Shown: positions 1-64,000 of the stretch, one piece after another | How the letters are laid out: each line of letters opens with the position of its first letter | How positions within the stretch are numbered: the first letter of the stretch is position 1 | IMG/VR virus record: IMGVR_UViG_3300017991_005548 | Location: 62,001-126,000 of that record | Strand: one strand, 5' to 3' | Length of the DNA stretch: 64,000 bases | The notes under the pieces: model-generated | Told to the model about the DNA's origin: nothing | Databases searched by the model: none | Seen by the model: only the letters and a program-made list of their open reading frames with translations | Translations under genes and position numbers: made by a program

Positions 1-600
1 GCTTTCATCTGGACTTTGGACCATTAGGTAGTAATTGCCCCAAGGAATGTCATCATCATCAAATACCCACTCTACAGGACATTCATCCTTTAGTTTAATT
101 TCAGCATATGTTTTTCTATTAACCTCAACAGTACGGAATCCTTCATCAAGAATAACACTTTCGCATACTCTGGTTGCTTCATAGCATTCAGCCCTGATCC
201 CAAGAGCATTCGCTTTCAGTCTAACGTTAATATCTCTTGAAATAACTATACACTCATTCTCTGGCTCTTGAGCCTTCATAATATCTGCAATATGAAGTAC
301 ATGAAAATCGACATCCTTCTCCTTTCTATAGGTTCCTAAGTTGCCATTATAAATAACTCTTATTTGACCTTCCCTATCATCTCCTAATCTAACCCCTTTT
401 CTTAAATCCCCCAATTCTCTGAATTTGTCGAGTGATCTAGAAACTTGACGGGAGTTTCGCCCTAACGCCCCATTGTCTCTTTTGAATGTGTCTAGCTCTT
501 CAATCACTCCGATTGGAATAATCACAGTATGTTCCTCAAAACTGAATATCGCTTCAGGATCTTGCAACAGAACATTTGTGTCAATAACGAAATTTTTCAT
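1..600 (-). CDS. phoH: PhoH-family protein (PIN domain + PhoH ATPase), runs off the window edge
   Basis: Manual translation from ATG at 600 (RBS AGGAGG): MKNFVIDTNVLLQDPEAIFSFEEHTVIIPIGVIEELDTFKR...SRDINVRLKANALGI, the PIN N-terminus typical of PhoH2/YlaK; not in the ORF track because truncated. Confidence 0.85.
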   Translation of the reverse strand, partial: MKNFVIDTNVLLQDPEAIFSFEEHTVIIPIGVIEELDTFKRDNGALGRNSRQVSRSLDKFRELGDLRKGVRLGDDREGQIRVIYNGNLGTYRKEKDVDFHVLHIADIMKAQEPENECIVISRDINVRLKANALGIRAECYEATRVCESVILDEGFRTVEVNRKTYAEIKLKDECPVEWVFDDDDIPWGNYYLMVQSPDES

Positions 601-618
601 TATTCCTCCTTTATGGAT

Positions 619-981
619 TTATTTTGGCGTGTTCTTCTTTTTCTCTTCTTTCTGGGAAGCCTTCACTTCATCCATAGAAGAGTAAACTTTTGTGACTTTG
701 CCAAAAACTTTTTTGGTCCAACCATTGATTCGACCATGATTGTTTCCAATTAAACAACCACGTTTATCGTTTTTAGCTTTAACTAGGTGAGTATATAGGT
801 TCCCTCGAACCTTGCAGTATACCATATCCCCGACTTCGGTATCCTGCCATGTGGTGGGTACAAGCTTTACTGGTTGCTTGCTTTTGATGAGTGGAGTCAT
901 GCTGTTTCCAGGTTCTCGACTGATGATCGACTCCCCTTCCAACAACTTATTGACTTTCCAATTATGCATCCATTCTTCCAT
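619..981 (-). CDS. S24/S26 peptidase-like small protein
   Basis: GNSMTPLI motif followed by GDMVYCKV...YTHLV. Confidence 0.5.
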   Translation of the reverse strand: MEEWMHNWKVNKLLEGESIISREPGNSMTPLIKSKQPVKLVPTTWQDTEVGDMVYCKVRGNLYTHLVKAKNDKRGCLIGNNHGRINGWTKKVFGKVTKVYSSMDEVKASQKEEKKKNTPK

Positions 982-1092
982 TCAGTGACTTTTGTTGGTC
1001 ATTAATTCAATAATGATCCGACCTTTTCCTACCGACACTATTTTAGGAAAATAAAATCAACATTTAAATCACTGTTCTACAACAAAATAGAA

Positions 1093-1296
1093 CTAAGAAT
1101 CCTTCTTCTCCTGTTCCCTTTGTTTCTTTGCATATGCTAAACGTTTATTCCAAGCCTTTCTTCTTCTTTCGCAAGCTTCACAAGGCTTTATGCCAAACGT
1201 CTTTGTAATTTTGGCGAATGTATCTCCGAAACCTTCAGAAGGTTGAGACCAAATCTTTTTTGTCCTATTCCAAAACCATTTTATCCACTTAATCAT
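1093..1296 (-). CDS. small hypothetical phage protein (GDT...GIKPCxxC motif)
   Basis: ORF track; overlaps upstream ORF by 4 nt. Confidence 0.55.
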   Translation of the reverse strand: MIKWIKWFWNRTKKIWSQPSEGFGDTFAKITKTFGIKPCEACERRRKAWNKRLAYAKKQREQEKKDS

Positions 1297-1763
1297 AACT
1301 TCAAAAACCTCGAAAATAATTCCCTTGCCTTAGGGTCTTTTACAATCTCCAAACCGTGATCTATTATCATCCCATTCGGTCTATGTTTATTTCTGTCAAG
1401 TAAGTGAATAGCCCTTTCTGGACCCAAGAATTTGCAACCAACGATATAAGCAGTAGCAGAGCTTCTGGAAATGCCAGCCCAACAATGAACCATAAGATTT
1501 TTTGGGTTAACTTCTTTTACCCACTGAATAATCTCCTCAACATCCTCTTTCTTTGGAGAATGGTATCCCCAATCGTCATATCTCTTATATGGAACATCAT
1601 CCATATATTTGATCAGGATGTCTTTAGCATGCTTTTCTAAACCATTCAGTGGATGGTTATCCATTCTGTACTTACAATCCCTTAAAGAAATTACATGCCA
1701 TCTTTTAGAGTGTTGCTTCAACTCTTTTGCGGCTTCTTCTGCACTGAAAATTTGAATGTTCAT
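1293..1763 (-). CDS. protein-tyrosine/dual-specificity phosphatase family protein
   Basis: Catalytic HCxxGxxRS motif (HCWAGISRS). Confidence 0.8.
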   Translation of the reverse strand: MNIQIFSAEEAAKELKQHSKRWHVISLRDCKYRMDNHPLNGLEKHAKDILIKYMDDVPYKRYDDWGYHSPKKEDVEEIIQWVKEVNPKNLMVHCWAGISRSSATAYIVGCKFLGPERAIHLLDRNKHRPNGMIIDHGLEIVKDPKARELFSRFLKL

Positions 1764-1799
1764 AATTACTTCCCTTATACTTAATTATACAAAGGCTTT

Positions 1800-2711
1800 T
1801 TGCCACTTTTACTTGAACAAAAACAAAAACGGCTTACTAATATGGATCTAATAGACTTCGGTTCTGGACACCCAAAACATTCAAAGTTTTTTGAATACTT
1901 TATCTCACAAACAGAGAATATTAAAATCAAACGATATCTAAGTATCGGTTCTTATAACCCAAAGAAACTCATTGATAAAAAAGTAGGATACTTTCAATTC
2001 AGAATCAATGAAGTGCTATGCTCCATGGATAATGGAGATTTCATAAACATAGATCTCGACACCCTTAGAGAACTTAATACCGAAATACTTTTTATCTCTC
2101 AAATAAGAAAAGATCAGAAAGAACAGCTATATGAGCTTAACAGAAATTATGGGTATCGAATATATCCATTCATCCTGATACCGAGATATCACAAAACGAT
2201 ATATCCCATTTTTGCAAAATATGCTAAAGAATACACATACATGCTATCCAAAAACAAAAAATATGTAGCCCATATGAGATATGGACTCAGACATAGGTGG
2301 CATAGAACTCCTTGGGTTCGATTTACTAATCAACATAACACCCATTTTCCTCGCGAAAAACTAATAGGAGAACCTTTCTTCCAAAGATTATGTGACTGCG
2401 ATTGGGGAGTCAGTCTAAAAGGCTCTGGTGATGATTACAAATGTATGAGAGAAACTGAGTTTGCAAACTTTGGCATACCAATGGCCCTAAACTTCGAACC
2501 ATATTATCCTTTCAAATTTGAAAAAAACGTTCACTATAAATTGCTACATAAGCCAGAAGACCTCCAGGACTTAATTTACTCAGAATACTCTGAGCTTTAT
2601 AAATTCTCACAAGCGTCTAAAAAACTTGGAGAAAAATACTTCTCCCCACAAGGTTGTCTTGGATTAATGAAGTCTCTTTTGAATCAAAAGAAGTACAACA
2701 TAGAATTTTAA
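1800..2711 (+). CDS. putative glycosyltransferase-like protein
   Basis: C-terminal WGVSLKGSG..KCMRETEF..FGIP segment resembles GT-B donor-binding halves; inference. Confidence 0.4.
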   Translation: MPLLLEQKQKRLTNMDLIDFGSGHPKHSKFFEYFISQTENIKIKRYLSIGSYNPKKLIDKKVGYFQFRINEVLCSMDNGDFINIDLDTLRELNTEILFISQIRKDQKEQLYELNRNYGYRIYPFILIPRYHKTIYPIFAKYAKEYTYMLSKNKKYVAHMRYGLRHRWHRTPWVRFTNQHNTHFPREKLIGEPFFQRLCDCDWGVSLKGSGDDYKCMRETEFANFGIPMALNFEPYYPFKFEKNVHYKLLHKPEDLQDLIYSEYSELYKFSQASKKLGEKYFSPQGCLGLMKSLLNQKKYNIEF

Positions 2712-2712
2712 T

Positions 2713-2789
2713 TGGTGGCAACGAGAGGAGTCGAACCTCCGACGCTCTGCTCTTCAGGCAGACGCTCTTCCACACTGAGCTACGTTGCC
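2713..2789 (-). tRNA. tRNA-Phe(GAA)
   Basis: Cloverleaf, anticodon arm TCTGC-CTGAAGA-GCAGA, encoded CCA. Confidence 0.95.
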
Positions 2790-2792
2790 ATT

Positions 2793-2868
2793 TGGTGGGA
2801 TGCCTCGGTATCGAACCGAGTTCTCTGGTTTTTCAGACCAGCGCAATGACCTCACCTGCTCACATCCC
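2793..2868 (-). tRNA. tRNA-Phe(GAA), atypical D arm
   Basis: Anticodon arm CTGGT-CTGAAAA-ACCAG, T loop TTCGATA, CCA. Confidence 0.85.
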
Positions 2869-2871
2869 AAT

Positions 2872-2935
2872 AAAAAACCCCGACCAGAAGTCGGGGCCAA
2901 AATACACGAAAAAAACCCCGACGAATGTCGAGGTT
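2872..2935 (-). terminator. two tandem intrinsic terminators of the Phe attenuator
   Basis: AACCTCGAC-ATTC-GTCGGGGTT+U run (2909-2935) and CCCCGAC-TTCTG-GTCGGGG+U6 (2872-2896). Confidence 0.85.
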
Positions 2936-2973
2936 AAAAAGATCTAAACAACACTTTGATCTAACTACCTCGA

Positions 2974-3018
2974 CTAGAGGTGGCTAAAAAATCGAAAGAT
3001 GTTGTTTAAGTTGTTCAT
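2974..3018 (-). CDS. Phe attenuator leader peptide MNNLNNIFRFFSHL
   Basis: 14 codons, three TTT codons, RBS AAGGA, between promoter and terminators upstream of two tRNA-Phe genes. Confidence 0.8.
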   Translation of the reverse strand: MNNLNNIFRFFSHL

Positions 3019-3043
3019 AATGTAAAATCCTTTTGTTGCCCCT

Positions 3044-3071
3044 ATTATAGGGTATCATCCATGCTTTTCAA
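3044..3071 (-). promoter_or_regulatory. sigma70-like promoter of the tRNA-Phe operon
   Basis: TTGAAA-N16-TATAAT. Confidence 0.8.
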
Positions 3072-3086
3072 GTCAGAACTGCAAAA

Positions 3087-3338
3087 TTAATCCAATTCAA
3101 GCATATCAATAAGATCAGCCTTACTTCTATATCCTGCAAACTTCAACTGAGGATCATCCACAAAAGACATAGGAACGGCCATAATGCCGAGTCTTTGAGC
3201 TTCTTTGAGGTTATCTGGATCTTCAGTCGGCTTAAGCTCTACTTTTACTTCTGGGTACTCTTCTACCAGTTTGTCAAGCTCTTTCTTGAGTCTCTTACAT
3301 GGGATACAGTGCTCTCCTGTAAAAACTGTTACTTTCAT
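3087..3338 (-). CDS. thioredoxin/glutaredoxin-like protein
   Basis: CIPC redox motif, cis-Pro motif AVP, 83 aa. Confidence 0.8.
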   Translation of the reverse strand: MKVTVFTGEHCIPCKRLKKELDKLVEEYPEVKVELKPTEDPDNLKEAQRLGIMAVPMSFVDDPQLKFAGYRSKADLIDMLELD

Positions 3339-3350
3339 TTTCTTTCTCCT

Positions 3351-4133
3351 TTAGGTTAAAAAATCTTTGTCAACGTAATGCACCATGAACTTACATACAG
3401 TATCGATAAGTTCATCAGGCATTCTTTTAAAACATTCGTTCACAAACTCATCTGGAACGTTTTTGTAATATGCATGAGCAATTGAGCCAGCCATAGCCGC
3501 AATGGTATCGCTGTCTCCACCCATCATTACTGCTTCTCTTATTGTACTCTCAAAATCCTCAGAATACAAGAAAGCGTATACAGCTTGCGGAACTGTCTCC
3601 TGGCAACTACAATTAAATCCTAGATGCTCAGAGGTCAAAATAAGGTCCGTTCTGTATCCAAACGACTCTACTGCTTCTCTAATTTCTTGCTTTGTCCCTC
3701 CATGCCAAGCTATGAATGTTGCCAAAGCAATTGCTTGAGCACCTTTAACTCCCTCTTCATGATTATGAGTCGCATCAGCACTCTTTTTGGCCTCTGCTAG
3801 AACATCCTTTTTAGATCTGCAATAGAAAGCAACAGGGCTAACTCTCATCGCAGACCCATTGCCATAACTATTATACCCTTCTTCTTGCTCACTTAAAGCC
3901 CACTCTTTGAAAGCACTACCATACCCTCTATCTTTGTAATTTCTATAGTATTCACGAATAGATTGTGAATAGTTTCCTGAATTCATCAAAACATCTGCTA
4001 CTGCGCAGGTTAGAACAGTATCGTCAGTAAAAATACACTTCTTGTTGAATAGAAGAAAATTTTTGGTTTTGGGGTGTCTTTTTGGGCCTTCCCAACGAGA
4101 GCCTATTATGTCTCCTAAAATCGCGCCTATCAC
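3351..4133 (-). CDS. ADP-ribosylglycohydrolase (DraG/ARH family)
   Basis: GAILGDIIGS, FTDDT, SYGNGSAMR, GGDSDTIAAMAG motifs; probable GTG start at 4133 coupled (GTGA) to upstream stop. Confidence 0.9.
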   Translation of the reverse strand: MIGAILGDIIGSRWEGPKRHPKTKNFLLFNKKCIFTDDTVLTCAVADVLMNSGNYSQSIREYYRNYKDRGYGSAFKEWALSEQEEGYNSYGNGSAMRVSPVAFYCRSKKDVLAEAKKSADATHNHEEGVKGAQAIALATFIAWHGGTKQEIREAVESFGYRTDLILTSEHLGFNCSCQETVPQAVYAFLYSEDFESTIREAVMMGGDSDTIAAMAGSIAHAYYKNVPDEFVNECFKRMPDELIDTVCKFMVHYVDKDFLT

Positions 4134-5149
4134 AATCTTTCTCCTTTTACTCTTTCCTTTTCGTACCCTAACCAAACTTTCCAACTTTTCCAGCCTCTAT
4201 CTTTATAAGTCCTATCTGGCACACTTGGTAAACAAACAGGTCTAGTATTTTCTTTCCAATATAAACACCATTCTGTTTTGCTTCTTATTCCCAATTTATG
4301 AACGAATTTTTCTGCTTCTTTATAAGGCATAAACCCACTTTTTGCAACTTTTATACTCCCCAAATCATAAAATTTGTTCTTTTTCCTTATTAAAAATAAA
4401 TTCGAAGGAGTGTTATACATATATTCTCTTAAAAGTATCGAACTGTTCTTAGCCACCCTAACTCTATAATACTTCTCTTTTAAACTTCTAACATTCCCCC
4501 TAAAACCATTTATATTTTCTTTTAATTTTAATAACAAACCATATGAGAACTTCTCACTTCCACTAGTAAGAGATGATTCTATGGAGTTCCTAGATATAGA
4601 TACATTACCGTCTCCGTCCCATAGCCCTCGTATAAAATCTGGCAGAAATTCTTCTGGAACATTAGGCATTTCACATGTCAGGCTTTTTCTCTCAGTTCCA
4701 CCTATTTTTTTAATTGATTCAACTAAATTTCTACAATAAATGTTCAAATGACAATATTTGCTTCTTGTCTCTTTAATGGGTCCATCAAAACCCATCGTTT
4801 TTGCGATTAACTCTAATAGATATTTATCTTTATTACTTTGCGTAATTGAAAACAAACTTTCATAAATACACCCATCTGCCCACCAAAAACCCAAAATATA
4901 CGCCATATCATGAGTCCATATCTCAAAGAAATCCTCATTTATCGAATATTTATCTCTTTTATAGGACATCTTTTTATACCCCATCCAATCCATGTACGAA
5001 ACCCATTCCGACTTATATACTTGATGAGGACTGCGAGGAATGAATGGAGGTCTGTTGTTTTTACACCAATCTTCCCATTCTGACTGCTTTTTAAGACCTA
5101 ATTGACGTACATATTGTCTTGCTTCTTCAAATAACAGGAATTTACTCAT
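4130..5149 (-). mobile_element. free-standing LAGLIDADG homing endonuclease with terminal integrase-repeat-like domains
   Basis: YILGFWWADG and FIRGLWDGDG motifs; N- and C-terminal F/YxEA(R/E)xxVxxLG...EW repeats. Confidence 0.85.
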
Positions 5150-5178
5150 TTCTTACTCTCCTTAAATGTTTTCGTCAT

Positions 5179-5247
5179 TTAATTCAAATAATTATGCACT
5201 TTATCCTGCGATTGACCCAACATTTTTCCGATGATTGCTCCGATCAT
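5179..5247 (-). pseudogene. relic 5' end of the ARH gene (MIGAIIG...)
   Basis: RBS AAGGA + ATG ATC GGA GCA ATC ATC GGA matches ARH N-terminus VIGAILG; ORF then diverges and stops after 22 codons. Confidence 0.6.
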
Positions 5248-5274
5248 AGTCTTTGTCCTTGTATTAAATCGATA

Positions 5275-5619
5275 TTACCAAGCGGCTTTTATTGTATGAT
5301 TTCCCTCGGCATCATATGTGATTTGTTGCCAATAACCAGATGAGTCTGTATGGAGAATAATCCTACCCAAAACATCGTATGACCAATACTGCCATGCTCC
5401 ATTATAGAAATCAATCCTTACGCATTGTTTCTTATCATTATATGATCTTCTGTGCCATTCCCCTTTGGAATTATTGTAGGCTATCCAAAGCCCTGCTTTA
5501 TCATACTCTTTGGTTTCCCAAACTCCATTATCATGGACATCTCGTATGATTTGCCCCCCATCTTTCGTTCTTGTTACAAATGAAGGCATGTTGTTACCTC
5601 TTTCGTAAAGGCGTTGCAC
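5275..5619 (-). CDS. hypothetical protein with short YD-like repeats
   Basis: Repeats EYDKAG / SYNDKK / SYDVLG / TYDAEG. Confidence 0.6.
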   Translation of the reverse strand: MQRLYERGNNMPSFVTRTKDGGQIIRDVHDNGVWETKEYDKAGLWIAYNNSKGEWHRRSYNDKKQCVRIDFYNGAWQYWSYDVLGRIILHTDSSGYWQQITYDAEGNHTIKAAW

Positions 5620-5651
5620 ATCATTATTCTAAAAGCCGAATAGGGAATCCT

Positions 5652-6755
5652 TTATCGGTGATCAGCCATCTCTTTCAGAATTCTTGAGAACCAAAGTTTT
5701 CTTGAAAATTCCCAAGCTTCATTTTGGGTTTCTTCGTTCTCATCTTTAACAGAAAAAGAACCCATTGGTATCCTTGCGGCTCCTGCACCCATTTTTCCGC
5801 CACCATGTTCTTTCCCAAAAATCTTTTTACAGATCTTATCAACATCAATGGCCAGTCCGCTACTTCTAACACTGACTTCCAGGTTATCTCCGACAATAGC
5901 AACAATAAAAGAAGTGTCAATACCCTCGACTCTAGCTCTTTCTTCAGCTATACTTGGAAGGGCATCTCTTTTTGCAGGGGTTATGTAACCAATTCCTCCA
6001 AGAAACACTCCATTCTCTGAAATAGCATGTCCGTCATGGTCCAATCTTTTTCTAAGATCAAAATGATATGGTGGAATTGGATAGTTGATGATTTTAGCAA
6101 GCATTTTTTGATCTGTAACAACAATCAAGCTCTTATACGCATCAAAATCGAGATCTGTAACGACATCTGTAACTAAATCGCACGTATCTGTCTTAATGCC
6201 AATTAACAATGCTGTTGCAACATTAGAATCTTCTTCTGACATTTTGTCGAACTCTATTTTAGCCTGCATCATGTATTCCCATACAATCGTGGAAGCAGAG
6301 CCGACACTTCTAATGTCTTTTAATTTTGCCTTCTTTGTATCACCTTTATGATGATCAATAACCAAAGTGTAGACTGCATTGGGTATTGCGCTCCTTTCTG
6401 GAATGGTATCTACACAAACATATATGTCGGCAAAATTCTCAACATCTTCAGGAGTTTGAAGTTCCCCCTCAACCTCATCAACATGCGTTAACTGAAGATT
6501 AAGAACATTAATCATAGTTTTGTTTTGGGGATGGGAAATCTCTCCACTATAAATCAAAGAAACTCTAGCTTCTGGAAGCCAACTTCTGATAAGTCTTTTG
6601 AGTCCATATGCAGATCCGATACAGTCTGGGTCTGGACAGGAATGCATTGTTATTGCAATATGAAGTTGATGATTTGCCTCAAAAACCTCAAAAAGTTCAT
6701 CTTTGAACTGATCTGCAATATGGTCAACATTCTTTACTTCTTCTTTTTCATCCAT
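5652..6755 (-). CDS. DHH/DHHA1 family phosphoesterase (NrnA-like)
   Basis: HxxPDPD, DHH, GIKTDT, SVRS, GGG motifs. Confidence 0.9.
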   Translation of the reverse strand: MDEKEEVKNVDHIADQFKDELFEVFEANHQLHIAITMHSCPDPDCIGSAYGLKRLIRSWLPEARVSLIYSGEISHPQNKTMINVLNLQLTHVDEVEGELQTPEDVENFADIYVCVDTIPERSAIPNAVYTLVIDHHKGDTKKAKLKDIRSVGSASTIVWEYMMQAKIEFDKMSEEDSNVATALLIGIKTDTCDLVTDVVTDLDFDAYKSLIVVTDQKMLAKIINYPIPPYHFDLRKRLDHDGHAISENGVFLGGIGYITPAKRDALPSIAEERARVEGIDTSFIVAIVGDNLEVSVRSSGLAIDVDKICKKIFGKEHGGGKMGAGAARIPMGSFSVKDENEETQNEAWEFSRKLWFSRILKEMADHR

Positions 6756-6827
6756 CTTCTTCTCCTTAATAAATAGAAAACGACTCCTACATTGGTTAAT
6801 ATAGGAGTCGTTTAGGATAAGTCAAGC

Positions 6828-7025
6828 TCAGGAAACAACTAAATTTTCAGATTCTTCTGACTCGTTTTCAGCCAGTAAATTCTCTTTACACTCTTCGCAA
6901 ATTCCATGCGACAGCATAATTAGTCGATCCTCTACATAATGATCCACTTCATGCGTAGAAATGCTGATAGTTTTTCTGCACCAAGCGCATCCAACTACAA
7001 TCGTTTGTAAGTATATGTCTTTCAT
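6828..7025 (-). CDS. small Cys-rich hypothetical protein
   Basis: CAWC...SHGICEEC. Confidence 0.6.
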   Translation of the reverse strand: MKDIYLQTIVVGCAWCRKTISISTHEVDHYVEDRLIMLSHGICEECKENLLAENESEESENLVVS

Positions 7026-7071
7026 TTTTATTCCTACACATAGTGGGGTTAGTTTTCTTCCATTAGGGTAT

Positions 7072-7099
7072 ATTATACTACATATTCTGAGGAAGTCAA
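7072..7099 (-). promoter_or_regulatory. sigma70-like promoter
   Basis: TTGACT-N16-TATAAT. Confidence 0.7.
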
Positions 7100-7130
7100 G
7101 TTAAGAAACTTATTTTTTTATAAGTTCGGC

Positions 7131-7158
7131 TTGACTTTGGCCAGAAAAGCCTTATACT
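7131..7158 (+). promoter_or_regulatory. divergent sigma70-like promoter
   Basis: TTGACT-N16-TATACT. Confidence 0.65.
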
Positions 7159-7222
7159 AAATATTAAGTAATTGTTAACTTGATTAACAATCAGTTTGGA
7201 AAATTTCTAAAGGATGTGAAAA

Positions 7223-7315
7223 ATGAAACGTTTAGAAGACATGTTCATGACCATGATGGAGAAGTCAACAGAGATCATTATCTTTGCTATCTTCTTGTTA
7301 ATCATCTTGGCTTAA
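7223..7315 (+). CDS. 30-aa putative membrane peptide
   Basis: MKRLEDMFMTMMEKSTEIIIFAIFLLIILA, RBS AAGGA, downstream of 7131 promoter. Confidence 0.45.
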   Translation: MKRLEDMFMTMMEKSTEIIIFAIFLLIILA

Positions 7316-7331
7316 TACCACTCATCAGATT

Positions 7332-7409
7332 TGGTCGGGATAGCTGGATTCGAACCAGCGACTCCTTGACCCCCAGTCAAGTGCTCTAACCAGGCTGAGC
7401 TACATCCCG
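7332..7409 (-). tRNA. tRNA-Pro(GGG)
   Basis: Cloverleaf, loop CTGGGGG, CCA. Confidence 0.95.
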
Positions 7410-7451
7410 ACAATTATTCCGACACTTATCCCGACATTTTGTCGGGATTCA

Positions 7452-7574
7452 GAAAAACGCCAGTGTATTGCTCATTTATACTACCTCACAAAGTTTAGAA
7501 TGCTGAATAGAACCTTATTCAAGTTCACTTTTAATAGTACTGTATGGGTGGGATTCGAACCCACATCTCTGGCT
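7452..7574 (-). ncRNA. circularly permuted tRNA-like RNA 1
   Basis: 3' half (GCCAG, AGAT, T arm GTGGG-TTCGAAT-CCCAC, CCATACA; 7540-7574) precedes 5' half (TGTGAGG, D arm, CTGGC; 7452-7490); linker holds the CAGCA element. Confidence 0.7.
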
Positions 7575-7650
7575 TGGTATCCCCAACGGGAATTGAACCC
7601 GTATCTGTTGGTTGAGAACCAACTATCCTAGACCGTTAGACGATGGGGAC
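7575..7650 (-). tRNA. tRNA-Glu(CTC)
   Basis: Loop TTCTCAA, CCA. Confidence 0.95.
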
Positions 7651-7657
7651 ATTAAAA

Positions 7658-7785
7658 ATGAGTCGGAAGGAATCGAACCTTCATTCCCTGGTTGATTTAT
7701 TAAACATCAAATAGTTGCTGGAACGAAACTTATACAGTTTCACTTGGTTTTATGTCCAGGAGTTCTACCATTAAACTACGACCCA
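7658..7785 (-). ncRNA. tRNA-like gene with CAGCAA element inside the anticodon arm
   Basis: Acceptor TGGGTCG/CGACTCA, D and T arms intact, stem CCTGG/CCAGG enclosing ~60 nt; no CCA. Confidence 0.7.
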
Positions 7786-7805
7786 AGTTGTATCTCTAAT
7801 GAGAT

Positions 7806-7882
7806 TGGTCGGGTATGCAGGATTCGAACCTGCGATCTCATCATCCCAAATGATGCGCCTTACCAGACTAGGCTAATACCCG
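7806..7882 (-). tRNA. tRNA-Pro(TGG)
   Basis: Loop TTTGGGA, CCA. Confidence 0.95.
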
Positions 7883-8055
7883 ATACAGAAGTGTTTTATC
7901 CTGTTAAACTATCCCCAACAAGATCGTACTTTAAGTCATCTGACACTAACTCATTTCTGACCCCAGAATATATTTTATTGTTTTGAATGTCAGTTCGTAA
8001 CAACTACTTTACACTCTTAAGCCGAGGCTGGGACTCGAACCCAGATCTCTCCTTT
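7883..8055 (-). ncRNA. circularly permuted tRNA-like RNA 2
   Basis: 3' half (AGGAG, AGAT, CTGGG-TTCGAGT-CCCAG, CCTCGGC; 8020-8055) precedes 5' half (GTTGGGG, D arm, CTTCT; 7883-7919) with ~100-nt linker. Confidence 0.7.
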
Positions 8056-8146
8056 TGGTGACGCAGACGGGATTCGAACCCGCAAAGGAATCTCTTCCTA
8101 CCAGATTGAAAGTCTGGTTACTTCAGGCCAATTTGTATACTGCGCC
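8056..8146 (-). tRNA. tRNA-Glu(TTC) with long variable arm
   Basis: CCAGA-CTTTCAA-TCTGG; V arm AGGAA-GAGA-TTCCT; CCA. Confidence 0.85.
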
Positions 8147-8152
8147 ATTTTT

Positions 8153-8273
8153 TAGTCAGGACGGCTGGATTCGAACCAACTCCTTTAGCTCCTCAAGCTA
8201 AAATAAATATTGCTGTAGCGAACCTTATTGTCAAGTTCATGTTTATAACGTGCTACCATTACACTACGTCCTG
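8153..8273 (-). ncRNA. tRNA-like gene (C1-G72 body, GAG anticodon) with CAGCAA element between D and anticodon arms
   Basis: CAGGACG/CGTCCTG acceptor, 47-nt insert after D arm, TTAGC-TTGAGGA-GCTAA, ends A-CTA. Confidence 0.7.
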
Positions 8274-8318
8274 ATGGTCTGACCCTCAAAAATCATAAGT
8301 CTGATTCTCGAAAAGTCA

Positions 8319-8397
8319 TGGTCTGGATGGTAGGATTCGAACCTACGCTACTCCTCAGTCCAAGTGAGGCGGGATGACCAGACTTCCCCACATCCAG
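8319..8397 (-). tRNA. tRNA-Pro(TGG)
   Basis: CCTCA-CTTGGAC-TGAGG, CCA. Confidence 0.95.
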
Positions 8398-8427
8398 ATT
8401 AAGTCTTCTAAATTTTCAAAGATCATT

Positions 8428-8503
8428 TGGTGACCCCAGTGGGAATCGAACCCAACCTTCCCAGGATGAAAACCTGGTGTCCTAGCCGATAGACGATGGG
8501 GCC
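8428..8503 (-). tRNA. tRNA-Glu(TTC)
   Basis: CCAGG-TTTTCAT-CCTGG, CCA. Confidence 0.95.
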
Positions 8504-8512
8504 ATGGACAAT

Positions 8513-8578
8513 AAAAAAGCCCTCCTAACGCAAGCTAAGAGGGCACAAAAAAAGCCCTCCCGCTCATGGCAGAAGGGC
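8513..8578 (-). terminator. two tandem intrinsic terminators of the Glu/Pro attenuator
   Basis: GCCCT...AGGGC+U7 (8547-8578) and GCCCTC...GAGGGC+U6 (8513-8544). Confidence 0.8.
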
Positions 8579-8600
8579 CAAAATCATAGTTATGATCTAA

Positions 8601-8678
8601 CTACAGATCGGCTGACCTCCTGCCAAAGGCTGGCGGTTCTTCTCGTTCTGGTTCTCGAATGTACATGTAGTTGTTCAT
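8601..8678 (-). CDS. Glu/Pro attenuator leader peptide MNNYMYIREPEREEPPAFGRRSADL
   Basis: 25 codons with GAA x4 and CCA/CCG x3; RBS AAAGGA. Confidence 0.8.
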   Translation of the reverse strand: MNNYMYIREPEREEPPAFGRRSADL

Positions 8679-8703
8679 AACAAATTTTCCTTTCGTTACC
8701 CCC

Positions 8704-8731
8704 ATTATAAACCATCCTAGAGACTTTTCAA
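8704..8731 (-). promoter_or_regulatory. promoter of the Glu/Pro tRNA operon
   Basis: TTGAAA-N16-TATAAT. Confidence 0.8.
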
Positions 8732-8815
8732 GTCGAATTTGAAAATTTTTAGCAAAGTAATAAAAATAAAACGATTATGGCGACTTCCATATATACTGGA
8801 TTACACCAGAAACAA

Positions 8816-9076
8816 CTAGTCTTGCTTAGAAATTGTCTCAACATCTATATAATTCTTCCCCGTTAAAATCCAATTCTTCACTAACTTTTGCAAACATCTT
8901 GAGCAAAGAGCCGCTTCCTCATCTTTGACATCAAAATTATTCAAAGAGATCTGAATACAGACTTTCTTCCCCTTATTGTCCATCTCTATAGTAAACTCTT
9001 GGTCACCAAGTACCCCCGTTTCTGGAGTTACTTGGCAACCACAAGAGTCACATAGATATTCTATCTTAATCGCCAT
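8816..9076 (-). CDS. hypothetical protein with CxxC pairs
   Basis: CDSC...CSRC. Confidence 0.6.
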   Translation of the reverse strand: MAIKIEYLCDSCGCQVTPETGVLGDQEFTIEMDNKGKKVCIQISLNNFDVKDEEAALCSRCLQKLVKNWILTGKNYIDVETISKQD

Positions 9077-9594
9077 TACTTCTGAAAAACTCTTGCTCTT
9101 TTGGCATGAGATTGTCTAGCGGCAACCATTCGTGGATCATCATCAGCCAAACTCAATCCTTGTTCTGCTCCCAAAAGGAAAGAGTCAACGACTTCACGGG
9201 CCAATTTATGATTTTCTCCCCATTCTGGGTTTGTGGCAAATAGAAGGTCAATACCATTCAAAAGAGCCAAAGAGCCTGCTAAGGCCAAAGGGCGTTCGTT
9301 TGGCTTAATTTTACCCTCTGCAACGGCTTTATCGAGGTAATCCTCAACAACAGGGAAAAGAACCTGGGTATAGGTTGCTCCTTGAGAGGTATCAGCGGTT
9401 ACACCTTTGATAACTCCAATAACTTCTTTTACAACTGCCATTTCTTCTGGAGTTGGGTCGTCATAAGCAACCCAGGTTACTGAGGCACCTAAACCTGCGT
9501 TCAGAGCTACTACTTTTGCTTGGCTTGGTGTACAACCAGTTAATGGGATCATCAACATGGCTACGATTGCGGTGAAAAACATACTTCTTTTCAT
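9076..9594 (-). CDS. putative lipoprotein
   Basis: Signal peptide with lipobox LTGC. Confidence 0.65.
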   Translation of the reverse strand: MKRSMFFTAIVAMLMIPLTGCTPSQAKVVALNAGLGASVTWVAYDDPTPEEMAVVKEVIGVIKGVTADTSQGATYTQVLFPVVEDYLDKAVAEGKIKPNERPLALAGSLALLNGIDLLFATNPEWGENHKLAREVVDSFLLGAEQGLSLADDDPRMVAARQSHAKRARVFQK

Positions 9595-10112
9595 TTCAAG
9601 TTCTCCTTATTTTTGGTTAATTTTACTGAAATAAATCTTGGTTCATCTTTTCTACTAGTGACAGTCGCAAAATCAGAGCATTTTTCTACAATTTCGTCCA
9701 TTTTGCTCTTCGCAACATTAATATTTACTCTACGTCTGATCTTCATGGTGAAATGAAGTTCATGGCCATGATCAATAAACTCTTGAGCGTGTTTCATTTT
9801 ATGCTCAACATCATGATCGTCAATCGAAGGAGTAAAACGTATCTCCTTCATCTCATGTTTTTGATCTTTTTGTTGCTTCTTTTGTTTTTTACCTTTTTGA
9901 TATTTCCACTTACCGTAATCAATCAACTTACATAATGGGTTGTTCTTCTCGGTTTCCCCAGAGAAACAAACTAGGTCTAAACCTTTGTCCTGAGCTATCT
10001 CAATAGCATCAAGTGTTTTGATTTCTCTGTGAAATTTGTTATTTTCATCAACCAAATCAAGAATGACGAAGCTTTTGCTGTCAACGACCAAGAACGGTTC
10101 CATGGACTTCAA
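9591..10112 (-). CDS. infC: translation initiation factor IF-3
   Basis: AQDKGLDLV...CKLIDYGKWKYQ...KEIRFTPSIDDHD signature. Confidence 0.9.
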   Translation of the reverse strand: MKSMEPFLVVDSKSFVILDLVDENNKFHREIKTLDAIEIAQDKGLDLVCFSGETEKNNPLCKLIDYGKWKYQKGKKQKKQQKDQKHEMKEIRFTPSIDDHDVEHKMKHAQEFIDHGHELHFTMKIRRRVNINVAKSKMDEIVEKCSDFATVTSRKDEPRFISVKLTKNKENLK

Positions 10113-10123
10113 TGGTGTCCCTC

Positions 10124-10381
10124 CTATTTTGTGTAGTAATCTTTCATTTCTTTGATTAAGACTTCCAATTTCTCCTGATAAGCCTTCATTTCGACTATGT
10201 TGTTCCTCAGAAGAACGGCGTTGCCTTTATCTAAATACAACCTATCACCCTCTTTTTCAAACGCTGGTTGCGTTAAAACAGGTTTCTCAGGCATAACCCA
10301 TGCTTTACCAACTGGATTCGTATGATGACATCCAGTGAAGACAAACAAACTAAAACATGCTATTAAGATCGTCTTGTACAT
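10124..10381 (-). CDS. small lipoprotein (possible o-spanin)
   Basis: Lipobox FTGC, Pro-containing N-region, coiled C-terminus; overlaps upstream ORF. Confidence 0.5.
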   Translation of the reverse strand: MYKTILIACFSLFVFTGCHHTNPVGKAWVMPEKPVLTQPAFEKEGDRLYLDKGNAVLLRNNIVEMKAYQEKLEVLIKEMKDYYTK

Positions 10382-10568
10382 CGTCTAAATCCTCACTCTC
10401 TTTCTGCTCTTCCTTCTCTTCATCAATTTTATCATATTCTTCTTTCAGTGTCTCTTGAATTTCCTGGGCCTGAGCTTCTTGCTCTTCTTTCTCTTCCTTC
10501 TTCTTAGTAAAGAAGTAATCGAGAATAGTTTTGATAAGATCCCATAAACTCGTTCCTTTTTTACCCAT
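10350..10568 (-). CDS. acidic coiled-coil small protein
   Basis: ORF track, RBS GGAGG. Confidence 0.5.
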   Translation of the reverse strand: MGKKGTSLWDLIKTILDYFFTKKKEEKEEQEAQAQEIQETLKEEYDKIDEEKEEQKESEDLDDVQDDLNSMF

Positions 10569-10618
10569 GATATAGTCCCTCCAAATAGTTCTACCAGACT
10601 CTTTCTGAAAAATTGTTT

Positions 10619-10984
10619 TTAATCCTCTGCATTTTCCGACAATTTATTCACCTGAAGAACTACAGTATGTCTAGGTCTCCACCCAACAGTTTTTGCCGCC
10701 AGAATAGCTGATTTAGCTTTCACTTCAACTATTTGATCAGTTCTTTTATTTCTAATAACATAAGAGGTATCTATTTCATCCTTCTTATTATCGTATTTGC
10801 TTTTCTTCATGGCTTTGAATTCTTTGGCCCCTACGTGGACTTCAGGTTCCTTATCGACCTTTTTCGTAGCGTCAAGCAAATCGTTTTTTCTGAGAGAGTC
10901 AACAAGTTTTTTCGATACATTCTTATCCATCGGTATAAGCCTCAAAATTAAGATCTTCAAAGCAGAAGCCAAGAAGGGGTTCAA
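10619..10984 (-). CDS. hypothetical protein
   Basis: ORF track, in - strand gene run. Confidence 0.55.
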   Translation of the reverse strand: MNPFLASALKILILRLIPMDKNVSKKLVDSLRKNDLLDATKKVDKEPEVHVGAKEFKAMKKSKYDNKKDEIDTSYVIRNKRTDQIVEVKAKSAILAAKTVGWRPRHTVVLQVNKLSENAED

Positions 10985-11348
10985 TTAGCTCATCCAGAGG
11001 AACATTATTTTTTCTAGCTTTTTCTCTGATGTTATGAGCAAACATATTAGCGGACTCAACGAAGTTTTTTAATTCTTCGATATTATTGGATTCCAAAGTG
11101 CCAATCCATGTTGCTATTGGCTGATTGCAGGAACATTTGATTACACAACTTCCATGAACATGATCTACTTCCAATTCAAGGAACTCAAACTCAGTGCAAT
11201 CTTCTAAATGTTGTTTAATATCTTCTTCGAAACTCATGAGAATTGAACTTTTTTCTTTGAAATAATAGACTTTGTGCAAAAATGTATTTATATCGATAAT
11301 CCCTTCTGCACGTAATTTAATAAGACGATCTAATTCTTTAGAGTCCAT
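10923..11348 (-). CDS. hypothetical protein
   Basis: ORF track. Confidence 0.5.
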   Translation of the reverse strand: MDSKELDRLIKLRAEGIIDINTFLHKVYYFKEKSSILMSFEEDIKQHLEDCTEFEFLELEVDHVHGSCVIKCSCNQPIATWIGTLESNNIEELKNFVESANMFAHNIREKARKNNVPLDELIEPLLGFCFEDLNFEAYTDG

Positions 11349-11370
11349 TATAGCTGTTTTGAAAATGTTT

Positions 11371-11712
11371 TCAAGTTTCGTTGCTTCTTACCCATTCAGG
11401 CACTTCGCCTTCTTCCCAACGGATAGCTCTGTCCAAATCTTCTTGAGTGGGCATCAGAATATTGTTTGATATCATATAATTCTGCCAATCTTCCCCAAAC
11501 TGTTCTCGGCATAAAGCTTGACCCCAATCAAACAACTCTCCTGAAATTGAGTAAACGGTATTCCCATGTTTCTCATTCATTCTCTTGACCCATTCAAAAA
11601 CACCTAATACTACTTGTTTTTGCTGTTCTTCGAGACTCATTTGATCTACTGCTTCTTCTACTACCTCATTTGATTCTTGAGTAATGTCCATTTTTTCCTC
11701 AATGGTTTTCAA
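11371..11712 (-). CDS. hypothetical protein
   Basis: ORF track. Confidence 0.6.
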   Translation of the reverse strand: MKTIEEKMDITQESNEVVEEAVDQMSLEEQQKQVVLGVFEWVKRMNEKHGNTVYSISGELFDWGQALCREQFGEDWQNYMISNNILMPTQEDLDRAIRWEEGEVPEWVRSNET

Positions 11713-11749
11713 ATCAATTTGTTTTTTATTATACAGTCGATTTTCTCCA

Positions 11750-11853
11750 AAACAGTTTTTAAACGGTTTTAAACTGTTTATAAATGCAATTTCAGGTCGG
11801 TTGGTAAGTGTACACTCCCCCTATAGCAGGAAGGAGGAGTAATACACTTACCA
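11750..11853. repeat. palindromic AT-rich repeats plus long inverted repeat
   Basis: AAACAGTTTTTAAACGGTTTTAAACTGTTT; TGGTAAGTGTA (11802-11812)/TACACTTACCA (11843-11853). Confidence 0.6.
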
Positions 11854-11876
11854 GAGGCAGTTTATAACTGCAATTT

Positions 11877-12133
11877 CCAGTATAGGCAGTTTCATGTCAC
11901 GATAGTGTTGAGGACTGGATTACCTCGGGTAGGTTAGCGGTCACCACTACACTATACTCCCAGAATAAAATTCTCTAACGGTCGGCTTAAAGCTCGGTCA
12001 CTTTTCGTTTTAGCGCCATATTCATTGCTTCCTGGGCTTTACCCGTCTCGGAACCCAGCCCCTAGCCAACTAACCTAGAATAGTCAATCTGACTGGGGTA
12101 CAGCGCCCTACCGTATCAATCCATTTCGGTAGG
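11877..12133 (-). ncRNA. candidate structured ncRNA
   Basis: ORF-free, GC-enriched; helices CCTACCG/CGGTAGG, TAGGTTAGT/GCTAACCTA, CTGGG/CCCAG. Confidence 0.4.
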
Positions 12134-12175
12134 ATTTTGAATATTTCTGCTGATTTTAGTCTGGTAGTATTTTAG

Positions 12176-12601
12176 TTATTCAGTTTCTTTGAATAAAAAT
12201 TTATGTTCAGAAAAGTATTCGTTAATACAACAACATGTTTTTGGATGTTTGTTGTTCCCATTTCCATGATGAGTCATGATTTTTTTATCATCAAGTAAAT
12301 ATATCCATTCGGCCCAGTACCCATCACTATCGTCATATCTTATTACTCTTCCTAAATCATCATACTTGTACTCTTCCCAAAGCTGATCCCCATTTTTGTC
12401 AATATCGCTGTTCCATCTGGTTAATAAGCCTTTTGTGTAATGCTTTTCATCCCATGAACCATCGTCATAATCAGTCCTGACAACGCATGCATGAGTTGTC
12501 ATCTCGGCCCCTTGGAAGTTTACTCGGATCTCTTTGCCGCACCTCTTGCAAATTTTGGCATAATAGCTCTGGACCTTTCCATTGGGCAGTATTTCACCCA
12601 T
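12176..12601 (-). CDS. hypothetical protein, N-terminal CxxC and YD-like repeats
   Basis: CKRC; YKYDDLGRVIRYDDSDGYW, similar to ORF 5275-5619. Confidence 0.6.
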   Translation of the reverse strand: MGEILPNGKVQSYYAKICKRCGKEIRVNFQGAEMTTHACVVRTDYDDGSWDEKHYTKGLLTRWNSDIDKNGDQLWEEYKYDDLGRVIRYDDSDGYWAEWIYLLDDKKIMTHHGNGNNKHPKTCCCINEYFSEHKFLFKETE

Positions 12602-12609
12602 AATTTACC

Positions 12610-13545
12610 TCACTCAAACAGTGGATCTTTAAATTCACAAACTCTTCCATCATGATAGAAAACTCTGTCATATGGATGGACTTCTTGTCCCCAGAGATGT
12701 CTCAGTACTTCTAATGTATAGCTTCCCTGACAGCATTTCAAGTCAAAATTTCCGTCAGGGTATCTTTTTACAAAAGCACAGGATGATTTCATCTTAATTG
12801 GCTCAATCACAAAGTCTTGAACTCTTGTCTTTATCTCGTAACCATTTACGTTACAATTTTCCAGTATTTTTCGCATATCTTGTACTGGCATCGGAATAAG
12901 ATGGTCTGATTGACGTAAAATAAGCTCATCGGAAGAGATCATACTAAGATCATAGTTGGCGTTATGGACTGTCAGATGACCCCAAACAGCCCACATGATC
13001 TTTTTAGTGATGGTTTGTTGCTTTTTTGGGGACAAATTGCCGAAAATTATCTGTCGAATCTTTTTTGATTTCTTGAAGTATTCTAAATCTGTAAAATTCG
13101 AGACGAATTCGTCATAACTATCACAATTTTGAACTAACTCAGGGAAAGTCATCCGAAAAGTTTGAAAATTTGCCGAAACCAGGTCTACAGAGACCATTTG
13201 CTTCCCTACATTGTCATGTTTATAGACACATTTATCTGGAACTTTGCGGTTCAAACTAGTTTGGTGGATCGCATGGTCCTCATCTGTAACAAAATCCTGA
13301 TATTTACTGTGATCTTTGACTGAATCAATGATACTTTCGCGAGTGGCCTTCATATATGCCAAGAAATCGCCCTCATTTCCAAATCGAGCCAATGCCTCAC
13401 CAAGCATATCAACTTTACATAAAGTTTCATACTGCCTATTCAGGGCAAGTATCTGGTGTTCGAAATAGGGGTCTTGCACCACAGAAATAGGAAGACTGTA
13501 GTCTTTGACGAAACTGCGTCTTAGTGAATGAGACCAGTTTTTCAT
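12610..13545 (-). CDS. hypothetical protein with polymerase-palm-like motifs
   Basis: VDLVSANF, KKIRQIIFG, SSDEL resemble motifs A/B/C; inference. Confidence 0.35.
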   Translation of the reverse strand: MKNWSHSLRRSFVKDYSLPISVVQDPYFEHQILALNRQYETLCKVDMLGEALARFGNEGDFLAYMKATRESIIDSVKDHSKYQDFVTDEDHAIHQTSLNRKVPDKCVYKHDNVGKQMVSVDLVSANFQTFRMTFPELVQNCDSYDEFVSNFTDLEYFKKSKKIRQIIFGNLSPKKQQTITKKIMWAVWGHLTVHNANYDLSMISSDELILRQSDHLIPMPVQDMRKILENCNVNGYEIKTRVQDFVIEPIKMKSSCAFVKRYPDGNFDLKCCQGSYTLEVLRHLWGQEVHPYDRVFYHDGRVCEFKDPLFE

Positions 13546-13571
13546 TGTGTTGCTCCGATAAAATCAGATGA

Positions 13572-14009
13572 TTAGTCGAACAGATCTTGTAAAAAGCCTT
13601 TCTCAGGTATATCTTCAGGGTTCTTCTTGGCCCTGGTCATACCGTTGTTTATTACTGTACTGTTTAATCTAACGACCTTTTCTCGTTTGTCAAGGTCTTT
13701 TATCTTAACAAAGTAACTTTTTGCATTTCCAAGTCTGTAGAGCTTACCTAAATCCATTACATCTTCAAAATCACAGTATTTGACTTCTTGAATCTTGTTT
13801 AGATCACTTTGGGAGAAGAGGAAACATCTTTCATTCTCATCATATTTGTTCTCAACCCAAAGTGCATAGTAGAATTCGCTTTCTACAGCTTTTTTGTTTT
13901 TATTAGGCAGTTTCACCATTTTTCCGTGAACTGCATTGGCATTTCTAAAGAGTCCCATAATAGCCTCCATTGTTTTAATCAATGGATTTATTCTGGAAAA
14001 CTTTTTCAA
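13572..14009 (-). CDS. hypothetical protein
   Basis: ORF track. Confidence 0.55.
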   Translation of the reverse strand: MKKFSRINPLIKTMEAIMGLFRNANAVHGKMVKLPNKNKKAVESEFYYALWVENKYDENERCFLFSQSDLNKIQEVKYCDFEDVMDLGKLYRLGNAKSYFVKIKDLDKREKVVRLNSTVINNGMTRAKKNPEDIPEKGFLQDLFD

Positions 14010-14018
14010 CTACCTTTA

Positions 14019-14360
14019 TTAGTCAGCCAAAACAACCAGCATGTGGTCATCATCAAAAATCTCAACATTATCTATGACAATATAGTGAGTATCTTGTTTG
14101 ATAAACTCTTCTAATAATTGAGAAGCGATGTGATGTAGTCCATCGTCAGTAATGAAATAGGAAAATTCCTGTATTGATCTCACTACATCAATTTCATCTG
14201 AGAATTGGATGAGAATTTGGAATAATTTCGGGACATCTTCATGAGAGATGTCGAATTCTTGAGTGAGATTTTTCGTTCTGACCCATTTTAGGAACTCAAC
14301 TTTGAAATTTTCGTCCCTTTTGTGTTTAAGTATGGTGACATGAGGCATTTTACCACTCAA
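14019..14360 (-). CDS. hypothetical protein
   Basis: ORF track. Confidence 0.5.
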   Translation of the reverse strand: MSGKMPHVTILKHKRDENFKVEFLKWVRTKNLTQEFDISHEDVPKLFQILIQFSDEIDVVRSIQEFSYFITDDGLHHIASQLLEEFIKQDTHYIVIDNVEIFDDDHMLVVLAD

Positions 14361-14898
14361 TCGCTTTCGTAAACTTAACGTTGGTCTCTGATTTCAGTCT
14401 TTTCCGTAGTTTTGAAAAATCTTCTCTGCCAGTCCCAGGTCTTCTTTCATAATGATATTCCACAAACATCAAATCGACATAATGAATTGATCCTTCGTTT
14501 AGCATATGGTAGAGGATATCGTATTCAGCACCCTCTATATCCATTTTTACGACAATGTAGTCATCTGGAGAGAAATTATCTTTAATCCATTTGTCAAAAT
14601 CGATACACTCAATAGTTCGTTTCTTCTCTCTTCTTGGTTTACTTGGGTTAGGAAAGACACTATTGGCCTGACCATATACCCTTCCGCTTGCATAAAAAGA
14701 AATTTCGCCATCAAAAGTCCATAGTGCTTTATTAAAGAAGGTAATATTCTTCTTTTTCATCTCTTCATCGTGATTATCTGGCATTTTATTTGGGTCAAAT
14801 GCAAAGAATTCAAAAGAGTCATCGTATTCTGGCCTTTTTTTAAAAAGCCTAATACCTTTACCTCTATAATATCCACAATCTATAAAAATTTTTCTCAT
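14350..14898 (-). CDS. FkbM-family methyltransferase
   Basis: IFIDCGYYRG, FDPN, VKMDIEGAEY. Confidence 0.8.
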   Translation of the reverse strand: MRKIFIDCGYYRGKGIRLFKKRPEYDDSFEFFAFDPNKMPDNHDEEMKKKNITFFNKALWTFDGEISFYASGRVYGQANSVFPNPSKPRREKKRTIECIDFDKWIKDNFSPDDYIVVKMDIEGAEYDILYHMLNEGSIHYVDLMFVEYHYERRPGTGREDFSKLRKRLKSETNVKFTKAIEW

Positions 14899-16304
14899 TG
14901 TTTCACCTCTACCTCATTATACAAAAGGTCTTTATATGCCCTCAAAAGCTTCAGTTTATTTTCTTTGCCTATTGTCCAGTTTGCATGAAACGTTTTTATT
15001 GGGTAATCGGGCAAAGGTATTTTACCTCCATCATAATGAACTTCATTTGTGACTCTCCATACGGAAAAATACTCTTTGGGAAGCTGACAGATTTTAAATT
15101 TAGTCTTCATTTTTTTTCGAAAAGTTCTCAAAGCATTATCCATGTTATCTTGGTCATCTCTACTGGAATCATAAACCTGTTCATAGTAATCAAAGAAACT
15201 CCGAACTCTATCGGTAACTCTTGCGGCGAACAAACCAGTACAATGTATGTAGTTAGAATCCATTTGAAACACCATATCACTACCCGTTAAATGTTTTTCA
15301 ATATCTTTGCGAATACTATTGAGAAATAGTACATCTACGTCTGAAAACAATACATAATCATTTTTTGATGACCTGAACTCTTCTATTATTTTTGAAGCTT
15401 TTAGCCGAGTAACATCAAACCACCCAGATTTATAATAGTCACCACATGAACCTTTTTGATCTATTTCAACAAATTTTAAGTCATATTCATTCGCCAGGAA
15501 TTTATCGAACGATGGTTTGAAGAAATTTTTATAATAATCTAAATGTGATTTTGATGCAACGGCGAATAATATAGGTTTTATTATCTCTCCATCTGAGGTC
15601 CTCCTAAAAACGATCCTATGACGGTCCAAGATGCCCTGAGTTCTATACTTTTTGCCACAAATATCCTCTTTAATCAATGCCGCTGGCCCTTTATACGAAT
15701 CGCTCAGCCCTCTATAGTTTCTTATATTGGAAGCATGATGGTGTATGGCTTTAATATGTGGGTAACCGTTTTTCATTTCTAAACCAGCGAACTGCGCCTC
15801 ATATGCAAAGGAACTTTCGCAGTTTCCTTTACCAAGAAGAAAGTCACAATCGAATTTTATCATGGGAGTCTTAAAAGCCCATGCGTCATGAGAATATCTA
15901 GGGTCAACTCGGAAAAGTGAACCTTCTGGAGTTCGATAGTTTTTGGGGCTGGAAATTTTACCGTTTTTTAACATGTCATGTCTAGTGATAACAACAATCA
16001 GATTATTCCAATCCATTTTTTCAAGAAAGTTTAGTGATTGATCAAAGAAGATGTCATTATTTGCTAACAGGAAGATGTCATTTGTACCCATTTCGTTAGC
16101 GAACTTGATAGCATCAGAATATTGCAACCTTTGGCCTATAATTATTTGACATATCTTGTCTGAGCTAAAGGAATATTTTGTTTCATTTAGCAAATATATC
16201 TTTGATATAAATGGATTATCAACATTTCGTTGCAATGTCTCGTCAATTTCTTTTTGACGATCAGGATCTTTATCCACATAGTATTGGCAAATGAGATTAA
16301 TCAT
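14895..16304 (-). CDS. two-domain glycosyltransferase-like protein (C-terminal nucleotide-diphospho-sugar transferase)
   Basis: LANNDIFFD in N-domain; LFSDVDVLF...FQMD...CTGLF...DDQ in C-domain. Confidence 0.65.
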   Translation of the reverse strand: MINLICQYYVDKDPDRQKEIDETLQRNVDNPFISKIYLLNETKYSFSSDKICQIIIGQRLQYSDAIKFANEMGTNDIFLLANNDIFFDQSLNFLEKMDWNNLIVVITRHDMLKNGKISSPKNYRTPEGSLFRVDPRYSHDAWAFKTPMIKFDCDFLLGKGNCESSFAYEAQFAGLEMKNGYPHIKAIHHHASNIRNYRGLSDSYKGPAALIKEDICGKKYRTQGILDRHRIVFRRTSDGEIIKPILFAVASKSHLDYYKNFFKPSFDKFLANEYDLKFVEIDQKGSCGDYYKSGWFDVTRLKASKIIEEFRSSKNDYVLFSDVDVLFLNSIRKDIEKHLTGSDMVFQMDSNYIHCTGLFAARVTDRVRSFFDYYEQVYDSSRDDQDNMDNALRTFRKKMKTKFKICQLPKEYFSVWRVTNEVHYDGGKIPLPDYPIKTFHANWTIGKENKLKLLRAYKDLLYNEVEVKQ

Positions 16305-16406
16305 ACGTTTTTATTCAAAACTGGATGCAGTTCTTCCTATTGTGTTTGGTAGGGTTTCCGGTTTTGGGAAGAGAATTATTTGTGAGGATTAAATAGAGTT
16401 TGAATT

Positions 16407-17366
16407 ATGGCAGATAAAATATTTGATGATTATCATGGACCATCTATTAAAATAAATGGAGTTTGCTATAAGTGGATAGGCGAAACAACTGCTTCAAAGA
16501 ATGCAGAACCATCTGATATTGGTGGTTTTTATGATTCCTGTTTAGAATGTAATTTAGAATCAAGTTCTTCAAGTTCTGAGGGTCCACCTGCGCAACGGTC
16601 AGTAAGGCTTGGACCGTCGCAAACTGGCTGGGGTGGTTATCTGGGATACTCAGGAGGGATTATTTCCCCATATGACGAGCCAGACGATTTGAGCGGCCAG
16701 CAGGTTGCATATTCTATTTGGCTTAAGGTTGATGGAGGGGTTGGGTATGTAATGAGTGAGTTCGACAGTAGCTCTAATTTTGTCAATGGGATATACGGTG
16801 CTGGTAACGGTTGGGGGCCGAGATGGGCATGGCCAGGAAATCTTGATAGCGGTATTGGCGGAATCGCTGATAATCTGCCAGGGAACTGGAAACACGTTTT
16901 CTGTGGGTTTTTGCCAGACCAACCCCCAGATGTAGACAACAACGCACGAAAAGTCTATCTATGGGAAGATGGTGTCCGAAAAACCCGACCTGCACATCAG
17001 TATTTTGGGGATGACCAACCTGAAGCCGCCAACTCCTACTTGGGAAATTGGGGAGGAAAAGTGATAGCGTGTTGTTTTGGTGTTTGGAAGTTCGCCACTC
17101 AATTGACACTGTCTGAGATGGATGACATGGCGAGTTATCTCCGAAACAGTGGTGACGCTTTCTTATATGAGGACATGGTTTCAGATGGCGGTTCAGATTT
17201 ACATCTAACTGATTTAGTCCACTTTTACAATCTGAATGAGTATAGTGATGGAAGTACTGCGGTAACAAGAGAAGATAAGGTTGGAAACAAAGATTATATT
17301 GCATATGAGGGAGGTGGGTCTATAGAAGGCTATCCAGTATCTTCAACCGACTTCCCATCATCTTAA
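16407..17366 (+). CDS. repeat-family protein 1 (shared Cys N-domain, Ser linker, LamG-like C-domain)
   Basis: IFDDYxGPSIKINGVCYK...C..C.ESSSS N-terminus; YSIWLK...WKHV...W C-domain. Confidence 0.65.
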   Translation: MADKIFDDYHGPSIKINGVCYKWIGETTASKNAEPSDIGGFYDSCLECNLESSSSSSEGPPAQRSVRLGPSQTGWGGYLGYSGGIISPYDEPDDLSGQQVAYSIWLKVDGGVGYVMSEFDSSSNFVNGIYGAGNGWGPRWAWPGNLDSGIGGIADNLPGNWKHVFCGFLPDQPPDVDNNARKVYLWEDGVRKTRPAHQYFGDDQPEAANSYLGNWGGKVIACCFGVWKFATQLTLSEMDDMASYLRNSGDAFLYEDMVSDGGSDLHLTDLVHFYNLNEYSDGSTAVTREDKVGNKDYIAYEGGGSIEGYPVSSTDFPSS

Positions 17367-17376
17367 GGAGTAAATC

Positions 17377-18690
17377 ATGGCAAACAGAATATTTGACGAT
17401 TATCAGGGACCATCTGTAAAAGTAAATGGTGTCTGTTATAAATTTATAGGAGAAACAACTTCTTCTGTAAATTCATACCCAACTCAAATCCAAGGAACTT
17501 TTGACTCTTGCCTAGAGTGTGCTTTAGAAAGTTCATCTTCTGAAAGTACTGTATCTTCGTCTTCAGAATCATTTGATAATGTAAGTACATCTTCAGAATC
17601 AATCAACAATAATTCATCTTCAAGTTCATATATTTGTGAGAACGCAGAAGTTAATCAAGTTGTTCCAGCTTTTAATCAAATAACAATTACACCTCCAACT
17701 TTATGGAGTTCTCAGTTCCCAACAGGTAAAGTTTGTGTTGATGAAACTCATGAAGGAAATTATGAAAACCATGGTGCAGTTGATTTAATCACTTTTGATA
17801 ATGAGGGAGCGGCAAGTACTTTTTCTTCTGGACAATCCATTCAAGTGTGTGAGGGACCATGCCCTCCTGTTTCCAGTAGTTCAAGTTCTGAAGGATATTC
17901 TGAATCAAGTTCTTCAAGTTATGTTCCACCTGATTTAACAGGAAGGTCGATATATGTGGGCAACGGCAACTCTCTTACCCAATTAGATCCAGTTGTTGGA
18001 GATCTTTTGGAAGATCCAGCTACTCAAGGAAATCAAATCGTCTGGGGTGGATGGTTCCAAGGGTTACAGGGTTCAAGTGGAGCATATTGGTTTTGGATAG
18101 AGAATGAATGGAGATTAGGAAAAGATGTCGCTGGAAACTCTCAATCATATGTTCGTTTAAATGGAGAGTGGCAATGGTCAAGACCTGCAAGTGGCCCCGC
18201 AAGAGGTGGTTGGCAACACTTAATGTGGTCATGGACCCCTTATTCCAATGAAGATGGTGGAATAGCTCAATATGCTTCTTATTGGAATGGGCTTGCATGG
18301 ACCCCATATAGAACTTTTAATGGAACTTTCTCATTCACGAATCCTGGTGGAGGAACAATATTCTATGATACAGAACCCAATTTTGGGATAAGGGCTACTG
18401 GTGTAGGAGTTTGGTCATTTCCTTATGAAAGTCAAATGACCAGAGCACAGATAGCCTCTTGGTGTACTAGTATGAAAAACGATTATACAACTATAAATTA
18501 CTATAATATGAATGAAGCAACTTACAAGAAAAGCAATATTATTCATTTTTGGAATTTTAACGAACCTAGTGATGGAAGTTCTCCAGTAACAAGATATGAT
18601 GTTGTAGGAGAAAAACATTGGACAGATAATGACAATGGTAGTGGATATGTAACTAGTGCTACAGTAATCCCAACAGAAGTTCCATCTTAA
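17377..18690 (+). CDS. repeat-family protein 2 (LamG-like C-domain)
   Basis: Same N-domain; GGWF...WQHLMWSW...HFWNFNE. Confidence 0.65.
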   Translation: MANRIFDDYQGPSVKVNGVCYKFIGETTSSVNSYPTQIQGTFDSCLECALESSSSESTVSSSSESFDNVSTSSESINNNSSSSSYICENAEVNQVVPAFNQITITPPTLWSSQFPTGKVCVDETHEGNYENHGAVDLITFDNEGAASTFSSGQSIQVCEGPCPPVSSSSSSEGYSESSSSSYVPPDLTGRSIYVGNGNSLTQLDPVVGDLLEDPATQGNQIVWGGWFQGLQGSSGAYWFWIENEWRLGKDVAGNSQSYVRLNGEWQWSRPASGPARGGWQHLMWSWTPYSNEDGGIAQYASYWNGLAWTPYRTFNGTFSFTNPGGGTIFYDTEPNFGIRATGVGVWSFPYESQMTRAQIASWCTSMKNDYTTINYYNMNEATYKKSNIIHFWNFNEPSDGSSPVTRYDVVGEKHWTDNDNGSGYVTSATVIPTEVPS

Positions 18691-18700
18691 GGGGTAAATT

Positions 18701-20044
18701 ATGGCTAACAGAATATTTGATGACTATCAAGGAGCATCCGTTAAAATAAACGGCATTTGCTACAAATTTATAGGGGAAACTACACGTTCTGTAAATTCTC
18801 AACCTCAAGAAATTGAAGAAACTTATGATAGTTGTTTAGCTTGTGCTATTGAGTCAAGTTCATCAGAAAGTACTCAGTCTTCCAGTTCAGAATCAATTGG
18901 AAATACTAGTTCATCTTCTGAATCATTTGGTAATGAGTCATCTTCAAGCTCTCAACCATGTGTTGATTGCGAGATATCTATTATTTCAATTGCGGGGAAT
19001 AAATTGTGGATTTCTCCTCCAACAATTTTTATCTCTGGAACGATCCCCTCACCTAGCCCAGTTTGTGTTGATGATATTTATGAAGCAAATTATAGAAACA
19101 TGGGAAATGAAGATGAGATTGAATTTGTAGGTGCTGGAGTGGCGAGTAAATTTTCTGTTGGACAAATTATTGAAGTTTGCGAAGGTAATTGTGTTGGAAC
19201 TAGTTCTTCAAGCTCTGAAGGATATTCTGAATCAAGTTCTTCAAGTTATGAGCCACCTGCACAACGTAGCGTCAATGTTGTAAGAACGGATGGCTCTACA
19301 GTCAATCGTGGCAGGATTATATATGATGGTGGACCACTCGCATCACCGACAGAACATTGGACACAGCAAGGAACGCAGAAGATCTATTCAATATGGTCTC
19401 GCTGGACTTACGTATCCAATGTTTGGAACTACACAGAAAGCGGCTCAGCCCCTTTAGTCAATTTTGGGACTGGAAACTTCTCAGCCCGTCAGATGCGCGT
19501 TGGCTTAGCCAACCTTACGATGTATAACTCAGTAAGGATAAGTGGTGATAATAGTTTCCAGTGGTATCATGCTCTTTATGCATGGACACCAATAGGCGTT
19601 TGGCATGATGACTACATGTTGGCCTACCGTGATGGCAATGTAGGCTTCAAGTTCCCAGACAGCAGAAATACAGAACTTACATCTCCTGCCGCTACTACGT
19701 GTATATTGGGGGCAGGAGGAGGACCTAGTCACTACTGTTGTATGGGCATGTGGGACTTTCCATATGGTGATCACCTTTCTAAGGCAGAAGTTCAGGCTTT
19801 AGCTGTTTACCTTTATAATGGCGGCACTGCATTACAATATGAGAATCTGAGTGATGTTCCAGCGTATTTAGACAACATGACACATTTCTGGAATTTAAAT
19901 GAGTATTCTGATGGCACATCGCCTGTGACTTACGAAGATAAAGTTGGAAATGCCGACTTCATAGGTGACCTATCGCCAGCATCCCCTGAGTATGGCCCCT
20001 TTAGCACCTACCCGATATCAACAACAGACTTCCCATCATCTTAA
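18701..20044 (+). CDS. repeat-family protein 3 (LamG-like C-domain)
   Basis: Same N-domain; YSIWSR...WYHALYAW...HFWNLNE. Confidence 0.65.
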   Translation: MANRIFDDYQGASVKINGICYKFIGETTRSVNSQPQEIEETYDSCLACAIESSSSESTQSSSSESIGNTSSSSESFGNESSSSSQPCVDCEISIISIAGNKLWISPPTIFISGTIPSPSPVCVDDIYEANYRNMGNEDEIEFVGAGVASKFSVGQIIEVCEGNCVGTSSSSSEGYSESSSSSYEPPAQRSVNVVRTDGSTVNRGRIIYDGGPLASPTEHWTQQGTQKIYSIWSRWTYVSNVWNYTESGSAPLVNFGTGNFSARQMRVGLANLTMYNSVRISGDNSFQWYHALYAWTPIGVWHDDYMLAYRDGNVGFKFPDSRNTELTSPAATTCILGAGGGPSHYCCMGMWDFPYGDHLSKAEVQALAVYLYNGGTALQYENLSDVPAYLDNMTHFWNLNEYSDGTSPVTYEDKVGNADFIGDLSPASPEYGPFSTYPISTTDFPSS

Positions 20045-20073
20045 GGAATAAATTATGACAAAAGGAATAAATT

Positions 20074-20766
20074 ATGGCTAACAAAATATTTGATGATTAC
20101 CAAGGGCCATCTATTAAAATAAATGGAGTGTGCTACAAGTTTATAGGTGAAACTACAGAACCCTTCGACTCTAACCCAAGTGAAATTGAAGGAGAATTTG
20201 ACTCATGCCTTGCTTGTGCTTTAGAATCTAGTTCTTCAAATTCATCTGAAAGTATAGGTAACTTTTCAACATCAAGTTCAAGTAGCTCAAGCGAAGTGCC
20301 TGTTGTTCTTGGAAATGGAGAAACAGTAGATGTTGATGAAGTCCTTGGTGCAGGACATTATGGAAGGGTTCAAATCACTTATACTGGAGATCCTACTCCA
20401 CCCAACGCCGCTGGTGTTGTGACAGTAAACAATGTCAGCTACAACATAGCCAATGAAGATCCTGATTTTGCTTGGGATTACGACGATGCACAAAATGGTA
20501 GGCATGTGTTCACAGTTATTGGAGAGACTATCCACAGAACGGCTGATGGTAAAGAGTTTTCGGTAACTTGGGATGGTACTGGTAGTATAATCTTTACGGT
20601 AGATGTTGAAGACATTAACAAGTCAAGCAGTAGCTCAAGTTCTTCAAGTTTTGATGATTTTAAAGCGTGGAATGATTTCGCTACTGATGGGCCAAAACCT
20701 AAGACTTGGGCAGACATGAGTAATAGTGGTGACTATCCAAGAACCTGGTCTGAACTACAAAGTTAA
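20074..20766 (+). CDS. repeat-family protein 4
   Basis: Same N-domain, different C-domain. Confidence 0.6.
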   Translation: MANKIFDDYQGPSIKINGVCYKFIGETTEPFDSNPSEIEGEFDSCLACALESSSSNSSESIGNFSTSSSSSSSEVPVVLGNGETVDVDEVLGAGHYGRVQITYTGDPTPPNAAGVVTVNNVSYNIANEDPDFAWDYDDAQNGRHVFTVIGETIHRTADGKEFSVTWDGTGSIIFTVDVEDINKSSSSSSSSSFDDFKAWNDFATDGPKPKTWADMSNSGDYPRTWSELQS

Positions 20767-20775
20767 GGAGTAAAA

Positions 20776-21480
20776 ATGGCACAAATATTAGATACAGATT
20801 ATGTTGGTGATAGTTTAGATAAACTATTATTGAATTCAAATACAACAGTAAATTTAACAAGTTCTCAAACTGCTACTCAAATACAAGCTGAGATTAATGC
20901 ACAACCTAAGAATTTGAATGGTTACGACCTGACATTTCAGTTTGCAGATGGGACTTATGCGCTGGATGCGGCATTGACGTTTAAGGGATTCCATGGTGGG
21001 ACATTTAAAATATATGGTAATGCTTCTGATAATAGTCTATCAACTTCGAAATCGGTTGATTTAACTTTCAACAACAACACTAGCGGGATAATTGTGGACT
21101 CATGTTCGCGAGTAGAAATCTACTACTGTGATATCAGTCATAACACAGATGTTAATACAACATATGGTGTGCATGCTACAGATATCCCAGATATATATGT
21201 CAGGTATTGTTACATTCATGGGAACAGCAATGTTCGTGGCTCAAATGCTCAGTTTTTACGATCACTCGGCGTATTTCGTGATAACTATGTCAGCAACGTT
21301 CAGTATGCCTTATTTGTAGCAAATTCAGCAACAATATACTGTCAAAATTGTGACGATACTGGAACTCAGCCTGCGTATGGTTTGTATTCAGTCGGAGCTT
21401 CAACAATTGGAAAAAACGGTACTCAACCATCTGGAAGCACCGCCAATGAAAGTTCTGCATCTGGCGGCGTAATCCGATAA
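20776..21480 (+). CDS. beta-helix-like paralog 1 (possible fiber/depolymerase module)
   Basis: DYVGDSLDKLLLN...QPKNLNG..LTFQFADGTY...GFHGG...DDTGTQP...GGVIR. Confidence 0.6.
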   Translation: MAQILDTDYVGDSLDKLLLNSNTTVNLTSSQTATQIQAEINAQPKNLNGYDLTFQFADGTYALDAALTFKGFHGGTFKIYGNASDNSLSTSKSVDLTFNNNTSGIIVDSCSRVEIYYCDISHNTDVNTTYGVHATDIPDIYVRYCYIHGNSNVRGSNAQFLRSLGVFRDNYVSNVQYALFVANSATIYCQNCDDTGTQPAYGLYSVGASTIGKNGTQPSGSTANESSASGGVIR

Positions 21481-21498
21481 ATAAGGAGATTTTTTCAA

Positions 21499-22200
21499 AT
21501 GGCAGTTATACAAGATAGTGATTATGTTGGAGATTCATTGGGGAAGTTGTTGTTAAATGAGAATACTACAGTAAATCTCAATTCTTCAATGAGTGCTAGT
21601 GAAATTCAGGGGTTAATTGATGGTCAGCCTAAGAATTTGAATGGATTTAATTTAAATTTTCAATTTGGTGATGGAACATATACGTTGGATAGTCAGCTTT
21701 TATTTACTGGATTTTTTGGAGGAACTGTTCGTGCATATGGTAACTCATCTGACAATTCTTTGAGTACCAGTAAGAATGTAGTGCTTAACTTCAACAGCAA
21801 TTCAGAAGGTGTTATTGCAAGTAAATGTATGGATTTTGATGTTCGATATATGGAAATCTCAGTACAATCAAGTTCCAATTTTCGCAGATGCACTTATGGG
21901 ATTGCTTGTCCTAGATTCAATGTTTTGTATTGTTATTTGCGAGGGAATTCTACATCTTTAGGTGCCTCAATATATGTAAGTCATGGCACATCATATACTT
22001 CAGGCAACTATGTGTCGAATATCCAGAATGGTATTTATGCGGGTTGGTGTTCGAAAATTGGCAGTGATGGGAATGATGATACAGGTACTCAACCAGCATA
22101 TGGGTTGTATGCTCTTGGTGGTGGTGTTATAGCAAAAAATGGGACACAGCCTTCAGGTAGCACAAATGAAGGAACAGCAACTGGTGGGGAGATTCGATAA
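21499..22200 (+). CDS. beta-helix-like paralog 2
   Basis: Same conserved termini. Confidence 0.6.
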   Translation: MAVIQDSDYVGDSLGKLLLNENTTVNLNSSMSASEIQGLIDGQPKNLNGFNLNFQFGDGTYTLDSQLLFTGFFGGTVRAYGNSSDNSLSTSKNVVLNFNSNSEGVIASKCMDFDVRYMEISVQSSSNFRRCTYGIACPRFNVLYCYLRGNSTSLGASIYVSHGTSYTSGNYVSNIQNGIYAGWCSKIGSDGNDDTGTQPAYGLYALGGGVIAKNGTQPSGSTNEGTATGGEIR

Positions 22201-22898
22201 TGGCTACAATTTCAGAAAGTGATTATGTAGGGGATTCGTTAAGTAAGTTGCTCTTAAATGAGAATACAACAGTAAATTTAAATAGTTCGATGAGTGCTAC
22301 TCAAATACAAGCAGAGATAGATGCTCAACCTAAGAATTTGAATGGTTTTGATTTAACGTTCAAGTTTGCGGATGGTACATACACGCTGGCTTCTGGTTTG
22401 ACTTTTAGCGGATTTCATGGGGGGCAAACACTCATCAACGGAAATGCTTCTGACAATACCCTGTCTACCACCAAATCTGTATTTTTGGATGCAGATGGTG
22501 CTACTGGGGAGAATGCTATTACAGTTGAAGAGTGTGACCTCGTTTACATCCAGTACTTAAAAATAGAATTTGATAGTGCTACTGGTAGGGGCGTTAGGCT
22601 AAGGTCTTCGAATTTCTATGTTGATGCGTGTTACATTTTAGGAGATAGCACATCAAATGGTGAATGCATACAGGCTGATTATGGCGCAGGAGCGGTAAGG
22701 CGTTGCTATTTAAGTAACGCGGAAAATGGAATCAGGGCAACTTATGGATCTTGTGGATCAATTGACAACGATGATACAGGTACGGCTCCAGCATACGGTT
22801 TATATGCCTTGTATGGAGCAACGATTGGGAAAAGTGGTACGCAACCCTCTGGATCGACTGCAAACGAGCAAGCTTTCGGTGGCGGCGCAATCCGATAA
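22200..22898 (+). CDS. beta-helix-like paralog 3
   Basis: Same conserved termini. Confidence 0.6.
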   Translation: MATISESDYVGDSLSKLLLNENTTVNLNSSMSATQIQAEIDAQPKNLNGFDLTFKFADGTYTLASGLTFSGFHGGQTLINGNASDNTLSTTKSVFLDADGATGENAITVEECDLVYIQYLKIEFDSATGRGVRLRSSNFYVDACYILGDSTSNGECIQADYGAGAVRRCYLSNAENGIRATYGSCGSIDNDDTGTAPAYGLYALYGATIGKSGTQPSGSTANEQAFGGGAIR

Positions 22899-22916
22899 AT
22901 TTAAGGAGATTTTCAA

Positions 22917-23024
22917 ATGGCACAAATATTAGATACAGATTATGTAGGTGATAGTTTAGACAAATTGTTATTGAATCCGAATACAACAGTAAAAGGAACA
23001 GCAACTGGAGGAGTAATAAGATAA
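22917..23024 (+). pseudogene. internally deleted beta-helix paralog (35 aa)
   Basis: MAQILDTDYVGDSLDKLLLNPNTTV fused in frame to KGTATGGVIR; RBS AAGGAG kept. Confidence 0.7.
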
Positions 23025-23746
23025 TGGGTGGACCAAATATTCAAACAAGCGATTATGTAGGTGATAGTCTTGATAAGTTGATCCTTTCAAATAACAAGAC
23101 TGTCAATCTCGACAACTCAATGAGTACAAGTGAGATTCTGGCGTTAGTGAATGATCAACCTCGCAATCTTAATGGCTACACTCTGACGTTTCAGTTTGCA
23201 GATGGCACCTACAATTTGAGCAATACATTGGACTTCCGAGGGTTTCATGGCGGAACTTTGTATATCCATGGGAATACAAGTGAAACTGATGCAACCGTTA
23301 AGCATACTACTCAGCAAGTCCATCTTAATGGCGCTTCAGTTGATGGGAATGTCATATTTGTATTTAGTTGTCAAAGTTACATCCAGATAAGGAATTTGAA
23401 GGTAACAGTTAAGGATTACAACAATGCAGGTGGGATCGTTGTACAAGGCTGTTGTCAAATTTTCATCCAATACAATTATGTTGTTGGTAGTGGGAAGTCA
23501 AATGCGAGGGCGGCAATTAGAGTTGATACATCGATTGGTGGAGTTTATTCGAATTATGTGAGCAATATTCCTTATGGGATTGATTGTAATTTCGGAAAAA
23601 TTTATTCTTATGACAATGATGACACTGGGACTCAACCTAACTATGGGCTGTTAGCTGGCTCTGGTGCAACAATTGGAAAAGGAAGTACTCAACCAACTGG
23701 TTCAATATCCAATGAAACAACAGGAAATGGAGCAGTGATAAGATAA
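23024..23746 (+). CDS. beta-helix-like paralog 4
   Basis: Same conserved termini. Confidence 0.6.
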   Translation: MGGPNIQTSDYVGDSLDKLILSNNKTVNLDNSMSTSEILALVNDQPRNLNGYTLTFQFADGTYNLSNTLDFRGFHGGTLYIHGNTSETDATVKHTTQQVHLNGASVDGNVIFVFSCQSYIQIRNLKVTVKDYNNAGGIVVQGCCQIFIQYNYVVGSGKSNARAAIRVDTSIGGVYSNYVSNIPYGIDCNFGKIYSYDNDDTGTQPNYGLLAGSGATIGKGSTQPTGSISNETTGNGAVIR

Positions 23747-23856
23747 TGACACAGATATTAGATACAGATTACGTTGGTGATAGTTTAGATAAGTTGTTAT
23801 TGAATTCAAATACAACAGTCAATTTAACATTAAAAGCAAAAAGGGAAAAGACATGA
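23746..23856 (+). pseudogene. truncated beta-helix paralog (36 aa)
   Basis: MTQILDTDYVGDSLDKLLLNSNTTVNLT then unrelated tail. Confidence 0.65.
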
Positions 23857-24041
23857 ATACATTTATAGCACGAAAGGATAACGGTGATAAAATTTCCTTC
23901 TTAGAAGGAAATTTTAAACTTGGTGGATTAAATCCAGAATATGAAGCAAAGTATTGTGATTGTGATGAGAACACAACCAATACTTCGGAAATCGCAGATT
24001 GGGACACCGCTTTGGATGTGTCATATGTAATTGATGAATAA
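23853..24041 (+). CDS. hypothetical protein
   Basis: ORF track, ATGA-coupled. Confidence 0.4.
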   Translation: MNTFIARKDNGDKISFLEGNFKLGGLNPEYEAKYCDCDENTTNTSEIADWDTALDVSYVIDE

Positions 24042-24233
24042 GAAGGAGAGACAATAAAATGGGCGCTTTTATTATTTGTTTATTGTTAATTGGTCTCCTA
24101 ATACTAATTTGTAATTTATTAACACCAAAACTCATTGTTGTTACAAAAGCGGCAAAACTAGAAAGACGTTTTAATAATTATAGGCAAATTATTTTTCTTT
24201 TAGAGATAGAAGATAATTAATTAGGAATAAATT

Positions 24234-25706
24234 ATGGTAAACAGAATATTTGACGATTATCAAGGACCATCCATTAAAATAAATGGAGTCTGTTATAAAT
24301 GGGCTGGGGAAACAACTGAACCCTTTAATTCTCACCCCAGTGAAATTGAAGGAACTTTTGATACTTGCTTGGAATGTGCAATAGAAAGTTCTTCAAGTTT
24401 GTCTTCTGAATCTGAGTCCTCTGAATCAATTAATAACTTTAGCTCTTCTTCTGAATCAATTGAAAATACTTCATCAAGTGAATCAATTGCATGTCAAGAA
24501 GGAGATATCCAATTTGTGCTAAGTCAAGCAAACGCATTACAATTCTCTCCCCCAGTATTTCAAGGAGCCATTGACGAAGGAATTGTTTGTATTGATGGAA
24601 TTCGAGAGGGAACTTACACAAACTATGGGCAGGAAGATCTTATTGTTTTGAGTGACCCAGGAGCTTATGTGAATTATACTGCTGGACAAACTGTTGAAGT
24701 TTGTGAAGGGCAATGTCCTCAAGTTTCAAGTTCTTCAAGTTCTGAAGCATATAGTTCAGAGAGTTCAAGTAGTTCGTTCCCTGAAGGTATATTCTTAAAA
24801 ATGGAATACGATGCAAGTACGAGTCTTACAACACAGCTTCGATTCGATAATGTAATTGATTACGGAGATGCTATTATATATTGGGGAGATGGAGATACTA
24901 CTGATATTAGTGGTACTGGGAACGGTACAGAAAACCATGTTTATGATTCTAGTGGAACCTATGAGGTTAAAATAAGTGCTACTGGCAATTTTTGGTTAGG
25001 ACAATCTACCACTACTTCATATCGAACAGGGTATAAAAAAATTACCCAATGGGGAGATGTAAAATGGTCCAGATGTGATTTCTCCTTTGCCAACCTTCCA
25101 GACCTAGAGGTGACAGCAACAGATTATCCTGATTTATCAAATGTAACAGATGTTAGATATATGCTTGCTGGTTGTACGAATATGGTTGGAGACCAGCATG
25201 ACTGGGCATGGGATATGACAGGAGTAACTGATTTAAGCCACATGTTTCAGAATTCTCTTGCTTTTAACGGCACTGTTCAAAACTTTAGCAACATGGGAGA
25301 TGCAGAGAACCTGTCGTTCATGTTTGTGGGGAATGGCAGAAGTAATCCTGGTTCGTTCAATCAACCGATTGGAGTTTGGGATACATCTAGTGTAACAGAT
25401 ATAACTCAAATGTTACAATATCAGCCTGATTTTGATCAGGATTTATCAAACTGGGATGTTAGTAACGTGACAGATACTGCTCAATTTATGGAGAATTTTG
25501 GTGTTGAAGAGTTATCAAATGCAAACTATAACGCACTTCTGATTTCATGGGGTGGACAATCATTAATCTCTCATGGCGATACTATTTCTTTTGGAAAAAG
25601 TAAGTATACAGATGACAGCGGAGATTGCCCAAGTTGTCCTATTACAACAGGCAGAAGTGCTATAGCGGCGGCATGGGGTACATTACGAGATGGTGGGTCT
25701 GTTTAA
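24234..25706 (+). CDS. repeat-family protein 5 with PKD-like and BspA/DUF285-like repeats
   Basis: Shared N-domain; IYWGDG...HVYDSSGTYEV; FNQPIGVWDTSSVTD...FDQDLSNWDVSNVT. Confidence 0.7.
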   Translation: MVNRIFDDYQGPSIKINGVCYKWAGETTEPFNSHPSEIEGTFDTCLECAIESSSSLSSESESSESINNFSSSSESIENTSSSESIACQEGDIQFVLSQANALQFSPPVFQGAIDEGIVCIDGIREGTYTNYGQEDLIVLSDPGAYVNYTAGQTVEVCEGQCPQVSSSSSSEAYSSESSSSSFPEGIFLKMEYDASTSLTTQLRFDNVIDYGDAIIYWGDGDTTDISGTGNGTENHVYDSSGTYEVKISATGNFWLGQSTTTSYRTGYKKITQWGDVKWSRCDFSFANLPDLEVTATDYPDLSNVTDVRYMLAGCTNMVGDQHDWAWDMTGVTDLSHMFQNSLAFNGTVQNFSNMGDAENLSFMFVGNGRSNPGSFNQPIGVWDTSSVTDITQMLQYQPDFDQDLSNWDVSNVTDTAQFMENFGVEELSNANYNALLISWGGQSLISHGDTISFGKSKYTDDSGDCPSCPITTGRSAIAAAWGTLRDGGSV

Positions 25707-25716
25707 GGAGTAAATT

Positions 25717-26307
25717 ATGGCTAACAGAATATTTGATGATTATCAAGGAGCATCCGTTAAAATAAACGGTATTTGCTATAAATTTATTGGAGAAACAACA
25801 AGACCATTTGATTCTCATCCAAGTGAAATTGAAGGAACTTTTGATACTTGTTTGGCATGTGCTGTTGAAAGTTCATCTTCAGAAAGTACCCAGTCTTCCA
25901 GTTCTGAATCAATTAATAACTTTAGCTCTTCTTCTGAATCAATTGAAAATACTTCATCAAGTGAATCAATTGCATGTCAAGAAGGAGATATCCAATTTGT
26001 GCTAAGTCAAGCAAACGCTTTGCAATTTTCTCCCCCAGTATTTTTCGGAGTTATTCCAGAAGGAACCGTTTGTGTTGATGGGGTACATGAAGGAACTTAT
26101 ACAAATTATGGTGGAGAAGATTTAATTGTTTTTAGTGATTCAGGAGCTTATCAAAGCTATACTGATGGACAAACCATTGAAGTTTGTGAAGGGGTTTGTT
26201 TGCCACAAGCAGTTTATAAGTATAGCAATCTACAACTGAATGTATCACCAAACACATATAGATATACTCCAGTTATAATTGAGTCAAGTTCATCAAGTTC
26301 AGGATAA
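25717..26307 (+). CDS. repeat-family protein 6
   Basis: Shared N-domain; ~110 bp near-identical to protein 5 (24421-24535 vs 25904-26018). Confidence 0.6.
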   Translation: MANRIFDDYQGASVKINGICYKFIGETTRPFDSHPSEIEGTFDTCLACAVESSSSESTQSSSSESINNFSSSSESIENTSSSESIACQEGDIQFVLSQANALQFSPPVFFGVIPEGTVCVDGVHEGTYTNYGGEDLIVFSDSGAYQSYTDGQTIEVCEGVCLPQAVYKYSNLQLNVSPNTYRYTPVIIESSSSSSG

Positions 26308-26322
26308 ATTTTAGGAGGATTT

Positions 26323-26805
26323 ATGGATTTATATTTTTTACAAGACCAAGGAGACGCTTTGGTTTATAATGACGGAATTGCATATGAGTTTGTTGAGCAA
26401 ACAGTTCAAGTCCCAAATGCAAGTGGAGCGCAAGTTATTGAAGGAAACATCTCTTCATTTAATTTCAGCATTGCTGACGCACAATTAAAAACAGCTTACA
26501 CTGCTGGTGAACATGCTTTGGCTTTTTATGTTGATGAAAATAAAATTGAAGTTGACATGCCCCTTGCCAACACTTGGTATACTTTCCCCGATGTTCCAGT
26601 TGCAGGAGTTATTCGGGTTTGGCAAACGGGAGCATTTTACCCAAACATAAAAATTAATGGTATTGATCAGGCCGTTAACGCAGGAACAAGCAAAGCTAGT
26701 GCAATGCCATACAATGTTGCTGTTGGAGATGTAATCGAAATACGAGAACCAACTACTAGTGGAAACACTGGGTACGGATATATATTGCCATTTGTTTATC
26801 CATAA
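26323..26805 (+). CDS. hypothetical beta-rich protein
   Basis: ORF track, RBS AGGAGG. Confidence 0.55.
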   Translation: MDLYFLQDQGDALVYNDGIAYEFVEQTVQVPNASGAQVIEGNISSFNFSIADAQLKTAYTAGEHALAFYVDENKIEVDMPLANTWYTFPDVPVAGVIRVWQTGAFYPNIKINGIDQAVNAGTSKASAMPYNVAVGDVIEIREPTTSGNTGYGYILPFVYP

Positions 26806-26826
26806 ATTGGGCGCAAGGATTGAATT

Positions 26827-26856
26827 AAAAAAGGGTGGACTAAGTCCACCCTTTAA
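26827..26856. terminator. probable bidirectional terminator
   Basis: AAAAAAGGGTGGAC-TAA-GTCCACCCTTT between convergent genes. Confidence 0.75.
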
Positions 26857-26864
26857 CATTTACT

Positions 26865-27194
26865 TCATTCAGTTAGTACAGGGATCTTCTTCGGTTTGCC
26901 CCTACTAGACTTCGGCAAACTAATTTTAAGAACTCCATTGTCTAAAGCACTTTTTATCTTACTTACCGCAACATCATTTGGAAGTCTGAAGGATAAATCT
27001 TTTTTGCCATAAGCTCTCTTCCTATATCCACCTTCTTTATCTCGTTCCCAAGAAATGTCCAAATAATTGTCCTTTGCATAAACCTCTACTTTGTCCTTCT
27101 CGACACCTGGCATATCAACTCTTACTTCATAGCTTTCATCATTTGTCCAAGTGTCATACTCAACGTCTCTGTTAAAAAAGAAATCAGAATACAT
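26865..27194 (-). CDS. small heat shock protein (Hsp20)
   Basis: DMPGVEK...LSFRLP...ALDNGVLKISLPK. Confidence 0.85.
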   Translation of the reverse strand: MYSDFFFNRDVEYDTWTNDESYEVRVDMPGVEKDKVEVYAKDNYLDISWERDKEGGYRKRAYGKKDLSFRLPNDVAVSKIKSALDNGVLKISLPKSSRGKPKKIPVLTE

Positions 27195-27324
27195 AACTTG
27201 TTCCTCCTTTAGTTAGTTTGTTATGCAATTTTACTAAAAAGCAAAACACATGCCAACTCTATTTAAGCAGGAATCTAGGTAAGAAAAGGGACAGTTTGAC
27301 ACATATAAGTGAGACAAATGGGCG

Positions 27325-27352
27325 CAAAAAAGCGCCATCCTAAAATGGCGCT
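27325..27352 (-). terminator. terminator of the Arg-to-His tRNA operon
   Basis: AGCGCCAT-TTTAGG-ATGGCGCT + U run. Confidence 0.75.
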
Positions 27353-27358
27353 TGAGTT

Positions 27359-27450
27359 TGGGCGCAAGGACGGAATTCGAATCCGTAGGGGAGATTACCT
27401 CCAACAGGGTCACAACCTGTCACGCTAAGCCAATTACGTTCTACCTTGCG
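27359..27450 (-). tRNA. tRNA-His(GTG) with long variable arm
   Basis: ACAGG-TTGTGAC-CCTGT; V arm GGAG-GTAAT-CTCC; C73, CCA. Confidence 0.8.
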
Positions 27451-27451
27451 A

Positions 27452-27527
27452 TGGGCTACTCGACGGATCTTGAAACCGCAACCTCCAGGGCCACAACCTA
27501 GCGCTCTGCCTTTGAGCTACGAGTAGC
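27452..27527 (-). tRNA. tRNA-His(GTG)
   Basis: G-1:C73, loop TTGTGGC, CCA. Confidence 0.9.
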
Positions 27528-27538
27528 ATCAAATTGGT

Positions 27539-28210
27539 CTATCCCAACCATTTGTCTCTTTTAAATCCACCTATTTCTTGAATGCCTCCCATAATTTTTT
27601 GTTTTATTTCAACGCTGTGTAATCTTACTGTGCAAATTCCGTATTTTAGTTTACCCTGAAATTCGCTAGATTTAAAATAACATTTTCTCAAATTTTCTTT
27701 CGTCAAACTAAGTGCATTAAGCCAAAATTCAACAATCTCTTGTTCAGAAACTCCATTGTTTGTATAGGCATTTATAGAAAGAGCAAATCTTTTTTCTTCA
27801 AACTCAAAGTGTTCTCTAAGGAACTTCATAAAAAGAATCATCATGTCAATATCGCTATTGCAGAATGTCACTCCTTTATTGGATTCTTTTGTTCCTTCTG
27901 CCCAATAAAGAATACAGCCAACCCGAAAACTTTCAGATATTTTAGCAAGTGCTCTTCCATCAGTTTGCCACTTCCTTCTTTTTCTTCTGAATTTTTCCGA
28001 ATATTTCTCCTGTTTACCAAAATAACCACCTTTTCTTGTTTTTGTCCTGTGCCGCAATTTTAGGTTTTCTATTTGTTCTTTCGTTAGTTGAATATCTCGA
28101 ACCCATAAACTAACAGACGATTGAGACACATCTAGAATCTTGGCTATTTTCTTTATAGATTGTCCACTTTTTCTTAGTTCTCTTGCTTTGTTTCTTTCGA
28201 CTTTTTTCAT
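27539..28210 (-). mobile_element. HTH + LAGLIDADG-like putative homing endonuclease inside tRNA operon
   Basis: N-terminal HTH (GQSIKKIAKILDVSQSSVSLW), LYWAEG, FCNSD; likely start MKK at 28210. Confidence 0.6.
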
Positions 28211-28268
28211 TTTCGAACCCCCATAGTTATATGTGATATAACATATTATACAGCAAGTTCGAACTTTT

Positions 28269-28343
28269 TGGTAGCAGTATCGGGACTTGAACCCGAACGG
28301 CACTCCTTATGAAAGAGTCGCACTACCATTATGCTATACTGCT
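28269..28343 (-). tRNA. tRNA-Met or Ile2 (CAT)
   Basis: ACTCT-TTCATAA-GGAGT, CCA. Confidence 0.85.
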
Positions 28344-28397
28344 ATGAAAGTCTTGGGCTAACCATTGCCCAACCTAGCGTCATTTATCGTATCCAAT

Positions 28398-28472
28398 TGG
28401 CGGTGATAAGGGGAATCGAACCCCTGTCCTCTGGGCGACAACCAGAAATCCTAGCCATTAAACGATATCACC
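28398..28472 (-). tRNA. tRNA-Asp(GTC)
   Basis: Loop TTGTCGC, G73, CCA. Confidence 0.95.
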
Positions 28473-28478
28473 GATAAG

Positions 28479-28552
28479 CGGAACCGAAGGGACTCGAACC
28501 CTCAATCTCCTGATCGACAGTCAGGGGCACTAACCAATTGCGCTACGGCTCC
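28479..28552 (-). tRNA. tRNA-Asp(GTC), no encoded CCA
   Basis: Loop CTGTCGA, G73. Confidence 0.9.
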
Positions 28553-28670
28553 ATAAAACTGAAAGCTCTAAAGTTTTCGTTAGTCTTTTTGCTTTCGCTC
28601 ATACTCCTATACTCTTTATTGTCCAATCCAGTTGTCAATTGGCTCTAAGGAACGATACGAACTTTCAGTT

Positions 28671-28747
28671 TGGTGACGACAGTTGGACTTGAACCAACGC
28701 TCTCCAGTGTGTCGAACTGGCGATTTATCCATCTAATCTATGCCGTC
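28671..28747 (-). tRNA. tRNA-Val(GAC)
   Basis: CCAGT-TCGACAC-ACTGG (C33), CCA. Confidence 0.85.
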
Positions 28748-28751
28748 AATT

Positions 28752-28829
28752 TGGTTCTGCGAGAGGGACTTGAACCCCCGACCTCCTCCTTATCAGGGAG
28801 GCGCTACTTACCATCTGAGCTACCGCAGA
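28752..28829 (-). tRNA. tRNA-Ile(GAT)
   Basis: Loop CTGATAA, CCA. Confidence 0.9.
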
Positions 28830-28834
28830 ATCAT

Positions 28835-28925
28835 TGGTGGGAGTAGCAGGACTTGAACCTGCGTTTACCTTTCGGCCTCCTGTGTATCAGACAGGCGCTC
28901 TAACCAAATACTGAGCTATACTCCC
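28835..28925 (-). tRNA. tRNA-Ile(GAT) with long variable arm
   Basis: Loop CTGATAC; V arm GCC-GAAA-GGT; CCA. Confidence 0.85.
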
Positions 28926-28985
28926 ATAACATTCTTTTTGCATTGTAACATCATCAATGTTATCGTGCAAATTTGATGTTACAAT

Positions 28986-29060
28986 TGGCAGGGACGAAAG
29001 GATTTGAACCCTTACCGCATGGTTTTGGAGACCAGCAGGCTACCATTACAACACGCCCCT
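28986..29060 (-). tRNA. tRNA-Trp(CCA)
   Basis: Loop CTCCAAA, CCA. Confidence 0.95.
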
Positions 29061-29065
29061 GTTAG

Positions 29066-29141
29066 TGGTACTCCTACCAGAACTCGAACCTGGATCTTCG
29101 ACTTCGAAGGCCGTTATTCTAATCCATTGAACTATAGGAGC
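29066..29141 (-). tRNA. tRNA-Arg(TCG)
   Basis: Loop CTTCGAA, CCA. Confidence 0.9.
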
Positions 29142-29175
29142 ATCTACATATAAATTTTCAAAGAACTCTAATTCT

Positions 29176-29252
29176 TGGTACACCCAGCAGGATTTGAACC
29201 TGCAACCTCCTGGTTCGTAGCCAGACGCTCTATCCAATTGAGCTATGAGTGC
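29176..29252 (-). tRNA. tRNA-Arg(ACG)
   Basis: Loop CTACGAA, CCA. Confidence 0.95.
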
Positions 29253-29257
29253 AACTT

Positions 29258-29334
29258 TGGTACTCCTGGCGGGACTCGAACCCACATAGACCTGTTTAGA
29301 AGACAGGTGCCTGATCCAGTTAGACTACAGGAGC
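29258..29334 (-). tRNA. tRNA-Arg(TCT)
   Basis: Loop CTTCTAA, CCA. Confidence 0.95.
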
Positions 29335-29342
29335 ATCTAAAA

Positions 29343-29498
29343 TTATTTCAACTTTTCTTTCGCTTTTTTCAAATCCTCAATTAACTGTTTCTTTGAGTAG
29401 TTTCTGCCTACCCAAACTAATTCATACATTTTCTCGTCTTTTTGATTCTGAACACTGTTCAGAACTCGTTCTAAAATCTCTTGTGCTGTTTCTTTCAT
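29343..29498 (-). CDS. 51-aa hypothetical protein within tRNA operon
   Basis: MKETAQEILERVLNSVQ...LKKAKEKLK, manual translation. Confidence 0.4.
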   Translation of the reverse strand: MKETAQEILERVLNSVQNQKDEKMYELVWVGRNYSKKQLIEDLKKAKEKLK

Positions 29499-29501
29499 TT
29501 T

Positions 29502-29576
29502 TGGCCTCTCCTATAGGACTCGAACCTATATCTGCGGTTTAGGAAACCGATATTCTATCCCTTGAACTAAGGAGAG
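29502..29576 (-). tRNA. tRNA-Arg(CCT)
   Basis: Loop TTCCTAA, CCA. Confidence 0.9.
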
Positions 29577-29584
29577 TCAGGCAC

Positions 29585-29617
29585 AAAAAAAGCCCAAGCT
29601 CCTTAGAGCCTGGGCTT
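29585..29617 (-). terminator. attenuator terminator of the Arg-led tRNA operon
   Basis: AAGCCCAGGCTC-TAAG-GAGCTTGGGCTT + U run. Confidence 0.85.
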
Positions 29618-29635
29618 CGTAAATCTGCTTATCTA

Positions 29636-29716
29636 TCAGAACATGCGATAGCGCAGATCAGAAGCCCTGTGGCTCCAATCGCGTCTAATAATATGCATGT
29701 CTCTAACAACGTTCAT
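29636..29716 (-). CDS. multi-amino-acid attenuator leader peptide MNVVRDMHIIRRDWSHRASDLRYRMF
   Basis: 26 codons; RBS AAGGA; residues 3-14 are only V,R,D,M,H,I,W. Confidence 0.8.
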   Translation of the reverse strand: MNVVRDMHIIRRDWSHRASDLRYRMF

Positions 29717-29813
29717 TTTTCTTAAATCCTTATTCGATTTAGTTTTTCAACTTACCCTCATTAGTCACATTTGATTTGAGTTTTTCTCAGATCTGTACCA
29801 AGAAGTTATTATC

Positions 29814-29841
29814 ATTATAAGCCTTATTCAGAGTATTTCAA
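29814..29841 (-). promoter_or_regulatory. promoter of the Arg-led tRNA operon
   Basis: TTGAAA-N16-TATAAT. Confidence 0.8.
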
Positions 29842-29867
29842 GTCGTCTTTGAAGATTTTCTTGAATT

Positions 29868-30383
29868 TTATCTGAGGGTATCGTACAAGTCCTCATACCT
29901 AGCTCTCCACCAGTAAGCTTTAGGTACATTGCCAATGCAGAAATAATCCCCTGCATCCTTGGCCTTTAAATAAAAATTATGTGCTTCCTCATATAAGCCA
30001 AAGATCCTGGCAGAACGAATAATCCTGGTAATTCTAAGTAAGTTATGGTTGAACTCTTTACACCAAACCCTTTGTTTATCTTTGTCATCAACATCCAGGC
30101 CATAGAAATCGAGCATACGTTCAACAGCATTGGTCATATTCTCTGTGATTTCTGGGATATCTCTGCATTCTTCCACTATCATTGGGTTAATAACTGGATA
30201 TGTCATTGCCCAATTAGATGTTTCGTGCAAAGGGAAGATCCATTGAACCTGATCATGACACTTTTCCATTTCTTCATCACTACAATAAAGAATGTCCTCA
30301 TAAATCCTTCCTTTGTAATCAGCGTGATTGCCTGACAAGAATTTTACAATCCAATCTTTATCTGTAATGATCATTTTAGTCAC
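29868..30383 (-). CDS. OGFr N-terminal-like domain protein
   Basis: MEKCHDQVQWIFPLHETS and HNLLRITRIIRS motifs. Confidence 0.75.
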   Translation of the reverse strand: MTKMIITDKDWIVKFLSGNHADYKGRIYEDILYCSDEEMEKCHDQVQWIFPLHETSNWAMTYPVINPMIVEECRDIPEITENMTNAVERMLDFYGLDVDDKDKQRVWCKEFNHNLLRITRIIRSARIFGLYEEAHNFYLKAKDAGDYFCIGNVPKAYWWRARYEDLYDTLR

Positions 30384-30415
30384 ATTTGATCCAGGTTTTT
30401 CCTAGATCTGTACTG

Positions 30416-31207
30416 TTAGAAAAGACCCAAGGCTCTCCCCTGATCCCTGAAAGCAATTTCGATAACAAGTGAGAACCCTTCTGGAACCAAATATTGCTTG
30501 ATTACTTGTTTCTCACATTCTTCGCTCATATCCTGTTCTATTCCCATTTGACCTTCAAGAACTTTTACAGCCACATTGAATGCTTCATATTCAAATTCCA
30601 CAATATCAACTTCTCCTTCAAGATCTCGAAGAAGCGCCTGACCTTCATTCAAACCAATCATCTCATAGAAATAGATCATAGCTTTATAAAGTTCATGTAA
30701 TTTATCTGACTCACGCATCTGATCGTGAATCTCAAATGATATATTGTCCAAAGCCTCTCTACATTCTACAAGTTTCTTGAAGTCTTCGTCTTCAAAAGCA
30801 TCGTTAAGATTTCCACTTGCCATGATCTCTGCGATCTTATCTCCAGAAACATATTCGTCGTCGTCAGGAATAGCTCGATACAAATCTTGTAGAAGTTTGA
30901 TGTTTTCCATTTTTTCTCCACTATTTTCATCAATAACAAGCTCAATTCTGAATTCGCGCTCTTTATTGTCGATAAAGTGAGATACATTTTCGATCAACCA
31001 AGTTAAAACTTCTTCTGCGGCTTTATCAGCATCTACATTTTTACTTAGTTCATGGATTTCTTGAAGGGTCTTTTTCTCGAATGTCATTTTGACTTCTTCA
31101 AATTCGAATTTACCTTCAGCAAGGTTTTGGAATGCTTCAATAATTTTCTCTTCATCACTCATTTTATTTCTCCTTAGTAAACCATCTACATTGGTGTAAT
31201 TTTTCAC
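30416..31207 (-). CDS. acidic hypothetical protein
   Basis: ORF track. Confidence 0.6.
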   Translation of the reverse strand: MKNYTNVDGLLRRNKMSDEEKIIEAFQNLAEGKFEFEEVKMTFEKKTLQEIHELSKNVDADKAAEEVLTWLIENVSHFIDNKEREFRIELVIDENSGEKMENIKLLQDLYRAIPDDDEYVSGDKIAEIMASGNLNDAFEDEDFKKLVECREALDNISFEIHDQMRESDKLHELYKAMIYFYEMIGLNEGQALLRDLEGEVDIVEFEYEAFNVAVKVLEGQMGIEQDMSEECEKQVIKQYLVPEGFSLVIEIAFRDQGRALGLF

Positions 31208-31622
31208 TACATTTGGGACATTGGATTCCTTTTTGGATAGCTTCTTGGAAATTTAGCATACTGGAACCAGTAGTTGGGCATTTTTTTGGAAGTCCAGCCT
31301 TTTTGATTGCTTCATCTAAAGAATCTAAATCGTCTAAGAACACATCATATTGCCATAGACATTCTGCACCAATACTCCAGAGATTTACTCTATAGCATTT
31401 GGTTTTGATTCCTTCCTTGTTCGGGAAAGTAATTAGGGCGTATTCTCTGCCAGTGTTTTTGAGTTCCTGGATTTGTTGTTTTAGCTCAGGAAGTTCTTTA
31501 ATACGTTCAGAGTTAATAATATCATCAATATCCCCCATAGGCCAGGGGGCAGTAATAGTGAAACCAGTCCCACAGTATTCGCAGTCGTCGTTTCTACAGG
31601 TAAAATCGCATCCAGCAGGCAT
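31164..31622 (-). CDS. Cys-rich hypothetical protein
   Basis: C..C motifs at both ends. Confidence 0.55.
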   Translation of the reverse strand: MPAGCDFTCRNDDCEYCGTGFTITAPWPMGDIDDIINSERIKELPELKQQIQELKNTGREYALITFPNKEGIKTKCYRVNLWSIGAECLWQYDVFLDDLDSLDEAIKKAGLPKKCPTTGSSMLNFQEAIQKGIQCPKCSEKLHQCRWFTKEK

Positions 31623-31655
31623 AATATAACCTCTTTTGTTTTTAGAGATTATACA

Positions 31656-31943
31656 TTATTTTTTCTTGTTATTCTTCCTTTGCTCTTTCTTCTGTGCTTC
31701 AAGGGCCTTGCGATCCCTTTCGTACATCTCTTGCCTGTTCTGAATTCTTTTATTTCTTGCTTCAATTCGTTTCTTGCGTTGCTGAACTCTTTCTTGTCTT
31801 AGACGAATACGTTTTTGTCGAGGAGTCATCCCTTCAAGCTCTTTCTCAAGCCTCTCTTTTTCACGTTTCTCAATAATACGTCTACGTCTTTCAGCGACTT
31901 CTTGTTTGAATTTTGCTTTACTTCTTTTACATTTACATCCCAT
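31656..31943 (-). CDS. basic Arg/Lys-rich small protein
   Basis: ORF track. Confidence 0.5.
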   Translation of the reverse strand: MGCKCKRSKAKFKQEVAERRRRIIEKREKERLEKELEGMTPRQKRIRLRQERVQQRKKRIEARNKRIQNRQEMYERDRKALEAQKKEQRKNNKKK

Positions 31944-32022
31944 TTCTCAGTCTTCCAAGTTAGAACCGATATATATTTCTTCTTGAAATTATACCTGATT
32001 TCCTTGCAAATTTGTAGTGGGA

Positions 32023-32280
32023 TTACCGATTTTCAAAATGTTCTTCAATTTTTTTATTCTGTTCGGTAGCGTACTCATTATAAGCCTTTATTCCAATCTC
32101 AAGCTTGGTAGCATACTTGACCATGGACTCAAAGTCTTTCTTGTCCAGAGCAGGGCTTAAAACGGGCCTATCAGGCATCGGGATTATTGGATACCTCTGA
32201 TTTATCATCGTCGTGTGATGACACCCCGTTAGAACCGTCAATCCAATCGTCAAGATTAACATCATCTTTATCCACTGCAT
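32023..32280 (-). CDS. small lipoprotein (possible o-spanin)
   Basis: Lipobox LTGC-HHT as in ORF 10124-10381; Pro-rich then coiled. Confidence 0.5.
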   Translation of the reverse strand: MQWIKMMLILTIGLTVLTGCHHTTMINQRYPIIPMPDRPVLSPALDKKDFESMVKYATKLEIGIKAYNEYATEQNKKIEEHFENR

Positions 32281-32497
32281 TTTGGGCCTCCTGGATTCTT
32301 CTTTCTAGTTCGATTGCTTTTTTCATGCTCTGTAACACTTCTTCCATTGCTTCAATGTCAGAGCCTTCGGCATGGTCAAGTTTATTGGCAATCATCTTCA
32401 GAAGAGATTTGATGATCTCAAGTGCAGTAGTTGCCAATAGCATTTCTGTTCCTGTAAAACGTGCAGACATAATTGATCTCCTTCGTTGCAGAAACAT
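32171..32497 (-). CDS. hypothetical protein
   Basis: ORF track; likely start MSARF. Confidence 0.45.
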   Translation of the reverse strand: MFLQRRRSIMSARFTGTEMLLATTALEIIKSLLKMIANKLDHAEGSDIEAMEEVLQSMKKAIELERRIQEAQNAVDKDDVNLDDWIDGSNGVSSHDDDKSEVSNNPDA

Positions 32498-32563
32498 TAT
32501 TCTATATAGAAAAAGAAAAACCCTAGAGCGGGGAACTCTAGGGCTTTTCAGGTGGGCCGAATC

Positions 32564-33997
32564 TTAGACGGTGACCCCTTCTGGGACTACGATTTCATAC
32601 TTCTCGATTGCTCGATCAAGTACTGCCATTGGCGAGAAATCAGTGCCTCCGAGAACTGCGCCTAAGATTGAAGGACTGAAGCCACTTACAAGAGCAACAT
32701 TCTCATGCGTACCTCTTGCAGGACTTCCTGCATATCCAGCAGTATTCCAATATACAATCTTTGGACGACTGTATCCATTTGCTTCCCACTCTTCCATGCA
32801 TCTTTCAATAGTGGTCTTATCGCAGTTACTAGCGCCAGAGCACCAGCCTCCACCATTATCGAACTGCATGTCTGAAATGATCAACAGACAGTTTGGAATC
32901 TGTTCATCAGTTACGTTGAACATCTTTGCAGAGTTCAGGATCTGATCAAGAGCCGCCTTGACGTTCGTTGATCCACAATATCCTTCTCTTCTGCAACGCT
33001 GAATTCCCTGAACAAAAGTCTTTCCCTTCCAATCGACAAGGTGACTGTCGTTTGAGAATGGAATGAACTTCCTGTAGAAAGGGTTATCCTTTCCAACCCT
33101 GTCAGAGCAGTACAATCCCAAACTGGTTGAGATATCAATAGCTCTGATAGAACCAGAGACAGTAACTCCCATAGATCCAGAGAAGTCACAAATTGGCATG
33201 ATTCTCATGTTGCAGTCTTCCATGAAGTTTGGAAGAGCTTCAAACTGAGCATTTGCCAACTTACCATCCTTGTTAGCAGTACGAAGAACGTCATGTGGGA
33301 ACAAAGCACTTGCGTTAACCTTGTTGTCAGAGTCCTCGTCAGTCAAAGACTCTCTCCACTGATCGTATCTTGCAGGATCATGCTTCAAGAATGCGTTAGC
33401 AGATCTTGCCATTGCGACAGAAGGAACAGTGTTGTAGTCAATGTCATGCCAGTCGCCTGAGCACATTGCAGTCTCTACAACATTAGTGTACTCAGCCAAG
33501 TGCTTTCTGAATACCTTTGGAGACATTCCGAGAGCCTTTCTAAGCTTTGCGAAAACAACCTTGTTCTTCTTCTCTCTTGGTGCCCACTTGCAAGCAAGAC
33601 CATGCTTATCAGCAATAGCTCTTGCCCAGTACTGGATTGCAGTATCTTCGCAAGGAGTATCGATACATGCAGTCAAGTCATCCCAACGTCCAGTCTCTGG
33701 AATAAGATGAATATTGACAGTAATCCACTCAGGATGCTTCTCAGCCATCCACTTCAATACAGAACGGAATCCGCTTCTGTTACCTGCTCCACCTCTAGCA
33801 TCACGAAGCCAGAAAGCAAGCTTTGCGGCACGAAGTTGATCGGACTTGAACGCAGGCTTAAACAAGTTCAGAGCACCTGCCTCCGAACCGTAGTAGCTAC
33901 CACGCTTCTCGAAAAGTGATCCTGCCTTGGAGAAGAACTCCAAAAGTGCGTTTCCAGTTGAGTCATACAGAAAGTCGTTGTTGTGTCCTCTTGCCAT
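32564..33997 (-). CDS. TROVE-like/DUF2828 family protein with vWA domain
   Basis: FWLRDARGGAG.R..FR, GRWDDL, KWAPRE, DFSGSM MIDAS, ISDMQFD, IVYWN. Confidence 0.8.
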   Translation of the reverse strand: MARGHNNDFLYDSTGNALLEFFSKAGSLFEKRGSYYGSEAGALNLFKPAFKSDQLRAAKLAFWLRDARGGAGNRSGFRSVLKWMAEKHPEWITVNIHLIPETGRWDDLTACIDTPCEDTAIQYWARAIADKHGLACKWAPREKKNKVVFAKLRKALGMSPKVFRKHLAEYTNVVETAMCSGDWHDIDYNTVPSVAMARSANAFLKHDPARYDQWRESLTDEDSDNKVNASALFPHDVLRTANKDGKLANAQFEALPNFMEDCNMRIMPICDFSGSMGVTVSGSIRAIDISTSLGLYCSDRVGKDNPFYRKFIPFSNDSHLVDWKGKTFVQGIQRCRREGYCGSTNVKAALDQILNSAKMFNVTDEQIPNCLLIISDMQFDNGGGWCSGASNCDKTTIERCMEEWEANGYSRPKIVYWNTAGYAGSPARGTHENVALVSGFSPSILGAVLGGTDFSPMAVLDRAIEKYEIVVPEGVTV

Positions 33998-34028
33998 CGT
34001 ACCATCCTCCTATTGTTGGTTTTGTGTC

Positions 34029-34094
34029 AAAAAAAAGACCAGTCAAACTTGGTTCCGAGTCCCATCTCGCGTATGGAACAAAGTCTAACTGGTC
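34029..34094 (-). terminator. long terminator-like hairpin just upstream of the TROVE-like gene
   Basis: GACCAGTTAGACTT/AAGTTTGACTGGTC + U8. Confidence 0.7.
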
Positions 34095-34111
34095 AAAGTT
34101 AAAAATCGGAA

Positions 34112-34459
34112 CAGGTTAGCAATTTTGGTTTTCATTTCAAGTGAAAGTTTTGGTTGCTGTAACTAACCTTCTATCCTAAATTAAAAATTTGAACAGACTG
34201 ACTTGTTTTTTTTAGCATAAAAAATTTTGAGTTGCTGAATGCAGTCTTATATCAAATTGTTTTTCTAAATTTTCCTTTTTCTTGTTTTCAAAGAAACAAG
34301 TGAAACAGCTTGGGTTTTCCATCCTTTATTTCAGACCTCGATGAATTTGGGTCCTCAAATTTATTTTTAAAACCCTCTCGACTGGGTTCTCGTTTTATTT
34401 CTGTCAGGGCGACTCTGACGCTCGTTTTATCGTGTTTTTTGGTTGCAGTAACCAAGCTT
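34112..34459 (-). ncRNA. structured leader with three CAGCAA elements and anticodon-loop mimics
   Basis: AAG-N8-C(A/T)GCAA at 34154-70, 34232-48, 34443-59, each closed by a helix+CTG; TTTCA-CTTGAAA-TGAAA and T6-ATGCTAA-A6 hairpins. Confidence 0.7.
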
Positions 34460-34477
34460 TATTCAGTTGTTGGTTCC

Positions 34478-34505
34478 ATTATAAGGATTACGAAAAACTT
34501 TTCAA
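34478..34505 (-). promoter_or_regulatory. promoter of TROVE leader
   Basis: TTGAAA-N16-TATAAT. Confidence 0.8.
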
Positions 34506-34534
34506 GTCGGTTTTGAATATTTTTTTTGAATTTT

Positions 34535-35407
34535 TTATTTTTCGATTTCGAACGGTGGATCTCCGAATAGGATTCTGGAGTATTCAAGCATCCTTTTATC
34601 AAGTGTAAGAACTTTCATTAAATGCTTTTTTGCCTTTTCTTCCTTGAAACTCCTTTCCCATCTATCAAGTGTCTTTAGATTTTGGCCCCTTTTTTTGTTC
34701 TCAAAAGTGCTACCACCACCATATTGGGTAATAACATTGAGTCTCCTGTCAGTGAACTCAACATCTAATTGTTTACAGATATTTTTCCTGTAATCAATGT
34801 CAACAAACCATTGGTCATATATAATAGGAATGAAGTTTTCAGGGATATGATTTGTGATCCCTAGAAACTCTTCCGCATAACCTATCCAAAGAGATGAAAA
34901 CGTTTTGGGGCCATTTATGCGGTGCCTCAGACTTCTCCAGAAGAATGCGCTTGTTATATGATTCCAAGGAGATCTTAGGATAAAGATAAAGAAGCTTTTA
35001 GGGCTAATTGAGCGTAAGTTCTCATATTCAGGGTTAGTTTGCTTCAATCTTTCTAAAAGACCCTTTTCTTCATCTTTGTAAAACTTATCGTAGATCCTGG
35101 CAAAGGATTCTGGAGATGAATTTTCTGATCCAAGAACGATAGCCTGTCTTTTATCCCTGTAATGATAGTCAAGAACTTCGATATCGCTCTTCTTTTTTTC
35201 ACCTTTAGCAAAGTGTTGGTATCTCCACTTTCTTCCTGGAGGGTTATGGTTAATTTTAAATGACGAGTTCGATGGCTTACAACAACTCAAATTATTTTTG
35301 TAGATAGCATGATCAAAAGTTCCTAAAAGCCAAGAGCTAATTCCATGTTGTCCACATCTATTCATGCCACAAACATGAATGGTTTTTTCAGTCAGATATT
35401 CTGTCAT
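34535..35407 (-). CDS. sulfotransferase-like protein
   Basis: GMNRCGQHGI (5'-PSB-like) and ILRSPWNHITS (3'-PB-like) segments; inference. Confidence 0.5.
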   Translation of the reverse strand: MTEYLTEKTIHVCGMNRCGQHGISSWLLGTFDHAIYKNNLSCCKPSNSSFKINHNPPGRKWRYQHFAKGEKKKSDIEVLDYHYRDKRQAIVLGSENSSPESFARIYDKFYKDEEKGLLERLKQTNPEYENLRSISPKSFFIFILRSPWNHITSAFFWRSLRHRINGPKTFSSLWIGYAEEFLGITNHIPENFIPIIYDQWFVDIDYRKNICKQLDVEFTDRRLNVITQYGGGSTFENKKRGQNLKTLDRWERSFKEEKAKKHLMKVLTLDKRMLEYSRILFGDPPFEIEK

Positions 35408-35409
35408 TC

Positions 35410-35997
35410 TTAGCCCTCTACTATAGATATCTTTGCTACTCTGTCAGGCTGTGTTAACGCCATTCCAATCTTACCCCTGGAATCATAAATGATTCCAATG
35501 TACTCAGCATCTTCTAATGCGTAGATCTCTTTCTGTGGAATTTTATCACTCCAAAAAATCCTAGCACCCTCAAATGATCCTACCGAAGTCACTCCATCAA
35601 TGATCTCCAGATCCCAGCTAAAGAACTTTCCTGAGGGATCTACTTCTTTTTTAATGAACATACCCATCATTGGGTTCATGATGATAGCTTTCGGGTCTTC
35701 TAAAAGCTTACAAAGCTCATACACACCTTGTATAGTAAAGCCTCCGACAGATAAAGCATGTTTCTTTGGTAAAATACTTGCTTCTAGTAAAAGAAAAAAT
35801 AGTTCATCTTCTTTTTCTTGTCCGACTTGCTCTAAAGGAGGGATCAAAGCGGAATCTCTGCCAGTTACATGATCAACAGTATGATCAGGCATCATTAGAT
35901 ATCCACCAAGCTCTCTGTTTATTTCATAAACTGGATGAAGTCCACCTAAGTCATCATTAATTAATAGGATTCTTGCAAGGTTGTTTAATTTTTTCAT
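35410..35997 (-). CDS. hypothetical protein
   Basis: ORF track. Confidence 0.55.
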   Translation of the reverse strand: MKKLNNLARILLINDDLGGLHPVYEINRELGGYLMMPDHTVDHVTGRDSALIPPLEQVGQEKEDELFFLLLEASILPKKHALSVGGFTIQGVYELCKLLEDPKAIIMNPMMGMFIKKEVDPSGKFFSWDLEIIDGVTSVGSFEGARIFWSDKIPQKEIYALEDAEYIGIIYDSRGKIGMALTQPDRVAKISIVEG

Positions 35998-36011
35998 TAT
36001 TTTCCTCCACT

Positions 36012-36040
36012 AAAAAAGCCCCCGAATTTAATCAGGGGCT
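36012..36040 (-). terminator. intrinsic terminator
   Basis: AGCCCC...GGGGCT + U6. Confidence 0.6.
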
Positions 36041-36045
36041 TGAGT

Positions 36046-36537
36046 TTAACATCTCTTGTCTGCGGCCCAGGTTGCGGCCCATGAGTGAGGCTTGTGTTCG
36101 CAGTGGAACCCTTGAGCGGCAACCATACCAACCAACTCTGGTAGGTATTTTGAGCTTTTGTACTTAAGATTTGGATTAACATCCAAGTGAATGGTGATGA
36201 TCTTCGCAGGGTCAATCTTACCATTTAGGAACCATCCTACCTCAAGAGACCTAAAGGCTTCAATCATCAATCTCTGTCTCAAATTACTGATTCTCTCAGT
36301 TCTTTCTGAAGATAGGATTGCGCATCCACCTAATCCAAGGGTATATGCTACGAGGCAAGTAGTAAAGGTGCAGTACTTTTTGCCTTTTCTGGAATAGTTC
36401 TGGCTATCTGTACCAATGTAGAACTCCGCATTGGGATGTTCTCCCATAAAGTCTATCACTTCGATAGCTGTCCTATCCCCAAACCTTTTCCACTTCCAGT
36501 TAATAAAAGGCGTGTACTTCCCCTCGTAGAATCCCAT
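36046..36537 (-). CDS. RNase H-like YkuK (DUF458) family protein
   Basis: IGTDSQ...IHLDVN...KP.SWAA..AAD. Confidence 0.75.
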   Translation of the reverse strand: MGFYEGKYTPFINWKWKRFGDRTAIEVIDFMGEHPNAEFYIGTDSQNYSRKGKKYCTFTTCLVAYTLGLGGCAILSSERTERISNLRQRLMIEAFRSLEVGWFLNGKIDPAKIITIHLDVNPNLKYKSSKYLPELVGMVAAQGFHCEHKPHSWAATWAADKRC

Positions 36538-36554
36538 AATATGTCTCTCCTATT

Positions 36555-36872
36555 CTATGGTATGATGATCCCTCCTTTTCTTTTGTCGTTAGGAGTGACT
36601 ATCGTACTCTGTTGTTCTTTCAATTTTTCGATAGCTTCTTGTTGAGCCTCGTCTCTCAACCGATCATACTCTTCTTCAGCGAATTTCTGAAAATCTTCGA
36701 AGCACTGCTCAAGAGTATACCCTTCTGGGAATTCAAAGTTTTGTGGATCTCCCCCATATGGAGTTGGAATGATGAACATCCCGATGAACTGAGGTTCACC
36801 TTCTCCAACGGGGAATTTGCCAACTAACTGCTTCCCGTCGTCGTCCACGAATTGTTTAATTTCGTAGATCAT
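36555..36872 (-). CDS. hypothetical protein
   Basis: ORF track. Confidence 0.55.
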   Translation of the reverse strand: MIYEIKQFVDDDGKQLVGKFPVGEGEPQFIGMFIIPTPYGGDPQNFEFPEGYTLEQCFEDFQKFAEEEYDRLRDEAQQEAIEKLKEQQSTIVTPNDKRKGGIIIP

Positions 36873-37222
36873 ACCCCAATCCCCAGAGTCTCTTCAAGAT
36901 CCATGACAACGTCTCCACTGTCATTCCAGGAATTGACGACTTTGCTCTGGATGTTTCTCAGAGCAGGCAACGGAAGGTTCTCAATGTTGACCATATGAGG
37001 AACAACCATTACCTTAACCCCAGTTACTCCTTCGAAAAGTTCGTTTACCGTTTCGGCAACTCTTTCCATGTCGGACTTTGTTGCTGGAGTCTTTTCATTG
37101 CCAACCGTGACAATCAAAAGAGATCCGTCTTCGACATTTGGGAACACCTGGGTTTTGAGTGTTTCCAGATCTCGATCCATCTGTCCACTCGTTTCTTTTT
37201 TTACAGTCTCTTTCTTTGACAT
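36869..37222 (-). CDS. hypothetical protein
   Basis: ORF track, RBS AAGGAG. Confidence 0.55.
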   Translation of the reverse strand: MSKKETVKKETSGQMDRDLETLKTQVFPNVEDGSLLIVTVGNEKTPATKSDMERVAETVNELFEGVTGVKVMVVPHMVNIENLPLPALRNIQSKVVNSWNDSGDVVMDLEETLGIGV

Positions 37223-37263
37223 TGTCTTGCTCCTTAGTTAGACTTAAGAACGATGATATTTAT

Positions 37264-37291
37264 AGTATAGACCGAAAAAACAATAAATCAA
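37264..37291 (-). promoter_or_regulatory. sigma70-like promoter
   Basis: TTGATT-N16-TATACT. Confidence 0.55.
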
Positions 37292-37773
37292 GGGCGAGTA
37301 TGCAAAATAACTTGTTCGATCAACCTTTCTATGGAAGTTTCTGGCAACCTTCTCCTTTCCTTTTTATAAAGAAAATCAAGGTATCTCGTTTTTGGTGCAT
37401 TATCTGGACGACCATAAAAGAAGTTCTCAGATCCTACATGTAACCCAAATTCAACATTGGTTGTAAACGCTGGCATTGTTTTAAGTTCTCTAGGAACCCA
37501 CGCAAGTATGGCTCCAAATTCTCGACAATGCGCTAAAGCCCTATATTCCCAATAAACTTGTTTGTGATAGTCAAAGGTGTCATCACCCTCTTTTTCTCGT
37601 GGTTCAGGGACATAGAGAACTCCATCGAATTCATGCTGTTTAAAAATATCGATAGCATTTGGCCTCCATGACTGCACATCAATGCTTCTTGGAGATGGCC
37701 CGACTAAAAACACAGGTTTTGATATACCTCTGATATCCTCTTGAATTGGTTCTCTTGCATAAACTACTTTCAT
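37288..37773 (-). CDS. nucleoside 2-deoxyribosyltransferase-like protein
   Basis: VFLVGP..R...SWR; QV.WE; AWVPR...TTNVEFG. Confidence 0.75.
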   Translation of the reverse strand: MKVVYAREPIQEDIRGISKPVFLVGPSPRSIDVQSWRPNAIDIFKQHEFDGVLYVPEPREKEGDDTFDYHKQVYWEYRALAHCREFGAILAWVPRELKTMPAFTTNVEFGLHVGSENFFYGRPDNAPKTRYLDFLYKKERRRLPETSIERLIEQVILHTRP

Positions 37774-38093
37774 TGTATCTCTCCTTTATTCTTACACTCC
37801 ATGTTTTTAACAGTGAAGATTTCATATCTAATGCTAAGGATGATGTTAAACTGGCTACAAACGTCTATTAATTCTTCATCCATTGGAAAGTCAGGAATTT
37901 CTTCCCCTTCTGGCAATGCACTTATCCAATCTTCTGCTTTTTTGACCCATTCATTCGCCATATGTAAGTTTGTAAATGTTCCCACTTTCCAAGTAGTGAA
38001 GCTATTAGTACCAGAAACGGTGCCCTCAACAAGATAGACATTATTAACGTCTTCAAGATTATGGTGACTTAATAGAGTGGGTTTAATTTTCAT
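37770..38093 (-). CDS. hypothetical protein
   Basis: ORF track. Confidence 0.5.
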   Translation of the reverse strand: MKIKPTLLSHHNLEDVNNVYLVEGTVSGTNSFTTWKVGTFTNLHMANEWVKKAEDWISALPEGEEIPDFPMDEELIDVCSQFNIILSIRYEIFTVKNMECKNKGEIQ

Positions 38094-38121
38094 TGTAATA
38101 CTCTAAATTTTATTGCAAAAC

Positions 38122-38327
38122 TCCAAGCTCATAGGCAGGATTCTGTTTAATATTTTCCATCATTTATCTATTGGCATCAACCCGACCATTATAGAGTAGC
38201 TCACCCTCTAGGTCTGTTTGAATTGCAACCTCGGTAGTGCAAACGAATCTCTTCTCCTACCTTAAGCTAAGTTGTCCTGACCTTCCTCTCATGAGCATTA
38301 CCTCGTAGAGCGATGGATCGGCTTGAA
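38122..38327 (-). ncRNA. rnpB: minimal RNase P RNA
   Basis: CR-I GAGGAAGGTCAGGA (38275-88), CR-IV AGATAAAT (38162-69), CR-V ACAGAATCCTGCCTA (38132-46); P4 AGGTCAGGA/TCCTGCCT, P1 TCAAGC/GCTTGG, P2 TCCATCG/TGATGGA. Confidence 0.85.
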
Positions 38328-38333
38328 AATGTT

Positions 38334-38765
38334 TTATCCTGGCCAAGGCCAAGACATAGTTAAGTGTATTGAATACATAAATCCGCCACCATCCTTAACG
38401 GCGGAATATATAAAGGGGAAAGGCTTCTTTTTAATGTCTGCGATGGCTTCCTCAAGATAAGCGATAACCTCTTCCTCAGCCTTATTATCTCCAAGTTCTT
38501 TCCGCTTTTCGTGCCAACGAATCTGATCCCTATTTGGAACAATCCGAATAAACATGTCAGCAGGAATCCTGTCCTCATTACTACAGAACTCAGTCTTAAC
38601 CCCAATTTTCTTTTCGTTGGCTTTCTTAATAAAATCTAGGATTTCTGCTTCAGTCATCTCCATAACTTCAGACATCCCAAAATCTTCTTCTGGAATGCCA
38701 AGTGACTCTAGGATATGGACATCCTCTGCAATTGCGTGAAAAACGACTTTCATTGATGGCTCCAA
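38334..38765 (-). CDS. hypothetical protein
   Basis: ORF track. Confidence 0.55.
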   Translation of the reverse strand: MEPSMKVVFHAIAEDVHILESLGIPEEDFGMSEVMEMTEAEILDFIKKANEKKIGVKTEFCSNEDRIPADMFIRIVPNRDQIRWHEKRKELGDNKAEEEVIAYLEEAIADIKKKPFPFIYSAVKDGGGFMYSIHLTMSWPWPG

Positions 38766-39155
38766 TTATTTCTGTTTTCTACCAAGCAGTTTTTTAGTCT
38801 TCTTTTCCAAATCGTTGAGTTCAGAGAGCATTTTATCTCTTTCTTTACCTTTTTTGTTGGCTCTAACCTCACGTTTCATCCTACGGATTTCAGCAAGTGC
38901 TGATTTGAGTCTGTCTTCATTGGTTTTTTCTTCAGGCTCTTCGTCAAGAGCTTCGTCTATATCATCCAAAAATTTATCAATGATATGTTCAGTATCTCCT
39001 GCCTTGTTAGCCCACTGTATAACGAGTTCTGTTGCAGTGAAGTTGAATTCATCCATAATTCCATCTATGCCAAACTCGTTGTAAGTTTCTTCTATGTTTT
39101 GGGCAATTTTCGGAGAGCATTCGTTTTTGATCAAGAATTTATATAAGCTTTTCAT
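38766..39155 (-). CDS. hypothetical protein
   Basis: ORF track. Confidence 0.55.
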   Translation of the reverse strand: MKSLYKFLIKNECSPKIAQNIEETYNEFGIDGIMDEFNFTATELVIQWANKAGDTEHIIDKFLDDIDEALDEEPEEKTNEDRLKSALAEIRRMKREVRANKKGKERDKMLSELNDLEKKTKKLLGRKQK

Positions 39156-39607
39156 CTGTTTTGCTCAATGTATTTTTTCTTGTATCTCAGTGCTACTTCG
39201 CGAGTAGTAGGAATTATTTCCCTGTTCCCTTCATTCTTTAATTTCTTGTATCCTGTTCCCCATCCCTCTTCTGCGAGGCCACATTCTCTGCAAGATCTAA
39301 AAGGAGGTCTATGAGAATGATAATCACTGCTTTTCGCTTCAGCTTCTAAAACTAATTCATGAGGACATTTGTCCATATAAGCTTCTTCAGCTTTTATTCT
39401 GAGTTCAGTCAAGGATTTTAATCTGCGTCCCACTTGGTCAATTTTGTCTTGGACTTGTTGAATGAGAGCCTTTTCAACTGCACCATCACTGATTGCTTCT
39501 TGAACAGTCGATCCTAAGTCTGCAATACTTTGGATTTCTTCTGCTTCTTCGTCTTCGCACCACATTGGGTCAGGATCTGTATCAATCATTTCATTATTTA
39601 TGGACAT
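39152..39607 (-). CDS. hypothetical protein with Zn-finger-like motif
   Basis: CPH...CRECG. Confidence 0.55.
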   Translation of the reverse strand: MSINNEMIDTDPDPMWCEDEEAEEIQSIADLGSTVQEAISDGAVEKALIQQVQDKIDQVGRRLKSLTELRIKAEEAYMDKCPHELVLEAEAKSSDYHSHRPPFRSCRECGLAEEGWGTGYKKLKNEGNREIIPTTREVALRYKKKYIEQNR

Positions 39608-39637
39608 AGTCTACCTCATCGATTGTTGGTTAGACTT

Positions 39638-39729
39638 TGGCGGAAGGAGAGGGATTTGAACCCTCGTGCCCCTTTCAGGACCAACCGCTTTCCAGGCGGT
39701 GACGATTAACCAGACTCCGTCATCCTTCC
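39638..39729 (-). tRNA. tRNA-Ser(GGA)
   Basis: Loop CTGGAAA, long V arm, G73 CCA. Confidence 0.95.
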
Positions 39730-39735
39730 ATATTT

Positions 39736-39993
39736 TTATTTTTCATCTTGGGTTTTCGTTTCCCCTACTTTGATCAGATGTCTTGGGTTAACTAAAACAA
39801 GATAATTTTTAAGTACACAATATCCATTATCCAACATATACTCAATTTCATACATGGTGTTTATACTCATACTCCAAATACCTGCACCATGCCAGTCTTG
39901 ATATTTTTGGGGGCGTTTAACAACATCCCCAATTTTCAAGCCGTTAGGATTGCAAACATCTGCCAGTTCAAGATCCGTTCTTTTCATCTTCAA
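39736..39993 (-). CDS. hypothetical protein
   Basis: ORF track. Confidence 0.5.
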   Translation of the reverse strand: MKMKRTDLELADVCNPNGLKIGDVVKRPQKYQDWHGAGIWSMSINTMYEIEYMLDNGYCVLKNYLVLVNPRHLIKVGETKTQDEK

Positions 39994-40246
39994 GTTCCTT
40001 GTTGATGAAATTCTTTAACACTGCATTGAACCCAATAGAGACAAGTTCTGAAAGCTCGTCCTCTGTTAAATCATGGGTTCTGACCCCCTCAATATTTTCT
40101 GATGCTTTTACAGCAACAACAGGAAGTCCACTCTCTTTTATTAAATCTTTTAGTGCAATAAGTATTAACGTATCGATCTCTCCTTCAGTAAGATCGATCT
40201 TAAATGGTTCGCCTGCTTCAAGTTTTTCTGGTTCAAGAATTTTCAT
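39968..40246 (-). CDS. hypothetical protein
   Basis: ORF track. Confidence 0.5.
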   Translation of the reverse strand: MKILEPEKLEAGEPFKIDLTEGEIDTLILIALKDLIKESGLPVVAVKASENIEGVRTHDLTEDELSELVSIGFNAVLKNFINKELEDEKNGS

Positions 40247-40473
40247 CGTTTAATTACCTTCTCAGGCATTTCATCTCTTTTGTTCACAACCATGTACTTC
40301 CCATTGCCCTCAAAAATAACAGAAAGACCGCCATTTATTAGCTTAGCTGTTTCGCATTTGATCATTTCTGCCCCATCTTTTCTTTTGATCATCTCCCCAA
40401 CATACTCTTCCTGTACTTTTTGATTGATAAAATCTGTTAGATTCATATATCTACCTTTTATTTGGCTCTTCAA
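40243..40473 (-). CDS. hypothetical protein
   Basis: ORF track. Confidence 0.45.
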   Translation of the reverse strand: MKSQIKGRYMNLTDFINQKVQEEYVGEMIKRKDGAEMIKCETAKLINGGLSVIFEGNGKYMVVNKRDEMPEKVIKR

Positions 40474-40678
40474 TCACCATTATACAGCCAAGATTAGTAT
40501 CAAAGTAACTAAGTCCATATTCTTCCAGAACTTCTAGGACCAGTTCCCTCATTTTAAGGGAATTTCCTGTAACAACCTCAAAAGGAGGGTCATAATTAAA
40601 AATATGAGAGTCAAGTAAAGACCGAACATCTTGATGCTTAACCCCATGTAAATCTAACTTCATTTTCCGTGTAACCAA
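40451..40678 (-). CDS. Smr-domain-like small protein
   Basis: LDLHG...VVTGNS motif. Confidence 0.6.
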   Translation of the reverse strand: MVTRKMKLDLHGVKHQDVRSLLDSHIFNYDPPFEVVTGNSLKMRELVLEVLEEYGLSYFDTNLGCIMVIEEPNKR

Positions 40679-41325
40679 CCCTTCCGATTATGAGTCTCTT
40701 TCATTTGAACCTCTTCGGAAGGGACATAAAGACAGTGGTCCTGGATATATCGTTGAACTTCTTCGTCCAAATATGGCAAAAAGTCTGATCTGCCATGTTT
40801 TTTGAAGTGATCTCTTGCCATAGTAGACGAACATTCGGTAATTTTGTCTTCTACGTCCAAGAAAAGATGGGGAGGATTCTTATACCATCGATATTTCTTC
40901 TTCAATTCGATTCCACTTCTTGTTACAACAACAAATTTGGCAATTTCCCGTAATTTTTTGAAATTATGCCAGTTAATGAAGTTGTTTACGTTGTCAGCAC
41001 CAATGATAAAACTGATATCAACATCAAGTTGTGGGTCTTTGAGGAGGGTTTGGACTAATTCGAAGGTCGAACCACTCAGTTCATGTCTAATTTCGTAATC
41101 AAATACATGAAGTTTCGGATTTTTTCTGCAAGCGATAGCGCACATCCTGAGTCTGTGTAAATTAAGCTCTAAATTCTTACCAAATCGATGTTTATTGCAA
41201 GGCAAGAGCCAAACTTCATCAAATTTTCCTTTTTCAAGGACAAATTCAGCTACTTGTATATGAGCAAGTGTTGGGGGATTGAAAGCCCCGCCAAGAATGG
41301 CAATTTTAGTCATAGTTTTCTCCAA
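40660..41325 (-). CDS. nadD: nicotinate/nicotinamide mononucleotide adenylyltransferase
   Basis: GGAFNPPTLAH, FIIGADN...W, CSSTMAR. Confidence 0.9.
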   Translation of the reverse strand: MEKTMTKIAILGGAFNPPTLAHIQVAEFVLEKGKFDEVWLLPCNKHRFGKNLELNLHRLRMCAIACRKNPKLHVFDYEIRHELSGSTFELVQTLLKDPQLDVDISFIIGADNVNNFINWHNFKKLREIAKFVVVTRSGIELKKKYRWYKNPPHLFLDVEDKITECSSTMARDHFKKHGRSDFLPYLDEEVQRYIQDHCLYVPSEEVQMKETHNRKGWLHGK

Positions 41326-41331
41326 TGATTT

Positions 41332-41419
41332 TGGCGGAAGAGGTGGGATTCGAACCCACGGATGCTCTCACATCAACGGTTTTCAAGACCGCCGCCTTCG
41401 ACCTCTCAGCCACTCTTCC
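41332..41419 (-). tRNA. tRNA-Ser(TGA)
   Basis: Loop CTTGAAA, long V arm, CCA. Confidence 0.95.
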
Positions 41420-41428
41420 AAATTTTGA

Positions 41429-41562
41429 TGGACAAGACGGGATTCGAACCCGCAAATCGAGATGCCTCACCCATTGCTTAGGAGAAAAATAACTCCTGCC
41501 CATGGTAGCGACATTACTCTTAAGACCAGAGCCTCAACTTTGCCAATTTAAGTTACTTGCCC
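41429..41562 (-). ncRNA. tRNA-like RNA with branched ~75-nt insert replacing the anticodon loop
   Basis: GGGCAAG/CTTGTCC acceptor, D arm, T arm GCGGG-TTCGAAT-CCCGT; two inserted hairpins; no CCA. Confidence 0.65.
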
Positions 41563-41576
41563 GTCTTGTCAAATTT

Positions 41577-41698
41577 TGGCGGATGAGGTAGGATTCGAAC
41601 CTACACTGTAGCGGTTTCTGTTTTTTGGTTGCTGAAGAGAACCTTTTTGTCAAGTTCATTTTTTGGACCGCCGTCTCTGCCAGTTGGACTACTCATCC
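41577..41698 (-). ncRNA. tRNA-like gene with CAGCAA element in the anticodon loop
   Basis: GGATGAG/CTCATCC-GCCA; stem GCGGT/ACCGC encloses 51 nt. Confidence 0.75.
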
Positions 41699-41709
41699 AT
41701 ATTTATAGT

Positions 41710-41737
41710 AATATAGCCTTAAAATAAGAGATTGCAA
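41710..41737 (-). promoter_or_regulatory. internal promoter
   Basis: TTGCAA-N16-TATATT. Confidence 0.55.
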
Positions 41738-41756
41738 GTTAAATATAAAGAAAAAT

Positions 41757-41843
41757 TGGAGGAAGATTGAGGGTTCGAACCCCATCCCTTTCGGAACCAT
41801 CTGTTTTCGAAACAGTGACAGGAGCCATCCTGCATAATCTTCC
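41757..41843 (-). tRNA. tRNA-Ser(CGA)
   Basis: Loop TTCGAAA, long V arm, CCA (U73). Confidence 0.85.
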
Positions 41844-41851
41844 ATAGAAAT

Positions 41852-41941
41852 TGGCGGAAGGGGAGGGATTCGAACCCTCGGACCCCTTGCGGGGTCGCAG
41901 GTTTAGCAAACCTGTACTTTCGGCCACTCAGTCACCCTTCC
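41852..41941 (-). tRNA. tRNA-Ser(GCT)
   Basis: Loop TTGCTAA, long V arm, CCA. Confidence 0.95.
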
Positions 41942-41951
41942 ATAGGGGGCA

Positions 41952-42689
41952 TTATACCCCAAAAATCAATAATTCAAAATCGCCATTCTCATGTTCTACG
42001 ATTGCAGAGCAATGCTCTACCCAATCTCCGCAGTTATAGTAGTCAATCCCATCAATTTTTTTGATTATAGGAGAATGAACATGACCACATATAACTCCAT
42101 CGCAATGATTCTCTTTGGCATACTCTGAAAGGAGACCTTCAAACTCTCCAACATAAGTAACAGCTTTTTTAAAATTTTCCCTGGCAAACTTTGATAAACG
42201 AACTCTTTTCACTCCGAACATCCTTAAACATCTTGCCAGGAACTCATTCATTGAAACAAGAGTGTCATAACCCCAACTTCCAACCTTTGAGATCATGACT
42301 CCAATTCTTGAAAAAAGAATGAAATCAAACTTATCTCCATGAGTGATGTAATACTTCTTTCCAAAACTGTGATAATATGTTTCTTTACAAATTTCCAGGT
42401 TCGGATAATGAAAACTGTCCAAAAGTTCCATCATACCATGATCATGATTTCCTAAAACATAATGGACGTTACAGTGTTTTGACATTTTTAGAAGTCTTCT
42501 AATGACTTCTGTTTGGTTTTTATCCCATTTAGTTCTGTCTAATCTCCAAAGATCAAAGATATCTCCGATAAGATATAAATTGTCACATTCAGTCTCTTTT
42601 AGGAATTTAAGTAGTTCTTTAGATTTGCATCCAACACTGGCCATGTGGCAGTCTGAGATGAATACTGCTCGGTACTTAGTTTTACTCAT
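41952..42689 (-). CDS. LpxH-like calcineurin-type metallophosphoesterase
   Basis: FISDCH, GDIFD, GNHD, THGD, GHVH, NCGDW; likely start MSKTK at 42689. Confidence 0.85.
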   Translation of the reverse strand: MSKTKYRAVFISDCHMASVGCKSKELLKFLKETECDNLYLIGDIFDLWRLDRTKWDKNQTEVIRRLLKMSKHCNVHYVLGNHDHGMMELLDSFHYPNLEICKETYYHSFGKKYYITHGDKFDFILFSRIGVMISKVGSWGYDTLVSMNEFLARCLRMFGVKRVRLSKFARENFKKAVTYVGEFEGLLSEYAKENHCDGVICGHVHSPIIKKIDGIDYYNCGDWVEHCSAIVEHENGDFELLIFGV

Positions 42690-42777
42690 ATTTTTCCTCC
42701 TATAAGTAGTAAGGAATAATACTGAGAAAACAGGATAAAACCTACTCAATAATGAGTTGTTAACCAAGTATTAATAT

Positions 42778-42868
42778 TGGCAGAGGGAGTGGGACTCGAA
42801 CCCACAAACCGCATTTCTACAGCTTACATGATTTCAAATCAAGCTCTTCATCCAGCCAGATTCCCTCC
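42778..42868 (-). tRNA. tRNA-Ser(TGA), divergent
   Basis: CTTGA-TTTGAAA-TCATG, long V arm, G73 CCA. Confidence 0.75.
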
Positions 42869-42874
42869 ATTGAT

Positions 42875-42960
42875 TGGTAGCTAGGAGGGGGGTCGAACCC
42901 CTACGCCTTTCGGCATTAGTTTCTAAGACTAACATGTCTACCAAGTTCCATCACCTAGCC
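42875..42960 (-). tRNA. tRNA-Leu(TAG)
   Basis: Loop CTTAGAA, long V arm, CCA. Confidence 0.95.
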
Positions 42961-42965
42961 ATCTT

Positions 42966-43042
42966 TGGTAGCCTCGCTGGGAGTCGAACCCAGAACATAC
43001 AGTTTCTAAGACTGCCCTCTCTGCCAATTGGAGTACGAGACC
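42966..43042 (-). tRNA. tRNA-Leu(TAG), short variable arm
   Basis: Loop CTTAGAA, 5-nt V region, CCA. Confidence 0.85.
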
Positions 43043-43050
43043 ATTAAATT

Positions 43051-43136
43051 TGGCGGAAGGTAGGAGATTCGAACTCCTATGCCCGTGAGGACGACAGTTT
43101 AGCAAACTGCTGGCTTACCATTCGCCACAACCTTCC
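43051..43136 (-). tRNA. tRNA-Ser(GCT)
   Basis: Loop TTGCTAA, CCA. Confidence 0.9.
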
Positions 43137-43138
43137 AT

Positions 43139-43225
43139 TGGTAGCCAGGGAGGGCCTCGAACCCTTACTCCCTTTCGGGAACTGGATTTTGAATCCAGCG
43201 CGTCTGCCAATTTCACCACCTGGCC
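43139..43225 (-). tRNA. tRNA-Leu(CAA)
   Basis: Loop TTCAAAA, long V arm, CCA. Confidence 0.95.
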
Positions 43226-43236
43226 AATAAATTTAA

Positions 43237-43304
43237 TGGAGCTAATGAGATTCGAACTCATCCCCCTGCCTCTATGGGCAGTTCGGCTACCGTCTAGTAA
43301 CCCC
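43237..43304 (-). ncRNA. degenerate tRNA-like RNA with G3:U70 acceptor
   Basis: GGGGTTA/TAGCTCC-A, T arm ATGAG-TTCGAAT-CTCAT, 6-nt loop CATAGA, poor D arm. Confidence 0.5.
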
Positions 43305-43336
43305 AATTGGTTGCGTATAAACATATAAACAATATT

Positions 43337-43424
43337 TGGTAGTCTCGGGGAGATTCGAACTCCCACCTCCTTCGCGGAGACAACGACCTCAACGTTGCGT
43401 GTCTGCCAGTTCCACCACGAGACC
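43337..43424 (-). tRNA. tRNA-Leu(GAG)
   Basis: Loop TTGAGGT, long V arm, CCA. Confidence 0.95.
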
Positions 43425-43494
43425 ATTATAAGTGGCCATAACTGACGAATTAACCCCAGTTTTGGCCGTTTATTCGTAATATATTACGAATTAT

Positions 43495-43570
43495 TGGTAG
43501 CCCTGGTCGGATTCGAACCGACACTTTACGGATTTTAAGTCCGCTCCCTCTGCCGTTGGAGTACAGGGCC
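43495..43570 (-). tRNA. tRNA-Leu(TAA), short variable arm
   Basis: Loop CTTAAAA, CCA. Confidence 0.85.
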
Positions 43571-43645
43571 ATTTTTAACTGTTTTTCTCGTTATAGTGGA
43601 AAATATAACTGTTTTTCCAGTTTTGTAACTGTTTTTCCAGTAAAA

Positions 43646-43737
43646 TGGTGAGCAGGGAGGGATTCGAACCCCCAATGTTTACCCAAAGGGGACAGATTTA
43701 CAGTCTGCCGCAACACCACCATCGTTGCCGCCTACCC
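43646..43737 (-). tRNA. tRNA-Tyr(GTA)
   Basis: Loop CTGTAAA, long V arm, CCA. Confidence 0.9.
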
Positions 43738-43741
43738 ATTT

Positions 43742-43829
43742 TGGTCCTGGTGGTAGGTAACGATCCTACTTGATGCGCAATGATGATAGTTTTACAGACT
43801 ACCCCGTCTCCTTAACGGTCTACACCAGG
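43742..43829 (-). tRNA. tRNA-Tyr(GTA), atypical T loop
   Basis: Loop CTGTAAA; T loop ATCGTTA; CCA. Confidence 0.75.
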
Positions 43830-43940
43830 ATAAAAAGGTGACTTAAGTCACCTAATGCCTCTGGGTCAGACTTACCAATACCGTCATATTGGGTCCGATA
43901 GCCCAGTAAGGACTTTAAGCGTCTGGTTTTCCCCAGACCC

Positions 43941-44028
43941 TGGAGCGCGGTGAGGGATTCGAACCCTCGCGGACATAAGTCCCATCAGTTTTGCAGACTG
44001 TGCCATTAAACCACTCTGGCAACCGCGC
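43941..44028 (-). tRNA. tRNA-Cys(GCA) with long variable arm
   Basis: Loop CTGCAAA; V arm GGAC-TTAT-GTCC; U73 CCA. Confidence 0.85.
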
Positions 44029-44034
44029 ATATTA

Positions 44035-44105
44035 AGCACGATGTCGGAATCGAACCGACTTCTGCGGGTTTGCAATCCGCCGCCTCACCATCTGGCTCAT
44101 CGTGC
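44035..44105 (-). tRNA. tRNA-Cys(GCA), no encoded CCA
   Basis: Loop TTGCAAA, U73. Confidence 0.9.
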
Positions 44106-44141
44106 ATGGCAATAAAATTTCAAAGATCTCTTGATGTTTTA

Positions 44142-44213
44142 AATATTCCCGTTCGGTAACATTCGAAACACTCTGAAGTTCAAAACCTTAGAATATTACC
44201 GCTCGGTAACATT
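44142..44213. repeat. pair of 22-bp palindromes 50 bp apart
   Basis: AATATT(C/A)CCG(TT/CT)CGGTAACATT at ~44142-44163 and ~44192-44213. Confidence 0.65.
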
Positions 44214-44233
44214 TTGGCTATCAATTAAGCCAT

Positions 44234-44266
44234 AAAAAAACCCCGTTCGGAAAACCGAACGGGGTT
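44234..44266 (-). terminator. attenuator terminator of the Cys/Tyr/Leu/Ser tRNA operon
   Basis: AACCCCGTTCGG-TTTT-CCGAACGGGGTT + U run. Confidence 0.9.
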
Positions 44267-44284
44267 GAAAACCGAGTTAAGAAC

Positions 44285-44362
44285 TTACGTTCTCTGGACG
44301 CACAACCCCGTCCATCTCAAACTGAGATATGATGAACATAGGCTGAGCGATAAAGATTTCAT
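44285..44362 (-). CDS. Ser/Leu/Cys/Tyr attenuator leader peptide MKSLSLSLCSSYLSLRWTGLCVQRT
   Basis: 25 codons; residues 3-15 are only S,L,C,Y; RBS AGGA. Confidence 0.8.
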   Translation of the reverse strand: MKSLSLSLCSSYLSLRWTGLCVQRT

Positions 44363-44401
44363 TATAAGTTCTTTCCTGTTAAAAATTCAAATTACAACCC
44401 T

Positions 44402-44429
44402 ATTATAAACTGGATCTGAAGCTTTTCAA
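44402..44429 (-). promoter_or_regulatory. promoter of the Cys/Tyr/Leu/Ser tRNA operon
   Basis: TTGAAA-N16-TATAAT. Confidence 0.8.
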
Positions 44430-44731
44430 GTTGAAAACGCAATTATTTCAAATTTTTCTTTTTCTTTCAGCCATTCGTACTCATGAAGGTAAGGGTTATC
44501 GTAGAAAATAATTGGATACTTTCCACCACCAGTACATATTGGGACAACATTATAGGATAGCCATTCAGTCGCCTCTTCAAAATCCATCCCTTCTCCCATG
44601 AACTTCTGCAACATAAGTTCATAAGAATAAATAAGTTCATCTCTTATGGTGATGCCAACAACACAATTGTCCAAATCATCTAGTTTAATGGTCCCATCAT
44701 CACATTCTTCCAATATTTTTTGAATATCCAT
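44426..44731 (-). CDS. hypothetical phage protein
   Basis: ORF track. Confidence 0.55.
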   Translation of the reverse strand: MDIQKILEECDDGTIKLDDLDNCVVGITIRDELIYSYELMLQKFMGEGMDFEEATEWLSYNVVPICTGGGKYPIIFYDNPYLHEYEWLKEKEKFEIIAFST

Positions 44732-44986
44732 TTATGGGCCAACCCAAATAATTCCAATGTTTTTACCAACAGTTACTTTTAATTTAACCATATTATTGCC
44801 GATTGCAACGATTCTGTTGAATTTGTAGGTAATAATCTCTCTGGCTTGGATCATGGAGTTACATACGCCTGTTGAAACGGTAAAACAGGTATCAGGACAT
44901 TCTATGCTTGCTTGAATGCCACGGGGATGAATATTCTCAAATATTATGTGAGCTTCTTCTCCACAAACTGGGCATTTCATACTCAT
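44732..44986 (-). CDS. small Zn-ribbon protein (Lar-like)
   Basis: KCPVCG...IECPDTC. Confidence 0.45.
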   Translation of the reverse strand: MSMKCPVCGEEAHIIFENIHPRGIQASIECPDTCFTVSTGVCNSMIQAREIITYKFNRIVAIGNNMVKLKVTVGKNIGIIWVGP

Positions 44987-44991
44987 GGCAC

Positions 44992-45106
44992 AAAAAAAGT
45001 GCGATACATCTCAACATCAACAACTCGAAATAATCGTACAGGCCGCTAAACCTAACAACTACGCCCCATGGTAGCTAGAATCGCCAACGTTAAAACATAC
45101 CGCACT
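44992..45106 (-). ncRNA. G-U-rich long-stem RNA with multiloop, ending in U run
   Basis: AGTGCGGTATGTTTTAACGTTGGCGA pairs with TTGTTGATGTTGAGATGTATCGCACT; inner hairpins. Confidence 0.5.
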
Positions 45107-45110
45107 AAAG

Positions 45111-45710
45111 CTATTTTATCTTACCTTTCATGATTTTCTTGGCGATATCCAAAATATTCTCGTCAATGGGGAATACATCTTTTTTCTGGTCGATCTGACC
45201 AAGATGATCTTCAAGTTCATCACTTTCGAACTCATCATCTTCAGGAATTACTCCAAAATGCTCTGGAAGAAGTTTCCTTAACAAATCAGTGCTAATCATA
45301 ATATCCATGTTTTCCAACACAGAGATAATTATGGCATCAATGAACCCTACTCTACTGATCGCATCAATAATTCCGTCTGAAACTGACGACAACATGATAT
45401 TAACGTTGATTACTTCATCCCCTATTTCAGGATCATAATGCAAGTCAATATAAATACCGCTCAAGAATCGGTCTCCAGCCCTCCAAGTATTTACCATAGT
45501 TTTGTATACTTCTACCATATTTGGTGCGTGTGGGTCATCTTCGTTCACTTCCAAAACATAATTAATGGATTGGGCAACTTCATCAGATACTGGGAAAAAC
45601 AATATGCAATTGTTCTGAATCTCTGAAGCTAAAGGCAATACGAGTCCCCCAGAACTATCTTCGTTGATCTGTGATTGATCAACGCATGGCATTACGTGGA
45701 ATCTGTTCAT
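45111..45710 (-). CDS. DUF151 (bifunctional nuclease)-like protein
   Basis: Overall pattern resembles DUF151; inference. Confidence 0.4.
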   Translation of the reverse strand: MNRFHVMPCVDQSQINEDSSGGLVLPLASEIQNNCILFFPVSDEVAQSINYVLEVNEDDPHAPNMVEVYKTMVNTWRAGDRFLSGIYIDLHYDPEIGDEVINVNIMLSSVSDGIIDAISRVGFIDAIIISVLENMDIMISTDLLRKLLPEHFGVIPEDDEFESDELEDHLGQIDQKKDVFPIDENILDIAKKIMKGKIK

Positions 45711-45745
45711 GTGAAAACCTCAAAATCTTGATACCTTATTATACA

Positions 45746-46000
45746 TTATCTTCTGCAAATTGGTAGCTGAACATACAATTGATTTGAAGAAGGCTGTTCT
45801 GTTGTGTTACCTGGGTTACCCCGAAAATGTTTTCCAGCATATCTGTAAACAGGTTGTTGCCAATACTGAGGTTGATTGATGTAATATGGATGAGTGTAGA
45901 ACTTCAACCAATATGCTGGTCCAGTACTGTCTAATTGGATCAACGGAGGTGGATATCCGCTAAATCTATACTGATACTTGTCTTTATCGTATTCTGTCAT
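45746..46000 (-). CDS. hypothetical protein
   Basis: ORF track. Confidence 0.45.
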   Translation of the reverse strand: MTEYDKDKYQYRFSGYPPPLIQLDSTGPAYWLKFYTHPYYINQPQYWQQPVYRYAGKHFRGNPGNTTEQPSSNQLYVQLPICRR

Positions 46001-46257
46001 ATGATATCCAAAGTGTTTTGGGTTCTTTTGGCGACAGTTCCGTATTTGGAACCGTATCGAGTGGCAGAGAAACGATAATAATCTTTAATCTTCTGCTGAT
46101 AATCTTCGTCAAAAGAATTGATGTCAACCCTACCTTCTAACACATTAACTGCATCAATTCGGAGTTGTTGGACATCGGGAGGAACCCCAAGTACATCATC
46201 ACCTATCTGCTCAGGCCCAATAGGTTCTTGGGGATACAGTTGATTTTGATTCGCCAT
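45997..46257 (-). CDS. hypothetical protein
   Basis: ORF track. Confidence 0.45.
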
Positions 46258-47269
46258 ATGCCTCTCTCAAAGCTTTTACCAAGCCTTCCCTTTTATCTTT
46301 ACCAATATACTTCGAGGGAATCTGAGGCAATACCTTCACAAAAATAGTCCCACCATTCAAGAAGTCAACTTTGATCTCATAGAATTTTTCAGTGTCCCAA
46401 TCTGACTTTAGTTGAAACGTGACATCCTTCTTCTTGAACAGTTTAACGGTAATGTTTTCTTCAGCTAAAATCTTATCAATTGTAACTTGAACAGATAGAA
46501 AAAGATCCGATCCTTTCTGAACAACCCCATCTTGCTCAGAAGGATAATTAACAACAACGTAATGAGACCCAGTATAAGTAGAGTCATCCGACTGATAAAT
46601 CGTATTTCCCTTGTCTTTGAGTCTCATACTGGCATTATGATTGATGTTTGGGGGGATCTGTATTCTCGTTTTTGAACGAGTTTGCATGTAGCCAACTCCT
46701 TTGCATTTCTCGCAAGGCTTGAATCTTTTTCCACTTCCACCACAGGCTCCACAAATGTTTATATATTGGAACCCAGGTTGATTTACGTGTTGTTGCCCTT
46801 GACCATTACAAGTAGGGCAAACAATTTCTTTTCCAAGAAATGCCCCAGTTGTTTTGCAAGCATCGCAAGCAACAACCTGTTGTATAGTGTGGTTTTTCTT
46901 ACAACCAAATATCGCTTCTGCTAGAGTAATGCTAATAGATGATCTCGAATCTGGATTGATCCGTTTTCTGGAAGGCTGATTGCTTCGTTGTCCCCCAAAG
47001 AAGTCTTTGAAAACACTCCAAGTTCTTGAAGTCCCAGAATGCGGATGTGGTTGTTGATTTCCTATCGTACCAAACCTGTCATATTGAGCTTTCTTTTGGG
47101 CATCCGAAAGGACTTCGTAAGCTAAAGAGATCTCTTTAAACTTCTCTTCTTTTGCCTCATCGCCAGCATTTTTATCAGGATGGTATTCCTTAGCTAATTT
47201 TCGATAAGCTTTCTTAATCTCATCCTGTGAAGCTTCTCGCCCCACCCCTAATACTTCATATGGATTCAT
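46211..47269 (-). CDS. dnaJ: DnaJ chaperone
   Basis: J domain HPDKN and CxxCxGxG repeats. Confidence 0.92.
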
Positions 47270-49578
47270 CTGGAACGCTTTCTCTTTCTTTTTCTAATGA
47301 CAATGTCGCCACTTTTATCAGCAGTTATAGTCAGAGTATAACTGTACTGATCGATATCCTCAATTTCAAGGATTGTGTCTGCAACAAGTGGCTCAACTTG
47401 TTTTGAAATAATTCGATCAAGTGACATGGCATTCATACCATGTTCAGAGTCATGATATTTAACAATAGCTTCAGCTATCTTCGCCCCAATCTTAATACTA
47501 ATGTATTTGTGATTAACGCGCTGAGCGAATTCTGTAAGTCTCATTTCTACAATGTCTTGAAGATTCTCTTTCGTCAGTTCCACAAATGGTACGAAGGCAT
47601 CGACACGATTAACGAATTCTTCACCATAAGATTTCTTACAGAAGTCAATTAAACGAGTTCTCTCATTTTCCACAAGGCTTTTTTTACCTTTTGAATTAAA
47701 ACCCATGGAAGCTGACTTAGAAATATTCAAACCGAAGTTACCTGTCATGATGAAGAAGATATTTTTGCAGTCAACCTTTTCACCTACTGCACTAGTAATG
47801 GTTCCTTCTGACATAACTTGTAAAAACAGCCTCATGACTTGTGGATGAGCTTTCTCAATTTCATCGAGCAGTAGGATGCAATAAGGTCTTCTTTTGATTT
47901 TGTCAACTACAACATCAACATCCTTGAAACCCACATATCCTGGTGGACTCCCAATTATTTTGCTAATTGAGTGTTTTTCAGAGTATTCTGACATATCAAT
48001 CTTAATCAGATTTTTCTCGCTTCCAAAAATTGCTTGAGATAACTGTTTGGCGGTATAAGTTTTCCCTGTTCCACTTTGCCCTCCAAAAGTAAGAACTCCA
48101 ATGGGTCTGTCAGGGTTTCTAACTCCGCTATAAGCATTTCTAAGTACCCTACAAACGCTTGTAACGGCTTCTTCTTGTCCAATTACTCTTTTCTTCAGAA
48201 ATTCCTCAGTCTTTTTAATTCTTTCATGTGTATCCCACATGATAACTTCTAAAGGAACTCCGCATTGTTTACTGATGACTTTGGCAACATCATCTGAGGT
48301 AATTATGGGAGTGTGTTCGTCATTTTCCGACCAAGCGTTTTGAGCACATGCAGTATCCATACAGTCAATTGCTTTATCTGGGAAGTATTTGGTTGGTCTG
48401 TATCGTTTGGTCAGATTGATAATGGAGTCAATAGCATCGTTTGAGATCGTGCATTCATGATACTTTTCAAAACGATCTTTGATTCCCATCAAGATTTTTT
48501 TGACATCTTCATCTGATGGTTCATCAATATTGACAACTCCAAAGCGTCTTGATAATGCCCCATCGTCAACAAAATGTTTTTTATATTCTTGATGAGTTGT
48601 GGCCCCAATACACTTCAACTTCCTTGCAAGAGCAGGTTTAAGAATGTTTGCGGCATCCATAGCGGAGCCAGCACCTCCTGCACCTACAATCGTATGAATT
48701 TCATCAATAAACAGAATGACATCTGGATCATCTTCAACGGCCTTGATTAGATCCTGTATCCTTTTTTCAAAATCTCCACGATATTTTGTCCCTGCAACCA
48801 TTCCTGCCATATTGAGGGAATAAATCCTACACCCTCTGAGTTTGGGAGGGACAGCATTACTGATGATTCTTTGAGCGATGCCCTCAACAATAGCAGTCTT
48901 CCCGACTCCAGCTTCACCAACTAAAATTGGATTTGATTTTGTTCTTCTGCAAAGGATTGTAATTGTTTCTTCGATTTCTGAATCTCTTGAAATTATCGGA
49001 TCAAATTCTCCGTTGTTTGCCAACTCTGTCATATCAGTGCAGTATTGGTCAATAATAGAGTCTTTGGTCTTTTTCTTCGAACTTCTTGAAGTTTTAACTG
49101 TGCTTTTGTGAGATTTGCTACTTAAGATCTCTTCAATGCAACTCTTGAACTCCTTGCATTCTTTGGAAATGATTCTCTTAAGATTCAGGTGAAGATCCAT
49201 GATAGATATGAACAGATGTCCAAGTCCAACGATTTTGTGGCCATTATCGCGAGATAACTTATCTGCCGCTTTGCACACTTCAACGATTTCTTTTGAAATA
49301 TTAATTTCGTCAAAGGTAACCCCAGAGTCCCCACTCTCATTTTCCTTTTGTCTATTGGAAAGGAGTCTCTTAAACTTCTTAACGCAAGTGTCTAAATCAA
49401 CTCCATGCTCGTGCAACGCTAATGTTACAACGTTTTCTCCAGTGAGCAATGTTCCAATCAAGAATGACTCTGGATATAGGCAATCCACATGAGCATCAAT
49501 ACTTGCGGCTTTAGCAAATACGATCATGTGTAGAACATCGTTACTAAACCTGTCATACATCTTCTGGTTTTCTGACAT
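47266..49578 (-). CDS. Clp/Hsp100 ATPase (ClpA/B/C class)
   Basis: Clp N-domain, [35 protein letters not shown]. Confidence 0.95.
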
Positions 49579-49596
49579 ATCTTAATCCTTTCTAAT

Positions 49597-49803
49597 TTAG
49601 GAGCAAAAAACTTCCTCTTCTTCTTCAAAACGTAAAAAACTTAACACTTCATCAAGATCATCTCCAGACAATTCCTGGTAGATCTTTGCGATACCATTAA
49701 TCTCATCATCAGACAGGTCGGGATAACGAGACAACGCCAACTTCCCCTTCTTGTTCATGCTAATCAGGGGTCTTCCTTTTTTATCTCTTATTTCGAATGA
49801 CAT
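49597..49803 (-). CDS. hypothetical protein
   Basis: ORF track, RBS GGAGG. Confidence 0.55.
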   Translation of the reverse strand: MSFEIRDKKGRPLISMNKKGKLALSRYPDLSDDEINGIAKIYQELSGDDLDEVLSFLRFEEEEEVFCS

Positions 49804-49828
49804 AGCTACCTCCTAAAATGTCTACCTT

Positions 49829-49856
49829 AATATACTCAGGTTTCTACTCAAGTCAA
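49829..49856 (-). promoter_or_regulatory. sigma70-like promoter
   Basis: TTGACT-N16-TATATT. Confidence 0.65.
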
Positions 49857-49872
49857 GCTAAGGTAGCTAATA

Positions 49873-50991
49873 TTATTCGATGTCTACAAAATTGACAATT
49901 GGGTTGTAATCTTCGGGCATATACTCGTCTTCAGCGAGAGCCACTAATTTCCTCAAACTGTCCTTAATAACCTTTTTGTCTCGTTCGCCTTTATACTTGC
50001 TGACTTCGTTATCCAATTCTTCTAGAGTCTTCTTGATTTCTTCGTCATTATAAAAATTCAAATTGTTAATATGCTTGATCATCTTTTTGATTTTTCTGAC
50101 ATGCATCTTATTCACATCTCTGTCATGACGTTGTAGAACTTTGTAAGTATTATCTGCCAACTCAGCGATTTGATGCCTCAAGAAAGAAACCGTGGAATCT
50201 AGGAACGAATCTACTAGTTCTTTCTTTTTGTCTTGATATTCTTGAGCAACAACTTGCTTCATTTCAAGTTCCAAACGGTGGTCAAGAGCTTTTTGCTCAC
50301 TGTCTCTTGCAATCTGTTCGGCCTTAGCGATATCACTCTGAATAAAGGATGGTAACGGGATGGACAGAAATGTAACTTCATACTTGAATGAAGCCACTAT
50401 TTTTTCTCTGTCGGGGATTTTATCTATGATTCTTGAAGTGAAACTTTCAGTAAACGATACTGGAGGGGATTTGTCATCATCTGGATACAAACGTTTCCAG
50501 ACTTCATGAGCCATACCCTCATAGTCTTGTTTTACTTCTTCAATAATTGAATCGTATCGCATCCCTATGCTTTTGGCAAGATCTAAGAACTCATCTCGGA
50601 GATCATCACTTTCTGCTTTCCAGTTCTTGAAGGCAGAATATGGGACGAATTTTCCCCAAACAGTGTTGAAGCTATGTGATGTCAGGGTTTGTCTGGCTCG
50701 TCTTTCAACTGATGCGATTTCAGCAAGAACACTTGGAGGTAAAAGCTTCTCATGCCCTAGATCGATATAGTTGAGCATGAAATCTTTGTGATCTGAATTG
50801 TTAAAATCAATACCAAGTTCTTCATATTTTAGACGACTAATTGCTCTCCATCTGGAAAGGGTCAGTTTGACAATGACTCCTTGTTCCATTAAAGCAAGTG
50901 CCCAATCGTCCCTGAACTGTTTGATTTCAACTTCCTGTCCATTAATTTCCATCTTCAGGTTCCTTAGTGCAATTCTTCCTAAAGAACTCAA
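49873..50991 (-). CDS. helical hypothetical protein (DUF3150-like)
   Basis: 372 aa ORF; family call is inference. Confidence 0.45.
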   Translation of the reverse strand: MSSLGRIALRNLKMEINGQEVEIKQFRDDWALALMEQGVIVKLTLSRWRAISRLKYEELGIDFNNSDHKDFMLNYIDLGHEKLLPPSVLAEIASVERRARQTLTSHSFNTVWGKFVPYSAFKNWKAESDDLRDEFLDLAKSIGMRYDSIIEEVKQDYEGMAHEVWKRLYPDDDKSPPVSFTESFTSRIIDKIPDREKIVASFKYEVTFLSIPLPSFIQSDIAKAEQIARDSEQKALDHRLELEMKQVVAQEYQDKKKELVDSFLDSTVSFLRHQIAELADNTYKVLQRHDRDVNKMHVRKIKKMIKHINNLNFYNDEEIKKTLEELDNEVSKYKGERDKKVIKDSLRKLVALAEDEYMPEDYNPIVNFVDIE

Positions 50992-51658
50992 CTAATCGTT
51001 CTGGACAGAATTGATTTACTGTTGCTCTGGTGTCAATCCCTGGCAACCCCGCATATTTCCTAAGGAAATTATACATAAGTCTGTCATCATTGTATTCTTC
51101 AGTGTTTCGATAGAGACATGCCGCAGATACTCCATACTTTCTTTTAAAGATCATACAGTTGTTGTCAACCATCTTGTATGGAGTTTTTGCATCCTCTCCA
51201 ACACTCTCGAACTCATCAATGCCAATACATTCATATTGGTCGTCTGAAGTCGTTGTCCAGATCCTTCGTCTGCAAAACCCCCATTCTTTCCCACCAAGGA
51301 CTTCCATAATGTTGTCAACATGGTCAGCATCCCACATTGCGTCATCATCTAGGAAAGTAACCCATTCAGTGTTAGCAATCATCAAGCCAACAGCCCTTAA
51401 TGCAGATCCAGCGGCCTTCGAGTTGATAAGATTGTCCTTAATCACAATACTATTTACAGAATAATTCGCTCCTTCTCGTTCCATGTCATATGGAGACCTA
51501 ACTTTCCCCGCATCATTTGGGAACAGGAATTCATCTTCTCTCTTATTGTCCCACAACAGAAGATGTTTTATGGGAATAACCGATTTCTGGTTCTGCACTG
51601 ATTGCATTGTAAGCTTAAGACTGTCTCTGCCTGTTGTCGGTGTAATTACAGTGATCAT
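50942..51658 (-). CDS. glycosyltransferase family 2 protein
   Basis: ITVITPT.GR, WVTFLDDD. Confidence 0.8.
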   Translation of the reverse strand: MITVITPTTGRDSLKLTMQSVQNQKSVIPIKHLLLWDNKREDEFLFPNDAGKVRSPYDMEREGANYSVNSIVIKDNLINSKAAGSALRAVGLMIANTEWVTFLDDDAMWDADHVDNIMEVLGGKEWGFCRRRIWTTTSDDQYECIGIDEFESVGEDAKTPYKMVDNNCMIFKRKYGVSAACLYRNTEEYNDDRLMYNFLRKYAGLPGIDTRATVNQFCPERLVEFFRKNCTKEPEDGN

Positions 51659-52491
51659 AGTTGTCCTCCTAAATCAAAACCCGCTTCTGGCAAATCCAGA
51701 ACGTTTGGCATTTCTGGCATTTCTGACATTTCTGGGTTCATTAACTCTTGTTGAGGTCCGTTGTCTTCTGGAACGCTCTTTGGCACCTTTTTCTGAACAA
51801 CAACTTCAAAATTCCAAAGAGCATGAGATTTTTCACCATAATGTCTCAGAACAATACTGGTGTCTGCGAAAATCTGCCCCCCGATATCTCTCCATCTTTG
51901 GCAAAAGCTCCAATCTTCAGAGAGATATTTCTTCTTTTCTCCATCTTTGAGATGCAAAGTCTGGAGCATTGGGATGTAAAGGCCGTAAATCTTCTTGTCT
52001 GACATATTGTCATCGCCATCATAGATTAGGTCTGGGTATGCATCGATCATTTTCTCAACTGCGCTTCTGTGCAAGCACCAACATCCGCTAGACATCCAAA
52101 GCATTGGAAGTAAGCCCTGATCGAAGTTTGGTTGTCTATTCCTGTCCATCGGAACAGATGAACAAATCGTTTCTTCATCATTCTTCAACGCATACAGTCC
52201 ACCAACAAACTTTGCTTCATGAGAAACAAGTTTGGTAAAAATGTTATTGCTGGAGAATTTGTTAATGATTTCTAAGTCAGAATCAATAGAAATGAAATAG
52301 TCACACTCCTCATATTCATGCATAAATGCGCTAAGATGTACGTTCCTGACTCTAGAAATCATTGAGTCGTTTTCACTGTAATAAATCTGTATGTCATGCT
52401 CTTTACAACTATGGATGGCGCTATATAAGCTTTGCATCATTTTTAGGTGAGGTCTGCCCAAGACAGGGACGGATACCAAAATCTTTGCCAT
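51655..52491 (-). CDS. GT-A fold glycosyltransferase-like protein
   Basis: FISIDSD, SEDWSFCQRW...ADTSIVLRHYG. Confidence 0.75.
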   Translation of the reverse strand: MAKILVSVPVLGRPHLKMMQSLYSAIHSCKEHDIQIYYSENDSMISRVRNVHLSAFMHEYEECDYFISIDSDLEIINKFSSNNIFTKLVSHEAKFVGGLYALKNDEETICSSVPMDRNRQPNFDQGLLPMLWMSSGCWCLHRSAVEKMIDAYPDLIYDGDDNMSDKKIYGLYIPMLQTLHLKDGEKKKYLSEDWSFCQRWRDIGGQIFADTSIVLRHYGEKSHALWNFEVVVQKKVPKSVPEDNGPQQELMNPEMSEMPEMPNVLDLPEAGFDLGGQL

Positions 52492-53027
52492 TATTGATTC
52501 TCCTTGTACTCAATATAATCTAAAGTTTTTTGAAGTAGCTCTTTTGTATTATCAAGGTTATTATACACGATGATTTGAGGAGGAGGGGCCATAGCCGCAA
52601 TCATTTTCTTTTTAGCCTTAATATCGTTCTCATCAATGCATTTTGACCCAATCGTACCATAAACAATTCTATGGATACCTTTTTGTAAAATCATCCGAAG
52701 GCATCTGTGGCAAGGTTCTCCAGTTACATATATCGTGGAGCTACCCAAATCAGAATAACTGCCATGATAATTAATCAAACAGTTTTCTTCTGCATGAATC
52801 ATATACCAGTACTTATCTGGGCGTTTGGATAAATCTTCGTCACTAAAAGTACCACCTTTTAATGGGCCGTTGTATCCAATTGACAAAAGTCTGTGATCGT
52901 AAGAGACTAAGCAGGCTCCATGAACAGTACTTTTATCAACAGATCTTTGGGCGACAGTAAGTGCCAATGCCATATAGTAATCGTCCCAATTTGGTTTCGT
53001 CTCTTCGCCACCTTGCCATTTACCCAT
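52491..53027 (-). CDS. dCMP deaminase
   Basis: GYNG, HAEEN, PCHRC. Confidence 0.92.
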   Translation of the reverse strand: MGKWQGGEETKPNWDDYYMALALTVAQRSVDKSTVHGACLVSYDHRLLSIGYNGPLKGGTFSDEDLSKRPDKYWYMIHAEENCLINYHGSYSDLGSSTIYVTGEPCHRCLRMILQKGIHRIVYGTIGSKCIDENDIKAKKKMIAAMAPPPQIIVYNNLDNTKELLQKTLDYIEYKENQ

Positions 53028-53577
53028 TTTTCAATCTCCCAAACGCTTCATAGCCTATTTTTTGTACAGTTTGATAATTCTGATTTTCCAAAGCTTCGTT
53101 TAATCTTCTATAAGCTTTTGAAACCCATACTTTATGTTTGTGAAAGTCTTTTCTCAATAACATTCTGCATTGATTTGAGACCAGGATGTTCTCATTTTCA
53201 ATTTGTCTTTCGAAATTGATCTTTTTCGAAACGTTTTTCATCCCCTGAAGGATTAAGTCATCCACATCTTTGATGTTATAGTACTTGCAAAGATAGTTGA
53301 TCGCTTCCATCTGATTTCTTAAACCAAAGAAGTCGATGCAAAAGTGGATAATTGTTCCTTTCTTCTGACAGCCAAAACAATGATATAGCCAAACTCCGTC
53401 TATGTTATTTACATGGAAGGAAGGTTTAGTCTCGTAATGGTCTGGCAATGGACACTCACAAACTGCGCCCATTTCATCTCGGTTCCACTTGAGATCTAAT
53501 CCAGATTCAGTTTCAATGAATTCTGGAAGATCGCAAGTTTTTACGAGATGTTCTCTTAGATACCTTAGATCACTCAT
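53020..53577 (-). CDS. DNA primase zinc-binding (CHC2) domain protein
   Basis: CPLPDH.E..PSF...YHCFGC...G..I.F. Confidence 0.8.
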   Translation of the reverse strand: MSDLRYLREHLVKTCDLPEFIETESGLDLKWNRDEMGAVCECPLPDHYETKPSFHVNNIDGVWLYHCFGCQKKGTIIHFCIDFFGLRNQMEAINYLCKYYNIKDVDDLILQGMKNVSKKINFERQIENENILVSNQCRMLLRKDFHKHKVWVSKAYRRLNEALENQNYQTVQKIGYEAFGRLKNG

Positions 53578-55238
53578 TCGATGCCTAGTAGTTCTTCAAG
53601 TTCAGAGTCTGCGTCAATGATATCCTGCAATGCTTGTCCTCCATCAGATGAAGACTCATCAGGGAAAATAATGTTATCATCGTCATCGTCCCCAAGATAG
53701 ATCTGATCTTCCAGTTTCTCTTCATTAATCAATTCGTCTTCGCTGACATCACTATTGAATAGAATTTCATCAACTCCTTGGACCTGTCCTGGCTCAAAAA
53801 CTGGATCTGACACTCTACCAAGACGACCATCGAAATCAAGAACCATCGTTCTTTTTGATTCATCATCTCTGGCCTTAGTTCCAAAGACAAACATTTTGGT
53901 TGGTGGGGAGTCGCTGTTCAAAACAGCACTTAAAGCATTGTCGGCATCAGCACTGATCATATTCGAACCTGAAAGGTCTTCAGTATGAACGGCAACATCC
54001 GCATCATCTGTGCCTGTTGCTTTGTCAGATTTGTTTCTAATGTCCTTAGTGGCCGCTTTTTTGATCTGTACAGCAGATATGGTAACATAATCGTTAACTC
54101 TTCCATAAGCCTGAAGTCTTGAAGATGTATAAGCATCATCAAGATCAGGTCTGCCCTGAGTTCTTGTTTCGTTACCAATAACGCCAAGATAGTCAACAAT
54201 CAAAGTGTCAATCTTTTCGCCTTTGGCTTTCAGTTCGGCCTTAACTTCTTCGATCTTACTGATAATCTTAGACAATTTGGTTTGCTGAGCCATCTGAATG
54301 ACGTGGAAGTTAGGTTTAATCTTATCCACAAGGTCCATGGCCGCTTCTTTCAAACGGAAATAGGACTCATCATTCAAACCTTTCTCCCCTTTTCCACCTA
54401 CTTTGATTCTATTGTAGTCAGTTAAAGCATGTAGGGCCAAAAGTCTGGTGAATAATGGGATGGCTTTCTTCTCCATGGAAACATAAACAACATTGTACCC
54501 TGCCTTGGCCATATTAAAGCCAATGTTGAACATTAATGTTGTTTTTCCACCATTAACCATACCGCTAATGATAGTATAGGTCCCATATTCAAATCCATGA
54601 TAAATGTTATCAATGGCCATCAGACCTGTTGGAATAGTGGGGAGACTTTCTGGATCTTCTCTTCGTTTTTCGATATACTCTAGAGTATGTTTCATCCCTT
54701 CTTCGAAGTCCATTATGAGACTGTATGGATCTGGGTCCATGTTCTCAATCTTCAGAAAGGACTCCTGAACCTCTTTTACAAGGTCAACCTGATTGTTGGT
54801 AGCCTTAACGATTTTTTCAAGATTCTCGTTAATGATTTTAAATGCTTGCCACTGGATAAATCTGTTGTTGATGTTAGTCTTCAACAATTCATAATCTTCA
54901 AGATCTACATCTCTGTGGTAAACGTCATCCCAATAGATCCTAGCGGCCCCTTTGTCCTCATCAGTCAGTTCCTTTTTACCATAATGACTCATACCATCCA
55001 TTATGGACTCCATAGCCGTTCTGGTTAGAACTGCACCATGCTTACCGTAATACGACTTGATTACCTCAAACAGGAATCTTGGCTGATCATGCCAAAAATG
55101 CCCTTCTGGTCCACCTCTAAATCCACAAGACATTGCGTCCATGAGGATCTTTTTGTCCTTCAAAAGAAGGCATAGAAATCTTGGCTCTTCTTTAAGAGCT
55201 TGGCGCTTCAGCGCCTCGTTTTTAATCCGTTCTATCAT
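53574..55238 (-). CDS. DnaB-like replicative helicase
   Basis: GMVNGGKT, SMEK, IVDYLG, AVQ. Confidence 0.88.
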   Translation of the reverse strand: MIERIKNEALKRQALKEEPRFLCLLLKDKKILMDAMSCGFRGGPEGHFWHDQPRFLFEVIKSYYGKHGAVLTRTAMESIMDGMSHYGKKELTDEDKGAARIYWDDVYHRDVDLEDYELLKTNINNRFIQWQAFKIINENLEKIVKATNNQVDLVKEVQESFLKIENMDPDPYSLIMDFEEGMKHTLEYIEKRREDPESLPTIPTGLMAIDNIYHGFEYGTYTIISGMVNGGKTTLMFNIGFNMAKAGYNVVYVSMEKKAIPLFTRLLALHALTDYNRIKVGGKGEKGLNDESYFRLKEAAMDLVDKIKPNFHVIQMAQQTKLSKIISKIEEVKAELKAKGEKIDTLIVDYLGVIGNETRTQGRPDLDDAYTSSRLQAYGRVNDYVTISAVQIKKAATKDIRNKSDKATGTDDADVAVHTEDLSGSNMISADADNALSAVLNSDSPPTKMFVFGTKARDDESKRTMVLDFDGRLGRVSDPVFEPGQVQGVDEILFNSDVSEDELINEEKLEDQIYLGDDDDDNIIFPDESSSDGGQALQDIIDADSELEELLGIE

Positions 55239-55936
55239 TTCACCCTAACCCTAAATACATTCTCATCATTTCGAATATCTGCATGAGACAACATAGCAAG
55301 ATATGATCCGCAATGATCCTCCTTGATAGCGTTCTCCTGATTAGTTAACTGTCCAGCCAAAGGAACTGTAAAAGTAATAATCGTTGGCTTGGAATAATCG
55401 TCGCGATATTCTAACAATTGATCAAAGAAAACCCCCGCATCAGTCAGATACATGCTAAATCTTTTGTGATAAAATTCACTCAGAAAAAGTATCTGCTCTT
55501 CCTTGACCTTTTTGACTAAGTCATTTCTGTTCTCAAATCCAGCCCCTTTCAGTGTTTGGAACTGACCCGCAAGATTAGAACAGTTATAGGTGTTGCCATG
55601 CTTGTCACATGCGATCATTCTAAATAAGATAGCGAATGCCGCTTTTTTTCTTGCATGAGAGTCGTGCAGACTTCCACCATCAATAATAACAAATGGTTTT
55701 TTGAATAGAACCTTTGGGTTCTTGTAAACGGTCTCAGCAAATTTATTGACATCCTTATGGTATTTGTCGCACAGCAAGTCCCTAAATTCATCTTGCTTAA
55801 CTCTGAGGTATTTATCGGGGATACCTGCCCGTTTACCTCTTTGGAGGATTGCCCTCGCCTGGACGAACATTCTCCTTCTCTTTTCCATTTCGTCCTGGTA
55901 ATCTTCTAATGTCTTGTCACCCATCTTATACTCCAC
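55235..55936 (-). CDS. DnaC-like helicase loader (degenerate)
   Basis: N-terminal AGIPDKY, position next to helicase, R....KPTIIT. Confidence 0.45.
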   Translation of the reverse strand: MEYKMGDKTLEDYQDEMEKRRRMFVQARAILQRGKRAGIPDKYLRVKQDEFRDLLCDKYHKDVNKFAETVYKNPKVLFKKPFVIIDGGSLHDSHARKKAAFAILFRMIACDKHGNTYNCSNLAGQFQTLKGAGFENRNDLVKKVKEEQILFLSEFYHKRFSMYLTDAGVFFDQLLEYRDDYSKPTIITFTVPLAGQLTNQENAIKEDHCGSYLAMLSHADIRNDENVFRVRVK

Positions 55937-57149
55937 AACCTATGTATCTGGAATTATAATCACTATATGTCTCCTGAAGAGACTTCAGTGAAGTCTTGTC
56001 TTTGCTTTTAGAGTTATGGCCTTTAAGTTTCGATTCTGCAAAGAAAAGAATCCATGACTTCAGAAATTCTTCGTCATGTCCAGACCCCTTAATCGTATCC
56101 AAGATAACCCCCGCATGACGTACTTCCACTCGATATTCATGGAACTGCGCGTCACCGTATTTTGATTTTACAACACTTCTATAAAACTGGACAAGTGATT
56201 TAGAGTCTTTCATCGGCTCTAAAGACTTGAATGTTTCGAATTTTGCTTCTACGTTTTTCTGGGGAACTCTCTTTCTCTGTTTAGTTTCCTTCACCAGATT
56301 GTCATCTTTTGGTGAGAGGTTTGCCTCAAGTTCTTTATGTTCTTCTCTGGTATTTTTTTTAGGAACCAACTTATTATAAACACCTAATGGCAAACGATCA
56401 TAAAAATGCTCATCTTCTTCCAAACCTTCATAGGCGTTCATTTTGGAAATTCTGCTGTTCAGTCCATTTAGATATTCTTTATACCCAACGCTTTCATTCC
56501 ATCTTTCTAACTTAGCCTGAACATCAGGATGCATTTTCCCAACCATTCGATCAACGAATTGGCAAAACGATTTGCGAACATCATGGATCGATGACTTATC
56601 TCCACTTTCAGAAAGGATTTTGAGCATACTCATGACCATGTTTTTGGTAGGGGCGATGATTTTTCTGATAGTTTTCGGAGTAACTACTCCTTCAGTATTG
56701 TAAAATTTCCATAAACCAATGTCCCTCTCAAGAATGAACATATAGTTTCTTGGAAAGCCACATTTCCAAACATAGAAAATGTTGTTCTCATCAAGTTCAT
56801 TGATTCGTTTGACAATATTACCAACATCTTTATTTGCCTCTTTCCCTTCCATCCTGTATTTCACTGGATGACAGTTCTCCAGAAGCAGAACAGGATTGAC
56901 AGGTATGTTTGTGTAAATCCTTCTTTCTTCTGACGCATCATAATATTTTGAATCTTTCTTGTAGTACATTTTATTAGATATGATCTGATCAAAGATGACC
57001 AAAGAAAGTTTCGTTAAGGTGGCGGGATATAAGCCAGCGTAACAACTCAGAAGATTCAAATTACATAGCTTGTAATTATTCTGATGTTCTGTTAGCTTAT
57101 TTCTCGCTTCGTTTTTCGCTTTTGTAGCCATAGGAGCCTCATCTTGCAA
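55926..57149 (-). CDS. hypothetical protein (possible replication initiator)
   Basis: Position in replication block only. Confidence 0.45.
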   Translation of the reverse strand: MQDEAPMATKAKNEARNKLTEHQNNYKLCNLNLLSCYAGLYPATLTKLSLVIFDQIISNKMYYKKDSKYYDASEERRIYTNIPVNPVLLLENCHPVKYRMEGKEANKDVGNIVKRINELDENNIFYVWKCGFPRNYMFILERDIGLWKFYNTEGVVTPKTIRKIIAPTKNMVMSMLKILSESGDKSSIHDVRKSFCQFVDRMVGKMHPDVQAKLERWNESVGYKEYLNGLNSRISKMNAYEGLEEDEHFYDRLPLGVYNKLVPKKNTREEHKELEANLSPKDDNLVKETKQRKRVPQKNVEAKFETFKSLEPMKDSKSLVQFYRSVVKSKYGDAQFHEYRVEVRHAGVILDTIKGSGHDEEFLKSWILFFAESKLKGHNSKSKDKTSLKSLQETYSDYNSRYIGCGV

Positions 57150-58479
57150 TAATAAGGTACTCTACCCCACGTTCCACATATTTGTGTCCATCATCCAAGT
57201 AGTTCTCGAAGAAATGGTTGGCATCAACTTTATTCTTGCCTTTTCTGTACTGGTAGGTAATCGGAACCTCTATTACTTTTATGTCTGTTTTTCCAGCATT
57301 CCTGATGGTCGATGTGATAGTGTCAATATCTGCATATGAAGAGTCATTGTAGCTTAAAATCCATGTTTTGAATTTCAGACATAGACTCAATAAATACTCA
57401 AACTCGGCCTGATATCCCTTCTTGTTTGAGAACCTTTTTGAACCTTTCTGTATGTGCTCTAAGTCTTCCAACTTTTCCTCATATAAATATTCTTCCAAGA
57501 ACCTGTATAAGGTGGAGTAGTCGCTACTAGCCCCACCATAAGGGGGATCTAAGTAAATCAGATCTGCATTAATAATCCCCCCTTCTAATAATTCTACAAC
57601 ATCCGAATTGAAAACCAAGCTTTCTCCAGAAGAAAGAACAGAATTAAATTTCCCCAACTGTATGTCAATGTCGGTAATTTCCTTCCCTTTGTTCTTGTCA
57701 TGCTTTAGTCTATGTTCTAGATCCGCAATGGTTTGCCCCTGATAATACCTACCGCCAAGGAAGCAATGTCGGTTGATATGATTTTCCATAGCCATCAAAG
57801 AAAATGCGCCTTTGTATTTCTCGCACATTTCGTTCATTGCGGCTTCAAACATAATCTCATTATTGTCATCCCGTCTCTTTCTGGTGGTATCTCTCCATTT
57901 CTCGGTCCAGAATGATTTTCCAACTTGATGGGTGGACCTTAATTTCTTCAGATCTTTGCCATAGACAGAGAAATTACTGTTTGGGATGCTTGCCAAAGTC
58001 GCTTTGTTAAGAAGATCAATCCCGCAGTAAAACTTCTGTCCACATAATATCTCTACATTCCTTCGATAGCGATCAAGGAATCGACATTCTTTCTCTGTAA
58101 AGAACTTGCCTTTATAGTTGTCGAGAACAAACGTTCTGCAACCTTCTGGTTGGTTTTGGCATAAGAATCGGATGTCGTCTTTGGTAACGGGCATAGTGGC
58201 GTTTTCCAAAAGACAAACTGCTGTAATGGACGAAGAAGTTAAAAGATCATTGCAGATAACTTTCTTCCCCATAGCTTTGAAAAGAAGAGATACCATAGCG
58301 CTCCCGCTGAAAGCATCGAACGCGCTGTCGAATTCAATACCTTCACTTTCTATGGTATCCCAAATATGTAACAGGAGCCTTCTCTTGCTTCCAACGTAAT
58401 TACTTGGGAGAGAAGAGATGTTTTTGACAATAGATTTTTTATCCCTGTCATTCTGCAACACTGCGAAAAAATCATCCAT
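57139..58479 (-). CDS. DNA adenine methyltransferase (D12 class)
   Basis: NYVGSKR, FDAFSGS, NDL, LIYLDPPY. Confidence 0.9.
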   Translation of the reverse strand: MDDFFAVLQNDRDKKSIVKNISSLPSNYVGSKRRLLLHIWDTIESEGIEFDSAFDAFSGSAMVSLLFKAMGKKVICNDLLTSSSITAVCLLENATMPVTKDDIRFLCQNQPEGCRTFVLDNYKGKFFTEKECRFLDRYRRNVEILCGQKFYCGIDLLNKATLASIPNSNFSVYGKDLKKLRSTHQVGKSFWTEKWRDTTRKRRDDNNEIMFEAAMNEMCEKYKGAFSLMAMENHINRHCFLGGRYYQGQTIADLEHRLKHDKNKGKEITDIDIQLGKFNSVLSSGESLVFNSDVVELLEGGIINADLIYLDPPYGGASSDYSTLYRFLEEYLYEEKLEDLEHIQKGSKRFSNKKGYQAEFEYLLSLCLKFKTWILSYNDSSYADIDTITSTIRNAGKTDIKVIEVPITYQYRKGKNKVDANHFFENYLDDGHKYVERGVEYLIIAR

Positions 58480-58511
58480 GAAACGCCTCGTAAAATAATG
58501 TACTTCATTGT

Positions 58512-58539
58512 ATTATACTCTGGGATCTTGGAAAAACAA
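58512..58539 (-). promoter_or_regulatory. sigma70-like promoter
   Basis: TTGTTT-N16-TATAAT. Confidence 0.5.
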
Positions 58540-58546
58540 GAAAGAC

Positions 58547-60097
58547 TTAGATATCAAAGATGGTAAAATTCTTACCTGTATCCATGATCTCATCTATTTC
58601 CCCCAATATATAGTCATCGCCAGCGGAATTAATGAGATTAAATCTCTCTTCAGCTTTCAGGAGTTTCTTCACCTTATTATTCTGTTTGGTAAGAAATCTG
58701 GCTTTGTGGTTATAAGTAACAACAATAGATTTGTCTCTGGGATTTGCAGAACCTCTATCTGGTCTGAGAGTCCTGCCAACTCTTTGATAGACTCTGGTTG
58801 CAGATGCACCACCTCCAGCAAGCAAAGCGGCATCAAGTGTAGGAATGTCCAAACCCTCATCTGCAAGAGTAGTTGCAATCATGCACATGATATTTTTATC
58901 TCGCAGATCTTGGATACATTGTCTACGTTTTTTCCCTGTCATCTTCCCAGTTACAAATGGAGTATTTGGGATAAGTTTCTTCAATGCCTCTCCATGATGA
59001 TAATGCTTAACAAGAATTAACGTACTGAGATCTCTGCTGATAAGATGATTGGCTGTCCTGGCTACATGAGCATGAAAAGCATCATTCTTTGTTACACATT
59101 TTGAATAAACGGACGAGAATGTTGATGGTACACTATCATGATGAATGGGATCAAATAATATATATGGAGTGAGAAGATATCCATGGTCAATTAGGTATGA
59201 TGCGCTAATGTCAACAATCTTCTTGCCAAATAAGCCCTGTAAGACGATCTCTGCGTTATCTTCCCTATAAGGGGTAGCCGTACCGCCAAAGCGCCAGTAA
59301 GCGTTTGGAGAGGCCCCTATAACGTCTCTACAGATCTTTGAACTGGCATGATGACTTTCATCAAGGTATAAGCCCTTTGTGGCTCCTAGAAGCTTTCTAA
59401 TGGCTTTATTTTTATCATGTGAGAGAATATCGTTGTCATCCCATACATCTTCATTATCAAACATATAGTCGCTGATCTTAAAAACGTCCTCTTCATGAAG
59501 ACTTCTGACCACAGATTGAATCGTACAAACATTTATATCTTTGATATCAAAATTTCCTGCACCAATTCTTCCGATTGGAACGTTCAGAGTGGAAGATAGG
59601 GTGTCGTAAGCCTGATCAAGCAAATCTCTTGTTAGAACGTAGAACATAAATGGAGCAGTTTTGATTTCGCCAATAAGCTGAGACACCATCATAGTTTTTC
59701 CGCCACCTGTAGCGACTTTAAGTATCCCTCTAGTTCTACTCAAAGCTCTGCTAATAGTGAAATCCTGATAGTCTCTTTGTTCAAAACATTTAGGGGGTTG
59801 GAATTCAAGGAATGGGATGTTCTTTTCAGGAGCAGACCTAATGTCGTCCTTTTTATGAGGAATGTTGTATTTATTCAATACATTTATCACTAGAGACAAC
59901 ATTCCCGTAAGGAATGACTGTCCTTTATTTTTGTGATAAAACCTTATACGGCCATCCCATTTCTTATCTTGATAAGATTTAGCGAATGGAGCGGCAGGAG
60001 AGAAGTACGAAAGATGTCTATGAAGTTCATCTTGTACGTAGTCTGGTAAATGTCCCACAATTTTCGAATTTGCATTTCCGATCAGTATTTTTACCAT
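58547..60097 (-). CDS. SF2 DEAD/DEAH helicase (UvsW-like)
   Basis: ATGGGKT, DESH, TATP, EGLDIP, QRVGR. Confidence 0.9.
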   Translation of the reverse strand: MVKILIGNANSKIVGHLPDYVQDELHRHLSYFSPAAPFAKSYQDKKWDGRIRFYHKNKGQSFLTGMLSLVINVLNKYNIPHKKDDIRSAPEKNIPFLEFQPPKCFEQRDYQDFTISRALSRTRGILKVATGGGKTMMVSQLIGEIKTAPFMFYVLTRDLLDQAYDTLSSTLNVPIGRIGAGNFDIKDINVCTIQSVVRSLHEEDVFKISDYMFDNEDVWDDNDILSHDKNKAIRKLLGATKGLYLDESHHASSKICRDVIGASPNAYWRFGGTATPYREDNAEIVLQGLFGKKIVDISASYLIDHGYLLTPYILFDPIHHDSVPSTFSSVYSKCVTKNDAFHAHVARTANHLISRDLSTLILVKHYHHGEALKKLIPNTPFVTGKMTGKKRRQCIQDLRDKNIMCMIATTLADEGLDIPTLDAALLAGGGASATRVYQRVGRTLRPDRGSANPRDKSIVVTYNHKARFLTKQNNKVKKLLKAEERFNLINSAGDDYILGEIDEIMDTGKNFTIFDI

Positions 60098-60110
60098 TGA
60101 AAGTCATCTT

Positions 60111-60323
60111 TTATTTATCTATTCTGCAAATTCTACCAACACAATTGCAACCTGAAGGTTTCTCTTCTGGAGGGTTGTCAACCAAAACAACAACCATAGC
60201 CCCTTCGCATTTAGGACAGATTGTTGAGGTGTTGTCTACATGTCCGCACATAGCACATTTCTTCATTGAACTGATAACAGTTGGTCTGGTTGGTTCGGAA
60301 TGTCCTCTTTTAATCATACTCAT
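60111..60323 (-). CDS. small Zn-ribbon protein
   Basis: CAMC...CPKC. Confidence 0.5.
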   Translation of the reverse strand: MSMIKRGHSEPTRPTVISSMKKCAMCGHVDNTSTICPKCEGAMVVVLVDNPPEEKPSGCNCVGRICRIDK

Positions 60324-60754
60324 AGTGAATTTTCCTTTAAAAACTTTTCCACTATGTTATTATACCCAAGTTTATACATTTCTTCCTCCACAACAGGATC
60401 TTTTGTAGGTATTTTACCATCGCTGATGTAATCTGTCAACTCATCCAGAGATTTCTCAATGGCTTTCTGAAAGTAGACAGTATTCATGATCCCACATTTT
60501 TTACAGTAGTATTCAACAGCGATATCACCAAAGTTCCTGGCATTCAGGCAAACAGATATTTGTCGGACCCCATTCTCTTTGATTCTCTTTCTACAGGTTG
60601 GGCATTTTACTAGCGCCCAATCTGGAATCCCCATTCCCTCTGACATTTTTTGATGGAAATCAAGAAGCCCATCCCTCATGTCCTTCTCTTCATAAAAATT
60701 ACTTTCCATCTTCCTGTTTTTCGGCCCCGTTTTGAGTTTCTTCAGTTTCCCCAC
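60320..60754 (-). CDS. Zn-ribbon hypothetical protein
   Basis: CPTC...CKKC. Confidence 0.55.
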   Translation of the reverse strand: MGKLKKLKTGPKNRKMESNFYEEKDMRDGLLDFHQKMSEGMGIPDWALVKCPTCRKRIKENGVRQISVCLNARNFGDIAVEYYCKKCGIMNTVYFQKAIEKSLDELTDYISDGKIPTKDPVVEEEMYKLGYNNIVEKFLKENSL

Positions 60755-60941
60755 TGTTTTCTTCTACTTGCACTTGCGCTTCTTTGATCAACCTCTCTTT
60801 CTCTCGTTTGAGATTGGCGAGAACTCTACCCAAGTCTCTATAAGCAAGCACTTCCTGCCCATTAAGCAGTTTGCTGTCGATTTTCTCAACATCTCTTATC
60901 AGAGAGTCAAGAACGTTAACATTTTTCCATAAATCACTCAT
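60699..60941 (-). CDS. hypothetical protein
   Basis: ORF track. Confidence 0.5.
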   Translation of the reverse strand: MSDLWKNVNVLDSLIRDVEKIDSKLLNGQEVLAYRDLGRVLANLKREKERLIKEAQVQVEENSGETEETQNGAEKQEDGK

Positions 60942-62952
60942 TTTTTTGTCCCTCCAGTTCTTCTATGACACTGTCAATAATATCTTTGAAAAGTATCGCA
61001 ATGTTGTAGTTCTCAGGTGTTACCTGTCCTCCGACTTTATCTCTGATCATTTCGTCAATAGAGATTCCTGACTTCAGTTCGAACTTAATTTGCTCACTAT
61101 GAGCTTGTCTTTCATCCTTATCTGTAAGATACAGATACCAATACTTATCACGATCAGTGTCTTTAAGCTTTGGATCTTTATTATACTGATTTTCGTGCTC
61201 TGGATTTGTAATTGAGAACAAATTATGCGCATATTCATGAACCAGAGTAGAAGCCTGTTCCGCAGGAGAGGGCATGTCAACCGTATCAATTGCGATCAAT
61301 GGAGGATTAACAAAGATGCCCTTGGCAATCTCATATGGAGCTTCGATTTCAGACTTCTTAAACGACTCTGCGCTCATGAATCCCCCTTTGATTCCCTGAC
61401 CAAACAACATCTCAACAGGGCCAACAACAACGTTCAGATTCTCAAATGAAACTTCCCTTTCTTTAGCCAATGGCTCAAGAAGTTCACAAGCATCATAATA
61501 ATCTTTTAGATCCCTAAGATGAAAAGAGTCTCCATCTCCAATCCTGATACTTCTGGAGTTATGATCACTACGAAATTGAGGTTTATCTTTCCCCTCTGGA
61601 ACTTCAGTTTCGTTGAAGTATCTGACTTTTGCCAATTGTGTAAGACGATCTTTATCACCTTTCACCATATTGACATAAGAATGATCATCTGACTTGATGT
61701 CAATCGTATTGGTATAACGATTGTATCTCGTAATGAGTGGGATGGTTACTGGATGGAAGAACTTCCTCCAGATTTCTTCTCTAACATAGACAGGAGTCTC
61801 GATAATAACAAACTTAGTTTTGGTATTATAATCAATGACTCTGAACCATGGGATCTGTCTATCTGCACTTAATTTTCCATTTCGAATCATAGATGAAATA
61901 TTAATAGGGAATTTATCATCGGTTTTAAATGACACATAGTATGGTGTCTTCGCAGGGTTCTCATGCCCATCCTCTTCAAATGAATAAGCAATCTTCATCA
62001 ACTCATTGGCAGACCCGATAAGCTGATGGAAGTTCCCGACATTTTTAATGAAGATGTTGCTGATCTCTTCAAAGGTCCAACCAAGTTTCAAAAACCTTTT
62101 GATAGCAAAAAGAAAAGCGTCTCTATGTGCTTGTGGTGCATCTTCGGCATAATCGCCAAAAACAGAAGGGTCAAAGAAGTATTCCCGATAACCATTCAGG
62201 ATATGCCATTCCTTTTCTGGGGCTGATGGTTGAGGATCGCTACCGATATTAATTAAAATAAAGGGAGCCTTCTGAGAGAGAAGATTCTCAGGCTTATCCC
62301 GCTTACGTCCATCAATGTCTATCTCTTCATAAAAATTAATCCCTTTGGTATCATGTGGAGAGACATAGCCCCCAAGAACAGTACCTTCTCGATCATCCTG
62401 GGTTCTCATTTTTAAGTGGGGAGGGAGGGCCTTCGCAACAGATGGCATACGATTGAGATTAACCTCAATGATTGGAATCCTGTCAACGTTTTCTCCACCA
62501 AGATCTTTATGGATTAGATCCTTGATATTTTTGAAGCCATCAAGATACCGTACTCTTAAAGATGAGAAGGGCGATCCATAAATGATAGGTTCTTTTGAGT
62601 AAGTTCCAAAAGTCTCAACGACCTTATCTTTGATCTTGTCAAAGAGTTCTTCAAACTGATAGTTAGTGAAATAATCTTTGTTGATAACATAGAACCTTCC
62701 AGAGTCGATATCATAACAGACCTGTAGAAGGTGTTTGGCATCGAATCCCTTGAACTGCTCCTTAAGAAGCTCCAAGGCGGTTTTTGCATTCATGCTGACA
62801 GGAGCACGAAAAATTCTGGATTTGTGGTTTTTAGTTGGTAATGACGCAAAATAACTAACGATTTGGTTTCTTAGATTCGAGGTAGTCTGTTGCTTCGATG
62901 TCATATTCAATTCTCGCTTTGAACTCGCCCAAATTCCACGAATCTGGATCAA
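60934..62952 (-). CDS. large hypothetical protein with C-terminal HExxH zincin-like motif
   Basis: TLVHEYAH followed by downstream E..A. Confidence 0.55.
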   Translation of the reverse strand: MIQIRGIWASSKRELNMTSKQQTTSNLRNQIVSYFASLPTKNHKSRIFRAPVSMNAKTALELLKEQFKGFDAKHLLQVCYDIDSGRFYVINKDYFTNYQFEELFDKIKDKVVETFGTYSKEPIIYGSPFSSLRVRYLDGFKNIKDLIHKDLGGENVDRIPIIEVNLNRMPSVAKALPPHLKMRTQDDREGTVLGGYVSPHDTKGINFYEEIDIDGRKRDKPENLLSQKAPFILINIGSDPQPSAPEKEWHILNGYREYFFDPSVFGDYAEDAPQAHRDAFLFAIKRFLKLGWTFEEISNIFIKNVGNFHQLIGSANELMKIAYSFEEDGHENPAKTPYYVSFKTDDKFPINISSMIRNGKLSADRQIPWFRVIDYNTKTKFVIIETPVYVREEIWRKFFHPVTIPLITRYNRYTNTIDIKSDDHSYVNMVKGDKDRLTQLAKVRYFNETEVPEGKDKPQFRSDHNSRSIRIGDGDSFHLRDLKDYYDACELLEPLAKEREVSFENLNVVVGPVEMLFGQGIKGGFMSAESFKKSEIEAPYEIAKGIFVNPPLIAIDTVDMPSPAEQASTLVHEYAHNLFSITNPEHENQYNKDPKLKDTDRDKYWYLYLTDKDERQAHSEQIKFELKSGISIDEMIRDKVGGQVTPENYNIAILFKDIIDSVIEELEGQKNE

Positions 62953-64000
62953 CGGGTTCGTATGTTTTGCCGTTAAGTATCAACTTATAGTTGAATATTG
63001 CTATCGTTGTTGGCCAACTCTTTCCATTGTACTGATTACACATTCCAAGACCATGAATCCAAGCGGAAGCTTCTGGTTCGTTGTATCCCTGGTCCATTAA
63101 ACCTGAGAATCCAACAGCATAACAGCCGAATCGGATTGATGGATAATGTATATGCCCAATAAATGTGTTATGACCTAACGATCTTGACGCTTTCTCCAAT
63201 TTGTTTCCATTTTGGTTGTAAAAGGTCATGTCGCCATGTATGAACTTGGCGCTACCTATTTCCAGTACATTCTTAAGATAAGTTATCTCGTATCCAGAAT
63301 TTGTCAAGTCGCAAATGAACTCAACATTGAGAATTGAGTTCAATTGAGGGTATTTTTTTATGAAATCCTGGGCAAATCGCTCATGGTTACCTGTAATCGC
63401 ATGGCGTTCCTTTGCCCATTTTGCCATTCGTTTCATAATATAGCTGGTTCTTGCCCCTTCGTTCAAATAATCACCAAAAATTACATGTCCTTTGTCCAGA
63501 TCATGGTGGTTAATTGCCTTGGCATCAAAAAAGTCTCCAACATTAACTAATACATCTGGTTTGTAATCTTTACATACTTGTTCCTGGAGATCAAGCACAT
63601 TAGCGTCATGACTTGGAGCATGCATGTCAGCCGTCACAAAAATCTTTTTACTTGGTTCATGTACGCCTTTTGAAGAAATGATTTTGTCGAAATACGAAGT
63701 GTAGTATTCGCCATTTATTTGCTGAACCAAACATGGTACAACAGTATGATCCCCATCTTCATTTACATGAACAATCAGAATCCCCTGATTCCAAATCTCA
63801 TATTTATGCTTTTGCTTTCTATACTTAGAAAACCCATCATGATAGGCGACTTTCACAGTCCTTCTGTCTTGAAAGTCAATCTGTTTGATAGTTCTAATTA
63901 TGTGTTTCTCGCATAATGATCCAGGAGACATGAAGAAATGGGAAGATCCATCAGATGCGGCTTTAGAAACAACCTCTTGTCGATGACAGTTCACAATCAT
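62855..64000 (-). CDS. calcineurin-like metallophosphoesterase domain protein, 5' end outside window
   Basis: ADMH, GDFFD, GNHE, HGD, GHIH. Confidence 0.8.
   Translation of the reverse strand: MIVNCHRQEVVSKAASDGSSHFFMSPGSLCEKHIIRTIKQIDFQDRRTVKVAYHDGFSKYRKQKHKYEIWNQGILIVHVNEDGDHTVVPCLVQQINGEYYTSYFDKIISSKGVHEPSKKIFVTADMHAPSHDANVLDLQEQVCKDYKPDVLVNVGDFFDAKAINHHDLDKGHVIFGDYLNEGARTSYIMKRMAKWAKERHAITGNHERFAQDFIKKYPQLNSILNVEFICDLTNSGYEITYLKNVLEIGSAKFIHGDMTFYNQNGNKLEKASRSLGHNTFIGHIHYPSIRFGCYAVGFSGLMDQGYNEPEASAWIHGLGMCNQYNGKSWPTTIAIFNYKLILNGKTYEPVDPDSWNLGEFKARIEYDIEATDYLESKKPNR

What the first reader, a model, noticed from the sequence alone, without database searches (positions are those of the whole stretch)
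7883..8055. Circularly permuted tRNA-like RNA 2
It has the same permuted layout and fills the whole gap between the CCA of tRNA-Glu and the 5' end of tRNA-Pro, so normal processing of the neighbours would release it. It shares the AGAT variable region and GT after the anticodon stem with RNA 1, but has no complete anticodon loop. Its ~100-nt linker is different (CTGACA/TGTCAG and TTCTG/CAGAA helices). Two independent copies argue against random decay.
Basis: seen in the sequence. Interest (0 to 1): 0.72.

Follow-up and report, generated by a model that had tools for sequence, protein, structure and literature searches.

The report
Permuted tRNA-core mimic RNA in phage
The gap between two tRNA genes of a giant phage holds a real, conserved small RNA built like a tRNA whose halves are swapped and which has no anticodon loop or CCA end. 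It most resembles the tRNA-mimicking Y RNAs that work with Ro60 proteins, and this phage encodes a Ro60-like protein.

Summary
On the minus strand, 8053-7887 reads: anticodon-stem 3' strand, AGAT, a canonical T arm, a 7-bp acceptor-like stem around a 101-nt linker, a D arm, then the anticodon-stem 5' strand. It lies 2 nt after the CCA of tRNA-Glu and 4 nt before tRNA-Pro.

It is not debris. I found 11 further RNAs of the same layout in syntenic Glu/Pro tRNA clusters of related metagenomic phages. The end-closing helix covaries at all 5 pairs, and the T-like and D loops co-vary as a kissing pair.

In these relatives the "acceptor plus linker" shrinks to as little as 7 nt. The conserved unit is therefore the tRNA core, not a tRNA precursor. 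No 7-nt anticodon loop can be rebuilt and no CCA is encoded.

The layout equals the tRNA-like domain of YrlA Y RNAs. The window encodes a DUF2828 protein with a Ro60 fold, and the larger record encodes RtcB and an Rnl2-like ligase.

However, the Rfam YrlA model, the Ro-binding motif and the adjacency rule are all not met. Best reading: a new, array-embedded variant of a tRNA-mimic RNA. Its partner and function are inferred, not shown.

The parts
7887..8053 (-). RNA 2 core: a permuted tRNA-core RNA, from the closing helix 5' strand to the closing helix 3' strand
   Evidence: Sequence reading. It matches the descriptor with 5/5 closing pairs, 5/5 T-stem pairs and the D-arm motif. CM R1 gives 52.8 bits, but RNA 2 was in its training set. 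In profiles built from relatives only, its 3' module ranks 1st and its 5' module 4th in the 296-kb genome.
8049..8053 (-). Closing helix 5' strand AGGAG (equivalent to the anticodon-stem 3' strand). It pairs with 7887-7891.
   Evidence: In the family alignment all 5 pairs of this helix show changes on both sides, and 98.5% of cells are paired.
8028..8048 (-). AGAT (variable-loop equivalent ending in U48) plus a canonical T arm, CTGGG TTCGAGT CCCAG
   Evidence: In all 13 members the 4-nt joiner ends in U and the D loop starts with AA, which fits an A15:U48 Levitt-pair equivalent.
7913..8027 (-). Variable middle: the acceptor-like stem CCTCGGC/GTTGGGG (3 G-U pairs) enclosing the 101-nt linker 8020-7920
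   Evidence: In relatives this segment is 7-42 nt, and 66 nt in RNA 1. Linker fold z = -1.2 against shuffles. Its similarity to the CAGCAA element is weak (score 33 against 26 +/- 4, about 8% of shuffles reach it).
7887..7912 (-). ATA connector, D arm GTTT AACAGGATA AAAC, A, and the closing 3' strand CTTCT
   Evidence: This is the best-conserved module of the family (TAGTWTAA...RWAC). It is the top genome-wide hit of the relatives-only 3' profile.
8056..8146 (-). Upstream tRNA-Glu(UUC) with a long variable arm. Its CCA ends 2 nt before RNA 2.
   Evidence: ARAGORN and Rfam tRNA model, 51.3 bits.
7806..7882 (-). Downstream tRNA-Pro(UGG). RNase P cleavage at its 5' end would set the 3' end of RNA 2 (inferred).
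   Evidence: ARAGORN and Rfam tRNA model, 70.2 bits.
7459..7573 (-). RNA 1, the paralogue in the same array. Same layout, with closing helix GCCAG/CTGGC; its middle part carries the hairpin-CAGCAA element.
   Evidence: Found by the CM built from relatives only (R2, 38.8 bits, E = 5e-8). Its linker matches the RNA upstream of the Ro-like gene (score 34 against 21 +/- 3, 0 of 300 shuffles).
32564..33997 (-). Ro60-like protein (Pfam DUF2828 + DUF7788). It is the candidate protein partner; this is inferred.
   Evidence: Pfam. AlphaFold2 model with a 46-sequence alignment, pLDDT 91.5. The top 13 Foldseek PDB matches are all Ro60/TROVE, full length, E down to 5e-8.

Best explanation
RNA 2 is a functional member of a previously uncatalogued family of tRNA-derived small RNAs with circularly permuted connectivity.

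Architecture. Its 5' and 3' ends pair as an anticodon-stem-like helix. Inside sit a variable-loop remnant, a T arm, a dispensable acceptor-like hairpin of variable length, and a D arm. The RNA keeps the tRNA core and elbow, meaning the U8-A14 and A15-U48 equivalents and the D-loop/T-loop contact. It has no anticodon loop and no free CCA end.

Production (inferred). It is transcribed as part of the phage's Glu/Pro tRNA array. It is set free by the enzymes that trim its neighbours: a cut after the CCA of tRNA-Glu, and RNase P at tRNA-Pro.

Function (inferred). It is not a tRNA precursor. It acts as a tRNA-core mimic, in the manner of the tRNA-like domain of YrlA Y RNAs. Most probably it belongs to the phage's RNA-repair and translation-protection toolkit, which includes a Ro60-like DUF2828 protein, RtcB and an Rnl2-like ligase. 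There it would serve as a scaffold or decoy for a tRNA-binding factor.

Status of the steps. Shown: the structure, its conservation, the covariation, the gene context and the Ro60 fold. Inferred: expression, the ends of the RNA, the protein partner and the biological role.
For: Family and synteny.
- Thirteen members exist with the same order of modules: RNA 2, RNA 1 and 11 in related phages. The relatives have DHH proteins 61-72% identical and the same IF3...tRNA cluster...DHH gene order.
- Eleven of the 13 start 1-10 nt after an encoded CCA.

Covariation.
- In the family alignment 95% of cells are paired, against 72% in shuffles (0 of 500 shuffles reach it). The covariation score is 0.72 against 0.27. 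Sliding the partners gives 37-47% pairing.
- The closing helix has changes on both sides at 5 of 5 pairs.
- The loops co-vary in three classes: UUCGAR with GG, YAUGG with CCA(U), and UAUGAAAU with UUCA. This indicates a tRNA-like elbow.

The middle is dispensable. It ranges from 7 nt (L042:79-134) to 118 nt (RNA 2), so the acceptor and linker are not the conserved part.

Independent models.
- A CM built from relatives only finds RNA 1 at E = 5e-8.
- Relatives-only sequence profiles rank RNA 2's 3' module 1st and its 5' module 4th genome-wide, 140 nt apart and in the right order.

Parallel with YrlA. The YrlA layout (V, T, acceptor-like stem-loop, D between paired ends; no free CCA; found in phages with Ro60) is described in PMC4201824. 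The Rfam YrlA model itself aligns across a 3'-half/5'-half junction here.

Gene context. The window encodes a Ro60-fold protein. The overlapping 476-kb record encodes RtcB next to an insert-bearing tRNA and an Rnl2-family ligase. RNA 1's linker shares a motif with the conserved RNA just upstream of the Ro-like gene.
Against: - No expression data exist. No RNA run was listed, and the three DNA runs that hold the phage are identical in sequence.
- RNA 2 lies 24.5 kb from the Ro-like gene.
- It lacks the GNCGAAN0-1G motif; its 5' strand reads AGGAGAG.
- Its closing helix is only 5 bp, which is too short for a classical Ro-binding stem.
- The Rfam YrlA model gives no hit on RNA 1, RNA 2 or the compact relatives.
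- The relatives-only CM does not recover RNA 2 as a whole, because of its 118-nt middle.
- RNA 2's acceptor-like stem is rich in G-U pairs and its tRNA-like fold is not the MFE. RNA 2 could therefore be a weakened copy.
- All relatives come from one phage clade, so the covariation counts include shared ancestry.
Confidence: 0.55

Rival explanations
1. It is a true circularly permuted tRNA gene. The ends left by processing of the neighbours are joined by a phage RNA ligase across the anticodon loop. RNase P and 3' trimming plus CCA addition then open the acceptor end, giving a working or at least chargeable tRNA.
For: The layout is that of permuted tRNA genes, and RNA 2 has a 7-bp acceptor-like stem. 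ARAGORN calls the de-permuted sequence a tRNA. The phage record encodes RtcB and an Rnl2-like ligase. M. smegmatis YrlA, which has a 7-bp stem, is cut by RNase P and receives CCA (PMC4201824).
Against: Joining the ends gives a 6-nt loop, GUAUAA, with no sensible anticodon. There is no bulge-helix-bulge at the ends and no splicing endonuclease. No CCA is encoded, although 43 of 46 phage tRNAs encode it, and the stem has 3 G-U pairs. Family members in relatives have only 7-42 nt in place of acceptor and linker, so aminoacylation cannot be the conserved function.
Confidence: 0.07
2. It is non-functional debris. A tandem pair of tRNA genes lost its outer halves through recombination in a fast-changing array. 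RNA 2 in particular would be a decaying copy that has taken up a 100-nt insertion.
For: The array is visibly rearranged. The 3' tail of RNA 1 carries repeated fragments of the ends of tRNA-Pro (7410-7458). Two adjacent tRNAs mimic the layout trivially. For RNA 2 itself: the stem is G-U rich, the linker is unstructured, and the cloverleaf is not the MFE. An ordinary tRNA-Glu(CUC)-like gene elsewhere has the family's exact D arm, consistent with origin from a tRNA (L047).
Against: Thirteen copies in several phages keep all three helices through compensatory changes. They even re-invent the loop-loop contact with new base pairs. RNA 2 keeps every conserved module and every tertiary-pair position. 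Debris would not keep anticodon-stem strands complementary when they lie 160 nt apart.
Confidence: 0.12
3. It is a tRNA-core mimic that works without the Ro-like protein. It could be a decoy or sponge for a host tRNA-targeting defence nuclease or a tRNA-binding enzyme. Alternatively it could be a cis-acting element that organises folding and processing of the polycistronic tRNA transcript.
For: It always lies inside tRNA arrays, right after a tRNA's 3' end and followed by a U-rich spacer. It looks like a tRNA already cut in the anticodon loop. Phage tRNA arrays are widely viewed as counter-defence (for example PMC7824862). It is 24.5 kb from the Ro-like gene and has no Ro-binding motif.
Against: There is no direct evidence for any target. 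The Ro60-fold gene, RtcB and the motif shared between RNA 1 and the RNA upstream of the Ro-like gene point to the Ro-type system instead.
Confidence: 0.25

Closest known systems
YrlA (Y RNA-like A; Rfam RF02553), the bacterial and phage Y RNAs with a tRNA-like domain (Chen et al. 2014, PMC4201824)
   Same: The order of modules is the same: paired 5'/3' ends, a variable-region remnant, a T arm, an acceptor-like stem-loop closed at its end, and a D arm. tRNA core nucleotides are kept. There is no anticodon loop and no free CCA. The genome also encodes a Ro60-fold protein and RtcB.
   Different: The Rfam model gives no hit. The GNCGAAN0-1G motif is absent from RNA 2 and is exact in only one relative (L020:9008-9081). 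The closing helix is only 5-6 bp. The RNA is embedded in a tRNA array 24.5 kb from the Ro-like gene, not within 4 kb of it. The Ro-like protein is a DUF2828 type that the Pfam TROVE model does not detect. The acceptor-like arm can be nearly absent.
Circularly permuted tRNA genes of Cyanidioschyzon merolae, some green algae and Thermofilum pendens (from my own knowledge; reviewed in PMC3400036 and PMC4238349, which one search listed but which I did not read)
   Same: The 3' half lies upstream of the 5' half, with the break in the anticodon region and a linker between the acceptor strands.
   Different: Those genes mature through a bulge-helix-bulge cut and a circular intermediate into normal tRNAs with a full anticodon loop. 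Here there is no such motif, no splicing endonuclease and no rebuildable loop, and the homologues have no acceptor stem at all.
Two-piece tmRNA from permuted ssrA genes (from my own knowledge)
   Same: It is a permuted, tRNA-derived bacterial or phage RNA whose acceptor end is opened by processing.
   Different: tmRNA has a chargeable acceptor end with CCA, a tag reading frame and pseudoknots. ARAGORN finds no tmRNA here, and RNA 2 has none of these parts.

Membership tests
YrlA / Y RNA-like | tRNA-like domain in the order V, T stem-loop, acceptor-like stem-loop, D stem-loop, closed by pairing of the 5' and 3' parts | tested here: met
   Segment table of 13 members and covariation of the three helices. 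The layout as defined in PMC4201824.
YrlA / Y RNA-like | GNCGAAN0-1G motif near the 5' end (the presumed Ro60 contact) | tested here: not met
   RNA 2 reads AGGAGAG and RNA 1 reads GCCAGAG. Only L020:9008-9081 has GCCGAAG exactly; others read GAUGAAG or GGUGAAG. The motif as defined.
YrlA / Y RNA-like | Encoded within about 4 kb of a Ro60 orthologue, on the same strand | tested here: not met
   RNA 2 is on the same strand but 24.5 kb from the Ro-like gene at 32564-33997. The space directly upstream of that gene is taken by a different conserved RNA.
YrlA / Y RNA-like | A Ro60 (TROVE + vWA) protein is encoded in the genome | tested here: inconclusive
   Pfam TROVE is not detected in G000 or G001. 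However, the DUF2828/DUF7788 protein models with pLDDT 91.5, and its 13 best PDB matches are all Ro60. The fold is met; binding to this RNA is untested.
YrlA / Y RNA-like | Match to the Rfam RF02553 covariance model | tested here: not met
   No hit on RNA 1, RNA 2 or compact relatives even at E <= 10. The only weak hit (16.6 bits) spans a junction between two tRNAs.
Circularly permuted tRNA gene | The 3' half is encoded upstream of the 5' half of one and the same tRNA | tested here: met
   The halves pair in the anticodon-stem and acceptor-stem equivalents.
Circularly permuted tRNA gene | The ends can be joined to give a normal 7-nt anticodon loop, with a bulge-helix-bulge or other defined joining signal | tested here: not met
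   The ends give a 6-nt loop, GUAU + AA. The flanks are the neighbouring tRNAs themselves. No tRNA splicing endonuclease domain is present.
Circularly permuted tRNA gene | A full acceptor stem with discriminator and CCA, conserved among homologues | tested here: not met
   RNA 2 has 7 bp with 3 G-U pairs and no CCA. Homologues have 7-42 nt in its place.
Circularly permuted tRNA gene | A circular intermediate and a mature tRNA are seen in RNA data | not testable with these tools
   No RNA run was listed for this sequence.

The most novel reading that the evidence does not exclude
Giant phages of this clade carry a Y-RNA-like system that has been rebuilt from parts. It would consist of a divergent Ro60 (DUF2828), a long conserved RNA upstream of that gene, and a set of RNAs spread through the tRNA arrays. 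These are acceptor-less permuted tRNA cores such as RNA 2, together with tRNAs carrying a hairpin-CAGCAA insert. They would be released by tRNA processing and would recruit or divert tRNA-handling enzymes (RtcB, ligase, nucleases) during infection. In this reading RNA 2 is a working trans-acting component, and its ends may even be sealed into a circle by the phage ligases.
Probability: 0.3. Interest if true: 0.8.

Novelty: new variant of a known kind. Interest (0 to 1): 0.62.

Why it matters
tRNA mimics are rare and informative, because they show which parts of a tRNA cellular machines read. This family keeps only the core and elbow of a tRNA. It discards the acceptor end and the anticodon loop, and it is produced at no extra cost by the tRNA-processing machinery inside phage tRNA arrays.

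If it works with the phage's Ro60-like protein, three things would follow:
- The Ro/Y-RNA system would extend to the large, unstudied DUF2828 family, which has thousands of homologues in metagenomes.
- A concrete function would be assigned to "junk" spacers in phage tRNA clusters.
- A tractable model would exist for how a pair of tandem tRNA genes turns into a new non-coding RNA.

For annotation, it warns that tRNA finders miss these elements. It also warns that gaps in phage tRNA arrays are not empty.

Tried and rejected
- Exact-pattern scans of IMG/VR, for the CAGCAA element and for the UAUGG-class RNA, gave only the phage itself or chance hits.
- Single-protein locus searches found only the same phage or a distant relative without nearby tRNAs.
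- BLAST against phage genomes gave only tRNA-level matches.
- Sequencing runs: three DNA metagenomes hold the identical sequence, so they offer no variants for covariation. No RNA run was listed.
- Rfam showed nothing but tRNAs.
- The relatives-only CM R2 could not span RNA 2's 118-nt middle, even with filters off. I replaced this test with module profiles.
- A single-sequence AlphaFold run of the DUF2828 protein was useless (pLDDT 36). HMMER against PDB sequences found nothing. Only the alignment-based model worked.
- The 19-mer D-arm scan of metagenomes added no new family member. It did turn up an ordinary tRNA with the same D arm.
Its match to the CAGCAA element is marginal.
- I considered and dropped three further readings. 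Protein coding: only a spurious 80-aa TTG ORF on the other strand. Two-piece tmRNA: ARAGORN finds none. Archaeal-type split or intron tRNA processing: no endonuclease.
- I did not run complex prediction, because it gives no verdict for RNA partners.

Full report
**What the window is.** The window is bases 62001-126000 of a 296-kb IMG/VR virus record with 38% G+C. That record overlaps a 476-kb record of the same phage, offset by 212,353 bases. One of its proteins also occurs on a 524,692-bp contig. This is therefore a very large phage, from sediment and seawater metagenomes. All its tRNA genes lie on the minus strand: 46 by ARAGORN and 51 by the Rfam tRNA model, in several arrays.

**The observation.** In the Glu/Pro array, the minus-strand order is as follows:
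- Glu, 8503-8428
- Pro, 8397-8319
- a tRNA with a 58-nt insert, 8273-8156
- Glu with a long variable arm, 8146-8056
- the finding, 8055-7883
- Pro, 7882-7806
- a tRNA with a 64-nt insert, 7785-7658
- Glu(CUC), 7650-7575
- RNA 1, 7574-7410
- Pro(GGG), 7409-7332

The finding reads as follows:
- AA (spacer after the CCA)
- AGGAG
- AGAT
- CTGGG-TTCGAGT-CCCAG
- CCTCGGC
- a 101-nt linker
- GTTGGGG
- ATA
- GTTT-AACAGGATA-AAAC
- A
- CTTCT
- GTAT (spacer before tRNA-Pro)

The 3'-half-like part does precede the 5'-half-like part. The anticodon-stem strands, 160 nt apart, are complementary in 5 of 5 positions. Joining the ends gives only a 6-nt loop.

**Weak points of RNA 2 taken alone.**
- The acceptor-like stem has 3 G-U pairs. 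The phage's 46 real tRNAs have at most 2, and 43 of them encode CCA, which RNA 2 does not.
- The cloverleaf-constrained fold is 5.7 kcal/mol less stable than the MFE.
- The linker folds no better than shuffled sequence, z = -1.2.
- A loose descriptor of the layout hits shuffled genomes about twice each.
- Two neighbouring tRNAs imitate the layout trivially.

The sequence alone therefore does not settle whether this is a working RNA.

**Relatives settle it.** The DHH phosphoesterase gene next to the array (5652-6755) has many metagenomic homologues at 61-74% identity. Their contigs keep the gene order IF3 ... Glu/Pro tRNA cluster ... DHH. In these clusters I found 11 more RNAs with the same order of modules:
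1. a 5-6-nt closing strand
2. 4 nt ending in U
3. a 5-bp hairpin with a 7-8-nt loop
4. a variable middle ending in UA
5. a D arm of the form GUNU-AA...-RNAC
6. one nucleotide
7. the complementary closing strand, followed by a U-rich spacer

Eleven of the 13 members begin 1-10 nt after an encoded CCA.

**Covariation in the family.** On an alignment made with covariance model R1, 95% of cells pair, against 72% in column shuffles (0 of 500 reach it). The covariation score is 0.72 against 0.27. Sliding the 3' partners by 1-3 columns drops pairing to 37-47%. All five pairs of the closing helix show changes on both sides. This alignment was fitted to the structure and includes the training sequences, so the numbers lean toward the structure. 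The pair table nevertheless speaks for itself: the closing helices include AGGAG/CUUCU, GCCAG/CUGGC, GCGAG/CUCGC, GCCGA/UCGGC, GAUGA/UCAUC and UAUGG/CCAUA.

The two hairpin loops also co-vary, in three classes:
- UUCGAR with a GG-containing D loop, the normal tRNA elbow (RNA 2 is in this class)
- YAUGG with CCA(U)
- UAUGAAAU with UUCA

The joiner always ends in U and the D loop always starts with AA, as expected for a 15:48 pair. These RNAs therefore keep a tRNA core and elbow under selection.

**Independent tests of membership.** A model built from the 11 relatives only (R2) finds RNA 1 in the 64-kb window at 38.8 bits, E = 5e-8. It cannot bridge the 118-nt middle of RNA 2. I therefore built relatives-only sequence profiles of the two end modules. 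Across both strands of the 296-kb genome, RNA 2's D-arm module is the top hit and its T-arm module is the fourth. The two lie 140 nt apart in the right order.

**What the family is not.**
- The middle part, which in RNA 2 looks like an acceptor stem plus linker, varies widely. It is 7 nt in L042:79-134, 10 nt in L028:1026-1084, 23-42 nt in the others, 66 nt in RNA 1 and 118 nt in RNA 2. A chargeable acceptor end is therefore not the conserved feature.
- There is no rebuildable anticodon loop and no encoded CCA.
- There is no bulge-helix-bulge at the ends and no tRNA splicing endonuclease.
- Maturation into a tRNA through a circular intermediate, as in the known permuted tRNA genes, is thus unlikely.
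- Debris is also unlikely, because three helices and a tertiary contact are kept through many compensatory changes.

**Likely origin.** An ordinary tRNA-Glu(CUC)-like gene in an unrelated metagenome contig carries the family's exact 19-nt D arm (L047). This fits an origin from a tRNA, plausibly from a tandem pair.

**What it resembles.** The layout is that of the tRNA-like domain of YrlA Y RNAs. These have paired ends, a variable-region remnant, a T arm, a closed acceptor-like stem-loop and a D arm, and no free CCA. They occur in more than 250 bacteria and in phages that encode Ro60. The one YrlA with a 7-bp stem (M. smegmatis) is cut by RNase P and receives CCA (PMC4201824). The Rfam YrlA model confirms the shared topology indirectly. 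Its only weak hit here spans the 3' half of tRNA-Pro and the 5' half of the next tRNA.

**The Ro60-like protein and ligases.** Following this lead, I modelled the DUF2828/DUF7788 protein at 32564-33997. The model used a 46-sequence alignment and reached pLDDT 91.5. Its 13 best matches in the PDB are all Ro60/TROVE proteins, aligned over the full length. They include D. radiodurans Rsr and a Thermus phage Ro60, with E down to 5e-8. The larger record of the phage also encodes two RNA ligases:
- RtcB, directly next to an insert-bearing tRNA (confirmed as RtcB family)
- an Rnl2-family ligase

Some relatives carry RtcB a few kb from the array. Jumbo phages with TROVE proteins and a tRNA-like partner have been noted before (PMC7824862).

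**Limits of the YrlA parallel.**
- The Pfam TROVE model does not detect the protein.
- The Rfam YrlA model does not hit RNA 1, RNA 2 or the compact relatives.
- RNA 2 lacks the GNCGAAN0-1G motif.
- Its closing helix is only 5 bp.
- It lies 24.5 kb from the Ro-like gene.

The place directly upstream of that gene is occupied by a different RNA of about 430-480 nt. That RNA is strongly conserved, with its own promoter and terminator. It contains three copies of a motif ending in CAGCAA. The same motif sits inside the insert-bearing tRNAs and in the linker of RNA 1. RNA 1's linker matches the upstream RNA with a score of 34 against 21 +/- 3 (0 of 300 shuffles). RNA 2's linker matches only marginally: 33 against 26 +/- 4, reached by about 8% of shuffles. 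RNA 1 is thus tied to the Ro-like locus by sequence. RNA 2 is tied only through its homology to RNA 1.

**Mechanism I think most likely.**
1. The array is transcribed as a unit. No terminator-like site lies inside it on the minus strand.
2. RNase P cuts at tRNA-Pro, and a cut after the CCA of tRNA-Glu releases RNA 2.
3. RNA 2 folds into an L-shaped tRNA core whose anticodon-stem end is open.
4. It then acts as a tRNA mimic, either with the Ro-like protein and the repair ligases or as a decoy for a tRNA-binding factor.

Only the structure, the conservation and the gene content are shown. Expression, ends, partner and role are inferred.

**Confidence.** I put about 0.85 on RNA 2 being a real member of a conserved structured RNA family that mimics the tRNA core. 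I put about 0.4 on it working with the Ro-like system. Overall confidence in the stated explanation is 0.55.

**Novelty.** The family is not in Rfam 15. Searches of the held literature for permuted tRNAs in phages, tRNA introns in huge phages, and DUF2828 found no description of it. It is best filed as a new variant of a known kind, the YrlA-type tRNA mimic. It differs by being embedded in tRNA arrays, by having a dispensable acceptor arm, and by being paired with a divergent Ro60.

Noticed in passing
window 8156-8273 (-), 7658-7785 (-), 41577-41698 (-); G000 26586-26776 (-); L008 1270-1405 and about 3715-3830; also L016, L020, L024, L026, L028, L041, L042: tRNA genes carry a 50-110-nt insert, usually between the D arm and the anticodon arm (position 26/27). 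The insert has a conserved module: a hairpin (GAAYYUG...AAGRUUC, with compensatory changes), then 4 nt, then CAGCAA. The same module forms the linker of RNA 1. In relatives, the copy at the orthologous position is tRNA-Gln(UUG)-like (U1-A72), but its anticodon drifts (UUG, UAC, UAG, GAG). One copy is tRNA-Cys-like and lies directly next to RtcB. Whether the insert is an intron or a stable extra arm is unknown.
   Followed up: partly
window 32564-33997 (-): A DUF2828/DUF7788 protein has a full-length Ro60 (TROVE + vWA) fold: pLDDT 91.5, and the top 13 PDB matches are all Ro60. The Pfam TROVE model misses it. It has more than 4000 homologues in metagenomes. No paper in the held library links DUF2828 to Ro60.
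   Followed up: yes
window 33998-34510 (-); L043 980-1519; L045 1960-2500: A strongly conserved non-coding RNA of about 430-480 nt lies directly upstream of the Ro-like gene. It has a near-consensus promoter (TTGAAA, 17-nt spacer, TATAAT), three long-range helices with compensatory changes, three '...CAGCAA' motifs, and a covarying terminator hairpin with a U run. It is the best candidate for the cognate Y RNA of this Ro-like protein.
   Followed up: partly
window 8056-8146, 28835-28925, 43941-44028; G000 9997-10084; L008 1179-1269; L009 1314-1400 and 2427-2515: Many amino acids have two tRNA genes side by side, one normal and one with a long variable arm. This occurs in tRNAs that are normally class I: Glu, Ile, Cys, Lys, Asn, Gly and Met, at 87-91 nt.
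   Followed up: no
window 7410-7458 (-): The 3' tail of RNA 1 holds a perfect hairpin, ATCCCGAC-AAAAT-GTCGGGAT, and three repeats of GTCGG(G/A)AT. These are copies of the 3' and 5' ends of the adjacent tRNA-Pro(GGG), a trace of recombination in the array.
   Followed up: no
G000 197395-197469 (-), outside the window: A tRNA with anticodon CUA (an amber-suppressor type, which ARAGORN calls Pyl) is present. I did not test whether the phage reassigns TAG.
   Followed up: no
G001:198526-199671 (+) and G001:98705-99301 (-), outside the window: The 476-kb record of the same phage encodes RtcB, directly after an insert-bearing tRNA-Cys-like gene, and an Rnl2-family RNA ligase. It also holds the Gln, Asn, Gly and further Met, Leu and Arg tRNAs that are missing from the 296-kb record.
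   Followed up: partly
window 8511-8731 (-): A near-consensus promoter (8731-8704) is followed by two tandem terminator hairpins (8579-8519) immediately upstream of the first tRNA of the array. Relatives have the same arrangement plus a short conserved reading frame. This may be a leader or attenuator of the array.
   Followed up: no
window 4130-5149 (-), 9591-10112 (-), 5652-6755 (-), 3351-4184 (-): Genes around the array encode a LAGLIDADG homing endonuclease, an IF3-like factor, a DHH (NrnA-like) phosphoesterase, and a protein that by sequence and by synteny with annotated relatives looks like an ADP-ribosylglycohydrolase (not scanned here). Relatives add NADAR, PhoH-PIN, R2K ATP-grasp and RtcB. 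Together these form a translation and RNA-repair island.
   Followed up: partly
L047 about 255-335 (-): An ordinary tRNA-Glu(CUC)-like gene in an unrelated metagenome contig has the exact 19-nt D arm (TAGTATAAAGGAATAGTAC) of the RNA 1-like family members. This points to the kind of tRNA the family came from.
   Followed up: no

Follow-up and report, generated by a model that had tools for sequence, protein, structure and literature searches.

Phage tRNAs with swapped variable arms: class-I isoacceptors with an added hairpin arm and tRNA-Leu without one in a large phage-like element

Long-arm tRNAs and their conventional twins

The window analysed here, a stretch of 64,000 nucleotides, belongs to a phage-like element that spans at least 509 kb and carries about 65 tRNA genes; the contig, of phage origin, comes from marine sediment or seawater. 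All of the genes studied in the window lie on the minus strand and were located with ARAGORN and Rfam at the coordinates of the original prediction. As this prediction correctly pointed out, bacterial tRNAs with long variable arms are normally confined to Leu, Ser, Tyr and Sec; its claim that such arms also occur here on Glu, Ile and Cys tRNAs was confirmed by both programs, with variable regions of 16-17 nt, and the conventional twins that it had announced were found for all of them and for His.

The long-arm tRNA-Glu(UUC) (8056..8146, 91 nt; 51.3 bits with the Rfam tRNA model) has a 7/5 acceptor/T helix, A73 and an encoded CCA, together with a variable region of 16-17 nt folded into a 5-bp stem with a GAGA loop and a D stem of 3 bp. 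Its D arm and anticodon stem are similar to those of a phage tRNA-Tyr and the D-arm determinants of E. coli-type GluRS (U11-A24 and U13.G22) are missing. Judged by its sequence, the gene resembles a tRNA-Tyr that has been remodelled and has A73 and U35, and both this appearance and the lack of Glu-type determinants make its charging uncertain. The conventional twin (8428..8503, 76 nt) keeps a Glu-type D arm with both U11-A24 and U13.G22. The long-arm tRNA-Ile(GAU) (28835..28925, 91 nt, A73, CCA), detected by ARAGORN and scored by Rfam at 63.9 bits, combines a 16-nt variable region bearing a GAAA-capped stem with a class-I body and an ordinary 4-bp D arm, and its twin of 78 nt lies at 28752..28829. 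In the case of the long-arm tRNA-Cys(GCA) (43941..44028, 88 nt, 7/5, U73, CCA), also detected by ARAGORN, the 16-nt variable region forms a 4-bp stem and the D arm is class-II-like; this gene was absent from the matches to the Rfam tRNA-Sec model, its best family being tRNA with 51 bits. The corresponding twin (44035..44105, 71 nt) shares U73 and has no encoded CCA.

The weakest member is a His(GUG)-like tRNA (27359..27450, 92 nt, C73), for which the predicted arm is indeed present in a gene that is itself doubtful: default ARAGORN misses it and only a relaxed threshold recovers it, whilst its Rfam score of 28.4 bits falls below the gathering score of 29. Four nucleotides connect its acceptor and D stems, position -1 is U instead of G, and a hairpin resembling an intrinsic terminator follows directly. 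The conventional tRNA-His(GUG) at 27452..27526 encodes G-1 and has C73.

Of the features that mark class II, a variable region longer than 10 nt with a stem-loop is found in the Glu, His, Ile and Cys genes (16-17 nt, stems of 3-5 bp), whereas a Leu, Ser, Tyr or Sec anticodon is found in none of them (UUC, GUG, GAU and GCA). All four adopt the 7/5 fold and, more generally, the odd tRNAs keep an intact 7/5 helix, their CCA ends and anticodon loops of 7 nt with U33 and a purine at position 37.

Short-arm tRNA-Leu

The opposite change, also predicted, was verified in two tRNA-Leu genes lacking the arm, with variable loops of 4-5 nt. The tRNA-Leu(UAG) at 42966..43042 (77 nt, 5-nt variable loop, A73; ARAGORN; Rfam 51.9 bits) adjoins an ordinary long-arm twin with the same anticodon (42875..42960), and the short tRNA-Leu(UAA) at 43495..43570 (76 nt, variable loop of 4-5 nt, A73; ARAGORN; Rfam 56.3 bits) has the short Leu(UAG) as its closest relative within the genome, its long-arm counterpart being located outside the window (L016, 5125-5210). 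The D arm of the short Leu(UAG), UACUCCAAUUGGCAGAGAGG, is identical in the tRNA-Leu(UAA) of phage Felix O1 (AF320576). With the D arm of this type defined as UA(C/G)(U/C)CCAAyUGGCAGAGg, 259 phage records match, Felix O1 included. Both genes of the window fit the type in their Leu anticodon, A73 and variable loop of 4-7 nt; no substantial difference separates them from it and they are members of that phage family. The long arm is known to be dispensable for E. coli LeuRS, and mitochondrial Leu systems likewise function without it (PMC9976931). Animal mitochondrial tRNA-Leu shows the same combination of A73 and a short variable loop, although there the arm was lost in a reduced genetic system, whereas the phage genes stand beside a long-arm twin.

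The tRNA set of the element

Beyond the original prediction, the trait was found in at least four more isoacceptors of the same genome and in many other phages. Long-arm tRNAs for Lys, Gly, Met and Asn are encoded outside the window, each with a conventional copy of the same anticodon adjacent or within the same tRNA cluster (about 1 kb away for Lys), which brings the amino acids with swapped-arm tRNAs in this phage to at least eight. A D stem of 3 bp with an enlarged D loop, a further mark of class II, is shared by the Glu, Cys, Lys and Asn copies, whereas those for Ile, Gly and Met have the 4-bp D arm of class I.

No member of the aminoacyl-tRNA synthetase families PF00749, PF00587, PF00133, PF01406, PF00152 and PF13393, and no EF-Tu gene, was found in the 476-kb record. 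Two genes indicate a context of tRNA repair, an RtcB ligase beside a tRNA cluster and a PolyA_pol-family gene of the CCA-adding type. GAA is the most used codon (51 per 1000). The sequence was found in three DNA runs and in no RNA run; the former are identical, so they carry no population signal. Other tRNA-related elements are also present. A true 8/4 tRNA-Ser(CGA) at 41757-41843 is a gene separate from the swapped-arm tRNAs, tRNA fragments occur between tRNA genes, and further tRNA-like genes of the same genome bear large inserts and could hardly decode as they stand.

Structure and origin of the added arms

In viral loci, 66 unique long-arm class-I tRNAs have a best variable-region stem of 4.4 bp on average, compared with 3.07 bp in shuffled sequences, and none of 1000 shuffles reached the observed pairing total, which indicates that the hairpin arms are not due to chance. 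The hairpins are retained even though their sequences differ, and their loops are mostly of the GNRA type. Sequence, length and flanking geometry of the arms are otherwise heterogeneous, and the geometry does not separate Ser-like tRNAs from the other types. Two kinds of bodies carry them: class-II-like ones in long-arm Lys, Glu, Cys and Asn tRNAs, and class-I ones in which the variable loop is expanded, in the tRNAs for Ile, Gly and Met and in the major Glu family, which has a Glu-type D arm. The trait arose by two independent routes. Moreover, long-arm copies and their twins are not close paralogues, which implies that the lineages are old.

Distribution among phages

A scan of IMG/VR with one pattern for long-arm tRNA-Glu(UUC) recovered the gene in 45 viral loci, whose flanks contained 33 more long-arm class-I tRNAs for 11 amino acids, with Gln, Asp, Asn, His, Cys, Met, Val, Ala, Trp and Pro among the neighbours of the Glu gene. 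A conventional twin with the same anticodon was present inside the fetched locus for 35 of 76 long-arm tRNAs. When the same scan was applied to loci of cellular genomes, a real long-arm Glu was recovered in just 7 out of 80, three of these being tRNA-dense, phage-like contigs; the trait is enriched in phages over cellular contigs for the same pattern. We define the phage long-arm Glu(UUC) family by a CUUUCAA anticodon loop, a hairpin arm of 11-21 nt, a 7/5 helix, mostly A73 and a location in phage tRNA arrays, and the Glu gene at 8056-8146 belongs to it.

Cultured Klebsiella phages (phi1_175008, KP13-26 and FKP3; Stephanstirmvirinae) and published huge phages (LR756502 and LR756500) also encode long-arm Glu and Asn tRNAs with the architecture seen in the window. 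The Klebsiella phage Glu gene shares the D-arm type of ours and is 82.7% identical to it over 75 nt. In the tRNA cluster of the Klebsiella phage PQ360875, the long-arm form is the sole tRNA-Glu and the sole tRNA-Asn. The fetched Klebsiella cluster thus contains only the long-arm form of Glu or Asn, whereas in the phage of the window the two forms coexist and the trait reaches at least eight amino acids. No paper describing these tRNAs was found in the literature, and architecture-swapped tRNAs are common in phages and apparently undescribed.

Charging identity

Among 36 long-arm tRNAs other than Glu, pooled from this genome and other phage loci, the discriminator is that of the amino acid of the anticodon in 32, a match reached by none of 20000 shuffles; the seven from this genome all agree. 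Cys and Gly copies have U73, His C73, and Asn and Asp G73, in comparison with G73 for Ser and A73 for Leu. Long-arm tRNA-His from other phages retains an encoded G-1:C73 pair, and long-arm tRNA-Gly carries the full bacterial Gly identity set (G1-C72, C2-G71, G3-C70, U73, C35C36). Exceptions to the cognate identity rules within the window are the His gene, without G-1, and the Glu gene, without a Glu-type D arm. Since the identity elements are cognate and the phage lacks EF-Tu and synthetases of the families searched, the swapped-arm tRNAs are most likely charged correctly by host enzymes, which is the best reading of these features. The original prediction had also considered cross-charging by SerRS or LeuRS for deliberate mistranslation; the cognate discriminators, the G-1:C73 of tRNA-His elsewhere and the complete Gly set speak against this idea, and the swapped-arm tRNAs are probably not a mistranslation device.

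Relation to known tRNAs

Irregular tRNAs had already been noted in phages (PMC5389517, PMC7609411). Like the phage genes, allo-tRNAs and selC* tRNA-Cys described in that work combine a long variable arm with a non-Ser anticodon, and the U73 and GCA of selC* tRNA-Cys are matched by the long-arm Cys of the window. These tRNAs, however, have 8/4 or 9/3 helices and tRNA-Sec-like features, whereas the long-arm tRNAs of the window have 7/5 helices and fit the general tRNA model. The helix configuration of allo-tRNAs is absent from all four, as is a selC* body from the long-arm Cys, given its 7/5 helix, its anticodon stem of 4-5 bp and its assignment to tRNA instead of tRNA-Sec in Rfam. A Ser identity, which joins G73 or U73 to a long arm whatever the anticodon, is likewise not supported, the discriminators being A73 in Glu and Ile, C73 in His and U73 only in Cys. 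Nematode nev-tRNAs (PMC3333845) and other eukaryotic tRNAs with non-canonical V-arms resemble the phage genes in joining a long class-II-type arm to a non-Leu/Ser/Tyr anticodon. Nev-tRNAs retain a Leu identity and accept Leu in vitro, whereas the phage tRNAs, which are phage-encoded and have conventional twins alongside, show the discriminator base of the amino acid of their anticodon and, for several of them, its complete set of acceptor identity elements.

A proposed role and its alternatives

The reading that we favour, and to which we give about an even chance of being right, is that these are genuine tRNAs of two recurrent phage families, class-I isoacceptors with an added hairpin arm and tRNA-Leu without the arm, in which cognate charging and ordinary decoding are maintained and the swap is a disguise of shape. 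Both families keep the usual 7/5 helix, the anticodon loop and a discriminator appropriate to the anticodon, so that host synthetases would attach the correct amino acid and host EF-Tu would deliver the tRNAs to ordinary decoding. What is altered is the shape at the variable pocket, in the inner corner of the L. For a given isoacceptor, the phage would gain another copy of different structure, which would still serve in translation but evade those host factors, defence nucleases and toxins for example, that recognise a tRNA by its shape or cleave it in the variable region. As the leading idea for the purpose of the swap, we infer that the tRNAs are disguised in shape from host defences that target tRNA.

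An extra arm may give no protection from most known anticodon nucleases, since these recognise the anticodon loop, and no nuclease is known that would be blocked when a class-I tRNA acquires a variable arm. Nuclease evasion, which the original prediction had raised as well, is plausible in view of the published precedent for defence nucleases directed at the variable loop (PMC13096335) and of the RtcB ligase and PolyA_pol-family genes of the phage. In that precedent, Septu cleaves tRNA-Tyr in its variable loop, and the distinctive loop of phage T5 tRNA-Tyr confers resistance to Retron-Eco7 PtuAB (PMC13096335, PMC11555353). A phage isoacceptor whose variable region is unlike that of the host, set against variable-region nucleases, is the functional model favoured here; the T5 case is nevertheless an experimental one, in which a single tRNA already has a class-II arm and this arm is changed in sequence or shape, whereas here arms are added to class-I tRNAs or removed from Leu across many isoacceptors, as read from the genes.

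Tolerated drift would equally preserve normal decoding: if synthetases ignore the variable region, an expanded loop or a lost Leu arm would be neutral and could persist without special function in fast-evolving phage tRNA arrays. The activity of E. coli LeuRS and mitochondrial Leu systems without the arm (PMC9976931), the heterogeneity of the added arms and the age of lineages distant from their twins would all suit such drift. We hold it to be unlikely, however, because hairpins are kept by compensating changes under stable GNRA loops, one architecture was reached by two independent routes, the trait is far more frequent in viral than in cellular contigs and conventional and long-arm copies of one anticodon recur side by side. 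Distinctly unlikely is a role outside translation, with the odd tRNAs kept off the ribosome and serving either to decoy or sponge up nucleases, toxins or regulators that act on tRNA, or to donate amino acids in non-ribosomal reactions; certain irregular tRNAs are indeed charged yet unused in translation (PMC5389517), the His copy without G-1 is non-canonical and the insert-bearing tRNA-like genes could hardly decode, but the 7/5 helix read by EF-Tu, U33, purine 37, CCA and cognate discriminators are kept in the swapped-arm tRNAs, and eight amino-acid families are hard to fit into one non-ribosomal pathway.

Mischarging, deliberate or tolerated, extends the idea of the original prediction to TyrRS and would require that SerRS, LeuRS or TyrRS recognise the class-II-like bodies, so that Glu, Lys, Cys or Asn codons would in part receive Ser, Leu or Tyr. 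The Ser- or Tyr-like D arms of long-arm Lys, Cys and Asn, the Tyr-type D arm and anticodon stem of long-arm Glu with its A73 and U35, the nev-tRNAs with Gly or Ile anticodons that take Leu in vitro (PMC3333845) and the Ser identity of allo-tRNAs with non-Ser anticodons (PMC5389517) would be compatible with it. It is nevertheless very unlikely, since discriminators track the amino acid of the anticodon and not Ser or Leu, the Cys, His and Gly elements described above point to the cognate enzymes, and the Ile, Gly and Met copies are built on ordinary class-I bodies. Moreover, the fetched cluster of the Klebsiella phage has no tRNA-Glu other than the long-arm one; GAA is the top codon here, and its misreading would harm the phage's own proteins. 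The possibility of pseudogenes, raised by the original prediction itself, or of prediction artefacts is scarcely credible as a general explanation. The low-scoring His copy, missed by default ARAGORN, and the tRNA fragments between genes would agree with decay, but the two short Leu genes and those for Glu, Ile and Cys score 51-64 bits, their cloverleaves are complete, their T loop is of the GTTCGAATC type and CCA is encoded; homologues of these forms have also been conserved in cultured phages and across many phage contigs that are unrelated. Decay is thus largely refuted for all genes except the His copy, which is borderline.

Long and short variable arms in a megaphage genome

In bacteria, long variable arms are normally found only on Leu, Ser, Tyr and Sec tRNAs, a rule that is basic to tRNA identity and on which tRNA gene finders and isotype models rely. 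Numerous phages depart from it in both directions while retaining cognate identity marks, and the genome studied here shows in extreme form a tRNA architecture that is widespread in phages, apparently undescribed, and not unique to the window. ARAGORN called 34 tRNA genes in the window, all on the minus strand and grouped in four clusters, and Rfam confirmed these calls and added tRNA matches with large inserts. The original prediction of long arms on Glu, His, Ile and Cys tRNAs, and of short ones on two Leu tRNAs, was borne out by both programs in coordinates and structural descriptions, the His gene being weak. The long-arm tRNA-Glu(UUC) (8056-8146), tRNA-Ile(GAU) (28835-28925) and tRNA-Cys(GCA) (43941-44028), all on the minus strand, form full cloverleaves with seven acceptor and five T-helix pairs (7/5), carry a variable region of 16-17 nt folding into a hairpin of 3-5 bp, and score 51-64 bits with the Rfam tRNA model. 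The long-arm tRNA-His(GUG) gene (27359-27450, minus) is called by ARAGORN only at a relaxed threshold and reaches 28.4 bits against an Rfam threshold of 29, with an acceptor-D connector of 4 nt and U, not G, at position -1. Conversely, tRNA-Leu(UAG) (42966-43042) and tRNA-Leu(UAA) (43495-43570), also on the minus strand, have variable loops of 4-5 nt. The further claim that each long-arm tRNA has a conventional twin also held, a gene with the same anticodon adjoining or lying near each of them, and a long-arm Leu(UAG) directly adjoins the short one. Outside the window, the same genome encodes long-arm Lys(UUU), Gly(UCC), Met(CAU) and Asn(GUU) tRNAs, each with a conventional same-anticodon copy adjoining it or within the same tRNA cluster.

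The window spans bases 62001-126000 of a 296-kb IMG/VR record, which overlaps another of its contig family (476 kb), starting at base 212,354 of the latter and running 32.4 kb beyond its end, so that the element measures at least 508.7 kb; its two ends do not join. Both records combined hold about 65 tRNA genes. The element reads as a megaphage, not a cell: the 476-kb record contains phage-style genes (a ClpB-like ATPase, DnaJ, a DnaB-like helicase, a Dam-type methylase, homing-endonuclease-like genes and an IF3 homologue), and no Glu/Gln, class IIa, Ile/Leu/Val, Cys, Lys/Asp/Asn or His synthetase domains, nor EF-Tu, were found in it. An orthogonal phage synthetase was rejected on the absence of these domains and of EF-Tu. 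The standard code fits the genome. A tRNA with a CUA (amber) anticodon lies outside the window, at 197395-197469 of genome record G000, but the amber recoding that it brought to mind is unsupported, since code 11 yields long ORFs and TAG, an ordinary stop in this genome, ends 21 of 193 of them.

Contigs identical to the window were found in DNA runs from two sediment metagenomes and one seawater metagenome, leaving no population variation to analyse, and the search of sequencing runs found the stretch in no RNA run. As for close relatives, IMG/VR scans seeded with the metallophosphatase and the DnaB-like helicase yielded nothing beyond the contig itself and loci devoid of tRNA genes, and a megablast of 12 kb against cultured phages gave no match.

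Structure and origin of the arms

In a set of 66 unique long-arm class-I tRNAs, the variable region forms a best stem of 4.4 bp on average, vs 3.07 bp after shuffling, and none of 1000 shuffles attained the observed stem total. The loops closing these arms are mainly GNRA, with GAAA occurring 14 times, and the stem sequences vary freely among phages with pairing maintained. The possibility that the arms are copies of one mobile hairpin was rejected, as their sequences are unrelated; nor did the long-arm genes arise by recent duplication of their twins.

A closer view of the tRNA bodies reveals two types. The Lys, Glu, Cys, Asn and, loosely, His genes have class-II-like D arms, whereas the long-arm Ile, Gly and Met tRNAs keep an ordinary class-I D arm with an expanded variable loop; therefore, the same architecture has been reached by two routes. 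The window tRNA-Glu shares its D arm and its CAGACU...AAUCUG anticodon stem with a phage tRNA-Tyr, which suggests a remodelled class-II scaffold, while most long-arm tRNA-Glu of other phages retain a Glu-specific D arm with U13.G22.

Charging identity

The original prediction had advanced cross-charging by SerRS or LeuRS, leading to deliberate mistranslation, as one explanation for the long arms. In this genome, the long-arm Lys, Ile and Met tRNAs have A as discriminator, that of His has C, those of Cys and Gly have U and that of Asn has G, so that all seven non-Glu long-arm tRNAs carry the bacterial cognate value (permutation fraction 0.0024). When these seven were pooled with 29 unique non-Glu long-arm tRNAs from other phage loci, 32 of the 36 had the discriminator carried by most conventional phage tRNAs of their amino acid, a figure attained in none of 20000 shuffles (mean 13.5). 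Cross-charging is thus unsupported, the discriminator following the amino acid of the anticodon. Moreover, long-arm tRNA-His at four other loci encodes G-1 opposite C73; the long-arm tRNA-Gly has G1-C72, C2-G71, G3-C70, U73 and C35C36, with an acceptor stem common to its twin; and the short Leu genes retain A73 and a Leu-type D loop, the long arm being dispensable for E. coli LeuRS (PMC9976931). Altogether, these discriminators and identity elements favour cognate charging over Ser/Leu cross-charging, and the sequences argue for both the long-arm and the short-Leu tRNAs being charged with their cognate amino acid by host enzymes.

Two members are of uncertain charging as judged from their identity elements. 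The window tRNA-Glu lacks the D-arm determinants of E. coli-type GluRS and has a Tyr-like look, and the window tRNA-His is without G-1, no Thg1-like gene that might add it after transcription having been found in the phage. Variable-arm geometry, taken as a test of SerRS-like recognition, did not separate Ser-like from other types.

Distribution and relation to known tRNAs

A pattern scan of IMG/VR, requiring the anticodon loop of Glu(UUC) and, 20-32 nt downstream of it, a T loop, returned 99 stretches, and 45 of the 80 fetched contained a real long-arm tRNA-Glu(UUC). The flanks of these 45 loci held 33 further long-arm class-I tRNAs, of Gln, Asp, Cys, Met, Val, Asn, His, Ala, Trp and Pro types, and a conventional same-anticodon twin was present within the fetched locus for 35 of 76 long-arm tRNAs. 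Cultured phages carry them as well: Klebsiella phages (Stephanstirmvirinae) encode an 89-nt tRNA-Glu(UUC), 82.7% identical to that of the window, and an 85-nt tRNA-Asn(GUU), which are the sole Glu and Asn tRNAs in the fetched tRNA cluster. Long-arm Glu and His tRNAs also occur in two published huge-phage genomes (LR756502 and LR756500). The short-arm Leu pattern matched 259 phage records, including a Bacillus phage and Felix O1, whose three tRNA-Leu genes measure 78-79 nt and whose Leu(UAA) shares an identical D arm with the short Leu(UAG) of the window. Public records label these long- and short-arm members plainly as tRNA-Glu, tRNA-Asn or tRNA-Leu.

The same pattern, run over one genome per species for 185,579 prokaryote species, gave mostly chance matches, with a real long-arm tRNA-Glu in only 7 of 80 loci, three of them tRNA-dense, phage-like MAG contigs. 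At loci L151, L165 and L196, in cellular genome contigs of Solirubrobacterales and Dehalococcoidia without a high tRNA density, a single-copy tRNA-Glu(UUC) (86-95 nt) bears G73 and a long variable arm. Some bacteria may have a long-arm tRNA-Glu of their own, or these three genes may lie in prophages.

Known unusual tRNAs differ from those described here. Allo-tRNAs (PMC5389517) and selC* tRNA-Cys (PMC7609411, PMC5389517) are 8/4 or 9/3, whereas the long-arm phage tRNAs are 7/5 and match the general tRNA model, so that an assignment to either kind was rejected; nev-tRNAs (PMC3333845) are nematode genes with Leu identity. The long-arm and short-Leu genes are members of phage-wide families, apparently undescribed: searches of full-text literature outside most subscription journals returned no account of phage class-I tRNAs that are 7/5 and long-armed. 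The window does encode an 8/4 allo-type tRNA-Ser(CGA) as known from phages (PMC5389517), at 41757-41843 on the minus strand, with an 8-bp acceptor stem, a 4-bp T stem, U73 and 37 bits with the tRNA-Sec model. A second tRNA-Sec-like match (42781-42869) scores 38.3 bits, below threshold.

A possible purpose of the arm swap

Precedents exist for nucleases that read the variable loop. Retron-Eco7 PtuAB and Septu cleave tRNA-Tyr there, and the tRNA-Tyr of phage T5 is resistant owing to its distinctive variable loop (PMC13096335); evasion of anticodon nucleases by phage tRNAs through loop changes is likewise known. In this regard, an RtcB RNA ligase gene (226 bits) lies directly downstream of a tRNA cluster at C1:198526-199671 of genome record G001 (1387-2655 of fetched locus L260), and that record also has, at C1:413467-413880, a 680-aa ORF with a PolyA_pol (CCA-adding-type) domain. 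Together, the two genes look like a tRNA-repair toolkit, and their presence fits a genome under tRNA-directed attack. These precedents and this context lead us to favour a model in which the arm swap would provide a second isoacceptor copy, different in shape but still functional, and evasion of tRNA-directed host factors, as originally proposed for nucleases, is plausible. Rival explanations are neutral drift, pseudogenes, non-translational decoys and mischarging, the last disfavoured by the discriminators.

More tentatively, and somewhat less likely than not, a shape-distinct copy could be a general phage counter-defence, encoded systematically. Class-I tRNAs would gain a hairpin arm and tRNA-Leu would lose it, often with a conventional twin alongside, and the swapped copies would remain chargeable and decodable yet be invisible or resistant to host factors that read tRNA class or cut in the variable pocket; in a variant, the arm would be a tag for a phage factor marking 'self' tRNAs. 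If so, this megaphage would represent the fullest example, with its eight or more long-arm families, two Leu genes with short arms and further tRNAs bearing a conserved extra hairpin module. Should correct charging be confirmed, at least a dozen synthetase systems would allow free exchange of the variable arm as a module, knowledge of use in engineering orthogonal or tagged tRNAs; selection in phage-host conflict would act on overall tRNA shape, beyond the known anticodon-loop changes; and a phage tRNA class overlooked or mislabelled by current annotation would be flagged. The question is directly testable, since cultured carriers exist (the Klebsiella Stephanstirmvirinae phages and Felix O1).

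Cluster surroundings and other tRNA-like genes

The same strong promoter-like site (ACTTGAAA-N16-TATAAT) stands ahead of every tRNA cluster and is followed by one or two intrinsic-terminator hairpins directly before the first tRNA, in leader regions at 8504-8731, 44106-44429, 29577-29841 and 2869-3071 (minus strand). A short ORF stands between these elements in at least the Glu and Phe leaders, a layout that could serve attenuation or antitermination control of the tRNA arrays. Just upstream of one cluster lies the homologue of translation initiation factor IF3 (9591-10112, minus; 173 aa, N and C domains). Two homing-endonuclease-like genes on the minus strand, one of LAGLIDADG type (4130-5149) and one of HTH type (27539-28303), sit beside or inside tRNA clusters and recall the T-even phage homing endonucleases that cause amplification of tRNA regions (PMC13096335).

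Five tRNA genes, at 7658-7785, 8156-8273 and 41580-41698 of the window (minus) and at 973-1098 and 3401-3520 of fetched locus L019, bear a 45-60 nt insert past the D arm, with acceptor, D and T arms intact. The insert is a conserved module, a GAACUU-loop-AAGGUUC hairpin with compensating changes among copies and, after it, nnUnC(A/U)GCAA. An anticodon stem-loop with a fitting discriminator follows the module in four of these genes (Leu GAG with A; likely Leu UAA, in a 9-nt loop, with A; Cys GCA with U; AUU, for the Asn codon AAU, with G), and in 41580-41698 the module takes the place of the anticodon loop. It matched no Rfam family, and an IMG/VR pattern scan found it in no other tRNA context, giving only chance matches in coding DNA. 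These genes could encode five-armed tRNAs or contain a new kind of small intron; RtcB adjoins one of them, no archaeal-type splicing endonuclease was found, and a search for T4 Rnl1 gave no match either here or in the control genomes and so is no guide.

Other tRNA-like genes lie nearby on the minus strand. The one at 41429-41562 (34.6 bits in Rfam), whose variable region of some 55 nt forms a long hairpin and whose anticodon loop GGUCUUA (UCU) lacks U33, looks like an extreme version of the long-arm trait. Another, of 70 nt (43234-43305), has a CAUAGAG loop (UAG anticodon, A at position 33) and a weak match to the tmRNA model. Finally, lone fragments of T arm plus 3′-acceptor occur between tRNA genes near 8010-8045 and 7545-7565.

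What the first reader, a model, noticed from the sequence alone, without database searches (positions are those of the whole stretch)
8513..8731. Glu/Pro attenuator
Leader MNNYMYIREPEREEPPAFGRRSADL has GAA x4 and CCA/CCG x3 in codons 9-16. TGGCAGGAGG (8616-8625) pairs with CCTTCTGCCA (8567-8576) of the first of two terminators. Downstream lie three tRNA-Glu and three tRNA-Pro genes. The PP dipeptide could also make it EF-P-sensitive (inference).
Basis: partly seen in the sequence, partly recalled or inferred. Interest (0 to 1): 0.83.

Follow-up and report, generated by a model that had tools for sequence, protein, structure and literature searches.

The report
Codon-sensing switch gating phage tRNA genes
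A 25-codon leader rich in Glu and Pro codons, followed by two terminators, most likely turns on a huge phage's Glu/Pro tRNA genes only when those codons are read slowly; the same design recurs for other amino acids and in unrelated phages, and I found no published description of it.

Summary
These are a near-consensus promoter (8731-8704), a Shine-Dalgarno site, the ORF MNNYMYIREPEREEPPAFGRRSADL (8678-8601), two intrinsic terminators (8579-8553, 8544-8519) and a tRNA array starting 8 nt later. The 10-bp antiterminator pairing is real (0 of 1000 shuffles match it).

The finding is one of a family. The same phage has four more such leaders, three in the window and one outside it. Each leader is enriched in the amino acids of the tRNAs downstream: Phe; Arg/Trp/Ile/Val/Asp/Met/His; Ser/Leu/Cys/Tyr; Gln/Asn. 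The true leader-to-array pairing ranks 1 of 120.

Two diverged metagenomic relatives keep the Glu/Pro leader and its antiterminator, with compensatory changes. The unrelated megaphage LR756501 and cultured Caulobacter phiCbK-like phages show the same design.

Ribosome-position folding puts the switch point just after the cognate codon block in each of the eight leaders modelled.

Best reading: trp/pheST-type ribosome-mediated attenuation applied to tRNA operons. It would act as feedback on decoding capacity. No experiment exists, and nine literature searches found no description.

Novelty: new variant of a known kind. Interest is high.

The parts
8704..8731 (-). Promoter: -35 TTGAAA (8731-8726), 16-nt spacer, -10 TATAAT (8709-8704). 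It belongs to a phage-wide consensus, CTTGAAA-N16-TATAAT.
   Evidence: 11 of 12 matches; 6 exact copies in the window against 0.27 expected; 4 of them precede tRNA-array leaders.
8688..8693 (-). Shine-Dalgarno-like AAAGGA, 9 nt upstream of the ATG
   Evidence: Read from the sequence. Other genes in the window use similar GGAG/AGGA sites.
8601..8678 (-). Leader ORF, 25 codons plus TAG: MNNYMYIREPEREEPPAFGRRSADL*
   Evidence: Homologous ORFs occur in relatives L117 (MNSYINLQNEREEPPTFDRRLM*) and L121 (MNNNITIEQPEQEPPAFGWRTVE*).
8631..8654 (-). Sensor block, codons 9-16: GAA CCA GAA CGA GAA GAA CCG CCA. These are cognate to tRNA-Glu(UUC) and tRNA-Pro(UGG) of the array.
   Evidence: 7 of 24 residues are Glu/Pro against a 10% background, P=9e-3. 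GAA is 69% of Glu codons and CCA 52% of Pro codons in the phage's ORFs.
8607..8625 (-). Antiterminator 5' strand. UGGCAGGAGG (8625-8616) pairs with 8576-8567; GCCGA (8612-8608) pairs with 8581-8577.
   Evidence: -20.9 kcal/mol; 0 of 1000 shuffles; 29 of 30 cells paired in 3 homologues, 2 double changes.
8546..8579 (-). Terminator 1: stem-loop 8579-8553 plus T run 8552-8546. Its 5' arm is the antiterminator's partner.
   Evidence: 11 pairs, 7 G-C. (-17 to -18 kcal/mol).
8513..8544 (-). Terminator 2: stem-loop 8544-8519 plus T run 8518-8513. Its 5' arm can pair with the 3' arm of terminator 1 (a relay).
   Evidence: the 4:5 duplex is -18.1 kcal/mol and forms with P 0.72-0.86 in snapshots where the antiterminator holds terminator 1's 5' arm.
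7332..8503 (-). Regulated tRNA array: Glu(UUC) 8503-8428, Pro(UGG) 8397-8319, insertion-bearing tRNA-like 8273-8156, Glu(UUC) 8146-8056, Pro(UGG) 7882-7806, insertion-bearing tRNA-like 7785-7658, Glu(CUC) 7650-7575, Pro(GGG) 7409-7332.
2872..3072 (-). Paralogous Phe attenuator: promoter 3072-3044, ORF MNNLNNIFRFFSHL* 3018-2974, terminators 2935-2914 and 2898-2876, then tRNA-Phe x2 (2868-2713).
29577..29842 (-). Paralogous multi-amino-acid attenuator: promoter 29842-29814, ORF MNVVRDMHIIRRDWSHRASDLRYRMF* 29716-29636, terminator 29618-29589. Then Arg x4, Trp, Ile x2, Val, Asp x2, Met (29576-28269) and His (27526-27452).
44232..44430 (-). Paralogous Ser/Leu/Cys/Tyr attenuator: promoter 44430-44402, ORF MKSLSLSLCSSYLSLRWTGLCVQRT* 44362-44285, terminator 44266-44239. 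Then Cys x2, Tyr x2, Leu x5 and Ser tRNAs (44105-41332; Ser(GGA) at 39729-39638).

Best explanation
This is a ribosome-mediated (leader-peptide) transcription attenuator of the trp/his/pheST type, placed in front of a tRNA operon of a huge phage.

Proposed sequence of events:
1. Transcription starts at the strong promoter at 8731-8704.
2. A ribosome loads on the leader ORF and follows the polymerase.
3. If GAA (Glu) and CCA/CCG (Pro) codons are decoded quickly, the ribosome passes codon 16 and reaches the stop. It then covers UGGCAGGAGG (8625-8616), terminator 1 folds, and transcription stops before the tRNA genes.
4. If those codons are decoded slowly because usable tRNA-Glu or tRNA-Pro is scarce, the ribosome stalls in codons 9-15 and the antiterminator strand stays free.
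5. The free strand captures the 5' arm of terminator 1. The freed 3' arm of terminator 1 in turn captures the 5' arm of terminator 2. The polymerase reads through into the Glu/Pro tRNA genes.
6. The new tRNAs relieve the stall and shut the operon off again, which is negative feedback on decoding capacity.

What is shown: the parts, their spacing, the alternative pairings, their conservation, and the match between codons and tRNAs.

What is inferred: that the ORF is translated, that control is kinetic, and that the physiological signal is tRNA supply (for example host tRNA loss during infection or cleavage by host anticodon nucleases) rather than amino-acid supply.
For: Architecture. The promoter, Shine-Dalgarno site, 25-codon ORF, two terminators and the first tRNA 8 nt later are all present.

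Antiterminator. It is -20.9 to -22.0 kcal/mol and 0 of 1000 shuffles match it. For the three other leaders in the window, 0 of 1000 shuffles match either.

Geometry. In snapshots of the RNA downstream of a ribosome, the antiterminator is formed (P 0.98) with the A site on codons 2-15. It falls to 0.66 at codon 16, 0.35 at 17 and 0.20 from 18 on. The same switch, right after the cognate block, appears in the Phe, Arg-group and Ser/Leu leaders. It also appears in L074, L117 and L121.

Codon-tRNA match.
- Five leaders of this one genome are each enriched in the amino acids of their own array (P 2e-2, 9e-3, 2e-5, 2e-5, 8e-5).
- The true assignment ranks 1 of 120.
- 24 of 27 anticodon species have a cognate codon in their own leader, including 10 of 10 for Ser/Leu/Cys/Tyr.

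A confirmed prediction. I expected the amino acids missing from the window to have their own leaders elsewhere in the genome. A Gln/Asn leader, MSVQVQQNNQNNQ..., turned up in front of tRNA-Gln, Asn, Asn.

Relatives. Two metagenomic relatives, whose neighbouring DHH proteins are 74% and 69% identical to the window's, keep an E/P-rich leader before Glu/Pro tRNAs. They keep the 10-bp pairing in 29 of 30 cells, with 7 of 10 pairs varying and 2 double compensatory changes.

Independent lineages.
- Megaphage LR756501 has three such leaders: Met/Gln/Ile/Glu; Leu, using all six Leu codons; and Lys/His/Ser/Phe/Trp.
- Cultured Caulobacter phage CcrBL9 and other phiCbK-like phages have MSK.YRQFVRQIQ.VR... 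before Val/Ile/Gln/Asn/Arg/Phe arrays. This is conserved in more than 35 records.
- In that family the terminator is 98% paired and the antiterminator 93% paired, including a GC/AU double change inside the coding strand.

Combined over 10 leaders, Fisher P is about 1e-25.

Tandem terminators. The 3' arm of terminator 1 pairs with the 5' arm of terminator 2 (-18.1 kcal/mol here, -17.2 in the Phe leader).
Against: - There is no experimental evidence of any kind: no transcript ends, no ribosome footprints, no host.
- At equilibrium the full-length RNA favours the terminators in most ribosome positions. The model therefore needs kinetic control, as in trp, and that cannot be tested here.
- Only 7 of 24 codons are Glu/Pro, the weakest enrichment but one in the family.
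- The two CGA (Arg) codons inside the block are unexplained.
- The Glu(CUC) and Pro(GGG) isoacceptors have no cognate codon in the leader.
- Without any ribosome the antiterminator forms (P 0.98), so untranslated transcripts would read through. This differs from trp.
- Bypass of terminator 2 by the relay is inferred from complementarity alone.
- Leaders were first recognised by eye, so the P values carry some selection. Within each promoter-terminator gap, however, the Shine-Dalgarno/ATG ORF is essentially the only candidate.
- With three homologues the covariation test is not significant on its own (52 of 500 shuffles).
- In phiCbK the conserved leader keeps Arg and Asn codons although that phage's array lacks those tRNAs.
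Confidence: 0.8

Rival explanations
1. The same attenuator hardware is present, but the physiological signal is amino-acid supply (charging of tRNA-Glu/Pro), as in classical biosynthetic attenuators, rather than tRNA abundance.
For: A stalled ribosome cannot distinguish a missing tRNA from an uncharged one. All known leader-peptide attenuators are described as reporting charged tRNA (textbook knowledge of trp, his, leu, thr, ilv and pheST). The hardware evidence is the same as for the best explanation.
Against: Making more tRNA does not relieve amino-acid starvation, so the feedback loop would not close. The leaders sample individual isoacceptors of the array: all 10 anticodon species in the Ser/Leu/Cys/Tyr leader and all six Leu codons in LR756501. 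That fits sensing of tRNA species better than sensing of amino acids.
Confidence: 0.1
2. The stall is sequence-specific. The Pro-Pro pair (codons 15-16) makes the leader an EF-P-dependent arrest element, and the operon reports EF-P activity or general elongation stress rather than Glu/Pro decoding.
For: E-P-P is conserved in both relatives (EEPPAF, EEPPTF, QEPPAF). A ribosome held with Pro15 or Pro16 in the A site sits at the last positions that still leave the antiterminator largely free (P 0.98 and 0.66).
Against: The other leaders of the same genome (Phe, Arg group, Ser/Leu, Gln/Asn) have no Pro-Pro and follow the identity of their own arrays. Pro codons are expected here simply because the array encodes tRNA-Pro.
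Confidence: 0.04
3. The small ORF is not translated and the match to the tRNAs is chance. The two hairpins are constitutive, leaky terminators or processing or stability elements at the 5' end of a tRNA precursor.
For: Short ORFs are common by chance (250 ORFs of at least 20 aa in 16 kb). No expression data exist. The full-length equilibrium fold keeps terminator 2.
Against: Ten leaders in three lineages match their arrays (Fisher P about 1e-25). The true assignment ranks first in each genome. Antiterminator complementarity is beyond shuffles in all eight leaders tested. The ORF, its cognate codons and the pairing are conserved in diverged relatives.
Confidence: 0.04
4. The terminated leader RNA or the 25-aa peptide is the product and acts in trans (as reported for rnTrpL/peTrpL in Sinorhizobium). 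The tRNAs are only passively downstream.
For: Trans-acting attenuator RNAs and leader peptides exist (abstracts of PMC6614838 and PMC7298713, listed). The promoter is very strong.
Against: Peptide sequences are not conserved between paralogous leaders except in their cognate-codon content. This reading does not explain the codon-tRNA correspondence, and it does not exclude attenuation.
Confidence: 0.02

Closest known systems
E. coli pheST attenuator (pheM leader) and pheA attenuator (pheL leader)
   Same: A short leader ORF with a run of Phe codons, an alternative antiterminator/terminator pair, and ribosome stalling that relieves termination. pheST is the classical case where a component of the translation apparatus is the regulated product. 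From memory, the pheM peptide ([14 protein letters not shown]) resembles the window's Phe leader MNNLNNIFRFFSHL. pheL is described in PMC3082878.
   Different: There the regulated genes encode a synthetase or a biosynthetic enzyme. Here they are the cognate tRNAs themselves, in a phage, and they start a few nucleotides after the terminator with no coding gene. The resemblance to pheM is recalled, not tested.
trp, his, leu, thr and ilvGMEDA leader-peptide attenuators of enterobacteria
   Same: The logic of regions 1 to 4 and kinetic coupling of ribosome and polymerase. thr (Thr+Ile) and ilvGMEDA (Ile/Val/Leu) show that one leader can report several amino acids. The Phe and Ser/Leu leaders here also have a 1:2-type hairpin that sequesters the antiterminator in untranslated RNA.
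   Different: Up to seven amino acids and ten anticodon species are sampled in one leader. The Glu/Pro and Arg-group leaders lack a 1:2 protector, so untranslated RNA would read through. Two of the leaders have tandem terminators linked by a relay pairing.
T-box riboswitches
   Same: Transcription attenuation that reports the state of a specific tRNA and controls genes of the translation apparatus.
   Different: T-boxes bind uncharged tRNA directly through a specifier codon and the T-box sequence, without translation. Rfam finds no T-box or any other cis-regulatory family here. T-boxes control synthetases and transporters, not tRNA genes.
Known control of bacterial tRNA operons (growth-rate and stringent control at the promoter by ppGpp/DksA and Fis)
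   Same: It regulates the output of tRNA operons.
   Different: That control is global and acts at initiation. Here control would be post-initiation and specific to each amino-acid group. This comparison rests on textbook knowledge and was not tested.

Membership tests
Ribosome-mediated (leader-peptide) transcription attenuator | Short ORF with a ribosome-binding site and start codon between the promoter and the first structural gene | tested here: met
   AAAGGA-9 nt-ATG. A 25-codon ORF at 8678-8601 lies between the promoter at 8731-8704 and the tRNA at 8503.
Ribosome-mediated (leader-peptide) transcription attenuator | Regulatory codons in the leader correspond to the end product of the operon | tested here: met
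   7 of 8 consecutive codons are Glu/Pro, before Glu/Pro tRNAs. Five leaders of the genome match their arrays (rank 1 of 120). Ten leaders in three lineages give Fisher P about 1e-25.
Ribosome-mediated (leader-peptide) transcription attenuator | Intrinsic terminator between the leader and the regulated genes | tested here: met
   Two terminators at 8579-8553 and 8544-8519, each with a T run.
Ribosome-mediated (leader-peptide) transcription attenuator | A mutually exclusive antiterminator uses the terminator's 5' arm | tested here: met
   8625-8616 pairs with 8576-8567, -20.9 to -22.0 kcal/mol, 0 of 1000 shuffles.
Ribosome-mediated (leader-peptide) transcription attenuator | Spacing such that a ribosome stalled at the regulatory codons leaves the antiterminator free, and one that completes the ORF masks it | tested here: met
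   Snapshot folding: P(antiterminator) is 0.98 for A-site codons 2-15 and 0.20 from codon 18 to the stop. The footprint of -15/+12 nt around the A site is an assumption.
Ribosome-mediated (leader-peptide) transcription attenuator | Conservation or covariation of the ORF and of the alternative helices in homologues | tested here: inconclusive
   Three homologues: 29 of 30 cells paired, 2 double changes. The shuffle control is not significant with so few sequences (52 of 500). The analogous phiCbK-family element gives clearer support.
Ribosome-mediated (leader-peptide) transcription attenuator | Read-through depends on translation of the leader and on the supply of the cognate charged tRNA | not testable with these tools
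   Needs reporter assays, term-seq or ribosome profiling, or a defined in-vitro system.
T-box riboswitch | Stem I with a specifier loop, and the conserved T-box sequence in the antiterminator bulge | tested here: not met
   No Rfam T-box hit at the gathering threshold or at E up to 1. The leader is only about 190 nt and holds an ORF instead.

The most novel reading that the evidence does not exclude
Large phages organise their tRNA genes into amino-acid-specific regulons. Each is gated by a 'codon-barcode' leader peptide that samples the very isoacceptors encoded downstream. The phage therefore makes replacement tRNAs on demand, for example when host tRNAs are degraded or cut by anticodon-nuclease defences, and stops when decoding recovers. 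This would be a previously undescribed, widespread mode of tRNA gene regulation. It is present in at least three unrelated phage lineages, including cultured Caulobacter phages.
Probability: 0.6. Interest if true: 0.95.

Novelty: new variant of a known kind. Interest (0 to 1): 0.9.

Why it matters
tRNA genes are usually thought to be controlled globally at their promoters, and phage tRNAs are usually discussed only as codon-usage supplements or as decoys against host nucleases. This design would give a phage a separate closed-loop sensor for each group of tRNAs, reading decoding speed directly on the ribosome.

It would explain two things: why tRNAs in some huge phages are grouped by amino acid, and why strong terminators sit directly in front of them.

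It offers a natural reporter for the availability of single tRNA isoacceptors in vivo.

It links phage tRNA arrays to the current question of how phages survive host tRNA-cleaving defences.

The same design is present in phiCbK-like phages of Caulobacter crescentus, so it can be tested directly in a standard laboratory system.

Tried and rejected
- Equilibrium folding of the whole leader with a ribosome footprint did not discriminate, because terminators win thermodynamically. I replaced it with snapshots of the nascent RNA before the terminator's 3' arm is made.
- A search of viral contigs with the shared 5'-UTR pattern found only the same genome on two contigs.
- Relatives found through the metallophosphatase embedded in the Ser/Leu array carry no tRNAs. 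The 172-aa neighbour gave only self hits.
- A search with the LR756501 terminator pattern gave nothing. BLAST of arrays against the phage collection hit only tRNAs.
- Controls for universality were negative. A T5-like coliphage and a Flavobacterium phage show no terminator-then-tRNA leader architecture. tRNA-Leu(UAA) of LR756501 simply follows a gene's terminator. So the design is lineage-restricted.
- CcrBL9 gp149 and phiCbK gp083 (an A/S/T/P/L-rich ORF before the Pro/Lys/Leu/Ser array) score well. I do not rely on them, because that composition is common in high-GC DNA, the leader keeps Thr/Ala/His codons where the tRNAs are absent, and I saw no clear antiterminator.
- I tried to identify the insertion-bearing tRNA-like genes, to see whether they explain the CGA codons here or the Gln codons in L121. 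ARAGORN calls them Gln, Cys, Asp and Ser with weak stems, so they are not usable.
- A loose motif search for the insertion element was not above chance.
- Rfam shows no known cis-regulatory RNA.
- Nine full-text literature searches found no description of leader peptides or attenuators before tRNA genes. The phiCbK genome paper annotates only 'terminator' there. The 2019 attenuation review could not be read.

Full report
**What is there**

On the minus strand the window reads, in order:
- a near-consensus promoter, TTGAAA-16-TATAAT, at 8731-8704 (11 of 12 matches);
- an AAAGGA Shine-Dalgarno site;
- an ATG at 8678 opening a 25-codon ORF, MNNYMYIREPEREEPPAFGRRSADL, with its stop at 8603-8601;
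- two intrinsic terminators, 8579-8553 and 8544-8519, each with a T run;
- tRNA-Glu(UUC), starting 8 nt after the second T run.

The array down to 7332 holds three tRNA-Glu, three tRNA-Pro and two tRNA-like genes with insertions. Codons 9-16 are GAA CCA GAA CGA GAA GAA CCG CCA.

**It is one of a family in the same genome**

The window carries at least 34 tRNA genes on this strand, grouped by amino acid. Six promoters share the extended consensus CTTGAAA-N16-TATAAT against 0.27 expected, and four of them precede tRNA arrays. Behind each of those four lies a small ORF with a Shine-Dalgarno site, one or two terminators and then tRNAs.

| Leader peptide | tRNAs downstream |
|---|---|
| MNNLNNIFRFFSHL | tRNA-Phe x2 |
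| the Glu/Pro leader | Glu x3, Pro x3 |
| MNVVRDMHIIRRDWSHRASDLRYRMF | Arg x4, Trp, Ile x2, Val, Asp x2, Met, His |
| MKSLSLSLCSSYLSLRWTGLCVQRT | Cys x2, Tyr x2, Leu x5, Ser x5 (four anticodons) |

I predicted that amino acids missing from the window would have their own leaders elsewhere in the genome. A promoter-pattern search then found a fifth on the same 476-kb contig: MSVQVQQNNQNNQALEGFGRLFSA, then a terminator, then tRNA-Gln, Asn, Asn.

Each leader is enriched in the amino acids of its own array, with binomial P from 2e-2 to 2e-5. The true leader-to-array assignment ranks 1 of 120. 24 of 27 anticodon species have a cognate codon in their own leader, 10 of 10 for the Ser/Leu/Cys/Tyr leader.

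**Structure and geometry**

All four leaders in the window have a strand inside or just after the ORF that is complementary to the terminator's 5' arm. Duplex energies are -14.9 to -25.9 kcal/mol, and 0 of 1000 shuffles match in each case.

Folding the complete leader at equilibrium favours the terminators. As in trp, the choice must therefore be kinetic.

I folded only the RNA that lies downstream of a ribosome and has been made before the terminator's 3' arm appears. In that snapshot the antiterminator is formed while the A site is in the cognate block and is lost immediately after it. For Glu/Pro, P is 0.98 up to codon 15, 0.66 at 16, 0.35 at 17 and 0.20 from 18. The Phe leader switches at codons 12-13, the Arg group at 11-14 and Ser/Leu at 14-15.

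The Phe and Ser/Leu leaders also have a hairpin that hides the antiterminator in untranslated RNA. The Glu/Pro and Arg-group leaders do not.

Where there are two terminators (Glu/Pro and Phe), their stems are near-duplicates. The 3' arm of terminator 1 can therefore pair with the 5' arm of terminator 2 (-18.1 and -17.2 kcal/mol). This forms with P 0.72-0.87 once the antiterminator holds terminator 1's 5' arm. It is a plausible relay that lets one decision open both terminators, and it is inferred only.

**Relatives of this phage**

The window comes from a huge phage, assembled as IMG/VR contigs of 476 and 296 kb and as ENA/JGI contigs of about 524 kb. It has no close relative among deposited phages.

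Using the DHH-family gene between the two arrays as an anchor, a metagenome scan found two diverged relatives with tRNAs.
- L117 (DHH protein 74% identical to the window's) has MNSYINLQNEREEPPTFDRRLM, one terminator, then Glu(UUC) and Pro(UGG). It also has MKRINNKFFRFIFTRLSS, one terminator, then Phe x2.
- L121 (69% identical) has MNNNITIEQPEQEPPAFGWRTVE, two terminators, then Glu and Pro and an insertion-bearing tRNA-like gene.

In both relatives the antiterminator sits at the same codons (F-G/D-R/W-R). Seven pairs vary and two change on both sides (U-A to C-G, A-U to U-A). Partners slid by 1-3 columns pair in only 40-63% of cells. With three sequences the shuffle control is not significant (52 of 500), so this is supportive rather than decisive. 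Shuffle tests and ribosome snapshots give the same picture in the relatives and in the Gln/Asn leader.

**Unrelated phages**

The 735-kb megaphage LR756501 was hit only through a tRNA. It also groups tRNAs by amino acid and has three leaders of this kind.
- MNFRIINMIQEQMQQIQNLIGGTISY precedes Met/Gln/Ile/Glu tRNAs.
- MNNILHINLLNSLCLLGIKLIG, using all six Leu codons, precedes five tRNA-Leu.
- MLQTSKHSKHFSSSSKWFTTFGVETDLLCVS precedes Trp, Arg, His x2, Phe, Lys, Ser and others.
Each has a terminator whose 5' arm matches a strand at the end of the ORF.

The cultured Caulobacter phage CcrBL9 has MSKMYRQFVRQIQSVRVNRTGLSRMVDGGTFI, a terminator, and then Val, Ile, Val, Gln, Asn, Arg, Phe. This element is conserved in more than 35 phiCbK-like Caulobacter and Brevundimonas phage records.

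In nine aligned members of that family the terminator is 98% paired and the antiterminator 93% paired. That includes a GC/AU double change whose 5' partner lies inside the coding sequence.

The fit there is not perfect. phiCbK keeps Arg and Asn codons in the leader although its array lacks those tRNAs.

The phiCbK genome paper annotates only a terminator at this place and reports no RNA elements other than tRNAs (PMC3556154).

A T5-like coliphage and a Flavobacterium phage lack the architecture, so it is lineage-restricted.

**Mechanism and rivals**

The best-supported mechanism is classical ribosome-mediated attenuation. Slow decoding of GAA or CCA/CCG stalls the ribosome in codons 9-15, the antiterminator forms, and the polymerase reads into the tRNA genes. 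Fast decoding lets the ribosome cover the antiterminator, and transcription ends.

Because the products are the tRNAs that read the sensor codons, the loop is a negative feedback on decoding capacity. That the signal is tRNA supply rather than amino-acid supply is an inference from this logic and from the isoacceptor-by-isoacceptor sampling in the larger leaders.

GAA and CCA are also the phage's preferred Glu and Pro codons, at 69% and 52%.

The rivals are less likely:
- amino-acid sensing;
- an EF-P-specific Pro-Pro arrest;
- a chance ORF with leaky terminators;
- a trans-acting leader product.
The family-wide codon-tRNA correspondence argues against the last three. Only experiments can separate the first from the best explanation.

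**Comparison with known systems**

The mechanism belongs to the leader-peptide attenuator class. All sequence-level defining features are met. Covariation is inconclusive for this locus, and the functional criterion is untestable here.

It is not a T-box, since Rfam gives no hit.

The closest known case in logic is pheST/pheM, a translation component under a Phe-codon leader. Multi-amino-acid leaders are known from thr and ilvGMEDA.

Four things are new:
- the target, which is tRNA operons;
- the breadth of some sensors, up to seven amino acids and ten anticodons;
- the tandem-terminator relay;
- the setting in phages.

Nine full-text searches found no description. The library does not cover most subscription journals, so prior description cannot be excluded.

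**Verdict**

It is a new variant of a known kind, of high interest, and directly testable in Caulobacter/phiCbK or in E. coli reporters.

Noticed in passing
window 7658-7785(-), 8156-8273(-), 41429-41562(-), 41580-41698(-); also about 7500-7545(-); L121 5831-5952; L004 about 2170-2300: tRNA-like genes (Rfam tRNA, 35-47 bits) carry 40-65 nt insertions in or next to the anticodon arm. Several insertions share a small hairpin, GAACUUGACAAUAAGGUUC, followed by CAGCAA. They are too short for group I introns. ARAGORN's identities for them are inconsistent (Gln, Cys, Asp, Ser). A similar insertion occurs in megaphage LR756501.
   Followed up: partly
window 34100-34506(-): A sixth copy of the consensus promoter is followed by about 400 nt without a convincing ORF. 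The stretch contains repeats of a GGTTA.T.CAGCAACCAAAA-like motif related to the tRNA insertion element. It may be a non-coding RNA.
   Followed up: no
window 8631-8654(-) and 2986-2997(-); L121 5391-5414: CGA (Arg) codons sit inside the Glu/Pro sensor block (two) and the Phe block (one), although neither array has a recognised tRNA-Arg. In relative L121 the corresponding positions are Gln codons, and ARAGORN weakly calls the insertion-bearing tRNA there Gln(UUG). This is unexplained.
   Followed up: partly
window 9591-10112(-), 40660-41310(-), 41952-42692(-), 27539-28210(-): The phage encodes an IF3 homologue 0.9 kb upstream of the Glu/Pro leader. A cytidylyltransferase (NadD-like) gene and a calcineurin-like phosphoesterase gene are embedded in the Ser/Leu tRNA operon. 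A helix-turn-helix protein gene lies between tRNA-Met and tRNA-His (Pfam).
   Followed up: partly
L015 24243-24333(-) (LR756501): A tRNA with anticodon UUA, which would read the UAA stop codon, sits inside the Lys/His/Ser/Phe/Trp array of megaphage LR756501.
   Followed up: no
window 11347-11375(-): A consensus promoter whose -10 box overlaps the ATG of the next ORF (TATAATGGAC...), which suggests a leaderless or nearly leaderless mRNA.
   Followed up: no
window 42781-42869(-), 43234-43304(-): Further weak tRNA-like matches inside the Ser/Leu array: a tRNA-Sec model at 38 bits, probably a class II Ser-type tRNA, and a tmRNA model at 18.5 bits. ARAGORN did not call them.
   Followed up: no
L016 18402-18521 (CcrBL9 gp149); L018 706-843 (phiCbK gp083): An annotated 'hypothetical protein' of 39-45 aa directly upstream of the Pro/Thr/Lys/Leu/His/Ala/Ser/Trp array is made almost only of those amino acids (33 of 38 in CcrBL9). 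It may be a second tRNA-array leader in phiCbK-like phages, but high-GC composition bias is not excluded.
   Followed up: partly
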